Positions 1-64,000 are shown, counted from the first letter of the stretch. The stretch: DNA of 64,000 nt from an uncultured virus (IMG/VR IMGVR_UViG_3300008110_000044) (IMGVR_UViG_3300008110_000044); one strand, 5' to 3'. The notes: generated from the letters alone by a model not told the origin. Numbers and translations are program-made.

Positions 1-543
1 GTTTATGCTCACATTTTAAGAGGTCAGTTAAGAACATCAAACAAAGGAGACAAGAAGACTCTGGAACTGTTTATCTCAGGTCCAGCTCTTGATAACTTTG
101 AAGGATGGCCTATTGACAAAGACAACCCAACTGGACCTAAGTATTCAGGTCAAACCGCACGCGTAGGTGCCACTATGTGGACTGATGAATTTAGTAACGT
201 AAATGTATCTCGTAATGAGATCATGTACAAGTTATCTATCATTGCTACAGAACTTGGTCTTAAGCATGAGCTTGATTCTATCAATGCAACAACTATTGAA
301 GACTGGGTAGCTCAAGTAATTGATCTTGTAAAAGGTAACAATCTTTACTGGTTCCTTAAAGGTACAGAAGAAGAATACAATGGTAAGACTATTGTAAAGT
401 TATCTTTACCAAAATATAAGTTTGTTTCTATTGAAGAAGACAAACTAGAAAAGTTTGATAAGAACAATAAGTACCACTACAAAGCTTTAAATACTAAACC
501 AGTATCTAGCTTTGAACCAGCTACTGATGAGTTCCAGATGTAA
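1..543 (+). CDS. 5'-truncated replication protein, possibly single-stranded DNA-binding protein
   Basis: Frame is open from base 1 (VYAHILRGQLRTSNKGDKK...) through the listed 175..543 ORF. Acidic/aromatic tail (ATDEFQM) and position just before the primase. The SSB call is inference. Confidence 0.45.
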   Translation, partial: VYAHILRGQLRTSNKGDKKTLELFISGPALDNFEGWPIDKDNPTGPKYSGQTARVGATMWTDEFSNVNVSRNEIMYKLSIIATELGLKHELDSINATTIEDWVAQVIDLVKGNNLYWFLKGTEEEYNGKTIVKLSLPKYKFVSIEEDKLEKFDKNNKYHYKALNTKPVSSFEPATDEFQM

Positions 544-561
544 TCAATTTTTCATAAAGTC

Positions 562-589
562 GGGGGCTGGTTTTTACTAGCCCCCTTTT
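562..589 (+). terminator. Intrinsic terminator
   Basis: GGGGGCTGG-TTTTTA-CTAGCCCCC stem (one G-U pair) followed by a T-rich tract, just after the stop at 543. Confidence 0.8.
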
Positions 590-613
590 ATTTTTTATTT
601 CATAACCGAGTAT

Positions 614-1594
614 ATGTTTAAGACAAAAAATCTCGTACATGATGTCAAGGACGTACCGGTTTCTTGGATATTTGAACACTTTTGTAAGCTAAAAGAAAAG
701 CTTAATGGTCATGATATAAAGATCAAAAGCTTGTTCAATGCTAAGGAGAGGACTCCGTCAATGTGCATATACCTTGATAAAAATAAAGTTTATAAATATA
801 AAGACTTCTCATCAGGTAAAGGTGGATCTGCCATAGATCTGGTGAAAGAAATAACTCAAGCATCATATCATAAAGCTGCTAGTCTAGTAGTAGAAAAATA
901 TAATGACTATGTTCTACACAATAACGGAGGATACGATGTTCAAGAGTTCAAGCTCGCAAGTAGATACAAAGTATCAAAGCACGTTTTCAGATCTTGGAAT
1001 ACTTCTGATCAATACTTCTGGACCCAGTTTAACATTGGCTCCAGACTCTTGGAAGAGCACCATGTCCGTCCTCTTGAATATTACGTTCTGGTACGCACCG
1101 AAGATGGACGAGATATAGAACTAGTAATACGTGGTAATTATCTCTATGGTTACTTTAAGAAAGATGGTACACTGTATAAGATTTATCAGCCTAAAACGCT
1201 TGATAAGAAATTTATCAAAGTATCAGATTTCGTACAGGGATCTGAGCAGCTTAAAGATTATCCCTATCTAATTATAACTAGCTCTCTAAAGGACATAATG
1301 GCTCTAAAAAGCCTCAAGCTTTCTATTGACTATGTTGCTCCTGACTCAGAGAATTCTCTTATAAAGAAAGAACAAATGACCGAGTATCTTAAAAAATACA
1401 AAAAGGTTATTATTCTTTTTGATTATGATGAAGCTGGTATAAAAGCCATGGATAAATACAAAGAAGTATATCCTGATGTACGTACATGTATTTTACCTAT
1501 GAGTAAAGACCCATCTGATTCTATAAAAGATCATGGGCCCAAGGAAGTTTTTACAAGAATTGTTCCAATCATAAATAAAAAGTTGGATGAGTAA
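614..1594 (+). CDS. dnaG: DnaG-type DNA primase (TOPRIM)
   Basis: N-terminal Zn-binding-domain-like segment (ERTPSM...YKDFSSGKGGSAIDLV) and TOPRIM-like motifs (SSLKD, FDYDEAG, KDPSD). Confidence 0.85.
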   Translation: MFKTKNLVHDVKDVPVSWIFEHFCKLKEKLNGHDIKIKSLFNAKERTPSMCIYLDKNKVYKYKDFSSGKGGSAIDLVKEITQASYHKAASLVVEKYNDYVLHNNGGYDVQEFKLASRYKVSKHVFRSWNTSDQYFWTQFNIGSRLLEEHHVRPLEYYVLVRTEDGRDIELVIRGNYLYGYFKKDGTLYKIYQPKTLDKKFIKVSDFVQGSEQLKDYPYLIITSSLKDIMALKSLKLSIDYVAPDSENSLIKKEQMTEYLKKYKKVIILFDYDEAGIKAMDKYKEVYPDVRTCILPMSKDPSDSIKDHGPKEVFTRIVPIINKKLDE

Positions 1595-1602
1595 TCAATG
1601 TT

Positions 1603-1620
1603 CTATATTATATTTGTAGA
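1603..1620 (+). promoter_or_regulatory. Candidate promoter: Bacteroidota -7 element TATATTTG (1609-1616) inside TATATTATATTTGTAGA
   Basis: Exact TAnnTTTG match in the intergenic gap. It also resembles the GTATATTATAwTGTAGA motif found upstream of - strand genes. Confidence 0.55.
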
Positions 1621-1635
1621 ACAGAATATCTACTT

Positions 1636-2082
1636 ATGAAACTTTGGCAATATCAAGACAGACCTATTACATGCATAGAAGACTTTCAAGGATACAACGG
1701 CCTATTTGGTTTTGTATACCTTATACACAATACAATGAATGGTCAGTTCTATGTAGGTAAGAAAGTTTTCCGTAACAACCGTAAGAAAAAGATAACCCAG
1801 AAAGTAAAGAAAGCTACTGGTACTCGTAAAACATACGAGCGTACCATCACCGAGTCAGACTGGAAAGACTATTATGGATCATCAAAGGAACTGTCAGCTG
1901 ATATTCAGAGATATGGAAAGGATAAGTTTAAAAGAACTATTCTTGAGCTATGCTGCACAAAAAAATACTTATCGTATGCTGAGGTAGCGTGGCAAATTAA
2001 ACTAGATGTTCTTAGAACAAATAGTTACAACGGTAATATCCTGGGCCGTTATTATACCCGGGACATGCAAAATTGTCTGTAA
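1636..2082 (+). CDS. GIY-YIG family endonuclease (T4 endonuclease II/Seg-like)
   Basis: GFVY-x10-YVGKK motif, SDWKDYYGSS, conserved Glu (YAEV) and YNGNI. Confidence 0.85.
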   Translation: MKLWQYQDRPITCIEDFQGYNGLFGFVYLIHNTMNGQFYVGKKVFRNNRKKKITQKVKKATGTRKTYERTITESDWKDYYGSSKELSADIQRYGKDKFKRTILELCCTKKYLSYAEVAWQIKLDVLRTNSYNGNILGRYYTRDMQNCL

Positions 2083-2252
2083 TGGATAACACAGAAAAAA
2101 AAACTTGTCCTACTGCGGTAGCAGACTTACAGGGACAATACGATGAAATTATTGCCTTCTTAGAATATGAAGAGGCATTTACTGTAGATACAAGAACGCA
2201 ACAGCGTATTCGTGCAAAACTTCAACAACTTGGTATATGGCCAGTAGAGTAG
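2082..2252 (+). CDS. Small hypothetical protein, 56 aa (not in the ORF track)
   Basis: ATG overlaps the upstream TAA (TAATG). Reads MDNTEKKTCPTAVADLQGQYDEIIAFLEYEEAFTVDTRTQQRIRAKLQQLGIWPVE and fills the gap to the next gene. Confidence 0.65.
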   Translation: MDNTEKKTCPTAVADLQGQYDEIIAFLEYEEAFTVDTRTQQRIRAKLQQLGIWPVE

Positions 2253-2692
2253 AACAATTAATAGTTAAGTATCCTAAGATATTTAAACAGTATGAAGGTA
2301 ATCCTGGTATGGTAAACTGGTTAGATCTACCATCTGGATGGGTACCTATAATAGATATGTTGTGTAACTCTATACAAAACTACGTAGATAACTTTGTTAG
2401 ATACACAAAAGATGGTCAATATAGACCACAGCAAGTTACCTGTGTGCAAATGAAAGAAAAGTTTGGAGGTCTCCGTTTCTATACAGATGGGAACGATGAG
2501 CATGTAGATGGAATGATCTACATGGCAGAAGTTATGGCTTATAATACATGCCAAGACTGTTCATCACAAGAAGATATTGGCCGCACACAAGGCTGGATAA
2601 CTACTTTGTGTAGAAACTGTGCTATAAGTAATGGTGATAGAGCCATGAACTCATGGGAACCATTAAATAAAGCTCCAAATGCAAACATTTAA
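2237..2692 (+). CDS. Conserved phage hypothetical protein with C-terminal Zn-ribbon
   Basis: QMKEKFGGLRFY motif, which I recognise as widespread in phage proteins; CxxC...GWITTLCxxC. Confidence 0.7.
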   Translation: MASRVEQLIVKYPKIFKQYEGNPGMVNWLDLPSGWVPIIDMLCNSIQNYVDNFVRYTKDGQYRPQQVTCVQMKEKFGGLRFYTDGNDEHVDGMIYMAEVMAYNTCQDCSSQEDIGRTQGWITTLCRNCAISNGDRAMNSWEPLNKAPNANI

Positions 2693-3005
2693 AGAGTGGG
2701 TTAACTCCCCTGAATACCAAGAGCTGGTAGAAATAATGCAAAAAGCTCAAGAAGAGCAAATGAAAGATTTAGAAGATAATCTTTCCCAAGACATGGTAGC
2801 TGACATCCGAGAGTGGAGAGTAGGTACTGGTCCTGATGATATGAATACACATAGCTGGCGTGGTGTAGCACAACTTTTTGTACAAAAATACTCAGAGTTT
2901 TCTGATAACCACAGTATAATAGCAGGTAATCAAATATCTGGTATGCAATTATGTGATGCAGCAATGAATTTACTTAATCAAAAACCTGAAGAAGGATGGA
3001 ACTAG
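2679..3005 (+). CDS. Hypothetical protein
   Basis: 108-aa ORF overlapping both neighbours in operon fashion. Confidence 0.65.
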   Translation: MQTFKEWVNSPEYQELVEIMQKAQEEQMKDLEDNLSQDMVADIREWRVGTGPDDMNTHSWRGVAQLFVQKYSEFSDNHSIIAGNQISGMQLCDAAMNLLNQKPEEGWN

Positions 3006-4024
3006 AAACTATTATGGAAGAATCTGTACAAATCTTAGAAAAAGATTTTTATAGTAAGAAGTTCTTTTACTCTTACAGTAGTCTGAACAAACTCATGTGG
3101 AGTCCACAAGTGTTTTATCAGATGTATGTATTAGGTATTAAAGAAGAAAGATTAGATAATCACTTAGTACAAGGTAAGCTTATACACTTACTGTTACTGG
3201 AGCCAGAGAAATTCAACAAAGAATTTATGATGACACCAGGAAAGCTTCCTACAGATAGCCTTAGACAAGTTGTTGATCGTGTGTTTAGTCACTATAAAGA
3301 GCTATCTGAAAATGGTGATGATCGCACAGAACTAGCACAGTTTGATAAAGCTATCTTAGATGTAATGTATGACATGAATTATCATCAAAGTTTAAAAACT
3401 GACCAGCAACGTCTTGATAAAATCATAACTGCTGAAGCTATTAGCTACTGGGATTTCTTAAAGACAAAAGGTAACAAGACACTTATTGATCCTGATACAT
3501 ATAAGTATTGTAAAGATGCTGTTGATATTATCAAGACCAACGATCAGATCTGTAACCTAATTGGCTGTAATGTTACAGAGTTTGATAATAGAGAAGTTAT
3601 CAATGAATTAGCTGTGACTGCTGAGTTTACTAATAAAAAGTACGGACTTAAAGGTATCATTGACAATATAGTATTAGACCATGACAAAAAGATAATTCAT
3701 ATAAATGATATCAAGACTACCAGTAAAGATCTAAAAGACTTTCCTGAGAGTGTTGAGTTTTACTCTTACTGGTTACAGGCAATCATATACATAATCATTG
3801 TTAACCAAGTATACCAGAATCTTATAGGTAATGGATATACTATTAAGTTTCACTTTGTAGTAATTGATAGAACTTTCCAAAGCTATGCTTTTCCAGTATC
3901 TGAAGACTCTCTAAACGATTGGTTAGAGAAATTTCAGAGTGCTGTAGATAAAGCAGAGTGGCATTTTGATAATAAGAACTATAATTTACCTTATGAGTTT
4001 GCTAAAGGTTTAGTAGTTCTCTAA
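2996..4024 (+). CDS. PD-(D/E)XK exonuclease (RecE/exonuclease VIII-like)
   Basis: SYSSL and G..IH..LLEP N-terminal motifs; KGIIDNI...DIKTT catalytic core; Y.LQA.IY motif. Confidence 0.8.
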   Translation: MELETIMEESVQILEKDFYSKKFFYSYSSLNKLMWSPQVFYQMYVLGIKEERLDNHLVQGKLIHLLLLEPEKFNKEFMMTPGKLPTDSLRQVVDRVFSHYKELSENGDDRTELAQFDKAILDVMYDMNYHQSLKTDQQRLDKIITAEAISYWDFLKTKGNKTLIDPDTYKYCKDAVDIIKTNDQICNLIGCNVTEFDNREVINELAVTAEFTNKKYGLKGIIDNIVLDHDKKIIHINDIKTTSKDLKDFPESVEFYSYWLQAIIYIIIVNQVYQNLIGNGYTIKFHFVVIDRTFQSYAFPVSEDSLNDWLEKFQSAVDKAEWHFDNKNYNLPYEFAKGLVVL

Positions 4025-4031
4025 ATCCATT

Positions 4032-4595
4032 TTGATGATAGATAGCTTATATACTAAGTATTTTCAGAAGTCAAGGTCCTTTTTATACCCTGCCCTGGGT
4101 ATAAAGAGGACTAGCAACTTCTCACCATCTGGTACATATATCAGTATAGATGGTCTCATAGAACCAGAGGATATGAAGTTAATTACTGCCTTCAAAGAAG
4201 ATACCTCAGAAGGATATAAGATCTTTGAAGAGCAGATGATTACAACTAATCCTCTTTATCTGCAGACCATATCTATACAGGATTATAATCTGTATGTGTT
4301 TGATTATGAGACATATGCAGCAGACTGGTATAGTTTTTTACTGGGTAAGTATTCTAAATTTACTCCACCTTTAAAGAGGGCTATCAAAGCATATTACGGT
4401 GAAACCTCCAGTGAATACAAGTATATAGAGTCATACCTGTTTCCCGAAAAACACTATGATATCTACGCTAAACTATTAGATGTTAACGTAGCTACCTTAA
4501 AAAAAGTCGGTGAACTGTGTGATCCCTGTGATCTAGAAAAAGAAAAATTAAAAATTCCTGTCGTAGATTTGGAGATGTTAAGTAAATCTTTATAA
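4032..4595 (+). CDS. Hypothetical protein
   Basis: 187-aa ORF co-oriented in the replication operon (ATG at 4035 is a probable start). Confidence 0.7.
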   Translation: MMIDSLYTKYFQKSRSFLYPALGIKRTSNFSPSGTYISIDGLIEPEDMKLITAFKEDTSEGYKIFEEQMITTNPLYLQTISIQDYNLYVFDYETYAADWYSFLLGKYSKFTPPLKRAIKAYYGETSSEYKYIESYLFPEKHYDIYAKLLDVNVATLKKVGELCDPCDLEKEKLKIPVVDLEMLSKSL

Positions 4596-4600
4596 ATTTG
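4568..4600 (+). promoter_or_regulatory. Bacteroidota primary-sigma-type promoter
   Basis: TTTG (4568-4571), 21 nt, then TAAATTTG (4593-4600). Matches the -33/-7 consensus TTTG-N19-21-TAnnTTTG. Confidence 0.75.
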
Positions 4601-4624
4601 TATAAACTAACTTTAAAATATAGT

Positions 4625-5023
4625 ATGAACAATTCAATGATGCTCGTTACCGGTAGCTGGGGTAACAATAAGACTTTTAAAATGATTCCAGTTACTAATG
4701 ACTGTCCTTTCAATGAGGCTATCTTTGACAGAGATGGAAAAGTATTAGCCCTTGTAGGAAAAGAAAAGAAACAAAGTTTCCATATGCTCCCAAAAGTTAC
4801 TGAACTTGGAGACGTACAAACTTTGAAGATTGGTAAAAGAGCAAATGGGAAAGATTACGCGGAAGAGCGTAAGACAATAGAAACTTATTACGAGTATTAT
4901 ATTGAGAACCCAGAAGAAATAGAACAGATCGTTAAAGGTTTTGCTGTTAATGCTGACAAGTTTGACTTCAAACAATATATGGAAGCAGCAGCTGCACAAC
5001 CATCGCAAATAGTTACTGTCTAA
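4625..5023 (+). CDS. Hypothetical protein
   Basis: The listed TTG start at 4598 lies inside the promoter, so ATG 4625 (MNNSMMLVTG) is the more likely start. Followed by a terminator. Confidence 0.7.
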   Translation: MNNSMMLVTGSWGNNKTFKMIPVTNDCPFNEAIFDRDGKVLALVGKEKKQSFHMLPKVTELGDVQTLKIGKRANGKDYAEERKTIETYYEYYIENPEEIEQIVKGFAVNADKFDFKQYMEAAAAQPSQIVTV

Positions 5024-5051
5024 GGACAGTCCTGTGAGACCAAAACCAACT

Positions 5052-5081
5052 AAAAAGGCAGTCAAGTAACTGCCTTTTTTT
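5052..5081 (+). terminator. Intrinsic terminator (possibly bidirectional)
   Basis: AAAAAGGCAGT-CAAGTA-ACTGCCTTTTTTT. Confidence 0.85.
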
Positions 5082-5088
5082 AGCTTTG
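5081..5088 (+). promoter_or_regulatory. Candidate -7 promoter element for the DNA polymerase gene
   Basis: TAGCTTTG (TAnnTTTG) ending 36 nt before the polB ATG; no clear -33 TTTG. Confidence 0.45.
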
Positions 5089-5124
5089 TTAAAAGGGGGG
5101 ACAGCTTAACTGAACAATAACGAT

Positions 5125-7062
5125 ATGAGTGACCAACAGACACACTGGGTTATGGACTATGAAACCCTAGTTAACTGTTTTGTAGCAGTCTTCCAGCACT
5201 ATAAAGACGATGGTGTAAAACACATCTTTGTAATACATGATCAACGTAATGACTTTACAAAGTTTATAAACTTTCTCAAGAGTTGTGTCAAAAATAAGCA
5301 GTACCATATTTCATATAATGGTCTAGCATTTGACGCTCAGATAACTCAGCATCTTTTAGATAATCATGTAAAATTTGAAAAGCTTAGTACCGCTGATCTT
5401 GTCAGTGAGATACATAAGTATGCTCAAAAAGTTATAGGGAAGTCTGAAAAGAATGAGTTTCAGGATTACGCTCCACACAAACTTCAGATCAAGCAGATTG
5501 ATCTATTTAAACTAAATCACTGGGACAATCGTGCCAAGATGAGTAGTCTTAAATGGATACAGTACTCTATGGACTGGGAGAATGTAGAAGAGATGCCTCA
5601 TCCACATTATGAGCCTATCACAACTGAAGATCAGCTTAAGCTTGTTGTCAAGTATTGTATCAATGACGTACTATCTACTAAGATGATCTTAGAACATAGT
5701 AAAGAACAGATCACGCTTAGACAAACCCTGACTAGAGAGTATGGTATTTATTTATACAATGCTTCTGAGCCAAGAATATCTAAGGAACTGTTTCTTCACT
5801 TCTTGAGTCAGAAGATTGGATGGGCCAAAGCTGATATTAAAAGTCTGAGATCTCCAAGGGACTATATCATTCTTGCTGAATGTATACTTCCTTACATCAA
5901 GTTTCAGACTCCTGAGTTTCAGTCTGTACTAGAATACTTCAGAAAGAAAGTTATCACATCTACAAAAGATGGTTTCAAACACAGTGTTATGTATAGAGGA
6001 GTACGTACAGACTACGGTCTGGGCGGTATCCATGGTGCAACAACTGCTGGTGTATATGAAGCCAAGTCTGGTTGGACTATAATGACATCAGATGTTACTA
6101 GCTTTTATCCTAACCTTGCTATCAAAAACGGGTTTCATCCTGCCCATCTTCCTAAAAAAGAGTTTGGTGAGCTTTATGAATGGTTCTTTGAAGAAAGGAA
6201 GAAAATTCCTAAAACAGATCCAAAGAACTATGTTTATAAACTAATCCTGAATTCTACTTACGGATTAACAGGTGATGAAAACTCATTCCTGTATGATCCT
6301 CGTATGACAATGCAGATCACTATCAACGGTCAGCTTAGTCTAAGTATGCTCTATGAGATGATCTGTGAACAGATTCCAGAGGCTATACCTCTGATGCAGA
6401 ACACAGATGGTCTAGAGACTATGATTCCAACAGCTGCAGTATCTAAGTATTTAGATATCTGTACAATCTGGGAGAATATAACTAAACTATCACTTGAGCA
6501 TGATCAATACAAGAAAATGATCATCAGGGATGTAAATAACTACATAGCTGTAAATACAAAAGACAAAGTAAAATGTAAGGGAGCGTTTGAGTGGGAAGAC
6601 CTTGACAAGAAAAAGGTTGCTGTCTTCCACAAGAATAAAAGCTTTCTCATTATACCTAAGGCTATCTATGCTTACTTTGTTAATGGTATTAAACCTGAAG
6701 ATTTCTTAGCTCAAAATCAAACTATCCAAGACTACTGTGCTGGTGTAAAAGCCAAAGGTGGTTGGTATTATGAAGAGCGTAATATAGATCAAGGTAATCT
6801 AACTTTAAAAAGACTTCAGAAGATTGTAAGGTACTTTGTATCAAACGATGGATCTAAGATTGTTAAATGCAACAAAGATGGTCGTGAGATACAGGTAGAA
6901 GCAGGTAGTTGGCTACAAACCGTAGTAAACAAACTTGATCCAAATGTACCCTTTAGTGCTTACAATATCAATGAAAAGTACTATCTTGAAGAGATCTATA
7001 AACAGATTGAACAGATAGAAAAAGAAAACAAAAGAGCATTCACACAACTTTCACTATTTTAA
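5125..7062 (+). CDS. polB: Family B DNA polymerase (crAss-like type)
   Basis: Exonuclease motifs DYET, YNGLAFD and YCINDV; polymerase motifs DVTSFYPN, KLILNSTYG and NTDG. Confidence 0.93.
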   Translation: MSDQQTHWVMDYETLVNCFVAVFQHYKDDGVKHIFVIHDQRNDFTKFINFLKSCVKNKQYHISYNGLAFDAQITQHLLDNHVKFEKLSTADLVSEIHKYAQKVIGKSEKNEFQDYAPHKLQIKQIDLFKLNHWDNRAKMSSLKWIQYSMDWENVEEMPHPHYEPITTEDQLKLVVKYCINDVLSTKMILEHSKEQITLRQTLTREYGIYLYNASEPRISKELFLHFLSQKIGWAKADIKSLRSPRDYIILAECILPYIKFQTPEFQSVLEYFRKKVITSTKDGFKHSVMYRGVRTDYGLGGIHGATTAGVYEAKSGWTIMTSDVTSFYPNLAIKNGFHPAHLPKKEFGELYEWFFEERKKIPKTDPKNYVYKLILNSTYGLTGDENSFLYDPRMTMQITINGQLSLSMLYEMICEQIPEAIPLMQNTDGLETMIPTAAVSKYLDICTIWENITKLSLEHDQYKKMIIRDVNNYIAVNTKDKVKCKGAFEWEDLDKKKVAVFHKNKSFLIIPKAIYAYFVNGIKPEDFLAQNQTIQDYCAGVKAKGGWYYEERNIDQGNLTLKRLQKIVRYFVSNDGSKIVKCNKDGREIQVEAGSWLQTVVNKLDPNVPFSAYNINEKYYLEEIYKQIEQIEKENKRAFTQLSLF

Positions 7063-7072
7063 AACCACAATT

Positions 7073-7915
7073 ATGCCTGTCAAAACATCTTTCGTGACAG
7101 AACAGTACATCCGTAACGCAGTCTTACCTAACCATGGTAAACGTTACACAGTAATTCCACACGGGTATATCATTGACGAGACCCGCAAAGAACTAGCTAA
7201 CGCTGGTTTCCAAATTAACCAAGAGCTGTATAAAACCAGCCTTGATGGACAAGTAGCACAAGGTGTTTATCATCTTAACTACGGTAATGATCCTGATATG
7301 GGTCTTATGTTTGCATGGTCTAACTCTTATAACAAGCAAATGAAGTTTAAGTGTGCAGTTGGTGCACAAGTATTTATCTGTATGAACGGTGTAGTATCTG
7401 GTGATCTAGGTAGTTATAATCGTAAACACACAGGTTCAGCACTTAATGATGTTACAATTTCCTTATCTAATCAGATAAGCAGAGCCAAAGAATACTATGA
7501 TAACTTAGTAGCTGATAAAGAAATGCTCAAGCAAGTAAACCTTACTAGCAGTGAAGCAGGTTCAGTAGTTGGTAAGTTATTTATTGACCAAGAAATCCTT
7601 ACACTAACACAAGTAGGTATGATTAAGCGTGAGATGGATGCTCCTACTCACCAGTACAATGCAGCACCAAATTCTGCTTGGACTTTATACAATCATATTA
7701 CTCTTGCTCTTAAAGATTCTCATCCAATGACTTATCTTTCTGATCATCAGAAACTTCATAACTTCTTTGTTAATGAGTTTGGTCAGCTTAAGTCCGTTTA
7801 TCAAGACGTAGTAGAAGAAACAGATGATATCCAAGAAGATTACATTCTTTTACCGCATGATGAAAAGGAAGAGTTTGTACCTGAGCAAGGAGAATACGGT
7901 GTAGTATTTAATTAA
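7073..7915 (+). CDS. DUF932-like protein
   Basis: NSYNK...GAQVFICMNG...RKHTG pattern and W.LYN.IT..LK helix recalled for this family; acidic tail. Confidence 0.7.
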   Translation: MPVKTSFVTEQYIRNAVLPNHGKRYTVIPHGYIIDETRKELANAGFQINQELYKTSLDGQVAQGVYHLNYGNDPDMGLMFAWSNSYNKQMKFKCAVGAQVFICMNGVVSGDLGSYNRKHTGSALNDVTISLSNQISRAKEYYDNLVADKEMLKQVNLTSSEAGSVVGKLFIDQEILTLTQVGMIKREMDAPTHQYNAAPNSAWTLYNHITLALKDSHPMTYLSDHQKLHNFFVNEFGQLKSVYQDVVEETDDIQEDYILLPHDEKEEFVPEQGEYGVVFN

Positions 7916-7922
7916 TATTACC

Positions 7923-7955
7923 AGGGGTAGGTAGAAATATCTACCCCTATTTTTA
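7923..7955 (+). terminator. Intrinsic terminator with GAAA tetraloop
   Basis: AGGGGTAGGTA-GAAA-TATCTACCCCT followed by ATTTTT. Confidence 0.85.
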
Positions 7956-7966
7956 TAAAGTGTAAA

Positions 7967-8344
7967 ATGGACGGAAATAACAAACGTATAGCTGAACTTT
8001 TTGAAACGGTACTGCAGCATATTAAGTGCATAGAAGCAAGAATAGAATGTGCTAGACCTCTTGTTAGTCAAAATCAAAAATATGTACTAGGAAATGCTAT
8101 TAATAAAATTAATGCAGCTTTAAATAGTATATACAGTCTACTTCCTGATTCAGATAGTATCCTTCGTGTAAAGAAACATCTTGATGATACAGACATAGTG
8201 TACGTAATGTTACTAACAGAGCAACTTATGAGAATACGTCCTGATGATATGGAGGAGGTTGTAGAACTTCTAGACAATTATTTATTTAACAAATATGGAA
8301 AATCAGAAGAAGTGCCGAGCAACAGGGAAGGTTCGGTTTCCTGA
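7967..8344 (+). CDS. Hypothetical protein
   Basis: 125-aa helical-looking ORF after the terminator. Confidence 0.65.
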   Translation: MDGNNKRIAELFETVLQHIKCIEARIECARPLVSQNQKYVLGNAINKINAALNSIYSLLPDSDSILRVKKHLDDTDIVYVMLLTEQLMRIRPDDMEEVVELLDNYLFNKYGKSEEVPSNREGSVS

Positions 8345-8960
8345 TCCAGGAGGAGCTAAAGAAGCTATCATCAGAATAAAAAGTACTAATAGGTTCTATG
8401 ATCATATACAAAATAAAAGAGTTAATAGAAGAGCAGGTAAACCAGACCAGTGTAGATTTTACTATTGTAAACACTGTCACGGTTGGCATCTTACAAGCTC
8501 AGAACAAGGAACTTCTTTTAGAAAGTATAAGAAAGAAAGAAAAACAAATACTAAGGACTTTTTACTAACTGCTGAGCAAGCAGCTGAATGGAGAAAAGAT
8601 TCATTACCTTTTCCTGAAACTAAAAAACCTGATAATATGAAATGGTATAAACTAAACGAAGATCACACTGTACAGTTATTAGCAGATGGATCTTATCCTT
8701 CCGAAACAGACTTTGGAAATATCAAAAGAGTTGGTGATGATACTATAGACGGCCAACGAGTCTCTACTGTATTTCTTCACTTTGATCACGGCTGGAACTG
8801 GGATGCTGATAATGCACCTATACTATTTGAAACAATGATCTTTGGAGGAGAACATGATGAATCTATGTGGAGATACTCTACATGGGATCAAGCTAAAGAA
8901 GGTCATGATAAAATTGTTCACTGCCTGAAACACGGTATAAAGCCAAATGAATCTTTATGA
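8295..8960 (+). CDS. Two-module hypothetical protein (Zn-finger-like module fused to a second common phage module)
   Basis: N-half C...GK.RF...YYCKHCHGWHLTS; C-half from internal Met 8637 (MKWYKL...VSTVFL..DHG...LFETMIFGG...RYSTW..A..GH). Confidence 0.7.
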   Translation: MENQKKCRATGKVRFPDPGGAKEAIIRIKSTNRFYDHIQNKRVNRRAGKPDQCRFYYCKHCHGWHLTSSEQGTSFRKYKKERKTNTKDFLLTAEQAAEWRKDSLPFPETKKPDNMKWYKLNEDHTVQLLADGSYPSETDFGNIKRVGDDTIDGQRVSTVFLHFDHGWNWDADNAPILFETMIFGGEHDESMWRYSTWDQAKEGHDKIVHCLKHGIKPNESL

Positions 8961-9637
8961 TAATAGGTGTAAATGGCTACGCAGGTAGCGGAAAAGACAC
9001 AGTAGGTAAACTAATACAAATAGCTACTTGTTCTGATCTTCCGGAAGGATTAGACATACAAGAAATGGTAACTAATACTGATCACTCCTGGTGGATTGAA
9101 GATGGTTCAGGTTGGGAAATCAAGAAGTGGGCTGGTAAGCTCAAGACAATAGCCAGTCTTCTCACAGGTATTCCTGTAGAGAAATTTGAAGACCAGGAGT
9201 TCAAAACTAAAGCACTTGGTAGAGAGTGGTGTTACCCTACAGAATGGCAAGGAAGAGAACACTGGGTAGAAATGACAGTAAGAGAGTTCTTACAACGTCT
9301 CGGTACAGACGGTCTACGCACTGGACTGCATGAAAACACATGGGTAAATGCTCTGATGGCTGACTACGAAGGAACATATGACCTGGATACAGATCGTACA
9401 ACCTGGCCAAAGTGGGTTATTACAGACACTAGATTTCCTAATGAAGCTAGAGCTATCAAAGAAGCTGGTGGTATAGTAATCCGAGTAGATAGACCTGGAT
9501 GTAAACCAATCAATAATCATCCAAGTGAGACAGGACTAGATGAATGGAATTTTGATCATAGAATTATGAATGGATCTGACCTAGTCTCTTTACTGTTTAC
9601 TGTTGGTACTATACTACGAAAAGAAAAATTGTTATGA
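8957..9637 (+). CDS. Deoxynucleoside monophosphate kinase (T4 gp1-like)
   Basis: P-loop GYAGSGKDT, REFLQRLGTD, ITDTRFPNE, HPSE. Confidence 0.9.
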   Translation: MIIGVNGYAGSGKDTVGKLIQIATCSDLPEGLDIQEMVTNTDHSWWIEDGSGWEIKKWAGKLKTIASLLTGIPVEKFEDQEFKTKALGREWCYPTEWQGREHWVEMTVREFLQRLGTDGLRTGLHENTWVNALMADYEGTYDLDTDRTTWPKWVITDTRFPNEARAIKEAGGIVIRVDRPGCKPINNHPSETGLDEWNFDHRIMNGSDLVSLLFTVGTILRKEKLL

Positions 9638-10005
9638 GTAAAGAGTGTACATGTAGCTTCTGTAAAAAACCTAATTGGATTTCTCAAGTAGATTTTTATA
9701 GACTAAAGGCCAAGTTTCTTGGGTATCCTAAGTGCTGTACAGATGCATTTATAGATGATTACTTAAAAGGTAGACCAGTTCATAAAATAAGAATAAAAGC
9801 AGGTAAGCATAATCAACCAATTAATCCTAGCTTTGTACCATGTTTATGGCATGCTAATAGAATTCTACATGAAAAGAAGAGCATAAATAGAATCTTTCGT
9901 AAAAGAATATCCTCTTATGCATTTCCATATTCTTCTGATGTAGAGTTTAGAGAATACGTAAGAAACTTTAGGAAAACATATGAAAATAATAAAACAAAGA
10001 ACTAA
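9634..10005 (+). CDS. Hypothetical Cys-rich basic protein
   Basis: ATGA overlap with the upstream gene; CxCxxC, GYPKCC and VPCLWH motifs. Confidence 0.65.
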   Translation: MSKECTCSFCKKPNWISQVDFYRLKAKFLGYPKCCTDAFIDDYLKGRPVHKIRIKAGKHNQPINPSFVPCLWHANRILHEKKSINRIFRKRISSYAFPYSSDVEFREYVRNFRKTYENNKTKN

Positions 10006-10831
10006 GACTTTAATCACTCGTGATAATGGCAGAAGTTCAGACGCAGTAGCTCCTAACTTTATCTACGGTTGTTTAGGAGGCTGCATGAGCTCATATTGTT
10101 ATGTAGGTAGATATAATCATGACAAAGTGTATATTAATGAAAACACTGCTGATATTATGCTATCTATTTACAACTGGGCTAATAAACAAGAATGGCCAAA
10201 GAAACCTAACCAGTGTGATCCGGAATATTATGTTATTGATATAGGATGCAGCACTGATGTAGCTCTTCTGAGCAAACATTATAACTGGCAGGAAGTGTTT
10301 ACTTACTTTAACAGAGCAGCAATGCTAAAAAGTACCTTTGCCACAAAGTATCCTACTATGTTCTTACCTAATAAGTATGACTTAGTAAAAGATAAAAACC
10401 GTATAAGAGTAAGTCTTATGCCTCAGAAGTATTCTGATATATTGGAACCAGGTACAGATAAGATAATAGATCGTATTGATGAAATACCAAAGCTACAAGA
10501 GCATTTAGAAGTACATATTAATTTCTCACCAATCATTTATACGGATGACTGGTTGCAAGAATATAAAAAACTTTTCTCTACTCTAAGATCTGCAGGTATT
10601 TATGTAAAGTCAGAATGTATATTCTTGACGCATAACATTCATCAACATGAGCGTAACTCCAAACCTGTACAGGATTTACTATGGCGTCCTGATATACAAG
10701 AGAAAAAAGATTCACACTATGCTCCAGATAATATTAGGTATCAGTGGCAGCTTAAAAAACAAATGATACAAGACTTTACCCACTTGTATGCAGATTATTT
10801 TGATCCGGCTGGTATCCGGTATATATTTTAA
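9980..10831 (+). CDS. Spore-photoproduct-lyase-like radical SAM protein
   Basis: NGRSSD, GCLGGCMSSYCYV (Cx3Cx4C variant), DIGCSTD, FATKY, RIRVSLMP and VHINFSPII, recalled as typical of SPL-family radical SAM proteins. Confidence 0.75.
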   Translation: MKIIKQRTKTLITRDNGRSSDAVAPNFIYGCLGGCMSSYCYVGRYNHDKVYINENTADIMLSIYNWANKQEWPKKPNQCDPEYYVIDIGCSTDVALLSKHYNWQEVFTYFNRAAMLKSTFATKYPTMFLPNKYDLVKDKNRIRVSLMPQKYSDILEPGTDKIIDRIDEIPKLQEHLEVHINFSPIIYTDDWLQEYKKLFSTLRSAGIYVKSECIFLTHNIHQHERNSKPVQDLLWRPDIQEKKDSHYAPDNIRYQWQLKKQMIQDFTHLYADYFDPAGIRYIF

Positions 10832-10854
10832 CCAAAACAAATAACCTATGAAAA
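10827..10854 (+). repeat. 28-bp direct repeat, copy 1
   Basis: TTTAACCAAAACAAATAACCTATGAAAA, identical to 11082-11109. Confidence 0.95.
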
Positions 10855-11099
10855 CAATAAAAATATTAAATCAAATCGTTATAAAGTATGAGCAACGAAA
10901 AGCTAATTTGAATAGTATAAAAGTAGATGCTATTAAAAGCCAAGTAANNNNNNNNNNNNNNNNNNNNNNNNNNNNNNNNNNNNNNAACATATACACAGAA
11001 CAACAAATAAAAGAAACATTAAAAAGAATGGGACTTGATTTGTTAGTAAATGAATTTTTGAAAAAAGCTGAGCCAATAGAATTTAACCAAAACAAATAA
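10848..11099 (+). CDS. Small hypothetical protein(s) spanning an assembly gap
   Basis: ORF interrupted by 38 N (10948-10985). The two halves may belong to different genes. Ends in NQNK, encoded by the repeat. Confidence 0.4.
   Translation: MKTIKILNQIVIKYEQRKANLNSIKVDAIKSQVXXXXXXXXXXXXXNIYTEQQIKETLKRMGLDLLVNEFLKKAEPIEFNQNK
10948..10985. other. Scaffold gap (38 N)
   Basis: Run of n characters. Confidence 1.
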
Positions 11100-11109
11100 C
11101 CTATGAAAA
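11082..11109 (+). repeat. 28-bp direct repeat, copy 2
   Basis: Identical to 10827-10854; contains the upstream stop and the next ATG. Confidence 0.95.
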
Positions 11110-11795
11110 TCCTACACATTAGTGATACACATGGGTACCACGGTACTTTCCAGGACTCCCGGTTTGAAGGTATAGATGTTGTAGTACACAGTGGTGACTG
11201 CTCTAACTATAGAGATCCGTATAGAAACGAACCTGAAGTTAGAAACTTTATAGAATGGTACAAGAACGTACCAGTAAAGCATAAGATCTATGTAGCAGGT
11301 AACCATGATACGTCTATAGAAAGACGCATGGTCACTCCTGGTGACTTTGCTGCAGCTGGTATCATCTATCTAGAGAATGAGGCTACAATTATAAATGGAA
11401 TTAAGTTCTGGGGGTCTCCTATTACACCTACCTTCTTTGACTGGGCATTTATGAAAGCCAGAGACAAGACACATAAAGTGTGGGCCCAGATCCCTGATGA
11501 TACGGACGTTCTTATCGTCCACGGTCCTCCCAAAGGAGTCCGGGACTTAAGCTTTAACCGAGAAGGTGAGCTAGAGATGTGCGGATGCTCTTCTCTTATG
11601 AAGAGATGCTATGCACTAAAGGACACACTAAAGCTCGTATGTTTTGGCCACATCCACAATATGGACGGTGTAGATACTAACCAAGGAGTATCACACTATT
11701 CCCGTACAAAGACAGTCTTCTCTAATGCAGCCTGTGTTTATGACGGACGCTTTGACCTTGGATTAACATCACACGGAAATATTTTACAATTATGA
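11103..11795 (+). CDS. Calcineurin-like metallophosphoesterase
   Basis: DTH, HSGD, GNHD, HGPP and GHIH motifs. Confidence 0.92.
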   Translation: MKILHISDTHGYHGTFQDSRFEGIDVVVHSGDCSNYRDPYRNEPEVRNFIEWYKNVPVKHKIYVAGNHDTSIERRMVTPGDFAAAGIIYLENEATIINGIKFWGSPITPTFFDWAFMKARDKTHKVWAQIPDDTDVLIVHGPPKGVRDLSFNREGELEMCGCSSLMKRCYALKDTLKLVCFGHIHNMDGVDTNQGVSHYSRTKTVFSNAACVYDGRFDLGLTSHGNILQL

Positions 11796-12037
11796 GTAAC
11801 AGACCACAGTTAACAGAAACAGAAATTAAGTTTGTACATTACAAAAAAGGTATGGCTGGCAGCGGTATGACTGCTCTTATAGAAGCCATCTGGAAATTAG
11901 ATAGAAATAACCGAGCTAAGATAGCTCTTGGTTTTCCTGAATTGGTTACAATCTGTAACCGATACAATGATGAAGTTGGTTACTGGGAAGATCTGCAAGC
12001 CAGATACGAAGAATCAAACAAATACGTAAATATATAG
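11792..12037 (+). CDS. Hypothetical protein
   Basis: ATGA overlap; GSG..AL..A....D..N..K...GFPE pattern seen in small phage proteins. Confidence 0.65.
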   Translation: MSNRPQLTETEIKFVHYKKGMAGSGMTALIEAIWKLDRNNRAKIALGFPELVTICNRYNDEVGYWEDLQARYEESNKYVNI

Positions 12038-12039
12038 TT

Positions 12040-12267
12040 ATGAAAGACAAATGTATCCTATGCGGTGTGGAAACAGCTTATGATGAGTCTACTCACATTG
12101 ACATGCGGGTAGGCTACATTGAAGGAGCTGGTCAACTCTGCTCTAAATGCTATCAGAAAGGAACAAACCGTAACCATATTATGGTTCCTGAAACTACCAT
12201 TATTAACACACCTAATGATATGGAATTAGGTAACAAAGTAAGACAGATCTACAATGAAAATTCATAA
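12040..12267 (+). CDS. Small Zn-binding hypothetical protein
   Basis: CxxC...YIEGAGQLCxxC. Confidence 0.7.
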   Translation: MKDKCILCGVETAYDESTHIDMRVGYIEGAGQLCSKCYQKGTNRNHIMVPETTIINTPNDMELGNKVRQIYNENS

Positions 12268-12496
12268 GACAGATTTATTAGTATGCCTTATTCTTTTTGT
12301 TCTAGGTGGTCTTGTAGCATACGCTTATATCAAGTCTCCTGAAGAACCTAAGAAACCATCACATGAACGTATACTCTATCTCAGAGATAGTTTAGAGATG
12401 GAATGGTACAAGAAAACTCTTGATGAATCGTTCTTTTTTGAACATAGTAAAATACCAGAAAATGAAAGCGATACTGGAATTCAATCTACCAGATGA
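12254..12496 (+). CDS. Small membrane-anchored hypothetical protein
   Basis: N-terminal hydrophobic helix LLVCLILFVLGGLVAYAYI. Confidence 0.6.
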   Translation: MKIHKTDLLVCLILFVLGGLVAYAYIKSPEEPKKPSHERILYLRDSLEMEWYKKTLDESFFFEHSKIPENESDTGIQSTR

Positions 12497-12686
12497 TCAA
12501 TCAGACTTTAAAAAAGCCGTTGACGGTTACAAATGGGCATTAATAGCCTGGGATATGGATCAATATCTTAGAGCAAGAATGAAGTATGAAGATTCTATTT
12601 CAGATGAACAGTATGAAGCAGTAGAAAAAGCAAGAGAAAAACTTCGTGAATTAGTTAATGAATACTCTGTAAGTTTTGATGATTAG
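12462..12686 (+). CDS. Conserved phage hypothetical protein
   Basis: Probable start MKAILEFNLPDD (ATG 12462) rather than the listed 12420; this N-terminus is common in phage small proteins. Confidence 0.65.
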   Translation: MKAILEFNLPDDQSDFKKAVDGYKWALIAWDMDQYLRARMKYEDSISDEQYEAVEKAREKLRELVNEYSVSFDD

Positions 12687-12709
12687 TAAAAGTTTATTAT
12701 TTTTACTAA
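12675..12709 (+). promoter_or_regulatory. Promoter-like site overlapped by a 9-bp inverted repeat
   Basis: TTTG (12675-12678), 19 nt, TATTTTTA (near -7 consensus); TTAGTAAAA-N9-TTTTACTAA palindrome at 12683-12709. Confidence 0.45.
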
Positions 12710-12721
12710 AATATCCTAAAC

Positions 12722-12997
12722 ATGATTGCACTTAGAGATAATATTAATGGTTTACATGAAGATACTTGCATTAAAGTTTACGATCCTGAGATCAAAAAAA
12801 TGATTGGGATCTACGCAAATTATGCAAAAGCAGCTTTAAAGCTGGGAGTTAGTCCTTCAGCTATACAGCAGAGATGTAATAGAAAGACTAGGATGTATGC
12901 CCCTCTTTATGGTAAAGAGGTGGCATGCCGTCTTTCTAAAAAATTACCTGATGATGAACCACTGTTAACACAGTGTTCTAGAAATAATTTTTTATGA
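12722..12997 (+). CDS. NUMOD1-like helix-turn-helix DNA-binding protein
   Basis: IKVYD...IGIYANYAKAALKLGVSPSAIQQRC pattern; no nuclease domain attached. Confidence 0.6.
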   Translation: MIALRDNINGLHEDTCIKVYDPEIKKMIGIYANYAKAALKLGVSPSAIQQRCNRKTRMYAPLYGKEVACRLSKKLPDDEPLLTQCSRNNFL

Positions 12998-13263
12998 AAA
13001 AGTACATAAGCCCAATACTTAGTATTGCAACAATTTCTTTGTTGTTCTATACTCTCTTTGATCTAAAAGAGCAGGTTAAACAAATAGAACCTTTAAAAAA
13101 GGAAATAAAATCTCTAGAAAATGTAAAAGATAGTTTACATGATGAAATGTTTTTAATTCAAACTGAACTCATGAGACATGAAATAACTAGAGAAGAAGTG
13201 CTTAGCAAATACAAAAATATTTACAATGAATACAATACGTACCTTTATACACAGACTGAGTAA
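12994..13263 (+). CDS. Membrane-anchored coiled-coil hypothetical protein
   Basis: N-terminal hydrophobic segment followed by heptad-like sequence. Confidence 0.6.
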   Translation: MKKYISPILSIATISLLFYTLFDLKEQVKQIEPLKKEIKSLENVKDSLHDEMFLIQTELMRHEITREEVLSKYKNIYNEYNTYLYTQTE

Positions 13264-13351
13264 ATACAACTGGATGTTTATTATAGTATGGAGTATAATA
13301 CTATTAACCGGCTTTAAGATATGGAGCTGGATCTTTAATTTAATATTTTAA
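13226..13351 (+). CDS. Small hydrophobic protein, 41 aa (not in the ORF track)
   Basis: MNTIRTFIHRLSKYNWMFIIVWSIILLTGFKIWSWIFNLIF; fills the gap before 13355. Confidence 0.5.
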   Translation: MNTIRTFIHRLSKYNWMFIIVWSIILLTGFKIWSWIFNLIF

Positions 13352-13354
13352 TAT

Positions 13355-13747
13355 ATGAAAGTATCTTTTGATTTTGACGGCACACTTGAATTCAAAAATG
13401 TACAAGACTATGCCAAGCAGCTCTTAGATGAAGGAGTAGAAGTATGGGTAGTTACTACTAGATGGGATGAAAATCACAAACATAAATATCCTCAGAATGC
13501 CACACTAGATGATTTATGGGAAGTAGTAGATAGACTAGGTATTCCTAGACACCAAGTAAGATTTACTTGTATGGAATGGAAACATACTTATCTAAAAGGT
13601 ACAAACTTTGTATGGCACCTAGATGATAACGAATCTGAGTTTGATAAAGCTAGAAAGAACCAATGTAACGTACCCATGGTATGGGTAGAGATGAATGGTT
13701 GGCAAGAAAAGTGTGAGAAATTATTAAGAGATGCCGAAGTTAATTGA
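13355..13747 (+). CDS. HAD-superfamily phosphatase
   Basis: Motif I DFDGT, motif II VVTTR, a Lys (WKH), motif IV HLDDN. Confidence 0.85.
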   Translation: MKVSFDFDGTLEFKNVQDYAKQLLDEGVEVWVVTTRWDENHKHKYPQNATLDDLWEVVDRLGIPRHQVRFTCMEWKHTYLKGTNFVWHLDDNESEFDKARKNQCNVPMVWVEMNGWQEKCEKLLRDAEVN

Positions 13748-13946
13748 GGACCAAGACTACTATCAAGAAAATGATAGAATAATCTTTACTGCAGCATTCC
13801 ATATAAAGCGTGGATCTTGTTGTGGTAACGGTTGCCGTCACTGTCCTTATTCACCTAAACATAAAAAAGGAAATATTAATATAGATGATAGCAGACATAC
13901 TAAAAGAGAAGACCCCGGAAACGAAACCAAGGTTCTTCCTACATGA
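13731..13946 (+). CDS. Small Cys-rich protein (DUF5522-like)
   Basis: DYY.EN..IFTA.FH.KRGSCCGNGCRHCPY. Confidence 0.7.
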   Translation: MPKLIEDQDYYQENDRIIFTAAFHIKRGSCCGNGCRHCPYSPKHKKGNINIDDSRHTKREDPGNETKVLPT

Positions 13947-14274
13947 TGAGGTTAAAGCATGGCTACATGATAACCTTGAAATAAGAATAAAAGTATTACC
14001 TAGTTACTCAACTAACTGGGACATGCAAAGTAAATTGCAAAACTTAGGCTTTTATAGACCTATTATAACAAGTTTTATGTTACAAACAAATGTAACTATA
14101 GCTGGAGAGACAGCTGCGTATATAGAATCAGACAGTATACTTGCATCAACAGAAGATCTAACTGCACTTGTTCTGGCACAGAATCAGATTATGAAAGAAG
14201 AGTTTACTAAACTCTATACTGAAAATGAGAAACTAAAAGAACGTATTTATTATTTAGAAACCAGACCTGTATGA
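13885..14274 (+). CDS. Hypothetical protein
   Basis: 129-aa ORF with C-terminal coiled coil; ATGA overlap with the next gene. Confidence 0.6.
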   Translation: MIADILKEKTPETKPRFFLHDEVKAWLHDNLEIRIKVLPSYSTNWDMQSKLQNLGFYRPIITSFMLQTNVTIAGETAAYIESDSILASTEDLTALVLAQNQIMKEEFTKLYTENEKLKERIYYLETRPV

Positions 14275-14705
14275 AAACAGCACTCTATTTAGATGATCAA
14301 CGTACACCAACTATAAATATCCCAGGTTATGAACCTTGGGTAGTAGTTAGAAGTTATGAACAGTTTGTGAATTGGATTTCCGAGTTTGGCATTCCTGATC
14401 TGATCAGTTTTGATCATGATCTAGCAGATGAGCACATAGAAGACTACTTTAAGCAAAAGCTAAACCAGGGGTTTCAGCAACCAGAGTATGAATCCTATAA
14501 GGAAAAAACAGGACTTCATTGTGCTATGTGGCTAGTAGAGTTTTCGCAGACTAATGCAAAAAAGATAAATGCTGTATCAGTACACAGTCATAATCCGGTT
14601 GGAGCTAAGAATATTCAGGACTGTATTAATAGTTGGAAGAAGTTCTGTAACGAACCTGAGGATTGCTATATAGGAAAGCATCCTTTTAAAGTAGAAAACG
14701 AATAA
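14271..14705 (+). CDS. Receiver-like domain protein (cyclic-phosphate-processing REC family)
   Basis: LYLDDQR, ISFDHDL, TG..CA.WL and VHSHNPVG motifs. Confidence 0.75.
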   Translation: MKTALYLDDQRTPTINIPGYEPWVVVRSYEQFVNWISEFGIPDLISFDHDLADEHIEDYFKQKLNQGFQQPEYESYKEKTGLHCAMWLVEFSQTNAKKINAVSVHSHNPVGAKNIQDCINSWKKFCNEPEDCYIGKHPFKVENE

Positions 14706-14707
14706 AT

Positions 14708-14893
14708 ATGAATATAGAAGTAGTATTTTTTGATCCACGTTACTTTATGTTCTACGTGGGCGTTGCCGTAAATAGATACGAGCAGCATGACGGAGAGTAC
14801 CAGTGGGTCAAAAAAGAATTAGACATTGGTCTTTTCTTTATGTCAATTAGATTTTTCATAAGAAGAGACATGCAAAGAAGAGGAGGGAATTAA
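14708..14893 (+). CDS. Small hypothetical protein
   Basis: 61-aa ORF, last of the + arm; its stop lies in the terminator loop. Confidence 0.55.
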   Translation: MNIEVVFFDPRYFMFYVGVAVNRYEQHDGEYQWVKKELDIGLFFMSIRFFIRRDMQRRGGN

Positions 14894-14906
14894 CCCTCCT
14901 CTTTTT
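14878..14906. terminator. Terminator at the convergence of the two genome arms
   Basis: AAGAGGAGGG-AATTAA-CCCTCCTCTT perfect 10-bp stem with a T tract on + and an A-rich flank on the other side. Confidence 0.85.
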
Positions 14907-17900
14907 ATCTTACGTCACCCATTCTACCAGAGTAGTATATGATACGGTTGACGTTATTTACGTAAGGCAGAGCCTTTGTTATTTTTAACATAGTTCTTTC
15001 TCCATCAAACACAAGATCTCCATCTTCATCTTCTACCCCGGCCAGGTAATTAAGTGATGCCTCTACTGCTGTATAAGCTTGCGTCACTGTAGACATGCCA
15101 GGTACTACATTTGTAGTTAGACTCTCAAATGAGAATGGGTTAATATAATATGTAAGATCACGATTAAGAAGACTAAGCTGATTGATAAGAAGCTTCTTCC
15201 ATTTTTCATCATCGTCATCAAGAGCACTTGAAAGAAGTAGATACGTCATATAGAGTGTAAGAATAACTGACATCTCCATCATCAGCTTTCGTAAGTTTGC
15301 TGCTTCCTCTTCAGACAAAGTAGATGTCTCACTCTTTATAGCAGCATCATAAAAGTCTTGAAATATACCACCAACACGTACACCTTCATCACCAAAGAGT
15401 CTATTGGCAAATGTCCTATAGTATCCTTCTGTGTGTCTTTCTAGAATAGGATCATACTTTCTTTTCTCAAAACGAGCAGCTACAGTTTCAGGTAACCAAG
15501 TTTTGAATACAAATAAAGCTCGTCCAATATAACTGTCTTTACCAGCAAGAGACTGACCGCCACCTGAGAAACCGTGTAGTTTCTTTGCAACCTGTCCAAT
15601 CTTAGCACTTGTCTTATCATAGAAGTCTTCAAAGCTTAGCCCATTATTCTTTTCATCTAACCACTCTCCGTACTTCTCAGAGTCAAACTCTAAATTCTTA
15701 TTCATTACATCAAACAAGTTGAAAGTACCTTTTGATGTTTCAACTTTGGTTCCTAATAACATCGCTACAGATGTCTGAGATTTAAACAGATAGTCTGTAG
15801 ATCTCATAAGAGTCATAGGGTTAGGAATATACTTCTTAATCTTTTCCCAGTTGCTGGCCTTATTAATACCACCAAGAATAGCATCTTTAAATACGTCATC
15901 TTGGTTATCTACTACTTTAGAGTCTAGATTAATTTTAAGAATCTTTTCTGCTGATTCTGACTGCAGAGTTCCCCAACTAATATATTTAGCACTAGATGCA
16001 CGAATAATGTTAGTGGCTTTACCATAATCTTGTAAAGTAAAGTCTTGTGCTCCATATGCATGAATAATGTTGTTGATACCACCAATAGCCAAGTTGCGTA
16101 ATGCTGAGAATGGGTTAAACGCCAAACCTTTCTGACGAGTAAGTCTGTTTAAAGCATCAATTGTACTACTCATAGATAAATTACGACCACCTAATTTATA
16201 GTACTCACTCTTACTTGAATATAATTCTTTCTCAAGCTTAGCTCTGTCATCTTCTTTAAGCTCATCTGATTCAAGAGCTTTAGTAAGCTTTTCAATCTTG
16301 TCTTGTAATTCTTTAGCTTTCTTATATTGTTCAGACTTAGCACCGCCAAGTGTAAGAACTTCCCAAATATTATAGAACCTTCTCTTTTTACCAATACCTT
16401 CAGCTTCTGGAGGAATTTGATAGAATGATCTAAGCACTGCACTACCAACCATAGTCTGTAGATTCTTAGGTGCTTTACCACTTTCTACCTTCTCACCAAA
16501 CTTATCTTCTATAATAGTAGCATCTGCCATCTGTATAAGATCGTTGATAGAGTCAACCTGATCTTGTATCTGAATCTTATGCTTATACACAAGAGCCATA
16601 TCAGAAAACAACTTCATCATTAGAACAAGGTCCTTAGATCTCTCCTCTGTTGGCACCTCTTCATTAATAAATCTTGGTTTGAATTCCTGTCTTTCAGCCT
16701 CTGTAATAGGATCTTTCTTTGCTGACTTATCATAATCTACAATAGTAAGCTGTTTAAAGAACCAGTCACCCATATTCTTAGTGCTCTCTTTAAGAGCAGT
16801 AAATCCATACTCTTTAGCCATTCTCTCTACAATAACAGGTAGGAAGTTTGACTGTAGCTCATCTATCTCCTCTTCAGGTAAATAGTTCAATTGCTCTTGA
16901 ATAAAGTCTCTAAAGAATGTATAGAATCCATAAAGAGCTTTGTCAGACGCAATCTTACCAAAGTTCTCATCGTAATATCCTGGATCTTTACCCTCAACAG
17001 TTTTGCGAGGAAACTTAACAGAGTATCTACCACCTTTAAAGGCTTTAAACTCTGCAGTATTTAGTGTGTTTCTATTAGCGTTTTCTATAAAAGCAATAGG
17101 GTCATTAAGCTGTCTCCACTCTTTTACTCTTTCTTCAACAAATGCATCTTGATCTTCGCCTTCTTCTAGAATAATATCTCCAGAGAAAATATCAAGATAC
17201 AGTCTTGTTTTATAAATTTCTGAATCTTCTTCAAACTTCTTGGCTCTTTTTGTAGCCTGAGTAATCATATCAGCAATCTCATCTTCTGTAAAGCCTTGAG
17301 TCTTTAAATCATTGATTACATTTACTCTATCATCATCAGTATGATTCTTAGCATTAATAAACGGAGCTGAGTTAAATAAGATAGTATTAGAAGCAATCCA
17401 GCTATTATAACTTCTGTATGCAAGCTTTACAGCTTCTTTATCATCTCCAGCTTTTTCAAGATTAATTCTTAACTGTTTAGACTGAAATCTAATAGCATCA
17501 TAATAAGCCTGGCTAAATCTTCCTCTTAAACCAAGAGTACTCATGCCAAGTTTGTTTGTCTGCTCTTTAATAAATATATCAAAACCTCTAGCTTTTATCT
17601 CAGCGTTATCTTTGATCTTATCAAAAGCTGTTTCAATATCTTCGTAGTTTCTATTGTGCTCCTTAGAGATTTTTAGATTAGCTTCATTAATAATCTTTGC
17701 TAGATAACCAACAGTCTGATTATCAACCGTGGTAATATCTCTGGCCATACTATGGATATAACTTACATCCTTAAATGCATCAAGATCTTTTGTAGTAATC
17801 TTTCTGTCTTCAGGCATAGAGTTGTTATAAGCTTCTACAATAAGCTTTCTGGCTATATTGCTAAGCTTAATCTCAGATAGATTAACCTCTGACATAATCT

Positions 17901-18687
17901 TTTCAACCCTTTCTCTTAGCTCAGGCTCTACTACATCCTCAAATGTATTGATACCTAGTATCTTATTTATATTCTTCCAAGCTTTAATTATATCATCTGC
18001 AAAACGTACCTCAGTAAAGTTAACCACGGGACCAGAAAGAATACCACGAACCATATTCATGTCACTAAGACCTTGAGCTATTACATACTCAATTTGGTTA
18101 TTCTTAGTAAGTGTTTCTATCTGCTGATTAAGCTTCTTTATTACATTATTGTAATAACGCTCACGCTCAATCTTCTGATCCTTTGTATACTCTTTATTTA
18201 ACTTAGACTTTTCACGAGCTTGTACTGCAAGGTTTATACGATCTCTTAACTCCCTAATAGTAAGCTCAACCTGTTTCATCAGTCTTTTAGTAGACTTAGT
18301 TCTAGCAGATCTGAATCTTGTTTGTACAGGAGGTACTTGTGAAGTAAACTCATAGATAGACTTCTTATCCCCACGAGAGTTCTCAATCATTTCATCTTTG
18401 TCAAGCACAGGCTCTTGAGTCCACTCACCATAAAACTGCTTGAACTTCTTATCATAAACAGTAAGGTAAATACCCAAAGCTAGTTCCTCAGGATCAGTTG
18501 TATTGTTTATATACTTTCCAACATAGTTTTCTTCTAAAGAATTAACTACTGAAGATGCATATAAACTTGGTAAACCTTCCTGTATGTTCTGGAGTATCTG
18601 ATAGTAAAGCTTTGACGGGGTCTTCCCATCAGGTAGATTTACATCAGTTATAACACCAGATTTATTTCTTTTTATGTAACAAGCCAT
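14905..18687 (-). CDS. Giant virion cargo/ejection protein (third of the vRNAP gene trio), 1260 aa
   Basis: Directly downstream of the vRNAP as in crAss-like phages; helical and charged, with a C-terminal hydrophobic segment; single Cys at position 3. Confidence 0.75.
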   Translation of the reverse strand: MACYIKRNKSGVITDVNLPDGKTPSKLYYQILQNIQEGLPSLYASSVVNSLEENYVGKYINNTTDPEELALGIYLTVYDKKFKQFYGEWTQEPVLDKDEMIENSRGDKKSIYEFTSQVPPVQTRFRSARTKSTKRLMKQVELTIRELRDRINLAVQAREKSKLNKEYTKDQKIERERYYNNVIKKLNQQIETLTKNNQIEYVIAQGLSDMNMVRGILSGPVVNFTEVRFADDIIKAWKNINKILGINTFEDVVEPELRERVEKIMSEVNLSEIKLSNIARKLIVEAYNNSMPEDRKITTKDLDAFKDVSYIHSMARDITTVDNQTVGYLAKIINEANLKISKEHNRNYEDIETAFDKIKDNAEIKARGFDIFIKEQTNKLGMSTLGLRGRFSQAYYDAIRFQSKQLRINLEKAGDDKEAVKLAYRSYNSWIASNTILFNSAPFINAKNHTDDDRVNVINDLKTQGFTEDEIADMITQATKRAKKFEEDSEIYKTRLYLDIFSGDIILEEGEDQDAFVEERVKEWRQLNDPIAFIENANRNTLNTAEFKAFKGGRYSVKFPRKTVEGKDPGYYDENFGKIASDKALYGFYTFFRDFIQEQLNYLPEEEIDELQSNFLPVIVERMAKEYGFTALKESTKNMGDWFFKQLTIVDYDKSAKKDPITEAERQEFKPRFINEEVPTEERSKDLVLMMKLFSDMALVYKHKIQIQDQVDSINDLIQMADATIIEDKFGEKVESGKAPKNLQTMVGSAVLRSFYQIPPEAEGIGKKRRFYNIWEVLTLGGAKSEQYKKAKELQDKIEKLTKALESDELKEDDRAKLEKELYSSKSEYYKLGGRNLSMSSTIDALNRLTRQKGLAFNPFSALRNLAIGGINNIIHAYGAQDFTLQDYGKATNIIRASSAKYISWGTLQSESAEKILKINLDSKVVDNQDDVFKDAILGGINKASNWEKIKKYIPNPMTLMRSTDYLFKSQTSVAMLLGTKVETSKGTFNLFDVMNKNLEFDSEKYGEWLDEKNNGLSFEDFYDKTSAKIGQVAKKLHGFSGGGQSLAGKDSYIGRALFVFKTWLPETVAARFEKRKYDPILERHTEGYYRTFANRLFGDEGVRVGGIFQDFYDAAIKSETSTLSEEEAANLRKLMMEMSVILTLYMTYLLLSSALDDDDEKWKKLLINQLSLLNRDLTYYINPFSFESLTTNVVPGMSTVTQAYTAVEASLNYLAGVEDEDGDLVFDGERTMLKITKALPYVNNVNRIIYYSGRMGDVR

Positions 18688-18689
18688 AG

Positions 18690-21600
18690 TTATTTACATT
18701 GTGTATCTAGAGAATAATTTTCAATTGATCTTGTTGGAGCACTGAATAATGTACCTTGTTCTGGTGACCCACCTTCCATATTAGAAGCAGTAATAAGATT
18801 AAATGCATCATTTAAACCTTGCTCAAGAGCTGAGTCACCCATGATTTTAATACCTATACTTTCAGCTAAGGTACGGAAAAGTTTCATTAGTAATCTCTTA
18901 AATGATTCAAGAGCTGTTAACTGTCCTCTCTCCTCTACAATTGTTTGGTTCATCAGTCTTTGGAAACCAGCATCTGTAAATAACATACTTACAAATTCAT
19001 CAACGCTTGTAAGACCATAGTACTCAGATTTATCTGCAGGAGTTAGGAAGCCTTCACCGTCTGTAAGTTTTTCACGAACAGCTTTAAGCCTATCAGCATG
19101 AGCTGGATCAGACTCAAACTTTTCTACTACTTTGTTAAATAGTACTTTAAGAGAAGCACCATACATACGTTGTCTATCATTAAGACTCTTAGATCCTGTC
19201 TTCATCTTTGCAAGTACATCAGCTGTATAAGCATGAAGTACTTCGTGCATGATGACATTCTCAAGATTCTCTGCTCTTGTTTTATCAGGATGATCAGTAA
19301 TAGCAACATTAGGATTAATGATAATTACTTTTTCAGCCATGTCGTATTGACCAGGGTCCGGGATAGCAGTGTTTACAACAACAGTAACCTCAGGATATCC
19401 TACCTTACTAAAGATACTATTAAGAGTTTTATAGAACTCATTGTTTGTATTCTTAGATAGTTTAGTCAACACACTCTTTAGAGTCATTGGCTTATCAGCT
19501 TTAGGAATGTACTTAGAAACTATATCTGAGTCATTCTCTATAACATCATTACTGTTATCAACTACAACTACTGCATTATTAGGATCTTCTACAGTCTCAG
19601 CAAAGCCTAGACCGAAAACAGAGCCTGCATTCTGAACCTCAGGATCTTCTGTTTGATCTTCAAATGATCCAAACAGATCTATAGCTGGAACATCAATGTC
19701 AGCATTGTTAAAGTTTATATTCTCAGCAGATTCAGTTGTGTTATCCATATCCTCATCTGAAGGAAGTATTTCAGACTGAGCAGGGTTTACATATTTAATA
19801 TAACCCATTTCACTCATAGCTTCTGTGAATCCTTTACCAGTTAGATATTTCTTTAATAGCTGGTCAACACCGCTCATATTAGTAGCAACAAAACTAGCAC
19901 CTGCTGCAATAGCTCTATCTATAAAAGGAGTGTATTCTTTATTAAATACTTCATCTAATATTTTATAAGCTTCAGATGTTTGTAAAGCATCAAGATTCTG
20001 TTGCTCATCTGTTAAAGGAACAATATCAGTAAGATTATTACCACTTACCATTACTATATCAGCTGCAGAATAAATACCCGTATTAGACTTGTCTTTATAA
20101 GCTGCAAGGGTATTCTTTATAACAGCACTCTTGTTATTAATATTAGCTCCAATAAACTGAGTAGCTGTCTCAGCCATGGCAATATGACGTCTGTATAGAT
20201 CAATATTACCAAGCTTCATACCACGATAAGGGTTTGCCGGATTCTTAGAAAGTCTTTCCATCTTCTCTGAGTAAAGAAGATTATTAAAGAACGCAGAACT
20301 AAATGAAGTTTTAGTACTATCATACTCATTGATATCTTCGTTACCGAGAGTATTAATACGTTTATACTCAAAGCTTTCTATACCTGAGTCTTCATTCTCA
20401 AGACCTTGCTTTTCAAACAAGAACCAACGATCATATCTACGGTCATAAAAGCTTAAGTAATCAGGAAACTTCTTTCCTGTTCCTTCGTTTGAGCCAACCT
20501 CTACCATTAACTTATCTAAGTCTTCTTCAGCAACCTTTGATTTATCTAAAAATATAGATACATCATCACTTAACTTATTCATAAACACGCTCTTAAAGAT
20601 CTTATACGGAACTCTACGAGCATGATTAGGATTGTTTTGTATAAACTGTTTAACAAAACGCTCCCTATTGTTAAACAAACTAGGGAAGTTCTGCATAGAT
20701 TTCATGTATTTATCATTCAACATGAAAAGTTCTATAGGTATAAATTTCACATAAGATCCAGCACCTTGACTGTAACCTGTTACAAATGAGTATTTTACAA
20801 GATCTCTAGCAATGTTTATTAGTTCTTCATTACCGCTTAGTATAAGCTCTAGGAAACCCTTGTTATTAGCTAGTTCGTCTATATCTTGGCTAAACGGTGT
20901 ACGGTACTGTACAAGATAGGGGTCTGAAAACTTACCCTTCTTAGGTACAACAGGTCTTAAACGATTCATGAAGTAGTTAGTTTCTAAGAACTTATACTTC
21001 TCCTTAGCATCAATTATTCTTTGAGCAAGTGGTTTTTCTCCTTCATCGCCAAACAATAATCTCTTTCTCTCAGAACCAATATCATCTATAAAACCAATCT
21101 CAGGGTTTGTAAACACATAAGAGTAAATGCTACCCATAATCTCTTCTGATAGAGATATGTACTTAGTTTTACCATAGTTCTTAATTGAACCACTGGCACT
21201 CTTTTCTCTTACAATCTTAGACCGGATATCATTAAATATAGAACTGTAGTGTAATGGTGCAAGTTCAGATAGAACTGCAGTACCAAAATCTACAGCAACA
21301 CTCATGGCATGACCTGCTTGACCTTTAGGTGTAATGATCTCTCCATCTTCAGTTATATCACCTAGTATCTGATCAAGATTTAAGAACAATGAATCTTTTT
21401 TAGCTAGCACACTAACACTTCTTCTTTTATTTGCAGCAGCAAACAGAGAGTTACCAATACCAGATGATATTACGTTACTAGCGTTTATAATATTACTCAT
21501 CTCTTGACCAGCTTCTTCAAGCTTTTTATAGAGATTTAATATAGATAGCTGACCAATAACAAAATCATCAAGTTTAGTTTGGTCTTCTGGACTAATCTTA

Positions 21601-24600
21601 CGGCCAGCAAGCTTCTCTTTTATAAGGCTGCTACCAAACTCTTTATTGTCAACAAGTAACTGTAATAACTTTTGAGGATTAAATAAAACCTCAGGTGTTT
21701 TACCTTCAGTATATTCTTCTTTTGTTTTATCAGATAAAAGATTTGAGTACTTAAAAGATACTTCACCAAACAGATTCTTCTTATTTACGTATGTATTATC
21801 ATTCAAAGAGTCTCTACGAGATTCAAGAATAGATATAAAATCTTTGACAATCTGTTGTGAGAACAATCTAGTGGCGTATCTCATATCCACTATTTCGTTT
21901 TTATCTGAGCTTAAAGAAATCAAAGCTCTTAATGGAGTCATAGCTTCTACAGAAAAATCAAACTTATAAAGATTCTTGTTCTTAGTATTATCCACTGACT
22001 CAGTAAGCATGATAGACGTGTTGTCTGTCTTATTTCGCTCACCAAACGGAGTATCTGATTTACCTTCAGATGTAAGTTTGTAAAGATCCAACGGTGTTCC
22101 GTCATCCTTTAAAAGCTTAATTGGAGTAATAACCTTTTCTCCAGTAATACTAATCTTACCAAGGAAGATATCTTTATCTTGGTGTTCAGCAAGAAATGAG
22201 ATAAGCTGTGCAAAGATACCTGTACCTGTTTTACCACTTCTATTATCAATAAAACTCTTAATTTGAGTTTCGTAGTCCATAGGAATATAGTTATCCGGAA
22301 AATCTAAGAGACCCTTTTCTTCAAACAGATCACTTTCAGAAGGTATGTCAGCAAAGTCAATAGAACGTACAATCTTTGAATAAGTCTTTGGGTGTAAAAG
22401 AACTGAGCTGTGGATGTCTTTATACATCTGTAAAAGTTCATTATCTCCCATCTTAGTCAAAGACTCATATGTATTATCGTACTTAGATATATCGTAAGTA
22501 AAGCTTTCAAGACCAGATACTTTTGATTGCACTTCTTGTAACTCAGTTCTTAGCTTTTCAATATCAGCATTTAGCTTTTCACGTAAGTCAAACTTCTTCT
22601 GATTAGCTTCTTTCAGCTTCTCTTCAGTTGTCTCAGTCATTGCTGCAGCATAAACTTCTTCTAGTATCTTATTGATACCGTCAATACGTTTTTGTTTTTT
22701 ATCCTTCTCAGCCTGTGATAAGTTAACATACTTAAGCTTTTCTACGTATTTATTCTTAGCTTCTTTAAGCTGATTAATAGTATTACGTACACTCTTAGGA
22801 TAGACCATATCATAAAGAGCATCTCTCTGAGCTTCATAGTCTTTCTTAATACTTCCTATCTGATCATTAATCTCATTTATTCTTGCCTCATCTTCAGCAT
22901 TATACTTGTACTTAAGAATACTAGTATAAGCATATAGCTTATCCACGTCAAAGTCAGAACCCATCTGTGAAGTAATACCATCCGGTACAACAACTGTATT
23001 TTCCATAAAAGCAGGTAAGAAACCAGCTACTTCTATAGGAAGCATTGACGAGTGACTTTGGTTAGGAATACGAGCACCAATAAGTTGTAAAATTTTAGGA
23101 TCAAGCTTAGCAGGATCTATAATCAAACGTCCAGACTCGTCTTTTGTAGCTAGTGATTTAATATCAATAAGCTTACCGTTCTCATCTCTTAAGTACTGAG
23201 AGATAAACACTTGTGCACTTTTTATCTCTGACTTATCTTTACGTAAATACTGCAGACCTTTTTTAGGATCATATGCTGAAGTATATATAACCTCATTCTT
23301 AAACTTAAGATCCTTTTCAGAAATCTTAATAGTCTTAGATCCAACACCAGATACCTGTACTAAAGATGTACCAGGAACTTTAAGTTTTACTAGCTTAGTA
23401 AATATACTAGTCACAAGTCCTTCAAATCTCTTACCCTTTGCCATAAGGTAAATAGGAATAATAAGATTACCTTCCTTGTTTACTTTAATAGCTTTTATAT
23501 CGTTTATATCAAAGTTACGTTCTATAGCTTCTTCTCTTAGAAGATTGGCAAGGGCCCTTTGATCTTTAAATATTACCCTACCGTTTTGGATCTTGATGTT
23601 CATCCTATCAGCTAGCTCTTCTTGGTTCTTATAGAACAAAGCAATACGAACATCTTCTTTCAGCTTTTTAAGCTCACGACCAGTATAATTTTTACCAGCA
23701 AAGCTAAAGTCAGAAACATCTAAAAGACCTTCAAACAACTGACGGTCCATTTGGGATACTACGTTAATCTCAGACTTTTGAGTAGGAATCTCCTGCTGAG
23801 TACGCAGACCTTCTCTTGTAAGAGTTTGTCTAACTGCATTAAGCTGTACTTCAGAAGGCTGAATAAACTCACCATTCTCATTAAATAACTGTAGTGGCTT
23901 AGCCGGCATACCGGTCTTCTTTGCAGACTCAAAGTTTGCAGAACGGATATTATTAGTTTCCATTAATACCCTAAGCTTATCTAGCTCACTGCTAGATACT
24001 GCTTCTGGTACAAGAGGATATGTAGATGACTTTACATAGTCTACTTTACTAAATCCATCTTTACTAGTATTAGAACTGTGAACAGGCTTAGCTGGTTGCA
24101 TAACCACATCTAGCTCTTCATTATTCAGTTCATAGTACTTACCCTTACTCTTTTCAATCTTGTCTGTTATCTTCTGCCATATGTCAAGAGATATTCTACC
24201 CTCTGACATTAAACGATCAATATGCTCTTGAACTGTTACAAATTCCTGGGCGTCTGTAGTGTTAGTACCTTTAAATGTAGCAACATCTTTCTTTACGTCA
24301 GCTATTGTAATAGTATCATAGAAAGTCCTATCTACCGGATTACCTTTGGTATCAATCCACTCGTACACTCCCTGTGACCCTGGAGCAATAAACATAGCAG
24401 CTCTCTTACCAAATTCATCCATTGTAAGAGAAACTACCTTATTCATATCTGCAGTAGTCATTTGTTCGTACGCCTTATTCTTTACAGCTTTATCTATTTT
24501 GTCTGTATAGAACAACGCAGGGTCCGCACCAAGAACCTGAAGAGTATTTATCTGTGCTCTTAAGTAGTTATACTTAAAATCAGCAATAGCCATAATACCC

Positions 24601-27008
24601 TTATGACGGCTTGATAAGGTAGAGAATCTATCCATGTATGAACTATCAAAGTATGGATAATCAAACTCTATAATCTTTTGTTCTTTACCAGAAGTATTAT
24701 CTATAACCTCTTTTTTATTAATTATCCCTGAGTCAACCATGCTTACAAAAGACTTAAGAACAGATTCTTTAAAACTGTTAGTAAGTACCTTAGACAAGTA
24801 TTCTCTGTCTTCCTCATTAGGAGCTACGCCTTGGAACATCTTATTACGGATATCTACAAGAGTAGGATCTTCTATAGAGTTAAGGGCTGGAAATAAATAA
24901 AAGAAACGGTTTGCTTTATTAAAGTTATGAATACCAAGTTCTTCCTTACCATCGTATCCGGCATAGTCTAAGATTCTATTTATCTCAGATTCTGCCAAAC
25001 GATAAAGCTTATCAGAAAAACTCTTCTTAAAATTAAAAGAGTCTCTTAACCTAGTACTATTGTTTTTATTAATAGATACATCTAAAGAAGTAGATAAACT
25101 ATCTTTAGTAACCTCAATAACAGGCGTCACTGTCTTATCAGACAATGTAAACATATTATAAAACCCAGCCTGCTTATTATTATTTTGATGTTTAACTAAA
25201 GCGTCAAACAACATCTCTTTAGGAGACATGAATCTACGAACCTTAGCATCTTTATCTTCTTTGTCACGCTTTAAAGAATCAGCATATCTAAGTCTATAAG
25301 TAAATAGACCCACCTCCTTACCCTTGTTTTTAATTAATTCTTCTACAACTTCAGAAGATCTACTAAAAGATCTATCCTGAAGCTCACGTAAAAACGATCC
25401 GTCTTCTCTGACAAGTTTCTTTTTTACAGTCTCAAGATAACTAGGGTTAATATATGAGTAGATAGTTTTGTTTTCACCGTTTCTAAATGATCCGGTTTGG
25501 TATTTATCACCATGAAACTCAAGATAGATCTCTGCAAAACGTGTAAAGATTCTATCATTAAGCATAGCGTTATTAATATCATCATACTTAGATGATGTTT
25601 TCCCTTCAGGATTCTTAGCATATATCTTTAAAACTCTATCAAATGCACCACCTGGACGTAGTAATCCATTAAAGCTGCCACTACCCATTGTTCTAAAGAA
25701 GCCACTATTAGCACGCTCTTTTAGATATTCAACCATCTTAGGAGTAAACTCAATACCTACAGCTTTAAAGAACTCTTGTACAAAGAATACTTTCTCAGCA
25801 GCTTCTTTACTTTTATTAGCCGTAGTCAAAGATTCTTGTAGCTTAGTTACACGGTCTTTATTTATTACAAGGTCCCCTATTTCATCTTTAGATACAATAG
25901 CAGAACGCTTCTGATTTTCTAACCAGTCTTGTTTAATCTGATTAAGAACACTGTTACGGTTTGAACTAATAATCTTTACCGTAACACCAGCATCACCTGC
26001 ACTGTTCCAAAGTACTAGAACATGATCAGTAAATGATTTATTAATTACTGTTAATAGCTCATTAAGAAGCTGAACATTCTTTTGATCTCTTAGTTCAGCT
26101 ATTCTTTTGGCAACATTAATAAGATACGGTTTATTCTTACTCTTTTCAATAAGATCTGCCTGAAGACTGTTATAAGTTAAATTAGCTGACGCACTACCTA
26201 TCTGTAAAAGATCTTCAAATACTTGGTCATAAGAAACAAAGTCACTCTTACCGAATACGTTCTTCTCTACATCAGGTATGGTAGACAAGAATAGCTTAAC
26301 CCTTGTGCTAGCAGTATCTTTAACGTTTACTCTAAAGGCACGACCATCTTCAAAGCTCTCGTCCATTTGACGATCTGACTCTTCTACTTCTTCATCGCTA
26401 TCATCTGAATCTTCCTCAGCAAGAGCCATATAGTATTCATATGTCTGACCATAGTCCTCTATCTTGTCAGCACCAATACGCAAACCTACTCGTGCAAGTT
26501 TGGTACGGGCAAGATCAACAAACTTATCAAAGTTCTCTTTATCTATAATATTCTTGAACTGCTCTACTGCAGCTTGTATTTGTTCATAAGAAAGTCTCTC
26601 TAATTCAGGAAACTTCTGTACAACATCTTGGTTCTGTTTAATCTGATCATAAGCTTCCTGAGAAGTTACCTTCTCCATAAGAAAGCTTAGACGCTTATAA
26701 TCATTGGTAAGAGAAGCTCGTATACCAGAAAACAACTGATTAGGTTTTATTCTAATCTCTTGTCCAGGTTTTAAAATACCAAGCTTTTTAATAATCTCAG
26801 AGTAGATTATATTAGTATATGCTGTTTCCTGTAATGGTGTAAACAGGTTAATATTAACAAAACGATCCTTAGTAAGATCTGATATCTTACTAACTAATTC
26901 TTCATTAGACAGGTTCTCGTTGCCTGGTACAGCAAGTATACTACTAAAAACCTGTTGAGTTTCAGATTCACTATACTGTTTTCCGTTAATGATATATTTA
27001 CACGCCAT
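18690..27008 (-). CDS. Virion-packaged two-barrel DNA-dependent RNA polymerase (crAss-like), 2772 aa, with C-terminal zincin-like domain
   Basis: RIPNQ...GSDFDVDK catalytic motif (DFDVD at 22941-22955); TDAQ...KP...KSS.YPL...SAKKTG second-barrel motifs; HEVLH near the C-terminus. Confidence 0.9.
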   Translation of the reverse strand: MACKYIINGKQYSESETQQVFSSILAVPGNENLSNEELVSKISDLTKDRFVNINLFTPLQETAYTNIIYSEIIKKLGILKPGQEIRIKPNQLFSGIRASLTNDYKRLSFLMEKVTSQEAYDQIKQNQDVVQKFPELERLSYEQIQAAVEQFKNIIDKENFDKFVDLARTKLARVGLRIGADKIEDYGQTYEYYMALAEEDSDDSDEEVEESDRQMDESFEDGRAFRVNVKDTASTRVKLFLSTIPDVEKNVFGKSDFVSYDQVFEDLLQIGSASANLTYNSLQADLIEKSKNKPYLINVAKRIAELRDQKNVQLLNELLTVINKSFTDHVLVLWNSAGDAGVTVKIISSNRNSVLNQIKQDWLENQKRSAIVSKDEIGDLVINKDRVTKLQESLTTANKSKEAAEKVFFVQEFFKAVGIEFTPKMVEYLKERANSGFFRTMGSGSFNGLLRPGGAFDRVLKIYAKNPEGKTSSKYDDINNAMLNDRIFTRFAEIYLEFHGDKYQTGSFRNGENKTIYSYINPSYLETVKKKLVREDGSFLRELQDRSFSRSSEVVEELIKNKGKEVGLFTYRLRYADSLKRDKEDKDAKVRRFMSPKEMLFDALVKHQNNNKQAGFYNMFTLSDKTVTPVIEVTKDSLSTSLDVSINKNNSTRLRDSFNFKKSFSDKLYRLAESEINRILDYAGYDGKEELGIHNFNKANRFFYLFPALNSIEDPTLVDIRNKMFQGVAPNEEDREYLSKVLTNSFKESVLKSFVSMVDSGIINKKEVIDNTSGKEQKIIEFDYPYFDSSYMDRFSTLSSRHKGIMAIADFKYNYLRAQINTLQVLGADPALFYTDKIDKAVKNKAYEQMTTADMNKVVSLTMDEFGKRAAMFIAPGSQGVYEWIDTKGNPVDRTFYDTITIADVKKDVATFKGTNTTDAQEFVTVQEHIDRLMSEGRISLDIWQKITDKIEKSKGKYYELNNEELDVVMQPAKPVHSSNTSKDGFSKVDYVKSSTYPLVPEAVSSSELDKLRVLMETNNIRSANFESAKKTGMPAKPLQLFNENGEFIQPSEVQLNAVRQTLTREGLRTQQEIPTQKSEINVVSQMDRQLFEGLLDVSDFSFAGKNYTGRELKKLKEDVRIALFYKNQEELADRMNIKIQNGRVIFKDQRALANLLREEAIERNFDINDIKAIKVNKEGNLIIPIYLMAKGKRFEGLVTSIFTKLVKLKVPGTSLVQVSGVGSKTIKISEKDLKFKNEVIYTSAYDPKKGLQYLRKDKSEIKSAQVFISQYLRDENGKLIDIKSLATKDESGRLIIDPAKLDPKILQLIGARIPNQSHSSMLPIEVAGFLPAFMENTVVVPDGITSQMGSDFDVDKLYAYTSILKYKYNAEDEARINEINDQIGSIKKDYEAQRDALYDMVYPKSVRNTINQLKEAKNKYVEKLKYVNLSQAEKDKKQKRIDGINKILEEVYAAAMTETTEEKLKEANQKKFDLREKLNADIEKLRTELQEVQSKVSGLESFTYDISKYDNTYESLTKMGDNELLQMYKDIHSSVLLHPKTYSKIVRSIDFADIPSESDLFEEKGLLDFPDNYIPMDYETQIKSFIDNRSGKTGTGIFAQLISFLAEHQDKDIFLGKISITGEKVITPIKLLKDDGTPLDLYKLTSEGKSDTPFGERNKTDNTSIMLTESVDNTKNKNLYKFDFSVEAMTPLRALISLSSDKNEIVDMRYATRLFSQQIVKDFISILESRRDSLNDNTYVNKKNLFGEVSFKYSNLLSDKTKEEYTEGKTPEVLFNPQKLLQLLVDNKEFGSSLIKEKLAGRKISPEDQTKLDDFVIGQLSILNLYKKLEEAGQEMSNIINASNVISSGIGNSLFAAANKRRSVSVLAKKDSLFLNLDQILGDITEDGEIITPKGQAGHAMSVAVDFGTAVLSELAPLHYSSIFNDIRSKIVREKSASGSIKNYGKTKYISLSEEIMGSIYSYVFTNPEIGFIDDIGSERKRLLFGDEGEKPLAQRIIDAKEKYKFLETNYFMNRLRPVVPKKGKFSDPYLVQYRTPFSQDIDELANNKGFLELILSGNEELINIARDLVKYSFVTGYSQGAGSYVKFIPIELFMLNDKYMKSMQNFPSLFNNRERFVKQFIQNNPNHARRVPYKIFKSVFMNKLSDDVSIFLDKSKVAEEDLDKLMVEVGSNEGTGKKFPDYLSFYDRRYDRWFLFEKQGLENEDSGIESFEYKRINTLGNEDINEYDSTKTSFSSAFFNNLLYSEKMERLSKNPANPYRGMKLGNIDLYRRHIAMAETATQFIGANINNKSAVIKNTLAAYKDKSNTGIYSAADIVMVSGNNLTDIVPLTDEQQNLDALQTSEAYKILDEVFNKEYTPFIDRAIAAGASFVATNMSGVDQLLKKYLTGKGFTEAMSEMGYIKYVNPAQSEILPSDEDMDNTTESAENINFNNADIDVPAIDLFGSFEDQTEDPEVQNAGSVFGLGFAETVEDPNNAVVVVDNSNDVIENDSDIVSKYIPKADKPMTLKSVLTKLSKNTNNEFYKTLNSIFSKVGYPEVTVVVNTAIPDPGQYDMAEKVIIINPNVAITDHPDKTRAENLENVIMHEVLHAYTADVLAKMKTGSKSLNDRQRMYGASLKVLFNKVVEKFESDPAHADRLKAVREKLTDGEGFLTPADKSEYYGLTSVDEFVSMLFTDAGFQRLMNQTIVEERGQLTALESFKRLLMKLFRTLAESIGIKIMGDSALEQGLNDAFNLITASNMEGGSPEQGTLFSAPTRSIENYSLDTQCK

Positions 27009-27011
27009 AAG

Positions 27012-30000
27012 TTAGCACTCTTTACTTATTTGTTTATCTTGTCTTGCATCTTCTACTCTCGTAGCTATTGACTTCTTATTACCTTCTAGATCATCTAGCA
27101 AACCTGGATCAAAATCACCAAAGTCAGTTATACCTTCTCCAAACTCTGCATTTAATAACATATCTGCTAAACTACCAGTATCTGTAGAAGCTTCTTTTTT
27201 ACCACCTCCAAGAGCATCGCGTAAAGTCTTTTTATAAGACTCAATCTGAGAACTACTTAGTTTACTTCCACGATTACCGGCTACGTTAAGAGTCTGTATA
27301 TTATTATCGTTTAAGAATTTAGCTAACTCTTCTGTAGTGGGATTAGCAATATAAGGTTTGTTATTTTGCTTTAAAAGATTAATTGTAAGCTTAGATCCAG
27401 CAGAATTAAGATCTCCAAAAACTACAGTACCGTCTGATGCTTTTACATTTTTTTCTGTTCTTGGGTTATAACTAGAAGATGAATCTTCTGTTAGTCCAAG
27501 TTCTTTTAAACTAATGTCTGCACCTTTCTCAGTTTTATATCCTTTTGGAGCAATACCACCAGTCTTAATACCTAACTCTTTAGCAACTTCTAAACCTAAT
27601 CTATCAGCACCAGTTTGACCACCAGAAATAATTTTAGTAACTGGAGTTGACACAGATTTCTTTTCTAAAGGAGCAGGCTGAGCTTCAACTTTAGGAGCAG
27701 CTTTCTTTTTTTCTTCTCCTGTAAACTCAAAGTTTATTACAGGGTTAGCAAAGTGAACAAGTTCACTATCAGGATCAGAAGGATTAACAGGTACTCCAGG
27801 AGCAACGTTTGTCTCTAGGATATTAAACATATGTTCGTTGTAGGTCATAGGCTCAGATTTAATCAGCTTACCGCCAACAACACTTAAGAACTGTATCTTT
27901 TTATCAGAGTTAATCCCAGTATTCTTAGCATCGGTAAACTTAGTATTGTAATATACTAATGCTGCTAAGTTATAATACTTATCTTGATTATCCTGAGTAA
28001 GTTGTGAAGGAGATTTAAGCATAAGCTTATCTTGATCTTCATTCTGAGTTTCTACTGCCCAAGTAATAAGAGTACCATCAGGTAAGATATTAATCTGAGA
28101 AGTATTAGGCTTAAGAGGATCATACCTCATTTCAGAAGATGTAAACGTAATGTAATCGTTTATATAATCCTGAAGAAGTTTAAAGTCTGGAGCTTCATCT
28201 GTTTCTAGTTTAGAACCATAAGCCTCGTATACTGCATTTGCTATTTTGTAAGCTTCTGATTTAGTGTCATACTTCTTACTAGCTTTATTCTCAGTATTTA
28301 ATTTATGAAAAGCTTTCCAAGATTCTAGAATAAAGTCTTGATGTCCTGCATTCAAAGTAGGTACGGATACCCAGCTTACAAGTTTTTTACCTGTAGGCGT
28401 GGTCATGATAACCATAGGCCATCCGTTAAGACTAGTTTTATCTGCAAATGTCTGGCTAACTTTAGAAGGAAGAATAAGATCATCCTCATTTTCAGTCAAG
28501 GGTTGGTTTAATCCTACATAAGGAACGCCATTCTTTATAATAGCAATCTGAGTGTTTGGATGAAATACCTCTGACAGCTTTCTCATTTTAGAATCTGTCA
28601 TAAGAGTACCATCTGATTTTGCAGACACTACAGCGGTTTGTTCTATTACGCCTTGATTATTATACTTATCCATAAGTTCTTTACGAATCTTACGGATCAT
28701 ATCTATATTGATAGCACGGTTATCTATAGTCTCTCCATCTACAAATATTTCATCCACAATGTTCTTACTATCACCGTTCTCTAAAGACTGTGTTACCCAT
28801 CTTTCTGTAGGAAGATAACCAAGCTTTATTTCTTTACCGTCTACAGTTGCATAAATAACAACTGGAAAATCAGATTCAGCCTCAGGTTTAATCTTACCGT
28901 CTTTAGCAAAGTAATCATCTCTTGTCTTCTTTGACTTAACATCTGAGTTAAGATAGTCGTACTCATCAAATGACTTCATCTCACTATCTACACGAATGCT
29001 TAGTACAGTATTAAGACCTATTTTACTTGTAGCCATTACAAGAGGATAGTTTTTATTTACACCTTCTTTTGTAAGAAGGGTGTCTTTACCAGGATCTGTC
29101 TTAGTTCTTGTAACAAAGAATGTATTATTAATCTTTCTATAACCATTAACAGCTTTCTTATTTCTGGTAAGAGAACTATTCTTCTTTTCTAAATCAGCAT
29201 CAATACCATTTTTACTATTAGCCTGATCTAGAGTTGTACCACGAGTTTTGCTTACATCTACAATCTGCCCATTAACAAACTTCTTACGTGGATTCTTTTT
29301 AGTATCACGTCTATTTACTTCTGAAGCAGGTAACTCACCTTTATTAGGATTCTTTACAAGCTTAGCATATCCGTTATTTAAAACTTCTTGTATCTTCTCT
29401 TTAGGTACATCTACAGTCTGATCTTGAGTAACTACTGTTACATTACCATCAGATGTAAACCCAATAACTTGTATATCTGGATTAACACCATCTTGAATAG
29501 TATCTCCAAGATTTAGAGTAAATCCGCCAACAGTCATTGATACCGCTGTATCAACAGGAGTAGCTCCTTCTGTTTCAGTATCTTCAGCTGGTTCTTCTTC
29601 TACTTTTTCTACCTTCTCAGGTTTCTTACCGTAAACAAACTTAATATCTTCAGGATCAGTCTCTGACTCAACAGGGTAAACATCTTTATAGCTTACACTA
29701 TACTTAGCAAGTACTTTAGAAGCATCATTATTAAATCTTAAAAAGCTAGTTGGATCAGCTGCTTTTTGTCCAGCCTCTTCCTGCTCAGCTTTGTACTTCT
29801 TGTATAAAAGCTCTAAATCATCTTGTAAACCCTCTATATTAAGAGGTTCTTGTTGTACTACCTCACCTTCAGCACCTTCTATTTCTGCAGTCTCATCTTC
29901 TGTTGCACTTTGTAAAAGCTTAGCTAGATCACCATCCTCATCCATAACACGAGCTTCTGCCACATGTTCTTCATTAAACTTTTCACCAGCTTTTGTAATA

Positions 30001-32654
30001 GCATCTACTATACGATCATGTAAAGATATAAACTGAGTAGGGTTAGCTATAACATTAAAGGCATCTATATATCCATAATGATCTTTGTATAACTGCATGT
30101 AATCCATGAAGTTATCATATACTTTTGTAAAGTCAGTTTGTTTAACAGCTACTTCTTTTTGATTCTTCTCAGCATTCTTACTATTTACATAGTCACGAAA
30201 AGCTTTATTAAATTCTCTCTTTTTAAAGAGTGAACGAATATCTTGATCTTCTGCATTTAAAAGAACATAACCTTCTATCCATTTATCTAAAGCAGCTATC
30301 TGCTGTTCTTTAGCTTTAATCAATCTTTTTGTTGCTGCATCAGGTTTTTCCATAGACTCTAGCTGAGCTAGTTCTTGTCTAAGTAGCATAGCTTCACTTC
30401 CTGCAGCTTGCATATCTCCAAGATTACGGAATGCTATTTCTACAGAAGATCCTATATTAGGAATAGCTGCCATTTGGCTTTGTAGCTCTACAGCTCTTTC
30501 AATAGCTTTCTTAGATTTAAAATCAAGAGTAGCCATAATTTCTATAGCTTCATCAAGGGCTTTCTTAGAATAGTTAGCTATCTTTCTTTCAGGTGTACCT
30601 TCTTTATATAGTTCAGGTATAACTAAATCAGAATATCTATCTTTTAGGCTCTTCCAGTTTTGATGAAAGTCTTTAGCTGAATCAGACACTTTAGTAAAGA
30701 AATCTTTTACAGAAGATACATTATCCTCTGTCATCTCCATACCAAAAGCTTCTTTGAATTCTTTTGCATCCATCTTATCAGCAAAAGTTTTCATTGTCTC
30801 CATCAGAGGCTCAAACATGTTTGTCTTAATAGCAGCAGAAACTGTTCTTGCAAAACCAGAATCTTTGGCATTAGTAAACACATATTGATCTCTATTAGCA
30901 ATAGCTTCATCCATGGTATTAGCTACCTTGTTCTGAATCTTTACGTTAGCAATATGCTCATTCATGAATCTATTAGGATTCTGGTAGAATGCATTAATTA
31001 GATCTACAGATTCTTGAATGTCTGTTTTTCTTTGTTCACGTTGTTCAGCAGTAGTACCAGCATAAAGTTTAGCCTGACCAATAGCAAAATTTATAGGGGA
31101 TATTAATCTACCAGTAAGAGCACCCATTAAGAATGTCTTAAGACCTTGATTATTTTGAGCAAGGTCACTACCTGCAGACTTTATATATTTTGAAAAGTCT
31201 CCACCATTTACTCCATGGTAAAGATCATAATAGTATTTCTGAAGACTTAAGTTACTACCTTCTTGTAAAATTTCTTGTAAACCTTCTGTAGCTTCCCACT
31301 TAAAGATATTAGATCCAAGTGACTTAGCTGCCTCCCAGGCTGCTGTACGTCTACCAAAATCTTTAGCAATATCTCCATACAAACCTACACCACCAAGACG
31401 TCCTTTTACATACGTCTTAGTAAGATTCTTTCCAGCAACAGTTAATACATCATCAGAGTATCCAGCTGCTTCTCCTAAAACTCTTCTACCAAAATTAAAC
31501 TTAGTAAATAGATTATCAAACTGTAGTCTATTAGAAAGCATTAAGATACCAGCGTTTACACCAAAGTTGTCTGTTGCTGCATCATAAGATAGTTCTCTCA
31601 TTCTTTCTATCTTATCACCACTTGGCATCTCTCCAGTTCTACGTAGCTCTTCATCATAAAGATTACTGTATAGCTCACCATAAGTACCTGCAGCTTCCAT
31701 TCTTGCTTCAGTAAAAGCCATGTTGGCTTCACCAAGCATACGTCTTACTCCACCAACACCAATGGAGGCAAGTTGTAAAGCACCTGCTCCAGCTCTATTA
31801 TAACGAGCAATATCATCAACTGTACCTACTAAAGGCACAAACTTCTTAGCACCATTTACTAAACCATTAACAAAATTATCTGAACGGGTTAAGACATGTC
31901 CTGCCTTTGCCATATCAGCAACTACGTCTGCTTTAGTAACAGTTCTTCCTAACCATCTAGGAGCACTTAATCCAAGTTTAGCTAATGAAAATTCTGTACT
32001 TAATCCAAGAGTAAGCAGTTCTTCTGTAACAAATTGACCTATAGTTCCAAGAGCAAAACCACTTTGCTGAACCATATCACCGAAGAACTTTCTATTCATA
32101 AGTTCACCAGAGTCAGACTCTGGCGTTGCAAAAATAGCATACTTATTCATGATAGATTCATGAAGCTTACTCTGCTCTAGTAGTTCTTCAGGTGTACCAA
32201 TAAGTTTAGATGAATCCCATGTAGCAATAGCTTCGGCTAGTTTACCCCAACCTTTCCATCCTTCTACATAAGTATCAGATGCAAGTTTCCAAGCTCCACC
32301 TAAAGCGTTACCCCAAACATCACCCCAAGACTGTACAGCTCCGTACTTGTATTCATTACCGTAACCTTCTAAAGGATTAAAACCTAATTGACCAAAGTAC
32401 TGAGAGTTAGTATATCTATCTAGTTTAGTTCCTACTGGATCAAACGTAGTAGGTGCTGCCAATGCTGTAGCACTAGCAGGCTTATCAAAGTTTAAAGATT
32501 TTACAGGATCATAAGGTTGTGAACTTCCAAAGCTTGCAGCTGGACCATTCACAATATCTAGAATACCAGACCCCCCAGGAAGAGTAGGAAGTGGTTCAGG
32601 TATTAGACTGCTGGGTTGCAGCATGTCAGGTATTACTGAATTTAAAAATTCCAT
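27012..32654 (-). CDS. Giant virion cargo/ejection protein with C-terminal cpYpsA/SLOG-like domain, 1880 aa
   Basis: Gly/Ala-rich hydrophobic N-terminal part (EGLQEILQE); C-terminal IISGGQTGADR...RTEKNVKASDGT...LNVAGNR; only Cys is the last residue. Confidence 0.8.
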   Translation of the reverse strand: MEFLNSVIPDMLQPSSLIPEPLPTLPGGSGILDIVNGPAASFGSSQPYDPVKSLNFDKPASATALAAPTTFDPVGTKLDRYTNSQYFGQLGFNPLEGYGNEYKYGAVQSWGDVWGNALGGAWKLASDTYVEGWKGWGKLAEAIATWDSSKLIGTPEELLEQSKLHESIMNKYAIFATPESDSGELMNRKFFGDMVQQSGFALGTIGQFVTEELLTLGLSTEFSLAKLGLSAPRWLGRTVTKADVVADMAKAGHVLTRSDNFVNGLVNGAKKFVPLVGTVDDIARYNRAGAGALQLASIGVGGVRRMLGEANMAFTEARMEAAGTYGELYSNLYDEELRRTGEMPSGDKIERMRELSYDAATDNFGVNAGILMLSNRLQFDNLFTKFNFGRRVLGEAAGYSDDVLTVAGKNLTKTYVKGRLGGVGLYGDIAKDFGRRTAAWEAAKSLGSNIFKWEATEGLQEILQEGSNLSLQKYYYDLYHGVNGGDFSKYIKSAGSDLAQNNQGLKTFLMGALTGRLISPINFAIGQAKLYAGTTAEQREQRKTDIQESVDLINAFYQNPNRFMNEHIANVKIQNKVANTMDEAIANRDQYVFTNAKDSGFARTVSAAIKTNMFEPLMETMKTFADKMDAKEFKEAFGMEMTEDNVSSVKDFFTKVSDSAKDFHQNWKSLKDRYSDLVIPELYKEGTPERKIANYSKKALDEAIEIMATLDFKSKKAIERAVELQSQMAAIPNIGSSVEIAFRNLGDMQAAGSEAMLLRQELAQLESMEKPDAATKRLIKAKEQQIAALDKWIEGYVLLNAEDQDIRSLFKKREFNKAFRDYVNSKNAEKNQKEVAVKQTDFTKVYDNFMDYMQLYKDHYGYIDAFNVIANPTQFISLHDRIVDAITKAGEKFNEEHVAEARVMDEDGDLAKLLQSATEDETAEIEGAEGEVVQQEPLNIEGLQDDLELLYKKYKAEQEEAGQKAADPTSFLRFNNDASKVLAKYSVSYKDVYPVESETDPEDIKFVYGKKPEKVEKVEEEPAEDTETEGATPVDTAVSMTVGGFTLNLGDTIQDGVNPDIQVIGFTSDGNVTVVTQDQTVDVPKEKIQEVLNNGYAKLVKNPNKGELPASEVNRRDTKKNPRKKFVNGQIVDVSKTRGTTLDQANSKNGIDADLEKKNSSLTRNKKAVNGYRKINNTFFVTRTKTDPGKDTLLTKEGVNKNYPLVMATSKIGLNTVLSIRVDSEMKSFDEYDYLNSDVKSKKTRDDYFAKDGKIKPEAESDFPVVIYATVDGKEIKLGYLPTERWVTQSLENGDSKNIVDEIFVDGETIDNRAINIDMIRKIRKELMDKYNNQGVIEQTAVVSAKSDGTLMTDSKMRKLSEVFHPNTQIAIIKNGVPYVGLNQPLTENEDDLILPSKVSQTFADKTSLNGWPMVIMTTPTGKKLVSWVSVPTLNAGHQDFILESWKAFHKLNTENKASKKYDTKSEAYKIANAVYEAYGSKLETDEAPDFKLLQDYINDYITFTSSEMRYDPLKPNTSQINILPDGTLITWAVETQNEDQDKLMLKSPSQLTQDNQDKYYNLAALVYYNTKFTDAKNTGINSDKKIQFLSVVGGKLIKSEPMTYNEHMFNILETNVAPGVPVNPSDPDSELVHFANPVINFEFTGEEKKKAAPKVEAQPAPLEKKSVSTPVTKIISGGQTGADRLGLEVAKELGIKTGGIAPKGYKTEKGADISLKELGLTEDSSSSYNPRTEKNVKASDGTVVFGDLNSAGSKLTINLLKQNNKPYIANPTTEELAKFLNDNNIQTLNVAGNRGSKLSSSQIESYKKTLRDALGGGKKEASTDTGSLADMLLNAEFGEGITDFGDFDPGLLDDLEGNKKSIATRVEDARQDKQISKEC

Positions 32655-32670
32655 AGAGGTCCGGTTACTT

Positions 32671-35600
32671 TTATTTTAAACCACGCTTCTTTAGTTCCTC
32701 CAAAATATTAAATGCAGGAGCTGCAGAAGAGTTCATACTTGAATTATATTGTTGCTGAGTTTGTCTATTAACAGCTCTTAACTGAGTAACAGTATTATTG
32801 ATCATCGTCATAACTTCATCCGGTGTCATTCTATTATCCCCAGTAAATGAAAAATCTCTGGTTTCTGTTCTTTGTTCAATAGTAGAACTAAATACTCCAG
32901 TTTGTGGATCTTTCTTTAATACTTTAAAAGGATAATTAATTGTAACTGTTCCGCCATCAGGATTTCTATTATCATTAGGAACTACTTCGTAGCTAATACC
33001 AAATGAATTAAAGAAGTCATCACTCTTAACTGTCTCACCTTGTAATAGTTTTTCATATATATAGTTACCACTATTACGAGGAAGATTATTTAAGTTGGGA
33101 CCTTTTGCAGCTGGGCTAAGTTCTATAACAAATGAAGTCTTACCAAGATCGTTTATATCAACACCTCCTATTTCATTTTTATCACTACTAGACATTTCTT
33201 TTAATCCAAATACAATAGATGGATTACCAGTGGCTCCTTGCGTATAATACTGGTAACTACCTACATATTTACTTAAGTTCTCACGTCCAGACAAGAGTCT
33301 TTTAATAGCCTCTCTATCTTTCATATCGTCCATAACTGTTGTCTCACCAGTTTCATCAACAGTATACATGTTAATCTGATTACCTGGAAGTAAAGCTTCT
33401 TGGAAGATAGCAAAAGCTTGAGGATCATTTTTCTTATCATCAGCATTCAGATTCCATACAGTTCCAAGCTGAGCTACTTTATTTTGGAAGTATTGTAGCT
33501 TAGGTACAACAGATGAATAAGCTTTACCTAAAGTTTTTGCAAACTCATCTGGCCTGCCTATCCTTCCTTCTAACCTAGCGATATCTCCTAACACAGCATA
33601 CTGCTGTCCGTCAACTTCTATTCTATGCTCAAAGTCATCTTTACTCATTCTTGAAAGACTAATCTTTGAAACTTTCCCAGAAAATATAGCTTCTGCTAAT
33701 TTATCATTATCAACTCTTGTTTCAGGATTACTTGATACTGAACGAGCATCAATAAGCCTAATATTTGATTGATTTAATATATCTACAACATCTTGTTTAG
33801 TAAGTAAATCTTTTCCATCATCAGTATCTTTTAAAACTTTACCAAATTCCTTAACGTTACTTGCAACATGTTGTTTAACAAGATCCTTTCTATTCTTTTC
33901 GTTAGCAAGATATTCATTACTTGCTCTATCAGCCTCTACATAAGATGTAAAGATTTGATCTTCTTCGGGTGTAAAGTCAATACCTTGGTCTCTTTTCTTT
34001 GCAAAATAATCTTTTGAATAAGCTATAATACCTTCTCTAAGACTATTTACTTTAGTATCTTTCCAATACTTTTGGAACTCAGGTGTTCCAGAAAGCTTAG
34101 CTAATGCCATAGCTTCCTTTTCAGTCCAAGTAAATTTATCACCTTGTTCAAGTTGACGTCTAAGTCCACTTGATACTTGCATAACTTCATCGGTAGAAAG
34201 TCCAGTACTTTTAAGAACTTGAACTAAACCCTTTGAACCAAATAAATTATTATTAGCTGTCTCAACAAGACGAGCTTGACCGGCATTAAATACTAATGCA
34301 GCACTACCTTTATCTAAAATATTAGTAGTACCCATACCCATATATTGAGCACCTGTGGTTCCCTGCTCACCTTCTAAAGTAGGTCCAAATGTTGTTATTG
34401 GATTACCGTTCTCGTCAAAAGATACTGACGCCTTACCTTTACCAGTAGCTTTACCAGAAAGAACTGCTTGTCTATAAGCATTAAGATCTGCTTGCTTTTG
34501 TTGTTCAAAAACAAGTTTCTTTTCTTCACGATAGTCATCTTGCATTGCAAAGAAAGCCTCATTCTTTTTGATCTCTCTTTTTTCTATTTCTGCTCTTGCA
34601 GTAGACCAGTTATTAATAGTAGTTTGTTTAGCTAATGTAGAAAAGTAACCACTTGGATCAGACTTAACTCTATCAACAAGTCTAGATCTCTGACCATCTA
34701 CATCAGTTTCAAACCCTTTATACTCTTCATTAATTCTTTGTTTAAGAAGAGTTAGATCATCAATCTCTTTAAGTAAAGCTTGAATGTTCTTTACCTGATT
34801 AGGATCTTTAGTTTCATTACCATATGCTTTAACAAGGGATTTAGTCTCATTAATAGCAGAGTCAATTTTACCTATTCTATTCTTATAGCCAGAAGCTAGA
34901 TTATCTGCAGAATAATTTGCTATTAAATCATTCATTTGCTGTTTGCTATAATTAGCATAAGCTGGATTAGATCTAAGAGACTTCTCTAAATTTTCTGACT
35001 GAACTATACCTGTAATTTTAAACTGCTGATCAAAGTTATTACCTAACATTCCTTCTGCCCATGTAGCAAACTTCTTTAATGAACGCTGTCCATTAGTAGT
35101 GCTTACTAAGTATGCACCATCTGCACTAGCTTCATCCCATACAATCTTAAGACCGCCTTCTCCATCGCTATTTTTCTTAGCCATTTCTTGAAGATACTCT
35201 TCTAAGTTTGTAAACGGAACAGCTTCTCTTCTTTCAAGAGCATTAAAATCTTCATCATTTCTACCTGCAGCTTGTAGTTTTTGCATACCGTTATTTAGGT
35301 ATTGCTCTACAATAGGTGAATATAAAGCTCTTAATTTAGGATCAGTAGAATCTCTCCAGCCAGCAAGCTTTTGACCAGCTGCCATATAATGCTGACTAAG
35401 ATTATAATCTTTCATTATATATTTATCTTGCCAAAAAGGAGCAAAGATTGATTGAGCAGTCTGAATGTTTTGTGGTAAAGATAGATCTGCACTTGCTAAC
35501 TTCTTAAGTTGTTCTTGTGCATCTTTTACATATTTATCCCTAACAGGAATATTCTCTGCAGATCCAAGAGGAGCATTTAGCACAGAACTATACGCAGAAC

Positions 35601-35730
35601 GAACTTGGCTAACGCCTTGTTCATACTGAGCCTGCTTACGTTGCATCATCTGATTTATAAAATTATAATCAGGCTGATACAAGTAAGGATCTGGCACTGT
35701 TTGCTGTATAAAAGGTAAGTACTGGGCCAT
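32671..35730 (-). CDS. Virion cargo/internal protein, 1019 aa
   Basis: MAQYL...YQPDYNF N-terminus, no Cys seen, helical; lies between the tail genes and the vRNAP trio. Confidence 0.7.
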   Translation of the reverse strand: MAQYLPFIQQTVPDPYLYQPDYNFINQMMQRKQAQYEQGVSQVRSAYSSVLNAPLGSAENIPVRDKYVKDAQEQLKKLASADLSLPQNIQTAQSIFAPFWQDKYIMKDYNLSQHYMAAGQKLAGWRDSTDPKLRALYSPIVEQYLNNGMQKLQAAGRNDEDFNALERREAVPFTNLEEYLQEMAKKNSDGEGGLKIVWDEASADGAYLVSTTNGQRSLKKFATWAEGMLGNNFDQQFKITGIVQSENLEKSLRSNPAYANYSKQQMNDLIANYSADNLASGYKNRIGKIDSAINETKSLVKAYGNETKDPNQVKNIQALLKEIDDLTLLKQRINEEYKGFETDVDGQRSRLVDRVKSDPSGYFSTLAKQTTINNWSTARAEIEKREIKKNEAFFAMQDDYREEKKLVFEQQKQADLNAYRQAVLSGKATGKGKASVSFDENGNPITTFGPTLEGEQGTTGAQYMGMGTTNILDKGSAALVFNAGQARLVETANNNLFGSKGLVQVLKSTGLSTDEVMQVSSGLRRQLEQGDKFTWTEKEAMALAKLSGTPEFQKYWKDTKVNSLREGIIAYSKDYFAKKRDQGIDFTPEEDQIFTSYVEADRASNEYLANEKNRKDLVKQHVASNVKEFGKVLKDTDDGKDLLTKQDVVDILNQSNIRLIDARSVSSNPETRVDNDKLAEAIFSGKVSKISLSRMSKDDFEHRIEVDGQQYAVLGDIARLEGRIGRPDEFAKTLGKAYSSVVPKLQYFQNKVAQLGTVWNLNADDKKNDPQAFAIFQEALLPGNQINMYTVDETGETTVMDDMKDREAIKRLLSGRENLSKYVGSYQYYTQGATGNPSIVFGLKEMSSSDKNEIGGVDINDLGKTSFVIELSPAAKGPNLNNLPRNSGNYIYEKLLQGETVKSDDFFNSFGISYEVVPNDNRNPDGGTVTINYPFKVLKKDPQTGVFSSTIEQRTETRDFSFTGDNRMTPDEVMTMINNTVTQLRAVNRQTQQQYNSSMNSSAAPAFNILEELKKRGLK

Positions 35731-35732
35731 AT

Positions 35733-35790
35733 TCTACATTATAATATACTTAAAAATCTGTGAAGTTTAAAACTAAACTTACTAGGTTTA
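35733..35790 (-). promoter_or_regulatory. Conserved ~58-bp intergenic element (putative late promoter/operator), copy A
   Basis: Aligns with 48567-48625 along its whole length; core GTATATTATAATGTAGA on the - strand. Confidence 0.65.
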
Positions 35791-38700
35791 TTGGTTTTCA
35801 TCATATAAATCACTCATGTCAACTTGATCTTGTGGGTTTCTTCCAGCGTTATTTAATGCCATGTTCATAAAACTTGCCATTGCACGCTGGCTATTAGTAT
35901 TTCTCATACCCATCATTCCTGGATTCTGTAACTGAATAGCTCTATCAATCTGCTGAGGAGAAGCATTAGGATACTTACTCTTAAAGTTTTCCACAGCTTG
36001 TAGATAAGCAGCAGGACTCATAGCTTGAGACTGTTGTTGAGTACCAGGAAAATTACCAGTAATCATACTTGTTGCATCTACACCTGGTGCCATTACCATT
36101 TTACCACCTTTAGGAGTATTAATATATTGGAAGAATGGGTTAACCTGATTCATCATGTTTTCATAAGTATTCATCTTATATTCATTACCTCTATACGCAT
36201 CATAGTTACGTAAGTATGTAGCCATTGCATTACGGTAATCACGATCAAACATGATTGAATTATAATCAAGTTTATCTACACGATCAGCATTATAAGCCGC
36301 AGCTTGATTAAGAATATTAGCTTGAAGAGGAGAAAATGTATTAGCTACTCCTACATTCTTGTTCTGAACATCAGACATTGTATTAGCTGCATTCTCAAAA
36401 GCTTTACCTTGTACAGAAGACATATTAGCTAAATATGACTGAGGTGATCCCATACTAGACAATCCTTGAGACATAATATTCATCTGCTCAGCGTTAGCTG
36501 CTAGCTGACGATTAGGATCATAGAAAGTAGGCTCCGGAGTTACAACTGCCATAGGAGCAGCATAAGGATTATATCTTTTTGGTTGAATAGCAAACTGACT
36601 ACCAAAAAATGGTCTACGTCCAGGAGACATTGGTGTTACTGGAGTAAACGGAATATCAGGAACTTCAGGTGTAGTACTCTCTTGGAAATACATTCTTTCT
36701 TTATCTTCTCTGTATTCTGGATCTGTTGGCGGTATAGGATCTGTTTCTTTAACTTGCTTTGTAGCAGGAACATACCAAAGTTCAAACTCTTTTAATCCTT
36801 GTTTAGTACCATGACCTTTCTTTACAAGCTCATCTATTGTAACACCTCTTTTAAGTTCACCTTTAATAAAGTCTTCCCAACCCTTTCCAGGTTTACCTCC
36901 AGGAATAGCACCTCTAGTTTCAGGAGTTTCCGTAACAGTTCTTGTGCCAGGAGAACCAGATGTTCCTTCTTTGATTTTTGTTTTAGTTACTTTTTCTAAA
37001 TAACCAGGCATACCTTCTACTGGTTTCCATTCACCACTTGCCTTAGCTGCTTCAAACTCTTGTTTATTTTTAGCTTTTCTAGTACGTACTTCTCCAGCTT
37101 TTTGATACTCTGGAAGATAACCTCCGTAAGCTGCTTCCGGAAGAACTGAACTAGCAATGTTTGGAATACCTGTAGGGAATCCTTTCATACCTTCTTGAAC
37201 AAGAGCAAGCCCACCAAGTTTTTTATTATAGTTATTAAGCATCATAGAAGCAGTAGTCTTTGCAATCTTATCAGCATATGGATCATCCATAATAGCTTTA
37301 TATTTATTAAGATCATATTGCTTAGCAATATCTGCAGGAACTACGCCACCTTTTTTATAAGACTTACCAAAGTACTTAAGTACTTCAGGATCTTTTATTG
37401 ATAACTTCTTTGTCTTAGAATAAATAAATGAATCAGCCGGAACTTGTTGTTCTGTAAGTTTAACACCTCCCTGAGCATGGCTTGGTCCGGAAATATTAAA
37501 ATGTGTACCGTCAGGTCTTACAACTGTCTCACCACCCTCTGCTTCTAAAACATAAGGGCTATCTGGATCTTCATCCTCAGACATTGTTCTACCAGAAGAT
37601 TCAAACGGATTGTCTGTCATATCTGTGTAGACTTTCTTACGTCCAAGATCTAGTCCATAGTTACTTTGTCCACCATATTCCATTGATGGTGTACCTGTTA
37701 TTTTTATTTTCATAATATCTTCGGTATTAGATTCACCACCATGCTGGTAAATCATTTTATTATTCTTAAGATGATTATATACATCTCTGTCTTCATACTT
37801 GATAAACTCATTCATCAAAGCTGTTCTTTCACTTGGTGAAAAATCAGAAAGCTTTTTATTACCAAATGATTTTAGCAAAATATCTTCACTTTCTGAAGGA
37901 AATCCCACCCATCTTCTACGAGCTTGTTTAGCATTTAATCCTGTATACGATCCACTAAATAAAAGATCCTGCATTGCTTGAATACCAGACTGCATATCTG
38001 GAAATATAGCCACTTTTCCACCAGCATCTGGTCTACCTGCAACAGCTCCATACTTTTTAGCAAACCCGCCAATATGAATATTACCAGGATTATTATGAGC
38101 AAGTCTTCCTGAAAAACCTTTACCTACATTAGTAGATGCTTCAGAAGATGCACTAACATTAGCACTTCTACTTGAACTAGAAGATGGAACATATCCTGAA
38201 GCAGGAAGTGATCCTGCTAAACTTGTATAAGAAGAACTAAGCATTTCTGGTATTACACTTCCAAAATCACCACCCGTTTGTGCAGTAGGAAGAAACTGTC
38301 CAGTATACATACCTTTATTAACTACCATTTGATCTGGTCTAAACATACCAAATGATGATCCGGTAGATACATAGTCACCTCTGTCTTCAGTTGTTACTGT
38401 TGGAAATAAATTAGCAGAAACTTTCTGATTTCTTAAATACTGTTCAAACTCTTTTTTCTTTTTATTATCATCAATAGCACCAGTAATACCTGATAATGCA
38501 GTAATACCTATTTGAGCTGTTGCTCCAAGATCTGCCATTTTATTAAAGGTATTCTGTGCATTACTACCAAACTTAATTAATCTTGGATCTTTTAAATTAG
38601 TTCCATAGTCTTTATTAAAAGTAGATATACCTTGCTTAATATCTTTAGCAGAACCTGTTTGAAACATATTCTGAAGATTCTTAACAGCATCCTTGATATA

Positions 38701-38871
38701 AACTCCACTGTCACTAAAGCCAAGATCTTTAGTATCTTGTTTAGTAACTACAGGGTTCTTGGTATTTATCATACCAGTAGCTTCATCATAGGTTACTGGG
38801 TTGGTTCCAAAAATATTTGGAAATCCAAACTGTGCCTTAGGTAATCCTTTTTTAGTAATACGTATTTTCAT
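35788..38871 (-). CDS. Virion cargo protein with lysozyme-like (NNPGNI) domain, 1027 aa
   Basis: HNNPGNI...FPDMQSGIQA domain; EAEGGE...GPSHAQGGV motif recalled from crAss-like structural proteins; Q/N/M-rich C-terminus; no Cys seen. Confidence 0.7.
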   Translation of the reverse strand: MKIRITKKGLPKAQFGFPNIFGTNPVTYDEATGMINTKNPVVTKQDTKDLGFSDSGVYIKDAVKNLQNMFQTGSAKDIKQGISTFNKDYGTNLKDPRLIKFGSNAQNTFNKMADLGATAQIGITALSGITGAIDDNKKKKEFEQYLRNQKVSANLFPTVTTEDRGDYVSTGSSFGMFRPDQMVVNKGMYTGQFLPTAQTGGDFGSVIPEMLSSSYTSLAGSLPASGYVPSSSSSRSANVSASSEASTNVGKGFSGRLAHNNPGNIHIGGFAKKYGAVAGRPDAGGKVAIFPDMQSGIQAMQDLLFSGSYTGLNAKQARRRWVGFPSESEDILLKSFGNKKLSDFSPSERTALMNEFIKYEDRDVYNHLKNNKMIYQHGGESNTEDIMKIKITGTPSMEYGGQSNYGLDLGRKKVYTDMTDNPFESSGRTMSEDEDPDSPYVLEAEGGETVVRPDGTHFNISGPSHAQGGVKLTEQQVPADSFIYSKTKKLSIKDPEVLKYFGKSYKKGGVVPADIAKQYDLNKYKAIMDDPYADKIAKTTASMMLNNYNKKLGGLALVQEGMKGFPTGIPNIASSVLPEAAYGGYLPEYQKAGEVRTRKAKNKQEFEAAKASGEWKPVEGMPGYLEKVTKTKIKEGTSGSPGTRTVTETPETRGAIPGGKPGKGWEDFIKGELKRGVTIDELVKKGHGTKQGLKEFELWYVPATKQVKETDPIPPTDPEYREDKERMYFQESTTPEVPDIPFTPVTPMSPGRRPFFGSQFAIQPKRYNPYAAPMAVVTPEPTFYDPNRQLAANAEQMNIMSQGLSSMGSPQSYLANMSSVQGKAFENAANTMSDVQNKNVGVANTFSPLQANILNQAAAYNADRVDKLDYNSIMFDRDYRNAMATYLRNYDAYRGNEYKMNTYENMMNQVNPFFQYINTPKGGKMVMAPGVDATSMITGNFPGTQQQSQAMSPAAYLQAVENFKSKYPNASPQQIDRAIQLQNPGMMGMRNTNSQRAMASFMNMALNNAGRNPQDQVDMSDLYDENQ

Positions 38872-38874
38872 TTC

Positions 38875-41511
38875 TTACATTATTTCAAAATCATATCCTT
38901 GTTGACGAAGTAATTCTGCTTGCTCTGGAGTAACTTCTACTTCAGCTCCTTCTACTAAACCACCCATCTGCTTAGCAAAGTTACGTGCAAAGTTTGCTTT
39001 CTTACGCATTTCTGGAGAATACTTTCCCTCAGGTGCATTAAGAATAGCTGATGCTGCTTCTTGAACATCCATACCCATACGAGTAGCTTGGGCTTTAAAT
39101 GTTCCTTTCTTTGCAGGATCTATATAAATACCACCATAAGCATACATTCCTCCGCACTCATAGCAAGGCATACCACCCATTTCATATCTCTCATTTCCTT
39201 TACCTTTCTTTAGTCTATCCATAAACTCTGCGTCATACTTATTCTTTTTAGGATCAAGTACCATTAAAGTATCTCCTTGTGGAAAATACTTACCTGTCAT
39301 TGATCCAATATCTTCAGGGCGACAGTTAATACAACCGTAAGATTTATAACGATCTTGAGGAGACATATTATAAAGTCTATCTCTTGATGCTGGATCATAT
39401 GTTGTATGTACAGCTACTGCTCTTGAGTTAGGTGCTTTTTCATTAAAAGCATCTATAGGTTTCATATTATAACCAGGAGCACCATAAATATTCTTATTAG
39501 GTTTCATATTATAAGTGCCGGCTGGAGTAGCTCTCAACTTAGGGTTATCATCTAAGTAGCTAACAGAATATGGATTTTCAGTTCCTTCTGCATTAGATCC
39601 TGTAATAACAGGAAATGACTTTTCTATTTTACCATTTCTTACAATATAACCTTTGTTCTTTCTTTTGTCTACTACAAAGCCAGATTCAAGATTTTTATTT
39701 TTACTATATACTGAAGACATAAGATCATCAAACATACTAAGATAACCCTTCTTTGGTTGCTCAACAGGTCTTAACATAGCAGGTATATTCATTTCTCTAC
39801 GAACAGTCTTACTAGATTTTGTGCTAGGAGCTGGTGCATCTTTAACACCTTGATTACGCATCATAGCTAAAAGCTCTAAGTTCTTATCTGCTGAGTAATC
39901 ATAGTCTTTAATACCCATCTTAGCAGCCAGTTGTTTTCTAGAAGCTTTATCGCTAGCCATGCCCATACTTTCAAGATAGTCTACAATACTTCCACCTTTT
40001 TGGTAGAAAGCATTGCCACTAAACGTAGAGCCACCATCTTTCCATGTTGCTCTAGCAAACGCTCTAAAGAATGGATTACCATCTAAGTTCTTTTTATGTC
40101 TAGCATAGAATGCTGCTTTACGCTCAGGATCTTTAGGATGTTGTCCTAATTTAGAATCACCAAAGTACTTAACAGTTCCATCAGGTCCTGTTACTTTATG
40201 TGTCTTTCCTTTACGATCATTACTTCTAGTTACAGTATAACCACCGTTACCCATTTCTGGCATTTCTTCTTCTTCATTTTCTTCCTCATCTCCTTCTGCC
40301 CCATATGTCATATAATCAGATATAGCATCTGCACTATGATCCATAACCGCTAGCTTAGAAGCAATCCATGGATCAACATTATCTTCAGGTTTAATGAACT
40401 GTAACAGCTTAGACATTTTATCTGAAACTGCAGCCATTTGACCCATAGCCATTTCTCCGTTAGGCTCACCACCTTCATCCATAAAAGGATAAGCCATACC
40501 ACCGTATGCCATATTACTAAGAATCTTAGCTTGAACATATTCAGGTAAAGCTTTAAATCCTGCATTCTGAGGTTCTCCACCCTGTGCCATAGAAGACATC
40601 TTTTGCTGAAGAGCATCTCCAGAATAACCTTGAGCTTTTAGCTGAGCTTCTACAAGCCACTCTGGTTTACCACCATCTTCCATGTATGGTACTTCCATGC
40701 CATACTCAGCTTTACGCCAGGTACCACCTTTACCTTTATACCACTTAGCAGCCCAGCCGTTAGCGTAAGCTGAAGGATATACATCAAATTTCTGTTTAGC
40801 TAAAGACTTAGCTCTAGACCAGAGTGCAGGGTTATTAGGTTTGTTTGCCATATCTTGTTCATTTATTTCACCACCGTTTTCTTTTCTACGGTGCTGATAG
40901 TTTATACGTTCACTTGAAGTTTTAGATCTTTTAAATTTTTCACGTTCTGAGCTTGATAATTCACCTGATGTTTTAGGAGTATCTTCACTTACTCTACGAG
41001 AAGGACGACATGCTGGATAACCTTTACGTTTTTCGCCCTCTTGTCTACCACAATCTTTACCTGTTTTTACATCAACCCATTTTTCTGCAAACCATCTGTC
41101 TAGACCACCGTGTTGGCCACCTCCTTCAAAATTAAAAGCAGCAGTGACAGTTGGAGTACCATACATATAGTTTCCTGATATATTTATCTTAGGTGTTTTA
41201 TAACCTACAGTTGCACCAAAGTGCGGTACATTATCTGATATATCAAGATTAGGAAATGCATATAAACCCTGCTGGGGCTTTTCTAAAGATGGCATCTTAA
41301 GATTTATAGGATACTCATCTACATAATCAGCTTTGGGAAAAGTATAGTTTTCCCCAGGATACATCATTATACCTTTGCCCTTGTTAGGCTTGGCATAAAC
41401 AGGATAGTTAACACCCATCATAGTAATATCATTACCAGGAATTCTGGTAGGCTTACCTGGGTGCTTCCACTGGCCCATTGCGTCCTTTATTATTTTTCCA
41501 TTGTTAGTCAT
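38875..41511 (-). CDS. Modular virion protein with L,D-transpeptidase (YkuD-like) domain, 878 aa
   Basis: VVDK...FPVITG...TPAGTY...AVH...SYGCIN; SIVDYL...RKQLAAKMGI cell-wall-binding-like module; several small basic modules separated by xxxGG. Confidence 0.75.
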   Translation of the reverse strand: MTNNGKIIKDAMGQWKHPGKPTRIPGNDITMMGVNYPVYAKPNKGKGIMMYPGENYTFPKADYVDEYPINLKMPSLEKPQQGLYAFPNLDISDNVPHFGATVGYKTPKINISGNYMYGTPTVTAAFNFEGGGQHGGLDRWFAEKWVDVKTGKDCGRQEGEKRKGYPACRPSRRVSEDTPKTSGELSSSEREKFKRSKTSSERINYQHRRKENGGEINEQDMANKPNNPALWSRAKSLAKQKFDVYPSAYANGWAAKWYKGKGGTWRKAEYGMEVPYMEDGGKPEWLVEAQLKAQGYSGDALQQKMSSMAQGGEPQNAGFKALPEYVQAKILSNMAYGGMAYPFMDEGGEPNGEMAMGQMAAVSDKMSKLLQFIKPEDNVDPWIASKLAVMDHSADAISDYMTYGAEGDEEENEEEEMPEMGNGGYTVTRSNDRKGKTHKVTGPDGTVKYFGDSKLGQHPKDPERKAAFYARHKKNLDGNPFFRAFARATWKDGGSTFSGNAFYQKGGSIVDYLESMGMASDKASRKQLAAKMGIKDYDYSADKNLELLAMMRNQGVKDAPAPSTKSSKTVRREMNIPAMLRPVEQPKKGYLSMFDDLMSSVYSKNKNLESGFVVDKRKNKGYIVRNGKIEKSFPVITGSNAEGTENPYSVSYLDDNPKLRATPAGTYNMKPNKNIYGAPGYNMKPIDAFNEKAPNSRAVAVHTTYDPASRDRLYNMSPQDRYKSYGCINCRPEDIGSMTGKYFPQGDTLMVLDPKKNKYDAEFMDRLKKGKGNERYEMGGMPCYECGGMYAYGGIYIDPAKKGTFKAQATRMGMDVQEAASAILNAPEGKYSPEMRKKANFARNFAKQMGGLVEGAEVEVTPEQAELLRQQGYDFEIM

Positions 41512-44500
41512 TATCTAGGACTTAACTGTATTTTTTGATTAGACATTTTAAACAGATACTTTACATCATTACTCTTAACTTTACGTAGGAATACACGATT
41601 TACATGATGTCTAAACTTCTTACGTTGAAGAATAGGTTTATCATAATTAACATAGCCTAAGTTAATTTCAAACTTATAACCATTAGCCTCTGTATTAAAC
41701 ATAGGAATGTTGGTTGAAATAAACTCTCCCCTCTCCTTAGTAATATCCCAAAACTGATTAAATCTATACTTGTTCTCTTCTTTAGAGTAATTAATTCCAA
41801 TAGACTGTGTACGAATCTGTGGATAGTTTAACATATCCAATGGATTAACTTTACTCTTAAGTTCTAGCTCAAGAAGACCAGATATTTGTTCAGAGTTATA
41901 AACAATTGCCTGATCAAAGTTAGCATCAAGAATATGAAACTTATCACGACAGTCGTTATGTGTATGGTAAGCTTCTAAAAGATATTCTATATTTCTCATA
42001 GAAACTACTTGCTGTCCAGTTGATGATACAAACTCTACTTCAAATGGATAATCTATGCCATAGAAGTTAGTATACTTATCACAACGTACATTATGCTTCC
42101 AGATACTATTCTGGTCAACACTCATAAAGTGTGCTTTACCAGGAATCAAGAACGTTGGAATCCAGTCATGGAAACTAAGCCATGTTTGAGACTTTGGATC
42201 ATAAGAAATAGTCCAGCTAGCATCCTCAAAGAAATTAGTATTACTAAAAGATATGTATGATTTATCAATACTTGCTATAGACTTTGGAAGATAAAATCCT
42301 TTTTCATCATGTAAGAGATCTTTTCTTTTTGGTCTGTAGTCCTTTTTAGTAATATAGATTATCTCATTAGTGTTATCATAAATCATCTGTACACCAATTC
42401 CTATAACAGGATTGTCTCCTAAATTATAAGTTGGATAATCCTTTAATATTTCAGAAGGTAAGTATTTAGCAAACCAGTACTTCATACCATCTTTGCTTAT
42501 TTCTCTAAGCTGACCGGCAAACTGAAATACCTTACCTTGATTTTGACTCACCCAGAATATTCCAAATGGAGTACCTACTACTGACATTCTATTCTGACAA
42601 GAACCATACTCGTATGATTCATCTGCATTTACAATACTTTGTAAAGGTTGTTGGAATAAACCACCATCACCAATTGTGATTTTTGTACCTATATCAGTTT
42701 GTAAAGCATCTACACCAGTAAACTGTACAGGACTCTGATTCTGCATCATAAATAGTGCACCTGTTTTATTTACAGGCTTAACCATTACCACAGTATTACC
42801 AAAGTCTTTGTAGTTATTTGTAAGGAATATTCTCCAGTTATCTTTTTTAAGTTCTTGATCCTGAGGTAGAGAATATAATACTCTCTTTGGTCTGTATACA
42901 TAGCAAGTATCTGCTATAATAGGATTGTAATCTCTAGGATATACATTGCCCCAAGAAGCGTAGTTATTAAATAACTTAGAGGTACTAAGAGAATAATCAT
43001 ACTTATAATAGTTTCCGCTCTTTGCTATATCAGATCTGAATAAAGAATCATAATCAGTAAATTCAAACTGGTCATAGTGACGTTTGCTTAGATCGTCTTC
43101 CCAATCACGCTGAGCAATATTTATCTCAGATTCTACATAGAAATCTCTTACACCGTTAAATAGTAAATAAAAATAGCCTCTGCTGACAAAGAACAAAGCA
43201 CTGTCTCTTTCATCTAGGTGTCTGTTTACACTAGCATTCTTAAATAACGCATAGTTAAGTTTAGTACTATCTAACCAAAATCTTGGATAAGCAACGTTTA
43301 TATACTCTCTATAATCATATTCAAACTCATCCGGCTCTCCCATTAACCAACTGTTAAAGAAAGGAAAAGCATTCTTTTCAGTAAACCTACCTACATAAGT
43401 ATCCCCTCCAAATAAAATATCTGTCTTGTGCTTAACACCATTTCCCTGTGCAGGAAAAGTACAGTTAGATATGATAACTTGTTTGATAGATTCAAGCTGA
43501 CCATATTGTGCAGGAATAGAAACCTTTAGTGAACCATAATATCCTGAGATGGTTGAGTTCACTTCTGTATCTTTTTTATTCCCAATATCACCTATTGTAA
43601 ATCTACTTGTATCTGGATTAAGAGGATCTAGTATTTCATTAGCTAATTTAATAGCTACGTAATTAGATCTATAGAGGTTATTAATAGAATAAGTAGTATC
43701 AAAACTATGAATGTTACCACCGATATAATTAGAGTCTAATACTTTACGCCTAATATTACCAGTTCTGTTTATTCTAGACTGATCATAAAAACCATGAGAG
43801 TTATACTGAAGAGCATACTGTCTTCTAGGAACAAGGGCTCTTACAATATTAAACAATTGTTCTCCTGTTGACTGAGCCTCTATAAAAGACATTGCTACCG
43901 CAACAGCCCCGTTATATGCTCCAATAGCAAAGTTGTATCCTGCAATTACTGGGTTAGGAATAGAAACATTACCTCCAGTACCAAGTACAGATCCGCCACC
44001 ACCAATAGCAAAGTTTGGAACTTTAGTAAGTGTTAACTTTTTAGCATACGGTAAGTCTTCAGTTCCCTCTAGAGTAATATGAGCATCTTGAGCAATCGTA
44101 GCTAGAAATCTACCAATTGTTGTAATTACTCCAAGAATACTGCTAAACTGTGATGTAAAGTTTGTAAGTACTTTAAATTTAGGATGCTTATATGGAGTAA
44201 TAAATTTTCCTCTTGCTGTACCAGATAGTTCTTGATAAACCTTTACTTCATTAAAAGAAAGGAAAGGTTTTGTAAACGTAGTGTCTGGACTATGAAAAGA
44301 AAAGATATTTTTTTTATAGTTTGTCAAAGGATCACTCATGTTCTCACCTGAGTTACCTTTTTTAATTATTTCTTCATTGCTTGTAAGTAGCTGATCTGGT
44401 CTAAGGTCATTATAAGGATAGTTCTGATATAAACCTTTGATAGTAGTATTACCAGGAATAGTATACTCACGCATGTTGTTAAACATACCTTTTGCTACAA

Positions 44501-46079
44501 TACTCTTATTACCCTCTCTTGATCCTCTAAGAATTTCATATCCTATAATAGATGTAATTGGATTTCCGTTCTTATCAAGAGGAACTGTAATGTTCTCAAA
44601 CTGTACCCCAAGTACAGTAATAGTTCCTGTACCAAAATGGTTAAGTAAACTATTTACAGTATAGTCAGGCATCTTATGATGTCTGATTGGCTTACCACAT
44701 AGTGTACCCCAAATGTCTGGTCTATCTGCTGGATAAAGCTCAGTGCTTTCCCAATATGCCATCTGACCAGTTGCAACAACTAAACCTCCATCAGATAAAG
44801 TTGTCTGTATATTATTATCAATAATTCCTGTGTTCTCTACCTGCCATCTTCTTACCTCTTGACCATCTTGTGTTTCAAAAGCGTCTCCACCAAAAACATA
44901 TTCTGTATCTGTTGGGATAGAAGCCCTACCAGGAATATGAAAAGACGCTGATTTTTCACCAGTATTGTAAACCCATCTTATAAAGAATGAATACTGCTCG
45001 TCTCTAAGATAACCTACTTTATTACCACCCTTAGCATAATAATTATCCGGGTACTGTACAGCAACCCATTTAGATATTATCTTATTAGCTTGAGGCTGAT
45101 AGTTAAACTGATATTTAGAATAAGAACCTAGTCTCAAAAGATAACCATTGACAGAGTACATTGCGTTACTCTTTTCTATAGGTTCTGTCCTTAGAGGTAT
45201 TTGACTAATTGGTACACTTATTAGTTCAGGATTAATAGTATCTATATAAATAATTCCCTGACTTGTGGAGTAAATACCAAATCTTTTAGCAACTGTCTGC
45301 TGATTAACAGTAGATATAATTACTAATTCAAACTCGTCAAAGTCTTTATCAATAGAAGATATCTTAAGTTCTAGAGAACTGTTTAAGTTTTCATGGCTAA
45401 AAACAGACTGAACATTAGATAAACCTATGTAATCTGTAATCTTTATACCATTTATTGTATAGGCAATACAAACCTGATAAGATCCATTTGGAAGTGTACC
45501 AGCACTTTTACCTTTAGAAATAGTAAGACAAGGCTGATCTATTAAAGATGCTAGTCTTATCTTTTCACAATCTAATCTATTAGTATAAGTTCTGTTAATA
45601 CAACCGTTGATGATTTGATCAGTATACTTATAAGGAGGATTATCCAGATCCATAAATCTATCTGGATTCAAACCATCTGCCCAATATACAGGAAGAGCAC
45701 AATCATAACGTCTACGAGATACACCAGTAATAAGATTTGATCTCTTGAATCCAAGACATGAATCGTTAACCTTCTTTACATAAGTACAAGCTGATTCATC
45801 AAATATTCCTATTTCTGAATCTACATCATTTGTAGTAAAGACTGCCCACTGATCATCAGTAAGATGAATACAACCTATCATAGGATAAGGAAGTGTTACA
45901 CAGTGTAGATTAGCAGGCTCATTACCTATTACACCAAGCTGACCATCGTGCGAGTTATTTACTGCATTACGGGCATGGGTCCACAGACCTTCACCAACAA
46001 AGGTGTCATTCATGTCTTTTACCATACCTTTAGTAAAGGTATTAGTAACAGCTCCGGGATTCTGTGATTGTTCAGCCAT
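41511..46079 (-). CDS. Tail stabilisation / nozzle (muzzle) protein, 1522 aa
   Basis: Size, beta-rich composition, motifs (KGM.KD, GY.RDE.YSF, IRHHKMPD, FGGDTY..RF, WTISY...W.SFHDW.P) and synteny downstream of the ring genes, as in crAss-like phages. Confidence 0.8.
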   Translation of the reverse strand: MAEQSQNPGAVTNTFTKGMVKDMNDTFVGEGLWTHARNAVNNSHDGQLGVIGNEPANLHCVTLPYPMIGCIHLTDDQWAVFTTNDVDSEIGIFDESACTYVKKVNDSCLGFKRSNLITGVSRRRYDCALPVYWADGLNPDRFMDLDNPPYKYTDQIINGCINRTYTNRLDCEKIRLASLIDQPCLTISKGKSAGTLPNGSYQVCIAYTINGIKITDYIGLSNVQSVFSHENLNSSLELKISSIDKDFDEFELVIISTVNQQTVAKRFGIYSTSQGIIYIDTINPELISVPISQIPLRTEPIEKSNAMYSVNGYLLRLGSYSKYQFNYQPQANKIISKWVAVQYPDNYYAKGGNKVGYLRDEQYSFFIRWVYNTGEKSASFHIPGRASIPTDTEYVFGGDAFETQDGQEVRRWQVENTGIIDNNIQTTLSDGGLVVATGQMAYWESTELYPADRPDIWGTLCGKPIRHHKMPDYTVNSLLNHFGTGTITVLGVQFENITVPLDKNGNPITSIIGYEILRGSREGNKSIVAKGMFNNMREYTIPGNTTIKGLYQNYPYNDLRPDQLLTSNEEIIKKGNSGENMSDPLTNYKKNIFSFHSPDTTFTKPFLSFNEVKVYQELSGTARGKFITPYKHPKFKVLTNFTSQFSSILGVITTIGRFLATIAQDAHITLEGTEDLPYAKKLTLTKVPNFAIGGGGSVLGTGGNVSIPNPVIAGYNFAIGAYNGAVAVAMSFIEAQSTGEQLFNIVRALVPRRQYALQYNSHGFYDQSRINRTGNIRRKVLDSNYIGGNIHSFDTTYSINNLYRSNYVAIKLANEILDPLNPDTSRFTIGDIGNKKDTEVNSTISGYYGSLKVSIPAQYGQLESIKQVIISNCTFPAQGNGVKHKTDILFGGDTYVGRFTEKNAFPFFNSWLMGEPDEFEYDYREYINVAYPRFWLDSTKLNYALFKNASVNRHLDERDSALFFVSRGYFYLLFNGVRDFYVESEINIAQRDWEDDLSKRHYDQFEFTDYDSLFRSDIAKSGNYYKYDYSLSTSKLFNNYASWGNVYPRDYNPIIADTCYVYRPKRVLYSLPQDQELKKDNWRIFLTNNYKDFGNTVVMVKPVNKTGALFMMQNQSPVQFTGVDALQTDIGTKITIGDGGLFQQPLQSIVNADESYEYGSCQNRMSVVGTPFGIFWVSQNQGKVFQFAGQLREISKDGMKYWFAKYLPSEILKDYPTYNLGDNPVIGIGVQMIYDNTNEIIYITKKDYRPKRKDLLHDEKGFYLPKSIASIDKSYISFSNTNFFEDASWTISYDPKSQTWLSFHDWIPTFLIPGKAHFMSVDQNSIWKHNVRCDKYTNFYGIDYPFEVEFVSSTGQQVVSMRNIEYLLEAYHTHNDCRDKFHILDANFDQAIVYNSEQISGLLELELKSKVNPLDMLNYPQIRTQSIGINYSKEENKYRFNQFWDITKERGEFISTNIPMFNTEANGYKFEINLGYVNYDKPILQRKKFRHHVNRVFLRKVKSNDVKYLFKMSNQKIQLSPR

Positions 46080-46431
46080 GTGTTATATTCAGCTTCTTCT
46101 TTTCAAAAAATTTATATATTTCACCAGTTAGATGCCCGGCAAGCCAAGCTTGTGCTTCTTCATCTGTTATATCTCTATCCTCAGTTACTCTTACTGCAGC
46201 ATGAAATAGTTCATGAGCTATAGTATTATGAGTAAGAAAGTCTTTGTGAAACAGAAGAAAATAACTATCTATACTGATCATTACAAGAGCACCTTCAGCT
46301 TCAGCACCAAAAGGTTCCTGAATCTTGTACTTCTTATAAAGGCGTTCAGCTTCTACAGCAACACTGTCTACGACAGAGATTACTAGTTTGCAACTGTACG
46401 TTGGTAGTTTTATAATGGTTTTTATTCTCAT
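46072..46431 (-). CDS. Small zincin-like (HExxH) protein
   Basis: IAHELFHAA...DEEAQAWL. Confidence 0.7.
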   Translation of the reverse strand: MRIKTIIKLPTYSCKLVISVVDSVAVEAERLYKKYKIQEPFGAEAEGALVMISIDSYFLLFHKDFLTHNTIAHELFHAAVRVTEDRDITDEEAQAWLAGHLTGEIYKFFEKKKLNITHG

Positions 46432-46436
46432 GCATT

Positions 46437-47303
46437 TTAGAACCCTTCGGTTGATTTAAACATGTCATAGTATCTAGAATACTGTGCCTTTCTATTAGTC
46501 TGCCACAGTTTATACATCTCTGCAAAGTCTGGAGTGTTAACTATAGACAATGCATTATTACGAGCTGCTCTAAGACGCTGCTCTACAAGCTGCATTCTTT
46601 GAGCTACATCCTCACCGTTAATATAGAGGTTTTCTAAAATACGCTGTTTCATTGCATACTCATAGTACTCATTAATCATTGGATGATCAAGTACTAATAG
46701 ATTACCACCATCGTCTTCTAATGCTCCCTGATAAGAAATAAATAGTCTACCCTCATCTAGGTTAGTGTAAATAAAACCATTCTTTATGTAACCAGCTTTA
46801 TCGCTGTCATTAGTAGCATCAATCTTTCCAGTAGAAGTAGCTATACGTATAGGTTCAAAAGAATCATATGTACGAGTTTCAAACTTGCGTTTTTCTACAA
46901 CCTGTACAAAAACCTTTTCACCAGTCTTGCATTCTACTGCATAAGTAGACTCACAAGCACAAGTCGGATCAGGTTGACCACATTTTTTACATAGATCTGA
47001 ACTAAGAATAATATTTTCAGTTTCTCTGCCTGACATTACTGGACTAGTTACAGTGTAACGTCCACACAGGTAGGCGTAGTTTAGCACATAAAAATCTTCA
47101 GGAAGCCTAGTCTTTTTATTCTCTATATCAAGAATCTTTTCTTTAGTTCCATGAATACGTAAACCCAGATCGTAGTTTACACGCTGGGCTACTTTAATAA
47201 GCTGACCTGGTTCTATCATGCCTTCATTGGCATAGACAGTAAAATCTGCGGATACTTCATCCAACAGTTGATCAAAGGTCCTATATTGCATTTCAGTTTT
47301 CAT
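46437..47303 (-). CDS. Tail tubular/ring protein
   Basis: LPEDFY, YIKNGFIYTNLDEG...ISYQG..ED..GNLLV.DHP...EYYEYA; position before the stabilisation gene. Confidence 0.75.
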   Translation of the reverse strand: MKTEMQYRTFDQLLDEVSADFTVYANEGMIEPGQLIKVAQRVNYDLGLRIHGTKEKILDIENKKTRLPEDFYVLNYAYLCGRYTVTSPVMSGRETENIILSSDLCKKCGQPDPTCACESTYAVECKTGEKVFVQVVEKRKFETRTYDSFEPIRIATSTGKIDATNDSDKAGYIKNGFIYTNLDEGRLFISYQGALEDDGGNLLVLDHPMINEYYEYAMKQRILENLYINGEDVAQRMQLVEQRLRAARNNALSIVNTPDFAEMYKLWQTNRKAQYSRYYDMFKSTEGF

Positions 47304-47974
47304 CGGCTAAGACTTTGTTTATCTGTCGCAGTATCAGCAGGAAGTTGTAGCATACCAACTAGATCTTTAAAAGTGTTACTTTCTATTTCCCCAAAAAGAT
47401 AGTCAGGTACGTTAAATGGAAGATCTGTCTTTTGAATACAGTTATCATCAGCACATGTAAAGGCTGAGATATCATCTTCAAAGATTCCTTCTATACGTAC
47501 AGCATCCCAATCGAGATCCGGGAAATACAAGTAGTCATTAAGATACCAGTAATACTTTGTCTTGTTATATTTAAAGTTCTTACTCTTACTCATTGCTAAG
47601 TAAGAAGTAGGATTAGTAATCTGTAGTTCTTCAGAGCCATCTAGAGAAGTTGTGCTTCTGATCAAAGGACCGTGATAACCTTGCATAAAGATTGGCATCT
47701 TTTCCTTTGTTCTTTTAATCTTACAATCAGACTTTATTCCAGTACAACATGCCTCTACTTTATCTACTTCTTTAAGTTCCACAAAATCCATAGTCTGGGC
47801 AATACCTGAAAATCCTAAAAGTTTATTTTTACTATCCTCACGTTTCATTAACCACTTTGTATGTTTTAATACAAAGGCGTAAATAGCCCTATCAGTTAAA
47901 AACGCGTCTTGTCTAACGGCTTTTACCTGAGTACGGATTCTTGAAATAATATTTCCTATGGTAGTTCTGGCCAT
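47300..47974 (-). CDS. Tail ring/adaptor structural protein
   Basis: YYWYLNDYLY...VRIEGIFED pattern; synteny within the crAss-like tail block. Confidence 0.65.
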   Translation of the reverse strand: MARTTIGNIISRIRTQVKAVRQDAFLTDRAIYAFVLKHTKWLMKREDSKNKLLGFSGIAQTMDFVELKEVDKVEACCTGIKSDCKIKRTKEKMPIFMQGYHGPLIRSTTSLDGSEELQITNPTSYLAMSKSKNFKYNKTKYYWYLNDYLYFPDLDWDAVRIEGIFEDDISAFTCADDNCIQKTDLPFNVPDYLFGEIESNTFKDLVGMLQLPADTATDKQSLSR

Positions 47975-48561
47975 GGTTGCTCTAAATTAAATTCATCATA
48001 CTCCTCAAGAAGCTGCTGAGTAAGATCTTCTTTATATTGTTTAAATTTCTGCTTACGAAAGATTCTGCTTATCCTTACAAGATTGTCTACCATCACATAT
48101 TTCTTCCACTCTTGAGGATAAGTTTTACCTAATGATCTTTTAAAATCTCTAACACCGGTAAATCCCCATAAGTCATTATGTTTAAACCGGTATTTAGTTT
48201 CGTAGTTTGTGTAGAATATCTTAGCCATGTAGTTATCTGAGTCCCAGTTCTGATGCTGTAATACAACACCATGCTGTATACTCTTTCCAAAATCTACATT
48301 GCTTTTCTTTCTTGGGCAAGTGCCTATAAAAATAAATCCCAATTGCTCTGGAAGTTCTACTCCATCTCTATCTGATATTACAGTATTCCAAACTTTACCA
48401 TTAAAGGTTGATATTACTTCCTTAAACTTATCTAAGGAAATAGAACCAAACCTAGGATTATCCTTTACAAACTGCTGATGAAAGTCAATGTTTGTAAAGT
48501 TTAGTTTCTTAGGTCTATACCTAGGAGCATTTAGATCTGGTTTTTTATAGGCTTTAGCCAC
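47956..48561 (-). CDS. IHF/HU-like DNA-binding protein (crAss-like)
   Basis: Basic protein, GVELPEQLGFIFIG, GTG start; precedes the ring genes as the IHF homologues of crAss-like phages do. Confidence 0.55.
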   Translation of the reverse strand: MAKAYKKPDLNAPRYRPKKLNFTNIDFHQQFVKDNPRFGSISLDKFKEVISTFNGKVWNTVISDRDGVELPEQLGFIFIGTCPRKKSNVDFGKSIQHGVVLQHQNWDSDNYMAKIFYTNYETKYRFKHNDLWGFTGVRDFKRSLGKTYPQEWKKYVMVDNLVRISRIFRKQKFKQYKEDLTQQLLEEYDEFNLEQPWPELP

Positions 48562-48566
48562 AATGA

Positions 48567-48625
48567 TCTACATTAATAATTTACGAAAAATCTATGAGGT
48601 TTCCTACTTAAACTTCTAGAGTTTA
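48567..48625 (-). promoter_or_regulatory. Conserved ~58-bp intergenic element, copy B
   Basis: TCTACATTAATAATTTACGAAAAATCTATGAGGTTTCCTACTTAAACTTCTAGAGTTTA, aligns with copy A. Confidence 0.65.
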
Positions 48626-49939
48626 AGCAGTATAGATAAACTCGGACACCTTACCTTTAGAACGGTCATGAATCTCCATAATAGCCTGACGCTTAGCTCC
48701 AGTGAACTTATTATGATAGTGCCAGTAATCTGACTTGGAAAGACTAGGTAACTGCTTTATGGCAAAACCATGAACCTCATTTTCGGTAATATATTCCATG
48801 GTCTTTTTTCTATGCCAGTGTCCGGTATAGCAGGTACGATAATGTGTTGATCCCCATTCCTGTGGAAACTCTGTAGCATATACCAGTGCTGTATTTTTAG
48901 AGTTTACATCTCCATGCTCAAAAGCAAAAAAGTTACTACCATAGGTAATAACTTTACGTTCAGCATATTCTACATCAAAAACTATATTTGAACTTCCTTT
49001 AAAGCATTTAGATAGAGCATGAGCCATATGATATGAGCTTAATCTATCATGGTTACCAGGAAGGTAAACTACATGAAGCTCTTCACAAAACTGCTTAATA
49101 AAGTTTATACTCCAATACAAAGAGTCAAATGCCACATTGTAAGCATCCTGAGCTCTAAGGTCGTTATCTACAGGAGTGCCCTTAGTAGTACTACCACTAA
49201 AAGTATCCATGTTTAAAAGATCTCCACCAAAGACATATACTATCTTATCTAAGTGATGACTCTTATACGACTTGTATATCAGAGTAGAAACAGCTTCACG
49301 GAAGTCTTTTGCTACAGTGTCATTTCCCTCCTTTCCAAAGTGAAGGTCCTGAATACTCAGAACCCCCACTGTAGGAAATGTGAATGTGTCATTCAAATGC
49401 ACCTCTGCAACGGGTGTATAACTAGGATTAAAATTATCTAGGGTTTCTTTTAAAAGGTCTTTAGCCTCTGTGGTCTTTTGAGTGACCATAGCTGAAATAA
49501 GCCAGTATTCTTTATGTTGTTTATTCCAGTAAGAAGATAGCTTCCATTTCTCAGTATCTATCTTTAGAATACGGATTATCTCTTCCGGACTCTTGGGTTC
49601 AGCAAACGCAACTCCTTTTATCTCAGCAGTACCTGTTTCCAGATTTTCTTTCCACTCAACTACTTTTTCTTTCTGCTGATTTATTGCTTCAACTAGCTGA
49701 TCTTCAAGCTGGGATATATATTGATTTTTAATAGTTTCATCATCAATAAGTTCCAGCATTCTTTTACCAGCTAAGTCAACCAAACTAGTATCTAGTTCAG
49801 TTTGTAAAAGCTCTCTAGTTTGTAAAATTTGTCTCTTGATTTCTTGGTATTTTTGTAAAGAAACACCTAACTTTGTGGCACAGAACTCATCAGTTTTTTT
49901 CCATCTGAGAGATCCATATACCAGGTGAATTAGACTCAT
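48623..49939 (-). CDS. Calcineurin-like metallophosphoesterase (Mre11/SbcD-like fold) with N-terminal extension
   Basis: DLHFGK, GGDLLN, PGNHD, EHGD and GHWH motifs. Confidence 0.85.
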   Translation of the reverse strand: MSLIHLVYGSLRWKKTDEFCATKLGVSLQKYQEIKRQILQTRELLQTELDTSLVDLAGKRMLELIDDETIKNQYISQLEDQLVEAINQQKEKVVEWKENLETGTAEIKGVAFAEPKSPEEIIRILKIDTEKWKLSSYWNKQHKEYWLISAMVTQKTTEAKDLLKETLDNFNPSYTPVAEVHLNDTFTFPTVGVLSIQDLHFGKEGNDTVAKDFREAVSTLIYKSYKSHHLDKIVYVFGGDLLNMDTFSGSTTKGTPVDNDLRAQDAYNVAFDSLYWSINFIKQFCEELHVVYLPGNHDRLSSYHMAHALSKCFKGSSNIVFDVEYAERKVITYGSNFFAFEHGDVNSKNTALVYATEFPQEWGSTHYRTCYTGHWHRKKTMEYITENEVHGFAIKQLPSLSKSDYWHYHNKFTGAKRQAIMEIHDRSKGKVSEFIYTA

Positions 49940-50023
49940 AGGGATTGGGTTGGGTATATGGTGTATAAAGTTAGTTTATTATTTAATATTAGTTATCTTT
50001 TTATACACATTATTTTAACATTT

Positions 50024-50061
50024 AAAAAAGTAAGCCCCCAGTATAGAAATACCAGGGGCTT
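50024..50061 (-). terminator. Intrinsic terminator after the tail-accessory cluster
   Basis: - strand AAGCCCCTGGTAT-TTCT-ATACTGGGGGCTT followed by ACTTTTTT; the G-U pairs work only on the - strand. Confidence 0.8.
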
Positions 50062-50105
50062 TGTTATGTCAGGGAAACCAACAAAACCACTGACTTTTTT
50101 ATTAA

Positions 50106-50870
50106 TTATTGAAACTGATTTCCTCCACCTCCACCACCAGCACAGTTCTGAGCTGTATTACAATCTCCAAAAAACCCAGTAGAGTTTCCTTCAGCCATGT
50201 GATTAACAACAGGACTGTTATCAGTTACATATCCATCTGCCACATGCAGGATTAAGTAAAGACCATTAATAAGTACTACTTTATTATTAAATACACCAGC
50301 AGCCAAAGGTTCAGGTGAACTTACTAAAGTATAGTTATAAACATATCCAGATACAGGATCGCCATTACAATTTTGACAACGTCCTGCATTATAGATATAA
50401 TATGTAGCAGCTGCTGATTGACAGGCTGTACAAGAATCATTTGCAGTTAGACCGGAAAGAACAACATCATAACTAGCAGGTGCTGGACTAAGTGTAGTTT
50501 CTACTCTCCAAGAATATCCACCATAATAATAGTGTTTACCTGCTGTTAATGTATTTGTAGAGAGAGCAGCATATGCACCATTTGTTCCTATCTGAGCACA
50601 ACTATTATCACAATCAAATTTAGATACCGTATAGTAATTATACGTTGGAGGAGTATAACTAACAGTTCCTGAAGCAGAAGTAGTACAAGATCCTGTTGAA
50701 GTAACAGTAATAGTTGGATACTCACTAAATATATCCATTCTATACCCAGCAAGTAATTGTGCTCTTGTAATACCTGATACAAGAGTATTATTATTATTGT
50801 CCTTTATTGTAAAAGGACCAGCATCTGTTCCTGCTGAAGATAAAGTTACAACTACGTCAAGTACTGGCAT
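50106..50870 (-). CDS. Cys/Thr/Ser-rich tail-associated structural protein
   Basis: TLSSAGTDAGPF N-terminus, beta-rich, paired Cys, poly-Gly tail. Confidence 0.6.
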   Translation of the reverse strand: MPVLDVVVTLSSAGTDAGPFTIKDNNNNTLVSGITRAQLLAGYRMDIFSEYPTITVTSTGSCTTSASGTVSYTPPTYNYYTVSKFDCDNSCAQIGTNGAYAALSTNTLTAGKHYYYGGYSWRVETTLSPAPASYDVVLSGLTANDSCTACQSAAATYYIYNAGRCQNCNGDPVSGYVYNYTLVSSPEPLAAGVFNNKVVLINGLYLILHVADGYVTDNSPVVNHMAEGNSTGFFGDCNTAQNCAGGGGGGNQFQ

Positions 50871-50881
50871 ATTAAATTAAA

Positions 50882-51820
50882 TTATAAACATGAAGATTGA
50901 TAAGCTCCTACAGCACCAGTTGAGGTGTTATAACTGTAGATAGCTGTTGGTGCTGTCCAGGTTGGTCCAATTTTATCTCTTACAAGAGTATTAGTAAAAG
51001 GTGTTGTGCCAGCAGCATTTTGGAATATAGAAAGAACTCCAAATATATTATTAGGATCAGGTAAATAGTATGCCGCTACAGGTGCACCAGCACAGCTTGC
51101 ACCAACAGTATTACTAAATACAAAACGTTCATCTGAATATAGTAAACCATTCTGACCTGGCTCTGGTACAAATTCAGCAACTGTTAAAGTACCTAGTGTA
51201 CAACTAAGTGCACTACCACAAGCCAAACTAACTGACCAAGCATCAAAAGGAGAATCAGCTACAGTAGAAACTTTTAAACTATAAGTCTTTGCAGAGTTAT
51301 ATGTAAAAACTAAAGTTCCTGAGTTAATAGTACTTCCTGAAGTTGTTACATCAGTACTATCAGTTACATTAAGTATAGTAAAGGTATTGTACCTAACTGC
51401 AGGATTATAAGAAAGTGTAATCTGGCTACCATTAGCTACGCCAGTAAAATCAATAGGAATATTAGGATAGTTATAAGCTCCGCTTCCAGAATAGTTTCCA
51501 GAAAATCCGCATCCACATTTAAGTTTGTATCCAACACCTGTAATGGTAGTAAGTGTAGCTGTACTAGTAACACTTCCACCACAAGAAGCCTGTACAGATA
51601 TTGTAAGATCATCACAAGCTGGAACATTAGATATTGAAACTGGAGAAGCTGTAGGATTAGGAGTAACTTGAGTATATGCACTATCTGCATCTGCCGATTT
51701 CTTCCATTTAACTATATATCCACCAGATGGTGCTGGGGTAGGTGCAGTAAATGATACGCTTACTGTTCTTGTATCAGAACAAGTAGTACATGAACCGGAG
51801 CCTGTTGGAGTAATTGCCAT
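50882..51820 (-). CDS. FN3-like virion surface protein
   Basis: VSFTAP...GYIVKWK...ISNVPAC...VQASC; paralogous to the 156-aa neighbour. Confidence 0.6.
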   Translation of the reverse strand: MAITPTGSGSCTTCSDTRTVSVSFTAPTPAPSGGYIVKWKKSADADSAYTQVTPNPTASPVSISNVPACDDLTISVQASCGGSVTSTATLTTITGVGYKLKCGCGFSGNYSGSGAYNYPNIPIDFTGVANGSQITLSYNPAVRYNTFTILNVTDSTDVTTSGSTINSGTLVFTYNSAKTYSLKVSTVADSPFDAWSVSLACGSALSCTLGTLTVAEFVPEPGQNGLLYSDERFVFSNTVGASCAGAPVAAYYLPDPNNIFGVLSIFQNAAGTTPFTNTLVRDKIGPTWTAPTAIYSYNTSTGAVGAYQSSCL

Positions 51821-51839
51821 TTATATCTATTTTTTACTT

Positions 51840-52310
51840 TTATGCTTGTACACCTAAGCAAACATTTCCTCTCATATATCTACCTCCACTTACTGTACCA
51901 TCTTGTGCACATACACTACGAGAAACCTGAGGATTAGTAGCAACATTATATACACTAGAAGCTTGACTTGCACCACATGGCGTATATGTATAAGTTGCTG
52001 TATCAAGAAGTTCAAATGTATAACATGCTGACGCTGATGATGTAATAGCAAAACTTACAGGATTACTTAGTGAACCACTTCCGCAATCTGCCTGAATAGT
52101 TCCTTCTATATTATAACAAGAAGGAATATTAGTAATATAAATAGGATTACCATATTTATTAGGCTCTGTAGTATAAGCAGTAGCTGAACCTGCAATTCTC
52201 CATTTTACTACGTAACCATTTTGTGGTTCAATAGCAGGAGAAACGTAAGTCAAAGTTAAAGTGCTATACGAGTTACAGCCTGGATCTAATTCTTGTGGAG
52301 GAAGTGCCAT
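51840..52310 (-). CDS. FN3-like virion surface protein
   Basis: LTYVSP...GYVVKWR...ITNIPSC...IQADC. Confidence 0.6.
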   Translation of the reverse strand: MALPPQELDPGCNSYSTLTLTYVSPAIEPQNGYVVKWRIAGSATAYTTEPNKYGNPIYITNIPSCYNIEGTIQADCGSGSLSNPVSFAITSSASACYTFELLDTATYTYTPCGASQASSVYNVATNPQVSRSVCAQDGTVSGGRYMRGNVCLGVQA

Positions 52311-52322
52311 ACATTATTGGTT

Positions 52323-52952
52323 TTATACTATTGTACCTGTTCCTGATACTTTTACAGGAGATGTCGCAAAAGCTTTAAAGGACTGAGGAAAGTTTTTTAA
52401 TACGTTTATAGTAAACTGCTGATGATTAGACCCTGTAGCTTTTACTACAGTTTGGCCACCACTAAGAGCAGTTGTTGGTGCACTTGATACAGTAAAGGTT
52501 GTAGCACTTGGAATAGAAAGAACTGTTGTGTTAGCTGCAAAAGCTCCAGTTCCGGCAGTTACTTCTACTGACATTCCTACTGCAATACCTGTTGTTGAAC
52601 CTACTGTAATAGTTGTTCCTGAACTAGTTGCTCCTGCTGTAGAAGTGTATACTGGTCCAAGATCTAAATATGTAACAACCAAAGGAGCTGGATTAGTTCC
52701 TGTTCCGGTATTAGTTGCAACATAAGTTTGCCTAGTAATAGTTGGACTAACTAGACCATTTAATACTTTATGCAATTTAAACAAGACAGTATTTAGTCTA
52801 TCACCATTTAAAATACCTAAAGCAGGTAAATTAGGACCTACAAAATTTGTACAGTCAGCTTTTATTAATTCCTCACAAGGTTCCCCACCAGGACAATCTG
52901 GTAAGGTTGTAGCATTTACTGGAGGACAATCCGCACAAGGATTACATGACAT
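52323..52952 (-). CDS. Tail/collar fibre-like structural protein
   Basis: Cys-rich N-terminus with GPNLPALGILNGD motif shared with the 410-aa protein; STTGIAVGMSV...GAF...TTV beta domain. Confidence 0.6.
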   Translation of the reverse strand: MSCNPCADCPPVNATTLPDCPGGEPCEELIKADCTNFVGPNLPALGILNGDRLNTVLFKLHKVLNGLVSPTITRQTYVATNTGTGTNPAPLVVTYLDLGPVYTSTAGATSSGTTITVGSTTGIAVGMSVEVTAGTGAFAANTTVLSIPSATTFTVSSAPTTALSGGQTVVKATGSNHQQFTINVLKNFPQSFKAFATSPVKVSGTGTIV

Positions 52953-52963
52953 ATTTTAACTTT

Positions 52964-54490
52964 TTATAAATTAATGTTTGATTCAAAATCTGCACTTAAA
53001 CTAGTTACTGGAGGACAAGGAACATATCCACAATCAGTACTATTACTTTCATATAAGTTTCCTGCTCTAGTTGTATTATAAGTTGCAGAACAAGGATTAG
53101 TATCTATTTCTTGATAATGCTTATTAACACCTACACAATTATAGTATTCAGATATACTTCTTTGTACCCAATTGGCAGTACTACTAGTTAAACTTAAACT
53201 AGAAGCTGTTGATGTTTCGCTACCACAAGTTCCTGTAACAACAACTCTATAAGTATATGTTATACTTGTTTCATTAGCAGCTAGAGTATAACTTGCAGAT
53301 GTAGCATTGGTTATATTATTCCACGAGTCACCATCGTTTCTTTGCCACTGATAGGTCAAACCTGATCCCGTTGCTACAACAGTAAATGTTGCATTAGCTC
53401 CATCACAAACAGTTTGATCATTAGGCTGTTGTGTAATAATAGTATTTGCTGTTATAGAAAGAGTACCTGCTGCTGATATTATTTCAGGACCACACGTACT
53501 ATTTACTTTTGCTCTATACTTCTTACTGCTATCTCCAGATGCTACAGTAAAAGAATAAGTTCCTGCTGTAGCACCTGTAATATTGTTATATGTAGTTCCA
53601 CCGTCAGTACTTACTTGCCACTGATAGGTAACATTTCCACCACCTGCTGTGACTCCAAAGGTTGCAGTACCACCAAGACAAGCATTATTATTTGCTGGCT
53701 CTACTGTAATATTTGTATCAGGTAGCAAACTAACTGTTACAGCATTTGTATCGACAGTAGCACATTCGTTTGTAGCTTTTAATTTATAGCTTCCTAAGTT
53801 AGTACCAGCATTTGCTATTACTAAACTCTGTGTAGTTACACCAGAATAATCACCAGTATTTGTAAGAGCTACAGTACCTTTGTACCATTGATAACTACAA
53901 CCAACACAAGTATATACAGCTGTTAGAGTAATTGTTTGATCATCACAAGCTGCTTGGTTTATAGGCTGTGTAGTTACCACAGGACTATTAGGTTTACTTG
54001 TAAAGGATACTGCTGAACATGCTTTTGTTATAGTATCAGCTTTAGAAATAACCTTTATCTTATATGCTGTTGATGCAGTCAACCCGGTAAAACTACCAGT
54101 TACTGTTGCTGCAGCAACTTTTGTTTGAGTAGATATAACAGCATCAGCATTGCTTAAAAGCTGAATATCATAGTTATTTACATCCCCTCCAACTTGAGCA
54201 AAAGAATAGTTTACTATTCCATCGCAAGCTGTTGTTACTGTAACTGGAGAAGGACAAGTTAAACTTGCAAACTCTATTACAGCTGAATCCTTTGGAAAAC
54301 CATCAGTACAAAAACCTTTTATCTTAAACTGTTGAATCTTATTATCGGCAACACCTACAACAGAGTAAGTAGTTGTTGAACCATCAAGTGTGGCAATCAG
54401 ATTCCAAGAGCCACTATATTTAGGTTTAAGATATAGTTCCTGTTGGTATGTTCCTGCGGCAACACTCCAAGTCAATGAAAAATTTGCCAT
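52964..54490 (-). CDS. Ig-like/FN3 multidomain virion surface protein
   Basis: Two FN3-like units then three Ig-like repeats ((Q/E)P...C...TF.V.A.G...YQW...YR..V...CG). Confidence 0.8.
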   Translation of the reverse strand: MANFSLTWSVAAGTYQQELYLKPKYSGSWNLIATLDGSTTTYSVVGVADNKIQQFKIKGFCTDGFPKDSAVIEFASLTCPSPVTVTTACDGIVNYSFAQVGGDVNNYDIQLLSNADAVISTQTKVAAATVTGSFTGLTASTAYKIKVISKADTITKACSAVSFTSKPNSPVVTTQPINQAACDDQTITLTAVYTCVGCSYQWYKGTVALTNTGDYSGVTTQSLVIANAGTNLGSYKLKATNECATVDTNAVTVSLLPDTNITVEPANNNACLGGTATFGVTAGGGNVTYQWQVSTDGGTTYNNITGATAGTYSFTVASGDSSKKYRAKVNSTCGPEIISAAGTLSITANTIITQQPNDQTVCDGANATFTVVATGSGLTYQWQRNDGDSWNNITNATSASYTLAANETSITYTYRVVVTGTCGSETSTASSLSLTSSTANWVQRSISEYYNCVGVNKHYQEIDTNPCSATYNTTRAGNLYESNSTDCGYVPCPPVTSLSADFESNINL

Positions 54491-54499
54491 AGGTGTTCA

Positions 54500-55732
54500 T
54501 TATGATAAGGTTGCAGTAACGCCAGTAATAATAGGACAAGGTGGAACAACAGTCTTCGTTGCAGTTTTATTACAAGTCTGACCACTCTTCACAAGACATC
54601 CTTCAACAGTTACTGTATAAGTAAGTGAAGGATTCAAGCTTGCTCCAGATACTGTAAATGTTACACCATCAGCATCTGAAACAGCTGCTACTAAATCCAC
54701 ATATCCAATAAAGGTATTATTTGCAGAGTCTTTAATAGTTACTTTAGATCCAAGTTGATTACAGTTTGTAAACCCAGAAGGAACTGTTAGTAAACCTTGG
54801 AAGAATAAAGTAACTTGAGTTCTAGCTTCGTTTGCAGCAGCATTGAAGTTAAGAACAAACTGAGAACAGTCAACAACGTTTGTAAGACTTTTAAGATCCG
54901 CAATAGCAGCTCTCATATCACAAACAGTAATCCAAAGATTCTGAAAAGACTGAGCCATATTAGATACTGTAGCATTCCAGCCTGTAAGACTACTTAGTGT
55001 ACCAGTTTGACTTAAAGCAGGTTGTGCTCCTAGTGCAGCACACTGTTGAGCAGCCGCAGCTGTAAGTGAAGCATTAGTTCCAAGTACAGCTCTTAAGTTA
55101 CAATACTGAGCTTCTAGTTCATCAAGAACCAGATTCATGTCAGTAGGAACATTAGGAGTAAGAATACAGTTAGGAGTTACTTTAGGTAGAGCAGCAGCTG
55201 TTGCATTTTCAAGAACAGTTACTCTTGTACCTAAACTAGTAATCTGAGAACCTTGAGTAGTTACAGTTGTCTTTAAATCACAAAACTGATTAGCAAGTCT
55301 TAAAGTTGCTGATCTGTGCTGTAACTGAGTAATAGTCTGACCTGTTGCAGGATCTGTAAACTGTAAACAAGAAGGAAGATTAATATTAGGTTCTGTATAA
55401 GAACCACCACCGCCAGGACTAATAGCATCAACTTTAGCATTTAGTCCACAAACCTTCTTAACAATATAATCCAATACTGCTAACAGGGTCTTCGTAGTTG
55501 GAGCAGGGCCAACAGAAGAGGCAAATGAGACCAGGCAAGATAAGTCCAGGGAGGACAGCCCAAGCTCTGCCTGTAAGGTACAGAGCTTTTCTGCTACCTT
55601 GTAGACTACGTCCGAAACAGTGTCACCGTTGCAGAGGTTAAGGCAGGCAATATCAGGGCCTTGCCAAATGACACAGTTAGAAGAAACAGGAGAACAACCC
55701 TGATCAGCAGTATTGGATTTTACAGGTAACAT
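54500..55732 (-). CDS. Cys-rich fibre/collar structural protein
   Basis: CVIWQGPDIACL.LCNGD motif, coiled-coil segments, C-terminal beta domain. Confidence 0.65.
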   Translation of the reverse strand: MLPVKSNTADQGCSPVSSNCVIWQGPDIACLNLCNGDTVSDVVYKVAEKLCTLQAELGLSSLDLSCLVSFASSVGPAPTTKTLLAVLDYIVKKVCGLNAKVDAISPGGGGSYTEPNINLPSCLQFTDPATGQTITQLQHRSATLRLANQFCDLKTTVTTQGSQITSLGTRVTVLENATAAALPKVTPNCILTPNVPTDMNLVLDELEAQYCNLRAVLGTNASLTAAAAQQCAALGAQPALSQTGTLSSLTGWNATVSNMAQSFQNLWITVCDMRAAIADLKSLTNVVDCSQFVLNFNAAANEARTQVTLFFQGLLTVPSGFTNCNQLGSKVTIKDSANNTFIGYVDLVAAVSDADGVTFTVSGASLNPSLTYTVTVEGCLVKSGQTCNKTATKTVVPPCPIITGVTATLS

Positions 55733-55756
55733 AATTATTTGGGTATCAATGAGTTA

Positions 55757-56254
55757 TTAACAATCTACAACATTAGCTTCACCAAAGAGATCTTGTAGTT
55801 TAGCTTTAAGTTTACCATAACCAAATGCAAAAATATCTACATCTTCAGCTTGTGACATATCTGGTACAATAGAGACAGTAGTTTGTTCTACATCCTGCTC
55901 TTGCATTTCAGTAACTATTCTTGTTTCCATGATTGGATTACCATCTGCGTCATTAGATCCAGTAGAAACTTCTCTTTCTACCTGTATAGGAACCATCTGT
56001 TTTACAATAGTTGTATTAGATACTTCTTTAGTCATAGGGCTATAAAGATTTTCTCCAATCTGTTGATTACGAGCAGTTCCCATTGTAGGAGAAGGATTAC
56101 GACCTAATCCAGGAATATCATTTTCTGACATATACAGTTCAACACGGAAATCAGCATTACCATATTTACTAATACGATAGTCTGAAATTCTAACATAAGC
56201 TTCTGAAGTTATACCTTTATCGGTACCAATTTGTGTAGTGATCTTAAGTGCCAT
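55757..56254 (-). CDS. Tail-fibre-associated hypothetical protein
   Basis: 165-aa ORF with its own upstream motif (56283-56299), in tail-cluster context. Confidence 0.6.
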   Translation of the reverse strand: MALKITTQIGTDKGITSEAYVRISDYRISKYGNADFRVELYMSENDIPGLGRNPSPTMGTARNQQIGENLYSPMTKEVSNTTIVKQMVPIQVEREVSTGSNDADGNPIMETRIVTEMQEQDVEQTTVSIVPDMSQAEDVDIFAFGYGKLKAKLQDLFGEANVVDC

Positions 56255-56282
56255 GGTTTATATAAGTTTAATGTTTACATAG

Positions 56283-56299
56283 TCTACAATATAATATAC
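56283..56299 (-). promoter_or_regulatory. Core of the putative late promoter, copy C
   Basis: - strand GTATATTATATTGTAGA, 16/17 identical to the copy A core, directly downstream of a terminator. Confidence 0.6.
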
Positions 56300-56319
56300 T
56301 GAATTTTTGGAACAAAAAC

Positions 56320-56349
56320 AAAAAACCACCCCGGGTTAGTAGGGTGGTC
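56320..56349 (-). terminator. Intrinsic terminator
   Basis: - strand ACCACCCT-ACTAACCC-GGGGTGGT followed by TTTTT. Confidence 0.8.
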
Positions 56350-56379
56350 TTAGATATATAGAAACCGTGAACGGACAGG

Positions 56380-56889
56380 TTAGATAGGCACTACCTTAGT
56401 TTCTTCAGTTTTAATAAGCTTGAAGAAAGTTACATAGTTCTCTCCAGTCTCAACCTTTTCAAAATCAGCCAGTTTAAAAGCAGTATATTCCAACTCTTTT
56501 TCTGTCTGAAGAAGCTCGTTGAACTCCTTCTCAAACTGCTGAAAATCAGGGTTTAACTTCTTTCGAGTAACTTCATTACCTTCAGAATCTGTATCTTTTA
56601 CAGGGTTTCCGTCAGCGTCAGTCTCGTCTACTACCATTGGGATAGAGATAGAACCACGCTCATCTTCTTTACCATACTTCTTAATAAGGTCATTCTTGAG
56701 TTCTTCAATAGAAGCTTTCTCAGCTGATACCTTCTTAGAAAGATCGGTCAACCAGTACTTGGTCACAAGAGATAATTTTTCTTGGAGTAAACCAGAGCTA
56801 ACCTTTTCACCGGTTTGCTGGTTTGTCATACCACTGAGTTCTGCCTCCAAATTGTAGAACTCATAGAGTTTTAATGAAATTTTTTCCAT
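56380..56889 (-). CDS. DUF1617-like acidic helical protein
   Basis: L...KYWL..L.K....E....E..K..LIKKYG...F.KEFNELL pattern. Confidence 0.55.
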   Translation of the reverse strand: MEKISLKLYEFYNLEAELSGMTNQQTGEKVSSGLLQEKLSLVTKYWLTDLSKKVSAEKASIEELKNDLIKKYGKEDERGSISIPMVVDETDADGNPVKDTDSEGNEVTRKKLNPDFQQFEKEFNELLQTEKELEYTAFKLADFEKVETGENYVTFFKLIKTEETKVVPI

Positions 56890-56968
56890 GGGTTTAAGAT
56901 TAATCTATTACGAATATAGTTACTTATACAATATTCGTACCAAATGACATATTAACAGGTGTTAATAA

Positions 56969-58504
56969 CTAAGCAAATCCACCACCACCTGGGCCAGGAC
57001 CTGTACAACCAGAACTATATAAATAAGCTGGACCGAAGTTCATACTATAAGCACAGAAGGTATCACCAGGCTGGAAGTAAATATATTGACTGTTACCGCT
57101 ACAGTCTGTATAAGATACATAACCGTAATCAGAAACTGAATATGTACTGCAAACTTGACAGTTTGGAGAGTTATATTCTACTGTTGTATATGTTCCACAA
57201 CTTCCATCTGCATAAACCCTATTCCAAGTTGAGCCATCACAGAATTGTTCTAAAAGAGTACCGTTTGCAGGACAAGACGCATTTCTCACATAAGTTACAG
57301 ATGAATATGGTCTTACATTAGTAACAGCATAAAAACTAGCTCCGTTGTCCCCCGAGACATACATAGCTCCTCTGACGCTATCATTATTAGCAGCATAGAT
57401 TGTTGCTGCATTTGAACTTACAGCAAGTCCTGTCCAAGATCCATTAACATTATTGTTATTAGGATATATACCTGTATAGCCCCAAGACCAAGACCAGTTG
57501 TTATAGTTTACAGCTCCACCAATAAAGTTCTTTATAATAAAACTAATATTACCATAAGCAGCTCCTGGTTCTATAGTAGCTACTGTATTATTGCCAAGAT
57601 TATCTGTAGCAATATTAGAAAAGTTAAATGGACTACTTATATTTCCTATACCAGGTACATTAATAGTAATTGGCACTTGAGCAAAAGTAGCTCCACTATC
57701 TGTTGATAAATAAAGATGCGAGTTATTTCCTGCTATCCAGATTACTGATCCACTAGCATTCATTGTAATAGACGTCCATGAAATACCTGACGTACCTGTA
57801 TTAGATTGTGTCCAACTATTACTTGCACTTATCTGTGAAAGTGATGACCTCCAAACTGTACCATCAGCAGCAATGGCTACCATAAGGGTTCCTGAAGTAT
57901 TCATAGCAACACCTTTCCAGTTTCTTATACCTGCACTTGTTGAGGCTCTAAAATTATCACCAGCCGGAAGTGGTTGAATATTATGATAAATATATGCAGA
58001 AGTACCTACTACTACATAATAACCATTTTGACTCATCGCAAGACAAGTTGGGTTATGTGTACCAGATATACCATTTGATATATTATTAAAAGTTGCTCCT
58101 GAATCTGTAGAAAGCTCTACTTTTCCACCACCTTCGGGTATAACAAGATTTCTAATAGCTACTATATAACTACCAGTACTATTAGATTTAATATCTATCC
58201 AATCTCTACCTAATGTATAAAAAGGATTAAAGCCTGTGCTATTTTCACCTCTTGATGCTTCAATTATTCCTGTACCGTATCCAGATGTCGTAGCTAAAAC
58301 ACTACCAGGACCTATTGGACAAATGTTATTAATTGAAGAAACTAGACCATTGCTAACTGTAATATAGTTACTACCTTGTGTAAGATAGTTAAAGGAAGAA
58401 TATATACCATTTGGTGCTGCAGTAGTCCTTTCAGGATCTGTCCAAACAGGACATCCCACATTAAGAGTAGAACAGTAAGAAAATAATATTGCGTTACTTG
58501 CCAT
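56969..58504 (-). CDS. BNR/Asp-box beta-propeller receptor-binding-like protein
   Basis: Asp-box repeats STDSGATF (twice) and SGDNGASF; W..VAM/ITM..SG blade repeats; Cys-rich termini. Confidence 0.75.
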   Translation of the reverse strand: MASNAILFSYCSTLNVGCPVWTDPERTTAAPNGIYSSFNYLTQGSNYITVSNGLVSSINNICPIGPGSVLATTSGYGTGIIEASRGENSTGFNPFYTLGRDWIDIKSNSTGSYIVAIRNLVIPEGGGKVELSTDSGATFNNISNGISGTHNPTCLAMSQNGYYVVVGTSAYIYHNIQPLPAGDNFRASTSAGIRNWKGVAMNTSGTLMVAIAADGTVWRSSLSQISASNSWTQSNTGTSGISWTSITMNASGSVIWIAGNNSHLYLSTDSGATFAQVPITINVPGIGNISSPFNFSNIATDNLGNNTVATIEPGAAYGNISFIIKNFIGGAVNYNNWSWSWGYTGIYPNNNNVNGSWTGLAVSSNAATIYAANNDSVRGAMYVSGDNGASFYAVTNVRPYSSVTYVRNASCPANGTLLEQFCDGSTWNRVYADGSCGTYTTVEYNSPNCQVCSTYSVSDYGYVSYTDCSGNSQYIYFQPGDTFCAYSMNFGPAYLYSSGCTGPGPGGGGFA

Positions 58505-58507
58505 ATT

Positions 58508-59275
58508 TTAACATTGTATACATCCACAGTTACCGTCACCACCACAAGCGTAATAAGCATTATTTACATCATAACAGTTGTCATAAGTATATGCTATTAA
58601 AGAATATGCTTTAACAACATAAGTAGTATTGTACTGAACTGTAAATGTATGACTTAAACTTTGTAAGTTAGGACCATTATAAGGATACTTCCATAATGTC
58701 TGATTAGTAATTAGTGTACCATTAGCGTATATTTGAAGCTTACCTATACCAGGTGCTTCCCATCCCCATGTAGATCCTTCTGGAGCATTGAGTCCAAAGT
58801 TTGCTTGTACAAGAACATTATTACCTACTTTTATAGAAGAACTCATTTGTGGACTATATTGTGGTCCTCCAAAAAACATACCATCTAAATTATTAGTAGG
58901 ATCTAGTCTAAGAATATTACCATTTACATAACCAAATAGATCACAGTTAAGATAGGGATTACCTTCTTGATTCATCTCAAAAGTTATAGAACTTGACCTA
59001 ATAGCATTAATCTGCTCATATTTAGGCAGCCAATTTGGAGAAGGTCCTATTACACCAAAACCATTCTCGTCTGTATAGTTATATAAAGGAAGATAATTCT
59101 CTCCGGCTGGTGTACCCGTAGGACCAGCATATACCCAGACTCTGTCATTTATTTCTTTGCCTGTAAGACAACGATTAGTATTAGGGATACTCTGTCCGGC
59201 TTTTATGGCTAGGAGTTTATCATTAACCATGCCTTGAAGCTCTTGTCCTGTGACAGCAAAACCATTACTTCTCAT
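58508..59275 (-). CDS. Tail-fibre-tip associated protein
   Basis: Overlaps the end of the S74-chaperone fibre gene; beta-rich with a Cys-rich C-terminus. Confidence 0.55.
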   Translation of the reverse strand: MRSNGFAVTGQELQGMVNDKLLAIKAGQSIPNTNRCLTGKEINDRVWVYAGPTGTPAGENYLPLYNYTDENGFGVIGPSPNWLPKYEQINAIRSSSITFEMNQEGNPYLNCDLFGYVNGNILRLDPTNNLDGMFFGGPQYSPQMSSSIKVGNNVLVQANFGLNAPEGSTWGWEAPGIGKLQIYANGTLITNQTLWKYPYNGPNLQSLSHTFTVQYNTTYVVKAYSLIAYTYDNCYDVNNAYYACGGDGNCGCIQC

Positions 59276-62200
59276 CTTCTAGCTGTTTTATTCTGGCTTC
59301 TAATTCCTGTACAGCTTTAATCAAAAGACCTATAGTGCTATTAGCATCCATTACATTTTTGTCTTTTGTAGAAAGTTCTACAGGAGTGTCTTCCGCAATA
59401 AAACCTATGCGTCTGTTTTCCAGATCTGTTTTATAATAAAAGGAAACTACATTTGTTCTTTTCAGAATATCTAATGCTGATTCTGTGTAAGGGTTAACAT
59501 CTGTCTTTAGTAATCTACTAGAAGACTGAAAGAAACCAGCAGCTGTTAAGTTAGCACTAGCATCTCTTAGAGCAATAGTGTCAGCAGTTGAAGCTGTAGT
59601 AATTGTTTTAGTTACACTAAAGGTTGTACCACTAAGTGTCAATCCTGCCCCAGCTGAATAAGTTGTATTAGTATCTGTATCAGCATCGTCACGCCATCCA
59701 GGATTACCATTAGCATCTGTCTTCCAAACTTTATTGGCTATTGCTCCAGGAGCTGTTACATATCCATCTTGTGTTTTAGTATTAGCCTGCCAAGTATTAG
59801 TGTCAGTATCTGCGTCATCTCTCCAACCTGGATTACCAGCACTATCAGTCTTCCATACTTTGTTTGCTACAGCACCTGGTGCTGAAACATAACCGGCAGC
59901 ATCTTTTGTATTGGCTACCCAAGTATCTGTATCTGCATCTGTTCTCCAACCAGGTACTCCATCAGCATCAGTTTTCCAAACCTTACTTGCGTTACCAGTA
60001 CCTTTAGTTACATAACCATCATTATCTTTAGTATTTGCTTGCCAAGTGTTCGTATCTATATCAGCACCCCACACCGCTGTACCATCTGCTGACCATCTAA
60101 GTATTTCACCAGCTGCTCCACCAGCAGGAATATGTTTATTACCAGCTGTTGTTGGATGCACATAAACAGTATCTGTGTCTGCATCATCACGCCATGCTGG
60201 TGCACCAGTTCCATCTGTCTTCCATACCTTATTTGCATTACCTGTACCTGCTGCTACATAGCCAGCATTATCTTTACTATTAGCAACCCATGTATTATTA
60301 TCAGCTGCCCATGTACCATCCGCTCTTAAAAACTTTGCCTGATCTCCTGCCGCAGGCCCTGGAACAAGACCACTAGACCCCGCTGCACCTGCTGATGCTC
60401 CGCCAAATACAGAATAAGTAGTACCTACTGGAATACCCCATGTACCATTACCTTGTAAAAATCTACTCTGTTGACCTGCAGCTGGTGCTGGTACAAAACC
60501 TATTGACCCAGCAGCATCAGCTGTTGCACCACCAAAAACACTAGTTATTAAAGCTACCCAAGTAGCATCCCCTCTAAGAAATCTACCTTGCTGCCCAGCT
60601 GCAGGGCCTGGTACTAATCCAGATGTACCTGCATCATTTGCAGTAGCTGCACCAAAAACACTATAAGTGGTGTCAGCATCTACTCTCCAAGCTGGATTAC
60701 CGTTTGCATCAGTTTTCCATACTCTATTAGCTACTGCACCTGGAGCAGCAACATATCCTGCATCATCTTTGGTATTAGCTATCCAGGTGTTTGTATCTGT
60801 AGGTGTAACCCAAGTACCATCACCACGTAAAAACTTTGCATTATCAGCTAGAACTGCTGGAGCTGGCACCAAACCATTTACTCCTGCAGTTACTACACCA
60901 CCTGGGTTAGTAGCTGCTGTAAATACCGCATAAGTTGTGTCACTAGAAACAAACTGGAATACCCCAGCAGTGGTTTCTGTAATAGCAACATTTGTACCTG
61001 CACGTAGTGTGATATTTCCTGTTCTATACGTTGTGCCACCGGTTGTACCATCAGCATCTATTCTTCTGATCTGAGTTATAGTATCAGTATCTACATAAGT
61101 AGAATTAATTGTTATCTCATCACCAGATCTTCCTAAAGTTACATTAGTACCTGCAACAAGAGTAACATCATCTGTAGTACTATCTGACCCAGTAAGTCTT
61201 ATTACTTTCTTTCCTGTTGTACCATCTGCTGCACTAACTGAGTAAGTAGTATTTGTATCTGTAAAAGAAGAAGCTATTTGATATACTCCTGCTACAGGTT
61301 CTGTAATAGTAACATTGTTTCCAGGTCTTAAAGTAAGATCCCCGCTTCTATAGGTACTAGGATTAGTAGCTCCATCTGAATCTACTCTTCTTAATCTTGT
61401 TACCGTGTTTGTATCTATGTAAGAAGAAGCAATAGTTATTTCTGTGGCACTAGTTCTTGTAATAGTAACATTATCACCAGCTGTTAAAGTAATATCTGAG
61501 TTTACAGCATCACTTCCAGATAGTCTAATCTTTGTTGTAGCATTAGGAACAGTAAGAGAGTAATTAGTATTAGTATCTGTGTAACTAGAAGAAAGTACAC
61601 CATTTGCATCAATAGAAAGGTTTGTACCAACTTTGATACCCCCAAGCACTGAGGCTGAGGCAGTTGGTAAAACATAACTATTACCTGCTGATAGAATTCC
61701 GTCTGCGTCTATAGATAAGTTGGCACCTACTTTAATACCTCCTAATACAGAAGCAGAGGCTTTTGGCAAAGTATAAATAGGTAAGGTTTGCCAAGTTTTA
61801 TCACCTCTCCAATATTGTGCTGTAGTTCCTGCAGTAATAGCAGGTTCTTTAGTACCTATCAAAGTTGTAATGGTTGTGGCAAAATTAGCATCATCACCTA
61901 AAGCAGCTGCCAACTCATTAAGAGTATTAAGAGTTGTTGGGGCAGAGTCTACTAGATTAGCTACTTGTGTAGTAACATATGTTTCTGTGGCATAACCTGT
62001 AAGATCTGTAGAGTAATTAGGTATATTCAATACTCCGTTTACATATGTAGCGGCACCGTTTGTTCCAGTAGTTGTAATACTAATAGCAGCTCTTGCTCTA
62101 GCTGTTGTAAAGTAAAGGTTACCACTTTCCGTTATCTGACTAGTCAGATAGTCTCCTGTCTGACTAGTTACTGCACCAATTCTTCCAAATACAGAAGTTA

Positions 62201-62372
62201 CCGCACTTTCTGACGCGGTAAGCTGATCTACAGTAGCAGTAGATATCTGACCATCTGGACCAGCTACTAATACGGTTGTACTAGTGCCAGGTATAGTAGG
62301 TATATTTTTTAGATATACCCCTGACGGTAGATGCAGATTATACTGACCATCTATATTAAAGAAGTTATCCAT
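59265..62372 (-). CDS. Long tail fibre with internal repeats and C-terminal intramolecular chaperone (peptidase S74-like)
   Basis: VTSVFGRIGAV, LNTLNELAAALGDD, four repeat families, SSRLLK...IGFIAED...LLIKAVQEL; ATG at 62372 preferred over the listed TTG. Confidence 0.88.
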   Translation of the reverse strand: MDNFFNIDGQYNLHLPSGVYLKNIPTIPGTSTTVLVAGPDGQISTATVDQLTASESAVTSVFGRIGAVTSQTGDYLTSQITESGNLYFTTARARAAISITTTGTNGAATYVNGVLNIPNYSTDLTGYATETYVTTQVANLVDSAPTTLNTLNELAAALGDDANFATTITTLIGTKEPAITAGTTAQYWRGDKTWQTLPIYTLPKASASVLGGIKVGANLSIDADGILSAGNSYVLPTASASVLGGIKVGTNLSIDANGVLSSSYTDTNTNYSLTVPNATTKIRLSGSDAVNSDITLTAGDNVTITRTSATEITIASSYIDTNTVTRLRRVDSDGATNPSTYRSGDLTLRPGNNVTITEPVAGVYQIASSFTDTNTTYSVSAADGTTGKKVIRLTGSDSTTDDVTLVAGTNVTLGRSGDEITINSTYVDTDTITQIRRIDADGTTGGTTYRTGNITLRAGTNVAITETTAGVFQFVSSDTTYAVFTAATNPGGVVTAGVNGLVPAPAVLADNAKFLRGDGTWVTPTDTNTWIANTKDDAGYVAAPGAVANRVWKTDANGNPAWRVDADTTYSVFGAATANDAGTSGLVPGPAAGQQGRFLRGDATWVALITSVFGGATADAAGSIGFVPAPAAGQQSRFLQGNGTWGIPVGTTYSVFGGASAGAAGSSGLVPGPAAGDQAKFLRADGTWAADNNTWVANSKDNAGYVAAGTGNANKVWKTDGTGAPAWRDDADTDTVYVHPTTAGNKHIPAGGAAGEILRWSADGTAVWGADIDTNTWQANTKDNDGYVTKGTGNASKVWKTDADGVPGWRTDADTDTWVANTKDAAGYVSAPGAVANKVWKTDSAGNPGWRDDADTDTNTWQANTKTQDGYVTAPGAIANKVWKTDANGNPGWRDDADTDTNTTYSAGAGLTLSGTTFSVTKTITTASTADTIALRDASANLTAAGFFQSSSRLLKTDVNPYTESALDILKRTNVVSFYYKTDLENRRIGFIAEDTPVELSTKDKNVMDANSTIGLLIKAVQELEARIKQLEDEK
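59670..61775 (-). repeat. Degenerate coding repeats within the tail fibre
   Basis: 2x LPxASASVLGGIKVGxNLSID; 2x ~100-aa IRL.GSD...TYR.G..TLR unit; 4x G(L/F)VPxPA...FL.....TW; 5x TWxANxK...GYV...VWKTD..G.P.WR.DAD. Confidence 0.9.
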
Positions 62373-62384
62373 CAAAGAATTTTA

Positions 62385-62567
62385 TTAATGTACTGGTGGT
62401 CTATCAGGTGCAACAATAGTATCATAAGGATTAGATACTGTATTTAGAATACGGTAATTACCAATACTTGTTGCGGGTGTAAATGTAGCCAAAGAGATAA
62501 CTGTATAAGCTATCAAAAGTGCTACAATAAATCTAATAGATTGTCTGTAAGAAATTGTGTAAGTCAT
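62385..62567 (-). CDS. Small membrane protein, 60 aa
   Basis: Fills the gap between two tail genes; hydrophobic FIVALLIAYTVISLATF. Confidence 0.5.
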   Translation of the reverse strand: MTYTISYRQSIRFIVALLIAYTVISLATFTPATSIGNYRILNTVSNPYDTIVAPDRPPVH

Positions 62568-62577
62568 ATATTATAGT

Positions 62578-63438
62578 TTATGATGGTGTTCTACCTTGTA
62601 AAGCTGCTCCAATAGTACTAAGATCTCCAGTTGATAAATAAGAATTATATATTGCTACATAACTAAAGTCTGCATTTATCCAGTTGTTATAACGTAATCC
62701 TAAAAAGAATCCCCAACCACTAAGACCTGTTATACTACAAGAAGTAGAAGCTCCTGCTCCTGAATAAAGCGTTGAGTTTTTATATACATGAACTTGTTGG
62801 GAAGTTCCGTTAGATCTTAAAAAATAAGTTGACCATGCTCCTATGCCTGTATTAGAAGGATAGTTTAAATAATCAAATCCATTGCTTCCACAGTTAAGAT
62901 CTCTCCATACTGAAGATCTACTATTATCTCCATCTAAGTACCATGATAGACCTTGAGTGTCACTACCATGACCAAGTATACCAGGATAGTTACCATTATA
63001 AGAATAACCTTTAGGTTTCATATGTACTACAAAAGTAAAAGATGCAGTACCTGTTGGTTTAAGAGCATCTGGTATTCTTACTGAAAGTTGAGCACTAGAT
63101 CCAGGTAAATTAAGAAATCCAGATCCACTATACCCACTAACTGTTGTAGCAGATCCATTACCAGTACCTGTACTAAAGGTTCCATTATTACCATTACCGC
63201 TAAGATCCGCTATACTTGTTCCACTATTAGAATAGTAACTAGTTCTTGAAAAGTCAAAAATAAGCTGGGGAGAACCATAAATATAAGCTCCAGTACCAGT
63301 ATAACCATAGAACTCACTCATAGCATCTGGTGTAGATTTACCAGCTGCAGCACTAAGTGTTCTCAGACTATATGAACTACTGCCTAGTTCTGTTTTAATT
63401 TGACTTATGCTTATAGCACCACTACTTTGTAAGGCCAT
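62578..63438 (-). CDS. Fibre-tip adhesin with ConA/LamG-like lectin domain
   Basis: MALQSSGAISISQI...MSEFYG N-terminal module usually found after S74 fibres; DLSGNGNNGT...VAIYNSYLS LamG-like domain. Confidence 0.75.
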   Translation of the reverse strand: MALQSSGAISISQIKTELGSSSYSLRTLSAAAGKSTPDAMSEFYGYTGTGAYIYGSPQLIFDFSRTSYYSNSGTSIADLSGNGNNGTFSTGTGNGSATTVSGYSGSGFLNLPGSSAQLSVRIPDALKPTGTASFTFVVHMKPKGYSYNGNYPGILGHGSDTQGLSWYLDGDNSRSSVWRDLNCGSNGFDYLNYPSNTGIGAWSTYFLRSNGTSQQVHVYKNSTLYSGAGASTSCSITGLSGWGFFLGLRYNNWINADFSYVAIYNSYLSTGDLSTIGAALQGRTPS

Positions 63439-64000
63439 CTAATTTATTTTTAAGTTCTTCAATTTGTTTCTGTTGTTCTTTAACGGCTTCAATCAATACT
63501 GCAGTAAGACCTTGATATCTTACTGACATGAATCCATCATCATTAGTTCTAGCCAACTCAGGCAGTACTTTTTGCACCTCTTGGGCAATCACACCTACGT
63601 CCTCTTTAATATTAGCAAGGGGATCTATAGTATTCCAGTCAAATCTATAACCAGTAAGACTCATAACTTTTGAAAGAGCATTAGGAATTATTTCCTTAAC
63701 TTTCTTTAGTCTAGCATCAGAAGGAGAACCATAAGCCACAACATCACCACTAGATGTAAGAGTACCAGATGCATTTATTTCAAGTCTTATTGAACTATTT
63801 ACACTAAATAATAATTTATCACTAGAACCATTATGGGTATATGCTATACGACCTACTATAGCATTATCAGAAGTATTAACAAAATGCAAACCTTGGTCAT
63901 ATCCGTCTGGACTAGAAAACAACAAATAAGCATGACTATTTCTAGTGATATGAACAACATTATTCATATCACTTGTTGTATAACTTGCACTACCACTATT
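63422..64000 (-). CDS. 5'-truncated tail fibre with peptidase S74-like chaperone
   Basis: Frame open to the window edge; SDARLK...GVIAQEVQKVLPE...VRYQGL..VLIEAVKEQQ. Confidence 0.88.
   Translation of the reverse strand, partial: NSGSASYTTSDMNNVVHITRNSHAYLLFSSPDGYDQGLHFVNTSDNAIVGRIAYTHNGSSDKLLFSVNSSIRLEINASGTLTSSGDVVAYGSPSDARLKKVKEIIPNALSKVMSLTGYRFDWNTIDPLANIKEDVGVIAQEVQKVLPELARTNDDGFMSVRYQGLTAVLIEAVKEQQKQIEELKNKLDGLTK

Follow-up and report, generated by a model that had tools for sequence, protein, structure and literature searches.

Three consecutive genes on the minus strand of the window (the whole 64,000 nt stretch of viral DNA analysed here) encode giant proteins, designated U, R and D, that together contain only four Cys in 5912 residues. 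All four lie at protein tips that face each other across a gene junction. Why should proteins so poor in Cys carry it at exactly these positions?

Cysteine Layout of U, R and D

The first protein, U (1880 aa; 27012–32654, minus strand), has a Cys-free N end and its sole Cys is the last residue (...QISKEC), the TGC codon (27015–27017) abutting the TAA stop at 27012–27014. R, the virion RNA polymerase (vRNAP) homologue (2772 aa; 18690–27008, minus strand), begins with an ATG (27006–27008) 3 nt past the U stop and contains Cys only at residues 3 and 2771 (MAC... and ...DTQCK). The codon of Cys3 is TGT (27000–27002), as is that of Cys2771 (18696–18698), the penultimate residue, and the R stop lies at 18690–18692. 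D (1260 aa; 14905–18687, minus strand) is the last of the set; its ATG (18685–18687) is 2 nt past the R stop, its sole Cys is residue 3 (MAC...; TGT, 18679–18681), and its C end is Cys-free, leaving both outer ends of the U-R-D set without Cys. On the minus strand the U/R junction (27020–27000) reads gag tgc taa ctt atg gcg tgt, and the R/D junction (18698–18679) reads tgt aaa taa ct atg gct tgt.

Two proteins encoded just upstream of U on the same strand (32671–38871), of 1019 aa (32671–35730) and 1027 aa (35788–38871), have no Cys. They are cargo-like and match no Pfam, PHROG or NCBIfam family, and since they have no tip Cys they are placed outside the chain. An earlier note on this DNA had described the four facing Cys with empty outer ends, quoted the DNA of both junctions and reported the two neighbours as Cys-free; the computed counts matched it exactly, the junctions read as quoted, and the count revealed none of the additional internal Cys in U, R or D for which it had proposed a check.

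The window ORFs of at least 150 aa (n = 34) average 0.92% Cys (174 in 18,852 residues), so that about 54 Cys would be expected in 5912 residues. By a rough estimate, the probability that four Cys all fall within the four facing tips of 3 residues is about 1.6e-12.

Identity and Domains of the Three Proteins

The window belongs to the genome of a crAss-like phage, and tblastn matched 134 crAss-like phage records. R matches phi14:2 gp66 (PDB 6VR4; E 3e-24, over R residues 903–1402) and phrog_16227 (E 2.7e-46). It carries the catalytic motif of vRNAP, DFDVD (residues 1352–1356; 22941–22955, minus strand), within a stretch, G1350–D1356, that is invariant in alignment A2; a DFDxD catalytic motif has been described for phi14:2 gp66 (bioRxiv 10.1101/2020.03.07.982082). 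The C-terminal domain of R has a zincin-type motif, HEVLH (residues 2588–2592; 19233–19247, minus strand), of which H2588, E2589 and H2592 are invariant in A2, as are the terminal residues C3 and C2771. Homologues of this domain are present in 40+ related loci, including phi14:2 gp65, and its fold gave weak matches to minimal zinc metallopeptidases (E 0.13, prob 0.87). Beyond the domain comes a tail, about 35 residues long, that ends in Cys2771. In the AF2 model of R, pLDDT is 75–91 in the zincin domain and falls below 50 in the last 35 residues; the tail is predicted to be flexible.

Near its C-terminus, U contains a cpYpsA SLOG domain (residues 1675–1801; 27252–27632, minus strand; Pfam PF12694, E 2.3e-27; PDB 3IMK, E 7.6e-15), and alignment A7 is invariant at C1880. 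The AF2 model of D is largely helical and places Cys3 just ahead of a small hairpin (strands 4–7 and 13–17), the first 10 residues having a pLDDT of 79. No PDB relatives of D were found by profile, and the Protein Atlas gave only unnamed viral clusters for it, with LPD38/LPD39 as weak leads. NCBIfam returned no family for U, R, D or the two upstream neighbours.

Along the minus strand, CrAss_Ring_1 and CrAss_Ring_2 (46437–47974) are followed by ORFs of 1522, 878, 1027 and 1019 aa and then by U, R and D. Three features of a crAss-like vRNAP module are present: a gp66 homologue with DFDxD, giant same-strand companions following ring, muzzle-sized and cargo genes, and an HExxH domain. The homologous modules of phi14:2 (gp67-gp66-gp65; PDB 6VR4) and crAss001 (gp47/gp50/gp49) share with the window the DFDxD motif, the zincin domain, the giant flanking proteins and the tip-Cys layout, whereas the position of the zincin domain differs, being before the break (in R) in the window and after it (in gp65) in phi14:2. 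The phi14:2 and crAss001 proteins have been reported in virions, and the polymerase has been reported to enter the host (bioRxiv 10.1101/2020.03.07.982082; PMC10172136). Judging from these reports, U, R and D are most likely packaged in the particle and then injected into the host cell. Where many relatives have one or two giant polyproteins, the window encodes these three separately translated parts.

Conservation of the Terminal Cysteines

Cultured relatives carry the same layout. In phi14:2, gp67 ends in its sole Cys, gp66 has two (residues 3 and 2179 of 2180), and the sole Cys of gp65 is residue 3. In crAss001, gp47 is encoded on the opposite strand and has its sole Cys at 2339 of 2341, gp50 has Cys at 5, 1334 and 2404 of 2412, and the sole Cys of gp49 is residue 5; DAC17 shows the layout of crAss001. 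Besides Cys1956 of 1957, p-crAssphage gp45 contains two internal Cys, and its gp44 contains seven in addition to Cys3. FpV4 encodes a fused protein of 4287 aa whose sole Cys is residue 4286; the protein after it carries Cys3. The total number of Cys is not always even, because some lineages have internal Cys (Cys1334 of crAss001 gp50, and the seven of p-crAssphage gp44).

Independent gene calls from public databases give a similar picture. Homologues of D have Cys at residue 3 or 4 in 23/23 cases, with no other Cys in 29,232 residues. Among 85 homologues of U, 77 have a Cys no more than 15 residues from the C end, the C-tip Cys being missing in the other eight, and none has a Cys in the first 8 residues. 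A tip Cys is found at the N end of 113 and at the C end of 101 of the 120 R homologues, located at residue 3 (93 cases), 4 (14) or 5 (6) in the former, and 0 (37 cases), 1 (43) or 2 (21) residues from the end in the latter.

Pairing across Gene Junctions

If the terminal Cys act as partners, they might be expected to occur together at a junction or not at all. Relatives were located in IMG/VR by an alignment-based scan, and a single-protein search of IMG/VR for close relatives found none. The sample consisted of the window and 86 loci (56 clusters) with 142 adjacent-ORF junctions; one locus (L030) was omitted as it is not readable as long ORFs under table 11. Both Cys are present at 80 junctions and neither at 51, with a Cys on the C side only at 7 and on the N side only at 4 (Fisher p 5.8e-26); at cluster level the corresponding numbers are 53, 44, 5 and 4 (p 2e-19). 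At three of the C-only junctions the start codon was miscalled, an MSC or MAKKC being present internally. Background ORFs of at least 250 aa in the surveyed loci (84 cases) have a tip Cys at 8% of N ends and 17% of C ends, and internal Cys make up 1.22% of their residues, versus 0.045% in the chain proteins. In the simple cases, the outer ends of the chain never have Cys. Pairs were also seen in three TAG-recoded loci.

The paired break points vary in position. Relative to DFDxD, J1 lies about 1300–1600 aa before the motif, J2 after it, and J3 about 270 aa before it. J2 falls after the zincin domain in the window and before it in phi14:2 and one surveyed locus (L043). J3 is split, with a Cys pair, in L022 and continuous in L016 of the same cluster; the split forms have additional tails of about 90 and 59 residues that are missing from the fused relative. 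Where genes are fused, the Cys are mostly absent: the junction zone is Cys-free in 27/31 J1-fused ORFs, no Cys occurs after +700 in 8/13 J2-fused ORFs, and Cys is lacking altogether from fully fused giants, which reach 5005 aa. Placing the window junction on fused relatives by BLASTP gave only a rough position, for L043, as the flanks are too divergent. Conservation of the terminal Cys in homologues, co-occurrence across junctions and loss on gene fusion, the three properties by which the earlier note had proposed to check its idea, are all borne out by these data.

Chains may also be interrupted or extended. A ferritin-like gene is inserted within the polymerase of three loci (L020, L022, L024), and L043 has at least five Cys-tipped members. 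Three loci (L021, L043, L064) are exceptions to the pairing rule: they have an extra ORF of 584–697 aa between R and D, and their R has no C-tip Cys; these extra ORFs match no Pfam family.

Comparison with Known Ejection Proteins

A disulfide between ejection proteins, Cys1715 of gp27 to Cys5 of gp26, has been observed by cryo-EM in the cyanopodophage A4 (Anabaena phage A-4L; PNAS 2025, PMC12002296), gp26 being chain A of PDB 9K3A. As in the window, the two genes are adjacent and in the same order, and the Cys concerned are the sole ones of gp27 (1717 aa) and gp26 (1114 aa); this layout is kept in the distant relatives Pf-WMP3 and Cyanophage PP. The window shares with A4 the tip positions of the Cys, proteins that are otherwise Cys-free, and conservation of both Cys together, although the bond has been seen in A4 only. 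A4 differs in that only one link is formed, where the crAss-like chains would have two or more, and that no RNA polymerase takes part. According to the available text of the A4 paper, the bond stabilises a docked C-terminal helix, and there it is neither generalised nor tied to gene splitting or fusion (PMC12002296).

Searches for homology of U, R and D to A4 gp26–gp29 gave no match by phmmer and probabilities below 1% by hhalign. A Foldseek search with the D model (pTM 0.48) gave nothing at E <= 0.001, and 9K3A was absent among the matches listed. With no homology detectable, the A4 pair is best regarded as an analogy and not an inheritance: the window pair may work like the A4 pair, and common descent is not supported. 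The earlier note knew of no description of the mechanism, which stands for crAss-like phages, for which none was found in the literature searched, and does not stand for A4, where, in the text available, the gp27-gp26 disulfide is described (PMC12002296). The available text of the phi14:2 gp66 preprint does not mention cysteine, Cys, disulfide or a three-protein link (bioRxiv 10.1101/2020.03.07.982082). Virions of crAss001 hold disulfides in the tail and portal vertex, and their description mentions no terminal Cys or three-protein link (PMC10172136).

In Schitoviridae, Cys is suppressed in the ejection proteins (N4 gp50–gp52, DEV gp71–gp73), for which passage through the periplasm has been given as the rationale (PMC11445570). 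A direct count for N4 found no Cys in gp50 (3500 aa), gp51 or gp52, in agreement with the earlier note, which had described the N4 virion RNAP as lacking Cys. As in the window, giant injected proteins with a virion RNA polymerase among them are strongly depleted of Cys, but tip Cys are absent, and the polymerase belongs to a different, T7-like type and consists of one 3500-aa chain. T7 was considered as a further example and rejected as it has no pair, gp15 and gp16 being without Cys and gp14 having only Cys2.

A Proposed Disulfide Chain and Its Alternatives

From the sequence evidence, Cys1880 of U with Cys3 of R, and Cys2771 of R with Cys3 of D, probably form inter-chain disulfides in the packed particle, giving one near-linear U-R-D thread that totals 5912 residues. 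The chemical nature of the link, its timing and its purpose are what we infer. Each break in the polypeptide would be bridged by a tip pair, the upstream Cys lying 0–2 residues before the C end and its downstream partner at residues 3–5, with the disulfides forming once U, R and D are packed in the particle. With links so close to the tips, branch stubs would be only a few residues long, and the thread could traverse the tail channel as one unfolded polypeptide would. Linkage would fix the order and a 1:1:1 ratio of the proteins, and the lack of other Cys would avoid mispairing and capture by periplasmic thiol oxidases. Finally, the thiol reductants of the host cytoplasm would free the three proteins without a protease.

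The co-occurrence statistics reveal pairing and not chemistry. The host cytoplasm is reducing, gut crAss phages inhabit an anoxic habitat, and four related records, phi14:2 and the Pfam scan of the window yielded no thioredoxin-family gene, all of which count against a disulfide. The facing tips might instead pair without a lasting one, by sharing a metal ion, as the earlier note also allowed, or by a transient disulfide of assembly or docking that is gone from the mature particle, and transient assembly disulfides have been reported for the P22 tailspike (PMC3357383). A metal site is at odds with the single Cys per tip, which has no conserved His or Cys neighbour (profiles around the Cys are mostly K, N, I, A and S), and in the solved analogue, A4, a disulfide joins the two tips in the mature particle (PMC12002296), so that a link of either kind appears unlikely.

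It is also rather improbable that the tip Cys bind other things, either copies of the same protein (as homodimers or polymers) or a Cys-rich capsid, portal or tail protein. Such partners would be at hand, as the tail and virion genes of the window (46437–59275) mostly encode 2–4.5% Cys and many inter-protein disulfides occur in the crAss001 tail (PMC10172136), and a lone tip Cys with no evident adjacent partner is found in some smaller cargo proteins (p-crAssphage gp47, crAss002 gp30 and FpV4 gp30). This reading predicts that C and N tips are uncoupled, yet only 11 of the 142 junctions are one-sided, at least three of these being the start miscalls; the outer ends are always empty in the simple cases, both Cys of a pair appear together at new break points, and the pairing seen in the A4 structure is between different proteins (PMC12002296).

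That the termini are split intein halves, or another ligation device yielding one true polypeptide, is highly improbable and was rejected: the J3 tails of the split forms resemble split-intein halves in size, but neither they (in L022) nor U, R and D have a Hint/intein match in Pfam, the Cys lie at the outermost tips instead of the extein-intein boundaries, and R and D of the window start straight with MAC. Moreover, virions are reported to contain gp65, gp66 and gp67 as separate proteins, and full-length gp66 (2,180 residues) was active in vitro and was crystallised (bioRxiv 10.1101/2020.03.07.982082).

Least credible of all is that the Cys codons are a by-product of stop-restart signals, as the similar DNA and 2–3 nt spacers of both window junctions might suggest, or of chance or composition, since the pair is independent of adjacency, being kept in 19/19 loci with the upstream gene on the opposite strand (e.g., crAss001 gp47) and across spacers of 400–1500 nt containing other genes, which excludes a DNA-level or translational-coupling cause, while TGT and TGC are both in use and the estimate for the window and the survey statistic (Fisher p 6e-26) speak against chance. 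The chain reading of the earlier note is thus partly supported overall: the Cys are conserved, paired and lost on fusion, with a DNA-level cause excluded.

Significance of the Tip-Cysteine Rule

The crAss-like phages are among the most abundant human gut viruses. How they pack and eject about 0.7 MDa of cargo, including an early RNA polymerase, has been described as an open question (PMC10172136; PMC13434306), and for this the simple conserved sequence rule supplies a concrete, testable mechanism. More tentatively, tip-Cys clasps could stand in reversibly for peptide bonds in the cargo that podophages inject, permitting a giant polyprotein to be cut anywhere, genes to be inserted and Cys-tipped modules to be added while an ordered thread is kept. 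Reduction in the host cytoplasm might then be a timed trigger that frees and activates the polymerase and companion effector domains, and such clasps may have arisen independently in crAss-like phages and cyanopodophages.

The rule is also of use in annotation. It is valid under TAG recoding and shows which cargo proteins share one chain. It marks true protein starts and ends, suggesting, for example, that crAss002 gp33 starts at an internal MSC. It also tells real gene splits from assembly breaks, as in one surveyed locus (L068) that is broken without a Cys pair at a point where its relative (L051) is continuous.

Cysteine layout of the giant late-gene proteins

The crAss-like phage late-gene block of the window lies on the minus strand. 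It contains the tail ring proteins CrAss_Ring_1 and CrAss_Ring_2 (Pfam; 46437-47974), followed by proteins of 1522 aa, 878 aa (with peptidase-type domains), 1027 aa and 1019 aa, the last two without a family, and then by three giant ORFs, U (1880 aa; 27012-32654), R (2772 aa; 18690-27008) and D (1260 aa; 14905-18687). The spacers between the giant ORFs are 3 nt (U/R) and 2 nt (R/D). R is homologous to gp66, the virion RNA polymerase of Cellulophaga phage phi14:2 (PDB 6VR4, E 3e-24); its DFDVD motif is at residues 1352-1356, and its last domain carries an invariant zincin-type HExxH motif (residues 2588-2592). For D, no Pfam, PHROGs or NCBIfam family was found. A cpYpsA SLOG domain is found near the C-terminus of U (27252-27632, minus strand). 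Its position varies among relatives (residues 374-525 of R in locus L039, residues 4443-4577 in L033), and it appears to behave like a movable module.

An earlier note, made by eye, had placed the only Cys of these three proteins at their adjoining ends, and computed counts agree: U has a single Cys, its final residue; R has two, at residues 3 and 2771; and D has one, at residue 3. No Cys occurs in the neighbours of 1019 and 1027 aa, as the note had said, and the DNA and coordinates of both junctions had also been read correctly. Each Cys at the C end of an upstream protein thus faces one at the N end of the next protein across the gene junction (a tip-Cys pair). The three proteins together have 4 Cys in 5912 residues, a more than 10-fold depletion relative to the mean of window ORFs (0.92%; tail genes mostly 2-4.5%), and the rough chance of four Cys falling in four facing tips is ~1.6e-12.

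Cultured relatives

The layout in phi14:2 is identical to that of the window: the sole Cys of gp67 (1797 aa) is its final residue, gp66 (2180 aa) has Cys 3 and 2179, and the sole Cys of gp65 (1421 aa) is residue 3. Flavobacterium phage FpV4 encodes the first two proteins as one fusion of 4287 aa, in which residue 4286 is the sole Cys, and the following protein begins with MAC. The U homologue of crAss001 (gp47) is on the opposite strand, yet has a single Cys two residues from its C end; gp50 has Cys 5 and 2404 of 2412 residues plus one internal Cys, and the single Cys of gp49 is residue 5. DAC17 and p-crAssphage also obey the rule. An apparent exception is crAss002, but an internal M-S-C lies 32 codons downstream of its annotated start; the same applies to a relative.

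Three smaller cargo-like proteins have a lone tip Cys and an adjacent gene without a matching one: p-crAssphage gp47 (L004, 3798-6371; Cys at C-1), crAss002 gp30 (L005, 4168-5841; C-7) and FpV4 gp30 (L001, 2180-3976; N5).

Conservation of tip-Cys pairs across related loci

The tip-Cys layout is genuine and highly non-random, and it holds generally among crAss-like phages. A polymerase-core alignment (A1) provided 80 IMG/VR loci, the best 80 of 516 confirmed matches. A single ORF rule (first ATG, ORFs of at least 400 aa, chains of same-strand neighbours) was applied to the window and 86 loci; L030, L079 and L081 had no usable ORF at the match, and the remaining 84 loci form 56 clusters at 60% core identity. 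Junctions were scored as 'both' if a Cys occurred no more than 15 residues from the upstream C end and another within 8 residues of the downstream N end. All 142 adjacent-ORF junctions (IMG/VR part, best 80 of 516) divided into 80 with both, 51 with neither, 7 with the C side only and 4 with the N side only (Fisher p 5.8e-26). At cluster level, with the same IMG/VR best 80 of 516, the 106 junctions gave 53, 44, 5 and 4, respectively (p 2e-19).

Most junctions with neither Cys are where the small Cys-free cargo protein meets the first giant one. Of the seven C-only junctions, three are start miscalls and the other four involve smaller upstream proteins. Three of the four N-only junctions, those of L021, L043 and L064, are exceptions to the rule, with an extra ORF of 584-697 aa, for which no family was found, between R and D. 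Among control ORFs of these loci, a tip Cys is present in 7/84 at the N end and in 14/84 at the C end, and chain proteins of at least 1000 aa in the surveyed loci have 185 internal Cys in 414,926 residues (0.045%). The giant ORFs of L079, L081 and L082 are open only with TAG as a sense codon, and the pair is present when TAG is read as Q; their in-frame stops are exclusively TAG (17-58 per giant ORF), indicating that TAG is read as sense. In L043 (16235-21657), D carries Cys6 and a penultimate Cys, and is followed by a 241-aa ORF, a 308-aa ORF (Cys3, Cys306) and an ORF starting with MDNC, so the chain seems to continue past D.

Protein predictions from public records, separate from the ORF calls used above, agree with this pattern; each homologue set is headed by the window's protein itself or by one nearly identical to it. 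All 23 D homologues have an N-terminal Cys (position 3-4), none has a C-terminal one, and no other Cys occurs in their 29,232 residues. Among U homologues, a C-terminal Cys is present in 77/85 and absent from 8/85, with 0/85 N-terminal and 9 internal. R homologues (best 120 of 434 matches) have the N-terminal Cys in 113/120 and the C-terminal Cys in 101/120, with 46 internal Cys in 418,263 residues. At the C end the tip Cys lies 0-2 residues from the terminus, and at the N end it is residue 3, 4 or 5 (for R, among the best 120 of 434). Those of the same best 120 R sequences that lack one tip Cys are short fragments, proteins of ~3,700-4,400 aa with the N-tip Cys only, which we infer to be R fused to D, or proteins with the C-tip Cys only, which would represent U fused to R.

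Precomputed Pfam matches of the polymerase homologues P0109-P0228 include AAA_30/UvrD-type helicase, DUF1768, AlkB-like PF13532, SprT PF10263, zeta-toxin-type kinase PF06414 and PF18760; it looks as if a variety of injected domains is carried on the giant chain.

Gene splits, fusions and break points

Judged from these comparisons, the presumed Cys link tracks the protein break, not the gene map. Where the U homologue is on the other strand, its C-tip Cys and the N-tip Cys of R are both kept (19/19 loci), and pairs are maintained across 400-1500-nt spacers containing other genes. Break points vary by lineage and fall into three classes relative to the polymerase DFDxD motif: J1, ~1300-1600 aa before it (17 junctions, 14 clusters); J2, after it (58 junctions, 33 clusters); and J3, ~270 aa before it (3 junctions, 3 clusters). 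The zincin domain comes before J2 in the window and in many of its relatives, but after J2 in phi14:2 and L043; in p-crAssphage and crAss002 this domain is at the end of the protein preceding the polymerase. At J3, the polymerase of L022 is broken, with a Cys pair and new tails of ~90 and ~59 residues, whereas in L016, of the same cluster, it is continuous. In L020 (11080-11556), L022 (11116-11589) and L024 (11014-11514), the gap between the two Cys-tipped polymerase halves is occupied by a gene for a ferritin-like protein of 157-166 aa (Pfam PF00210, E ~3e-12).

Terminal Cys had been expected to be conserved and paired in homologues and lost where the genes are fused, and this is what the relatives display. 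The junction zone is Cys-free in 27/31 J1-fused ORFs, 8/13 J2-fused ORFs have no Cys beyond +700, and fully fused giants, for example those of L028 (5005 aa), L037 and L038, have zero Cys. L068 is broken without a pair at a point where its relative L051 is continuous, and looks like an assembly break or insertion, not a true split.

A candidate disulfide chain and its precedent

The simplest reading would be an inter-chain disulfide at each break, which would join U, R and D into an almost linear thread that corresponds to the polyprotein found in relatives. Such a disulfide chain is the best-supported mechanism, and probably the right one. Cys at the very tips would fit an unfolded thread passing a narrow tail channel; the crAss001 atlas makes the case that passage requires at least partial unfolding of the cargo proteins (PMC10172136). 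The lack of other Cys in the chain would fit avoidance of periplasmic thiol oxidation, as proposed for ejected proteins in the DEV paper (PMC11445570). AlphaFold2 models give this reading modest support. In the last 400 residues of R the zincin domain has pLDDT 75-91 and the final 35 residues, including Cys2771, are below 50; in D (residues 1-1199; mean pLDDT 72, pTM 0.48) Cys3 immediately precedes a small hairpin at the N-terminus, where model confidence is reasonable. A flexible R tail would thus meet a folded D head.

A link of the same kind has been solved in a cyanopodophage, Anabaena phage A-4L (A4), where cryo-EM of the pre-ejectosome revealed a disulfide between gp27 Cys1715 and gp26 Cys5 (gp26, PDB 9K3A), with the C-terminal helix of gp27 docked into gp26 (PMC12002296). 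By our own count, gp27 (1717 aa) and gp26 (1114 aa) have exactly one Cys each, that of the disulfide, and both are kept in Pf-WMP3 and Cyanophage PP (~24% identity). Comparison of the A4 proteins with U, R and D gave no similarity in sequence, profile or fold, so the likeness is functional and possibly convergent. The predicted crAss-like chain differs in having multiple links around a virion RNA polymerase. The device is not universal, since the ejection proteins of N4 (as the earlier note had said of its virion RNAP) and T7 are Cys-free and without pairs. In T7, the one Cys of gp14 (L090, 1229-1819) is residue 2, and gp15 and gp16 are Cys-free.

In the main texts searched, no description was found of terminal Cys or of a link between crAss polymerase-block proteins; neither turned up in term look-ups in the crAss001 atlas (PMC10172136), the Crassvirales review (PMC10136315), the gp66 preprint, the N4 2026 paper or the DEV paper (PMC11445570). 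The earlier note was not aware of any description of the mechanism; for crAss-like phages none was found, but a cyanophage, A4, offers one solved case of such a link. What is new, as far as found, is the probable use of this link as a multi-link chain around the virion RNA polymerase and its strict coupling to gene splitting and fusion.

Other features of the window

Tail and virion genes at 46437-59275 (minus strand) are unusually rich in Cys, mostly at 2-4.5% (the 410-aa ORF at 54500-55732, for instance, has 18), and the adjoining cargo block has 0-0.08%. These Cys-rich tail genes are in keeping with the disulfide-stabilised tail reported for crAss001 (PMC10172136). The sole Cys of a 165-aa protein (55757-56254, minus strand) is its last residue (...ANVVDC), and a 255-aa protein (58508-59275, minus strand) ends in CGCIQC; both ends may mark additional tip-Cys contacts between virion proteins. 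The plus strand encodes a protein with a cREC_REC cyclic-phosphate receiver-type domain (14271-14705, E 1e-21), which adjoins the end of D, as well as a SegE-type GIY-YIG endonuclease (1636-2082, E 3e-28) and a spore-photoproduct-lyase-like protein (9980-10831, E 6e-11).
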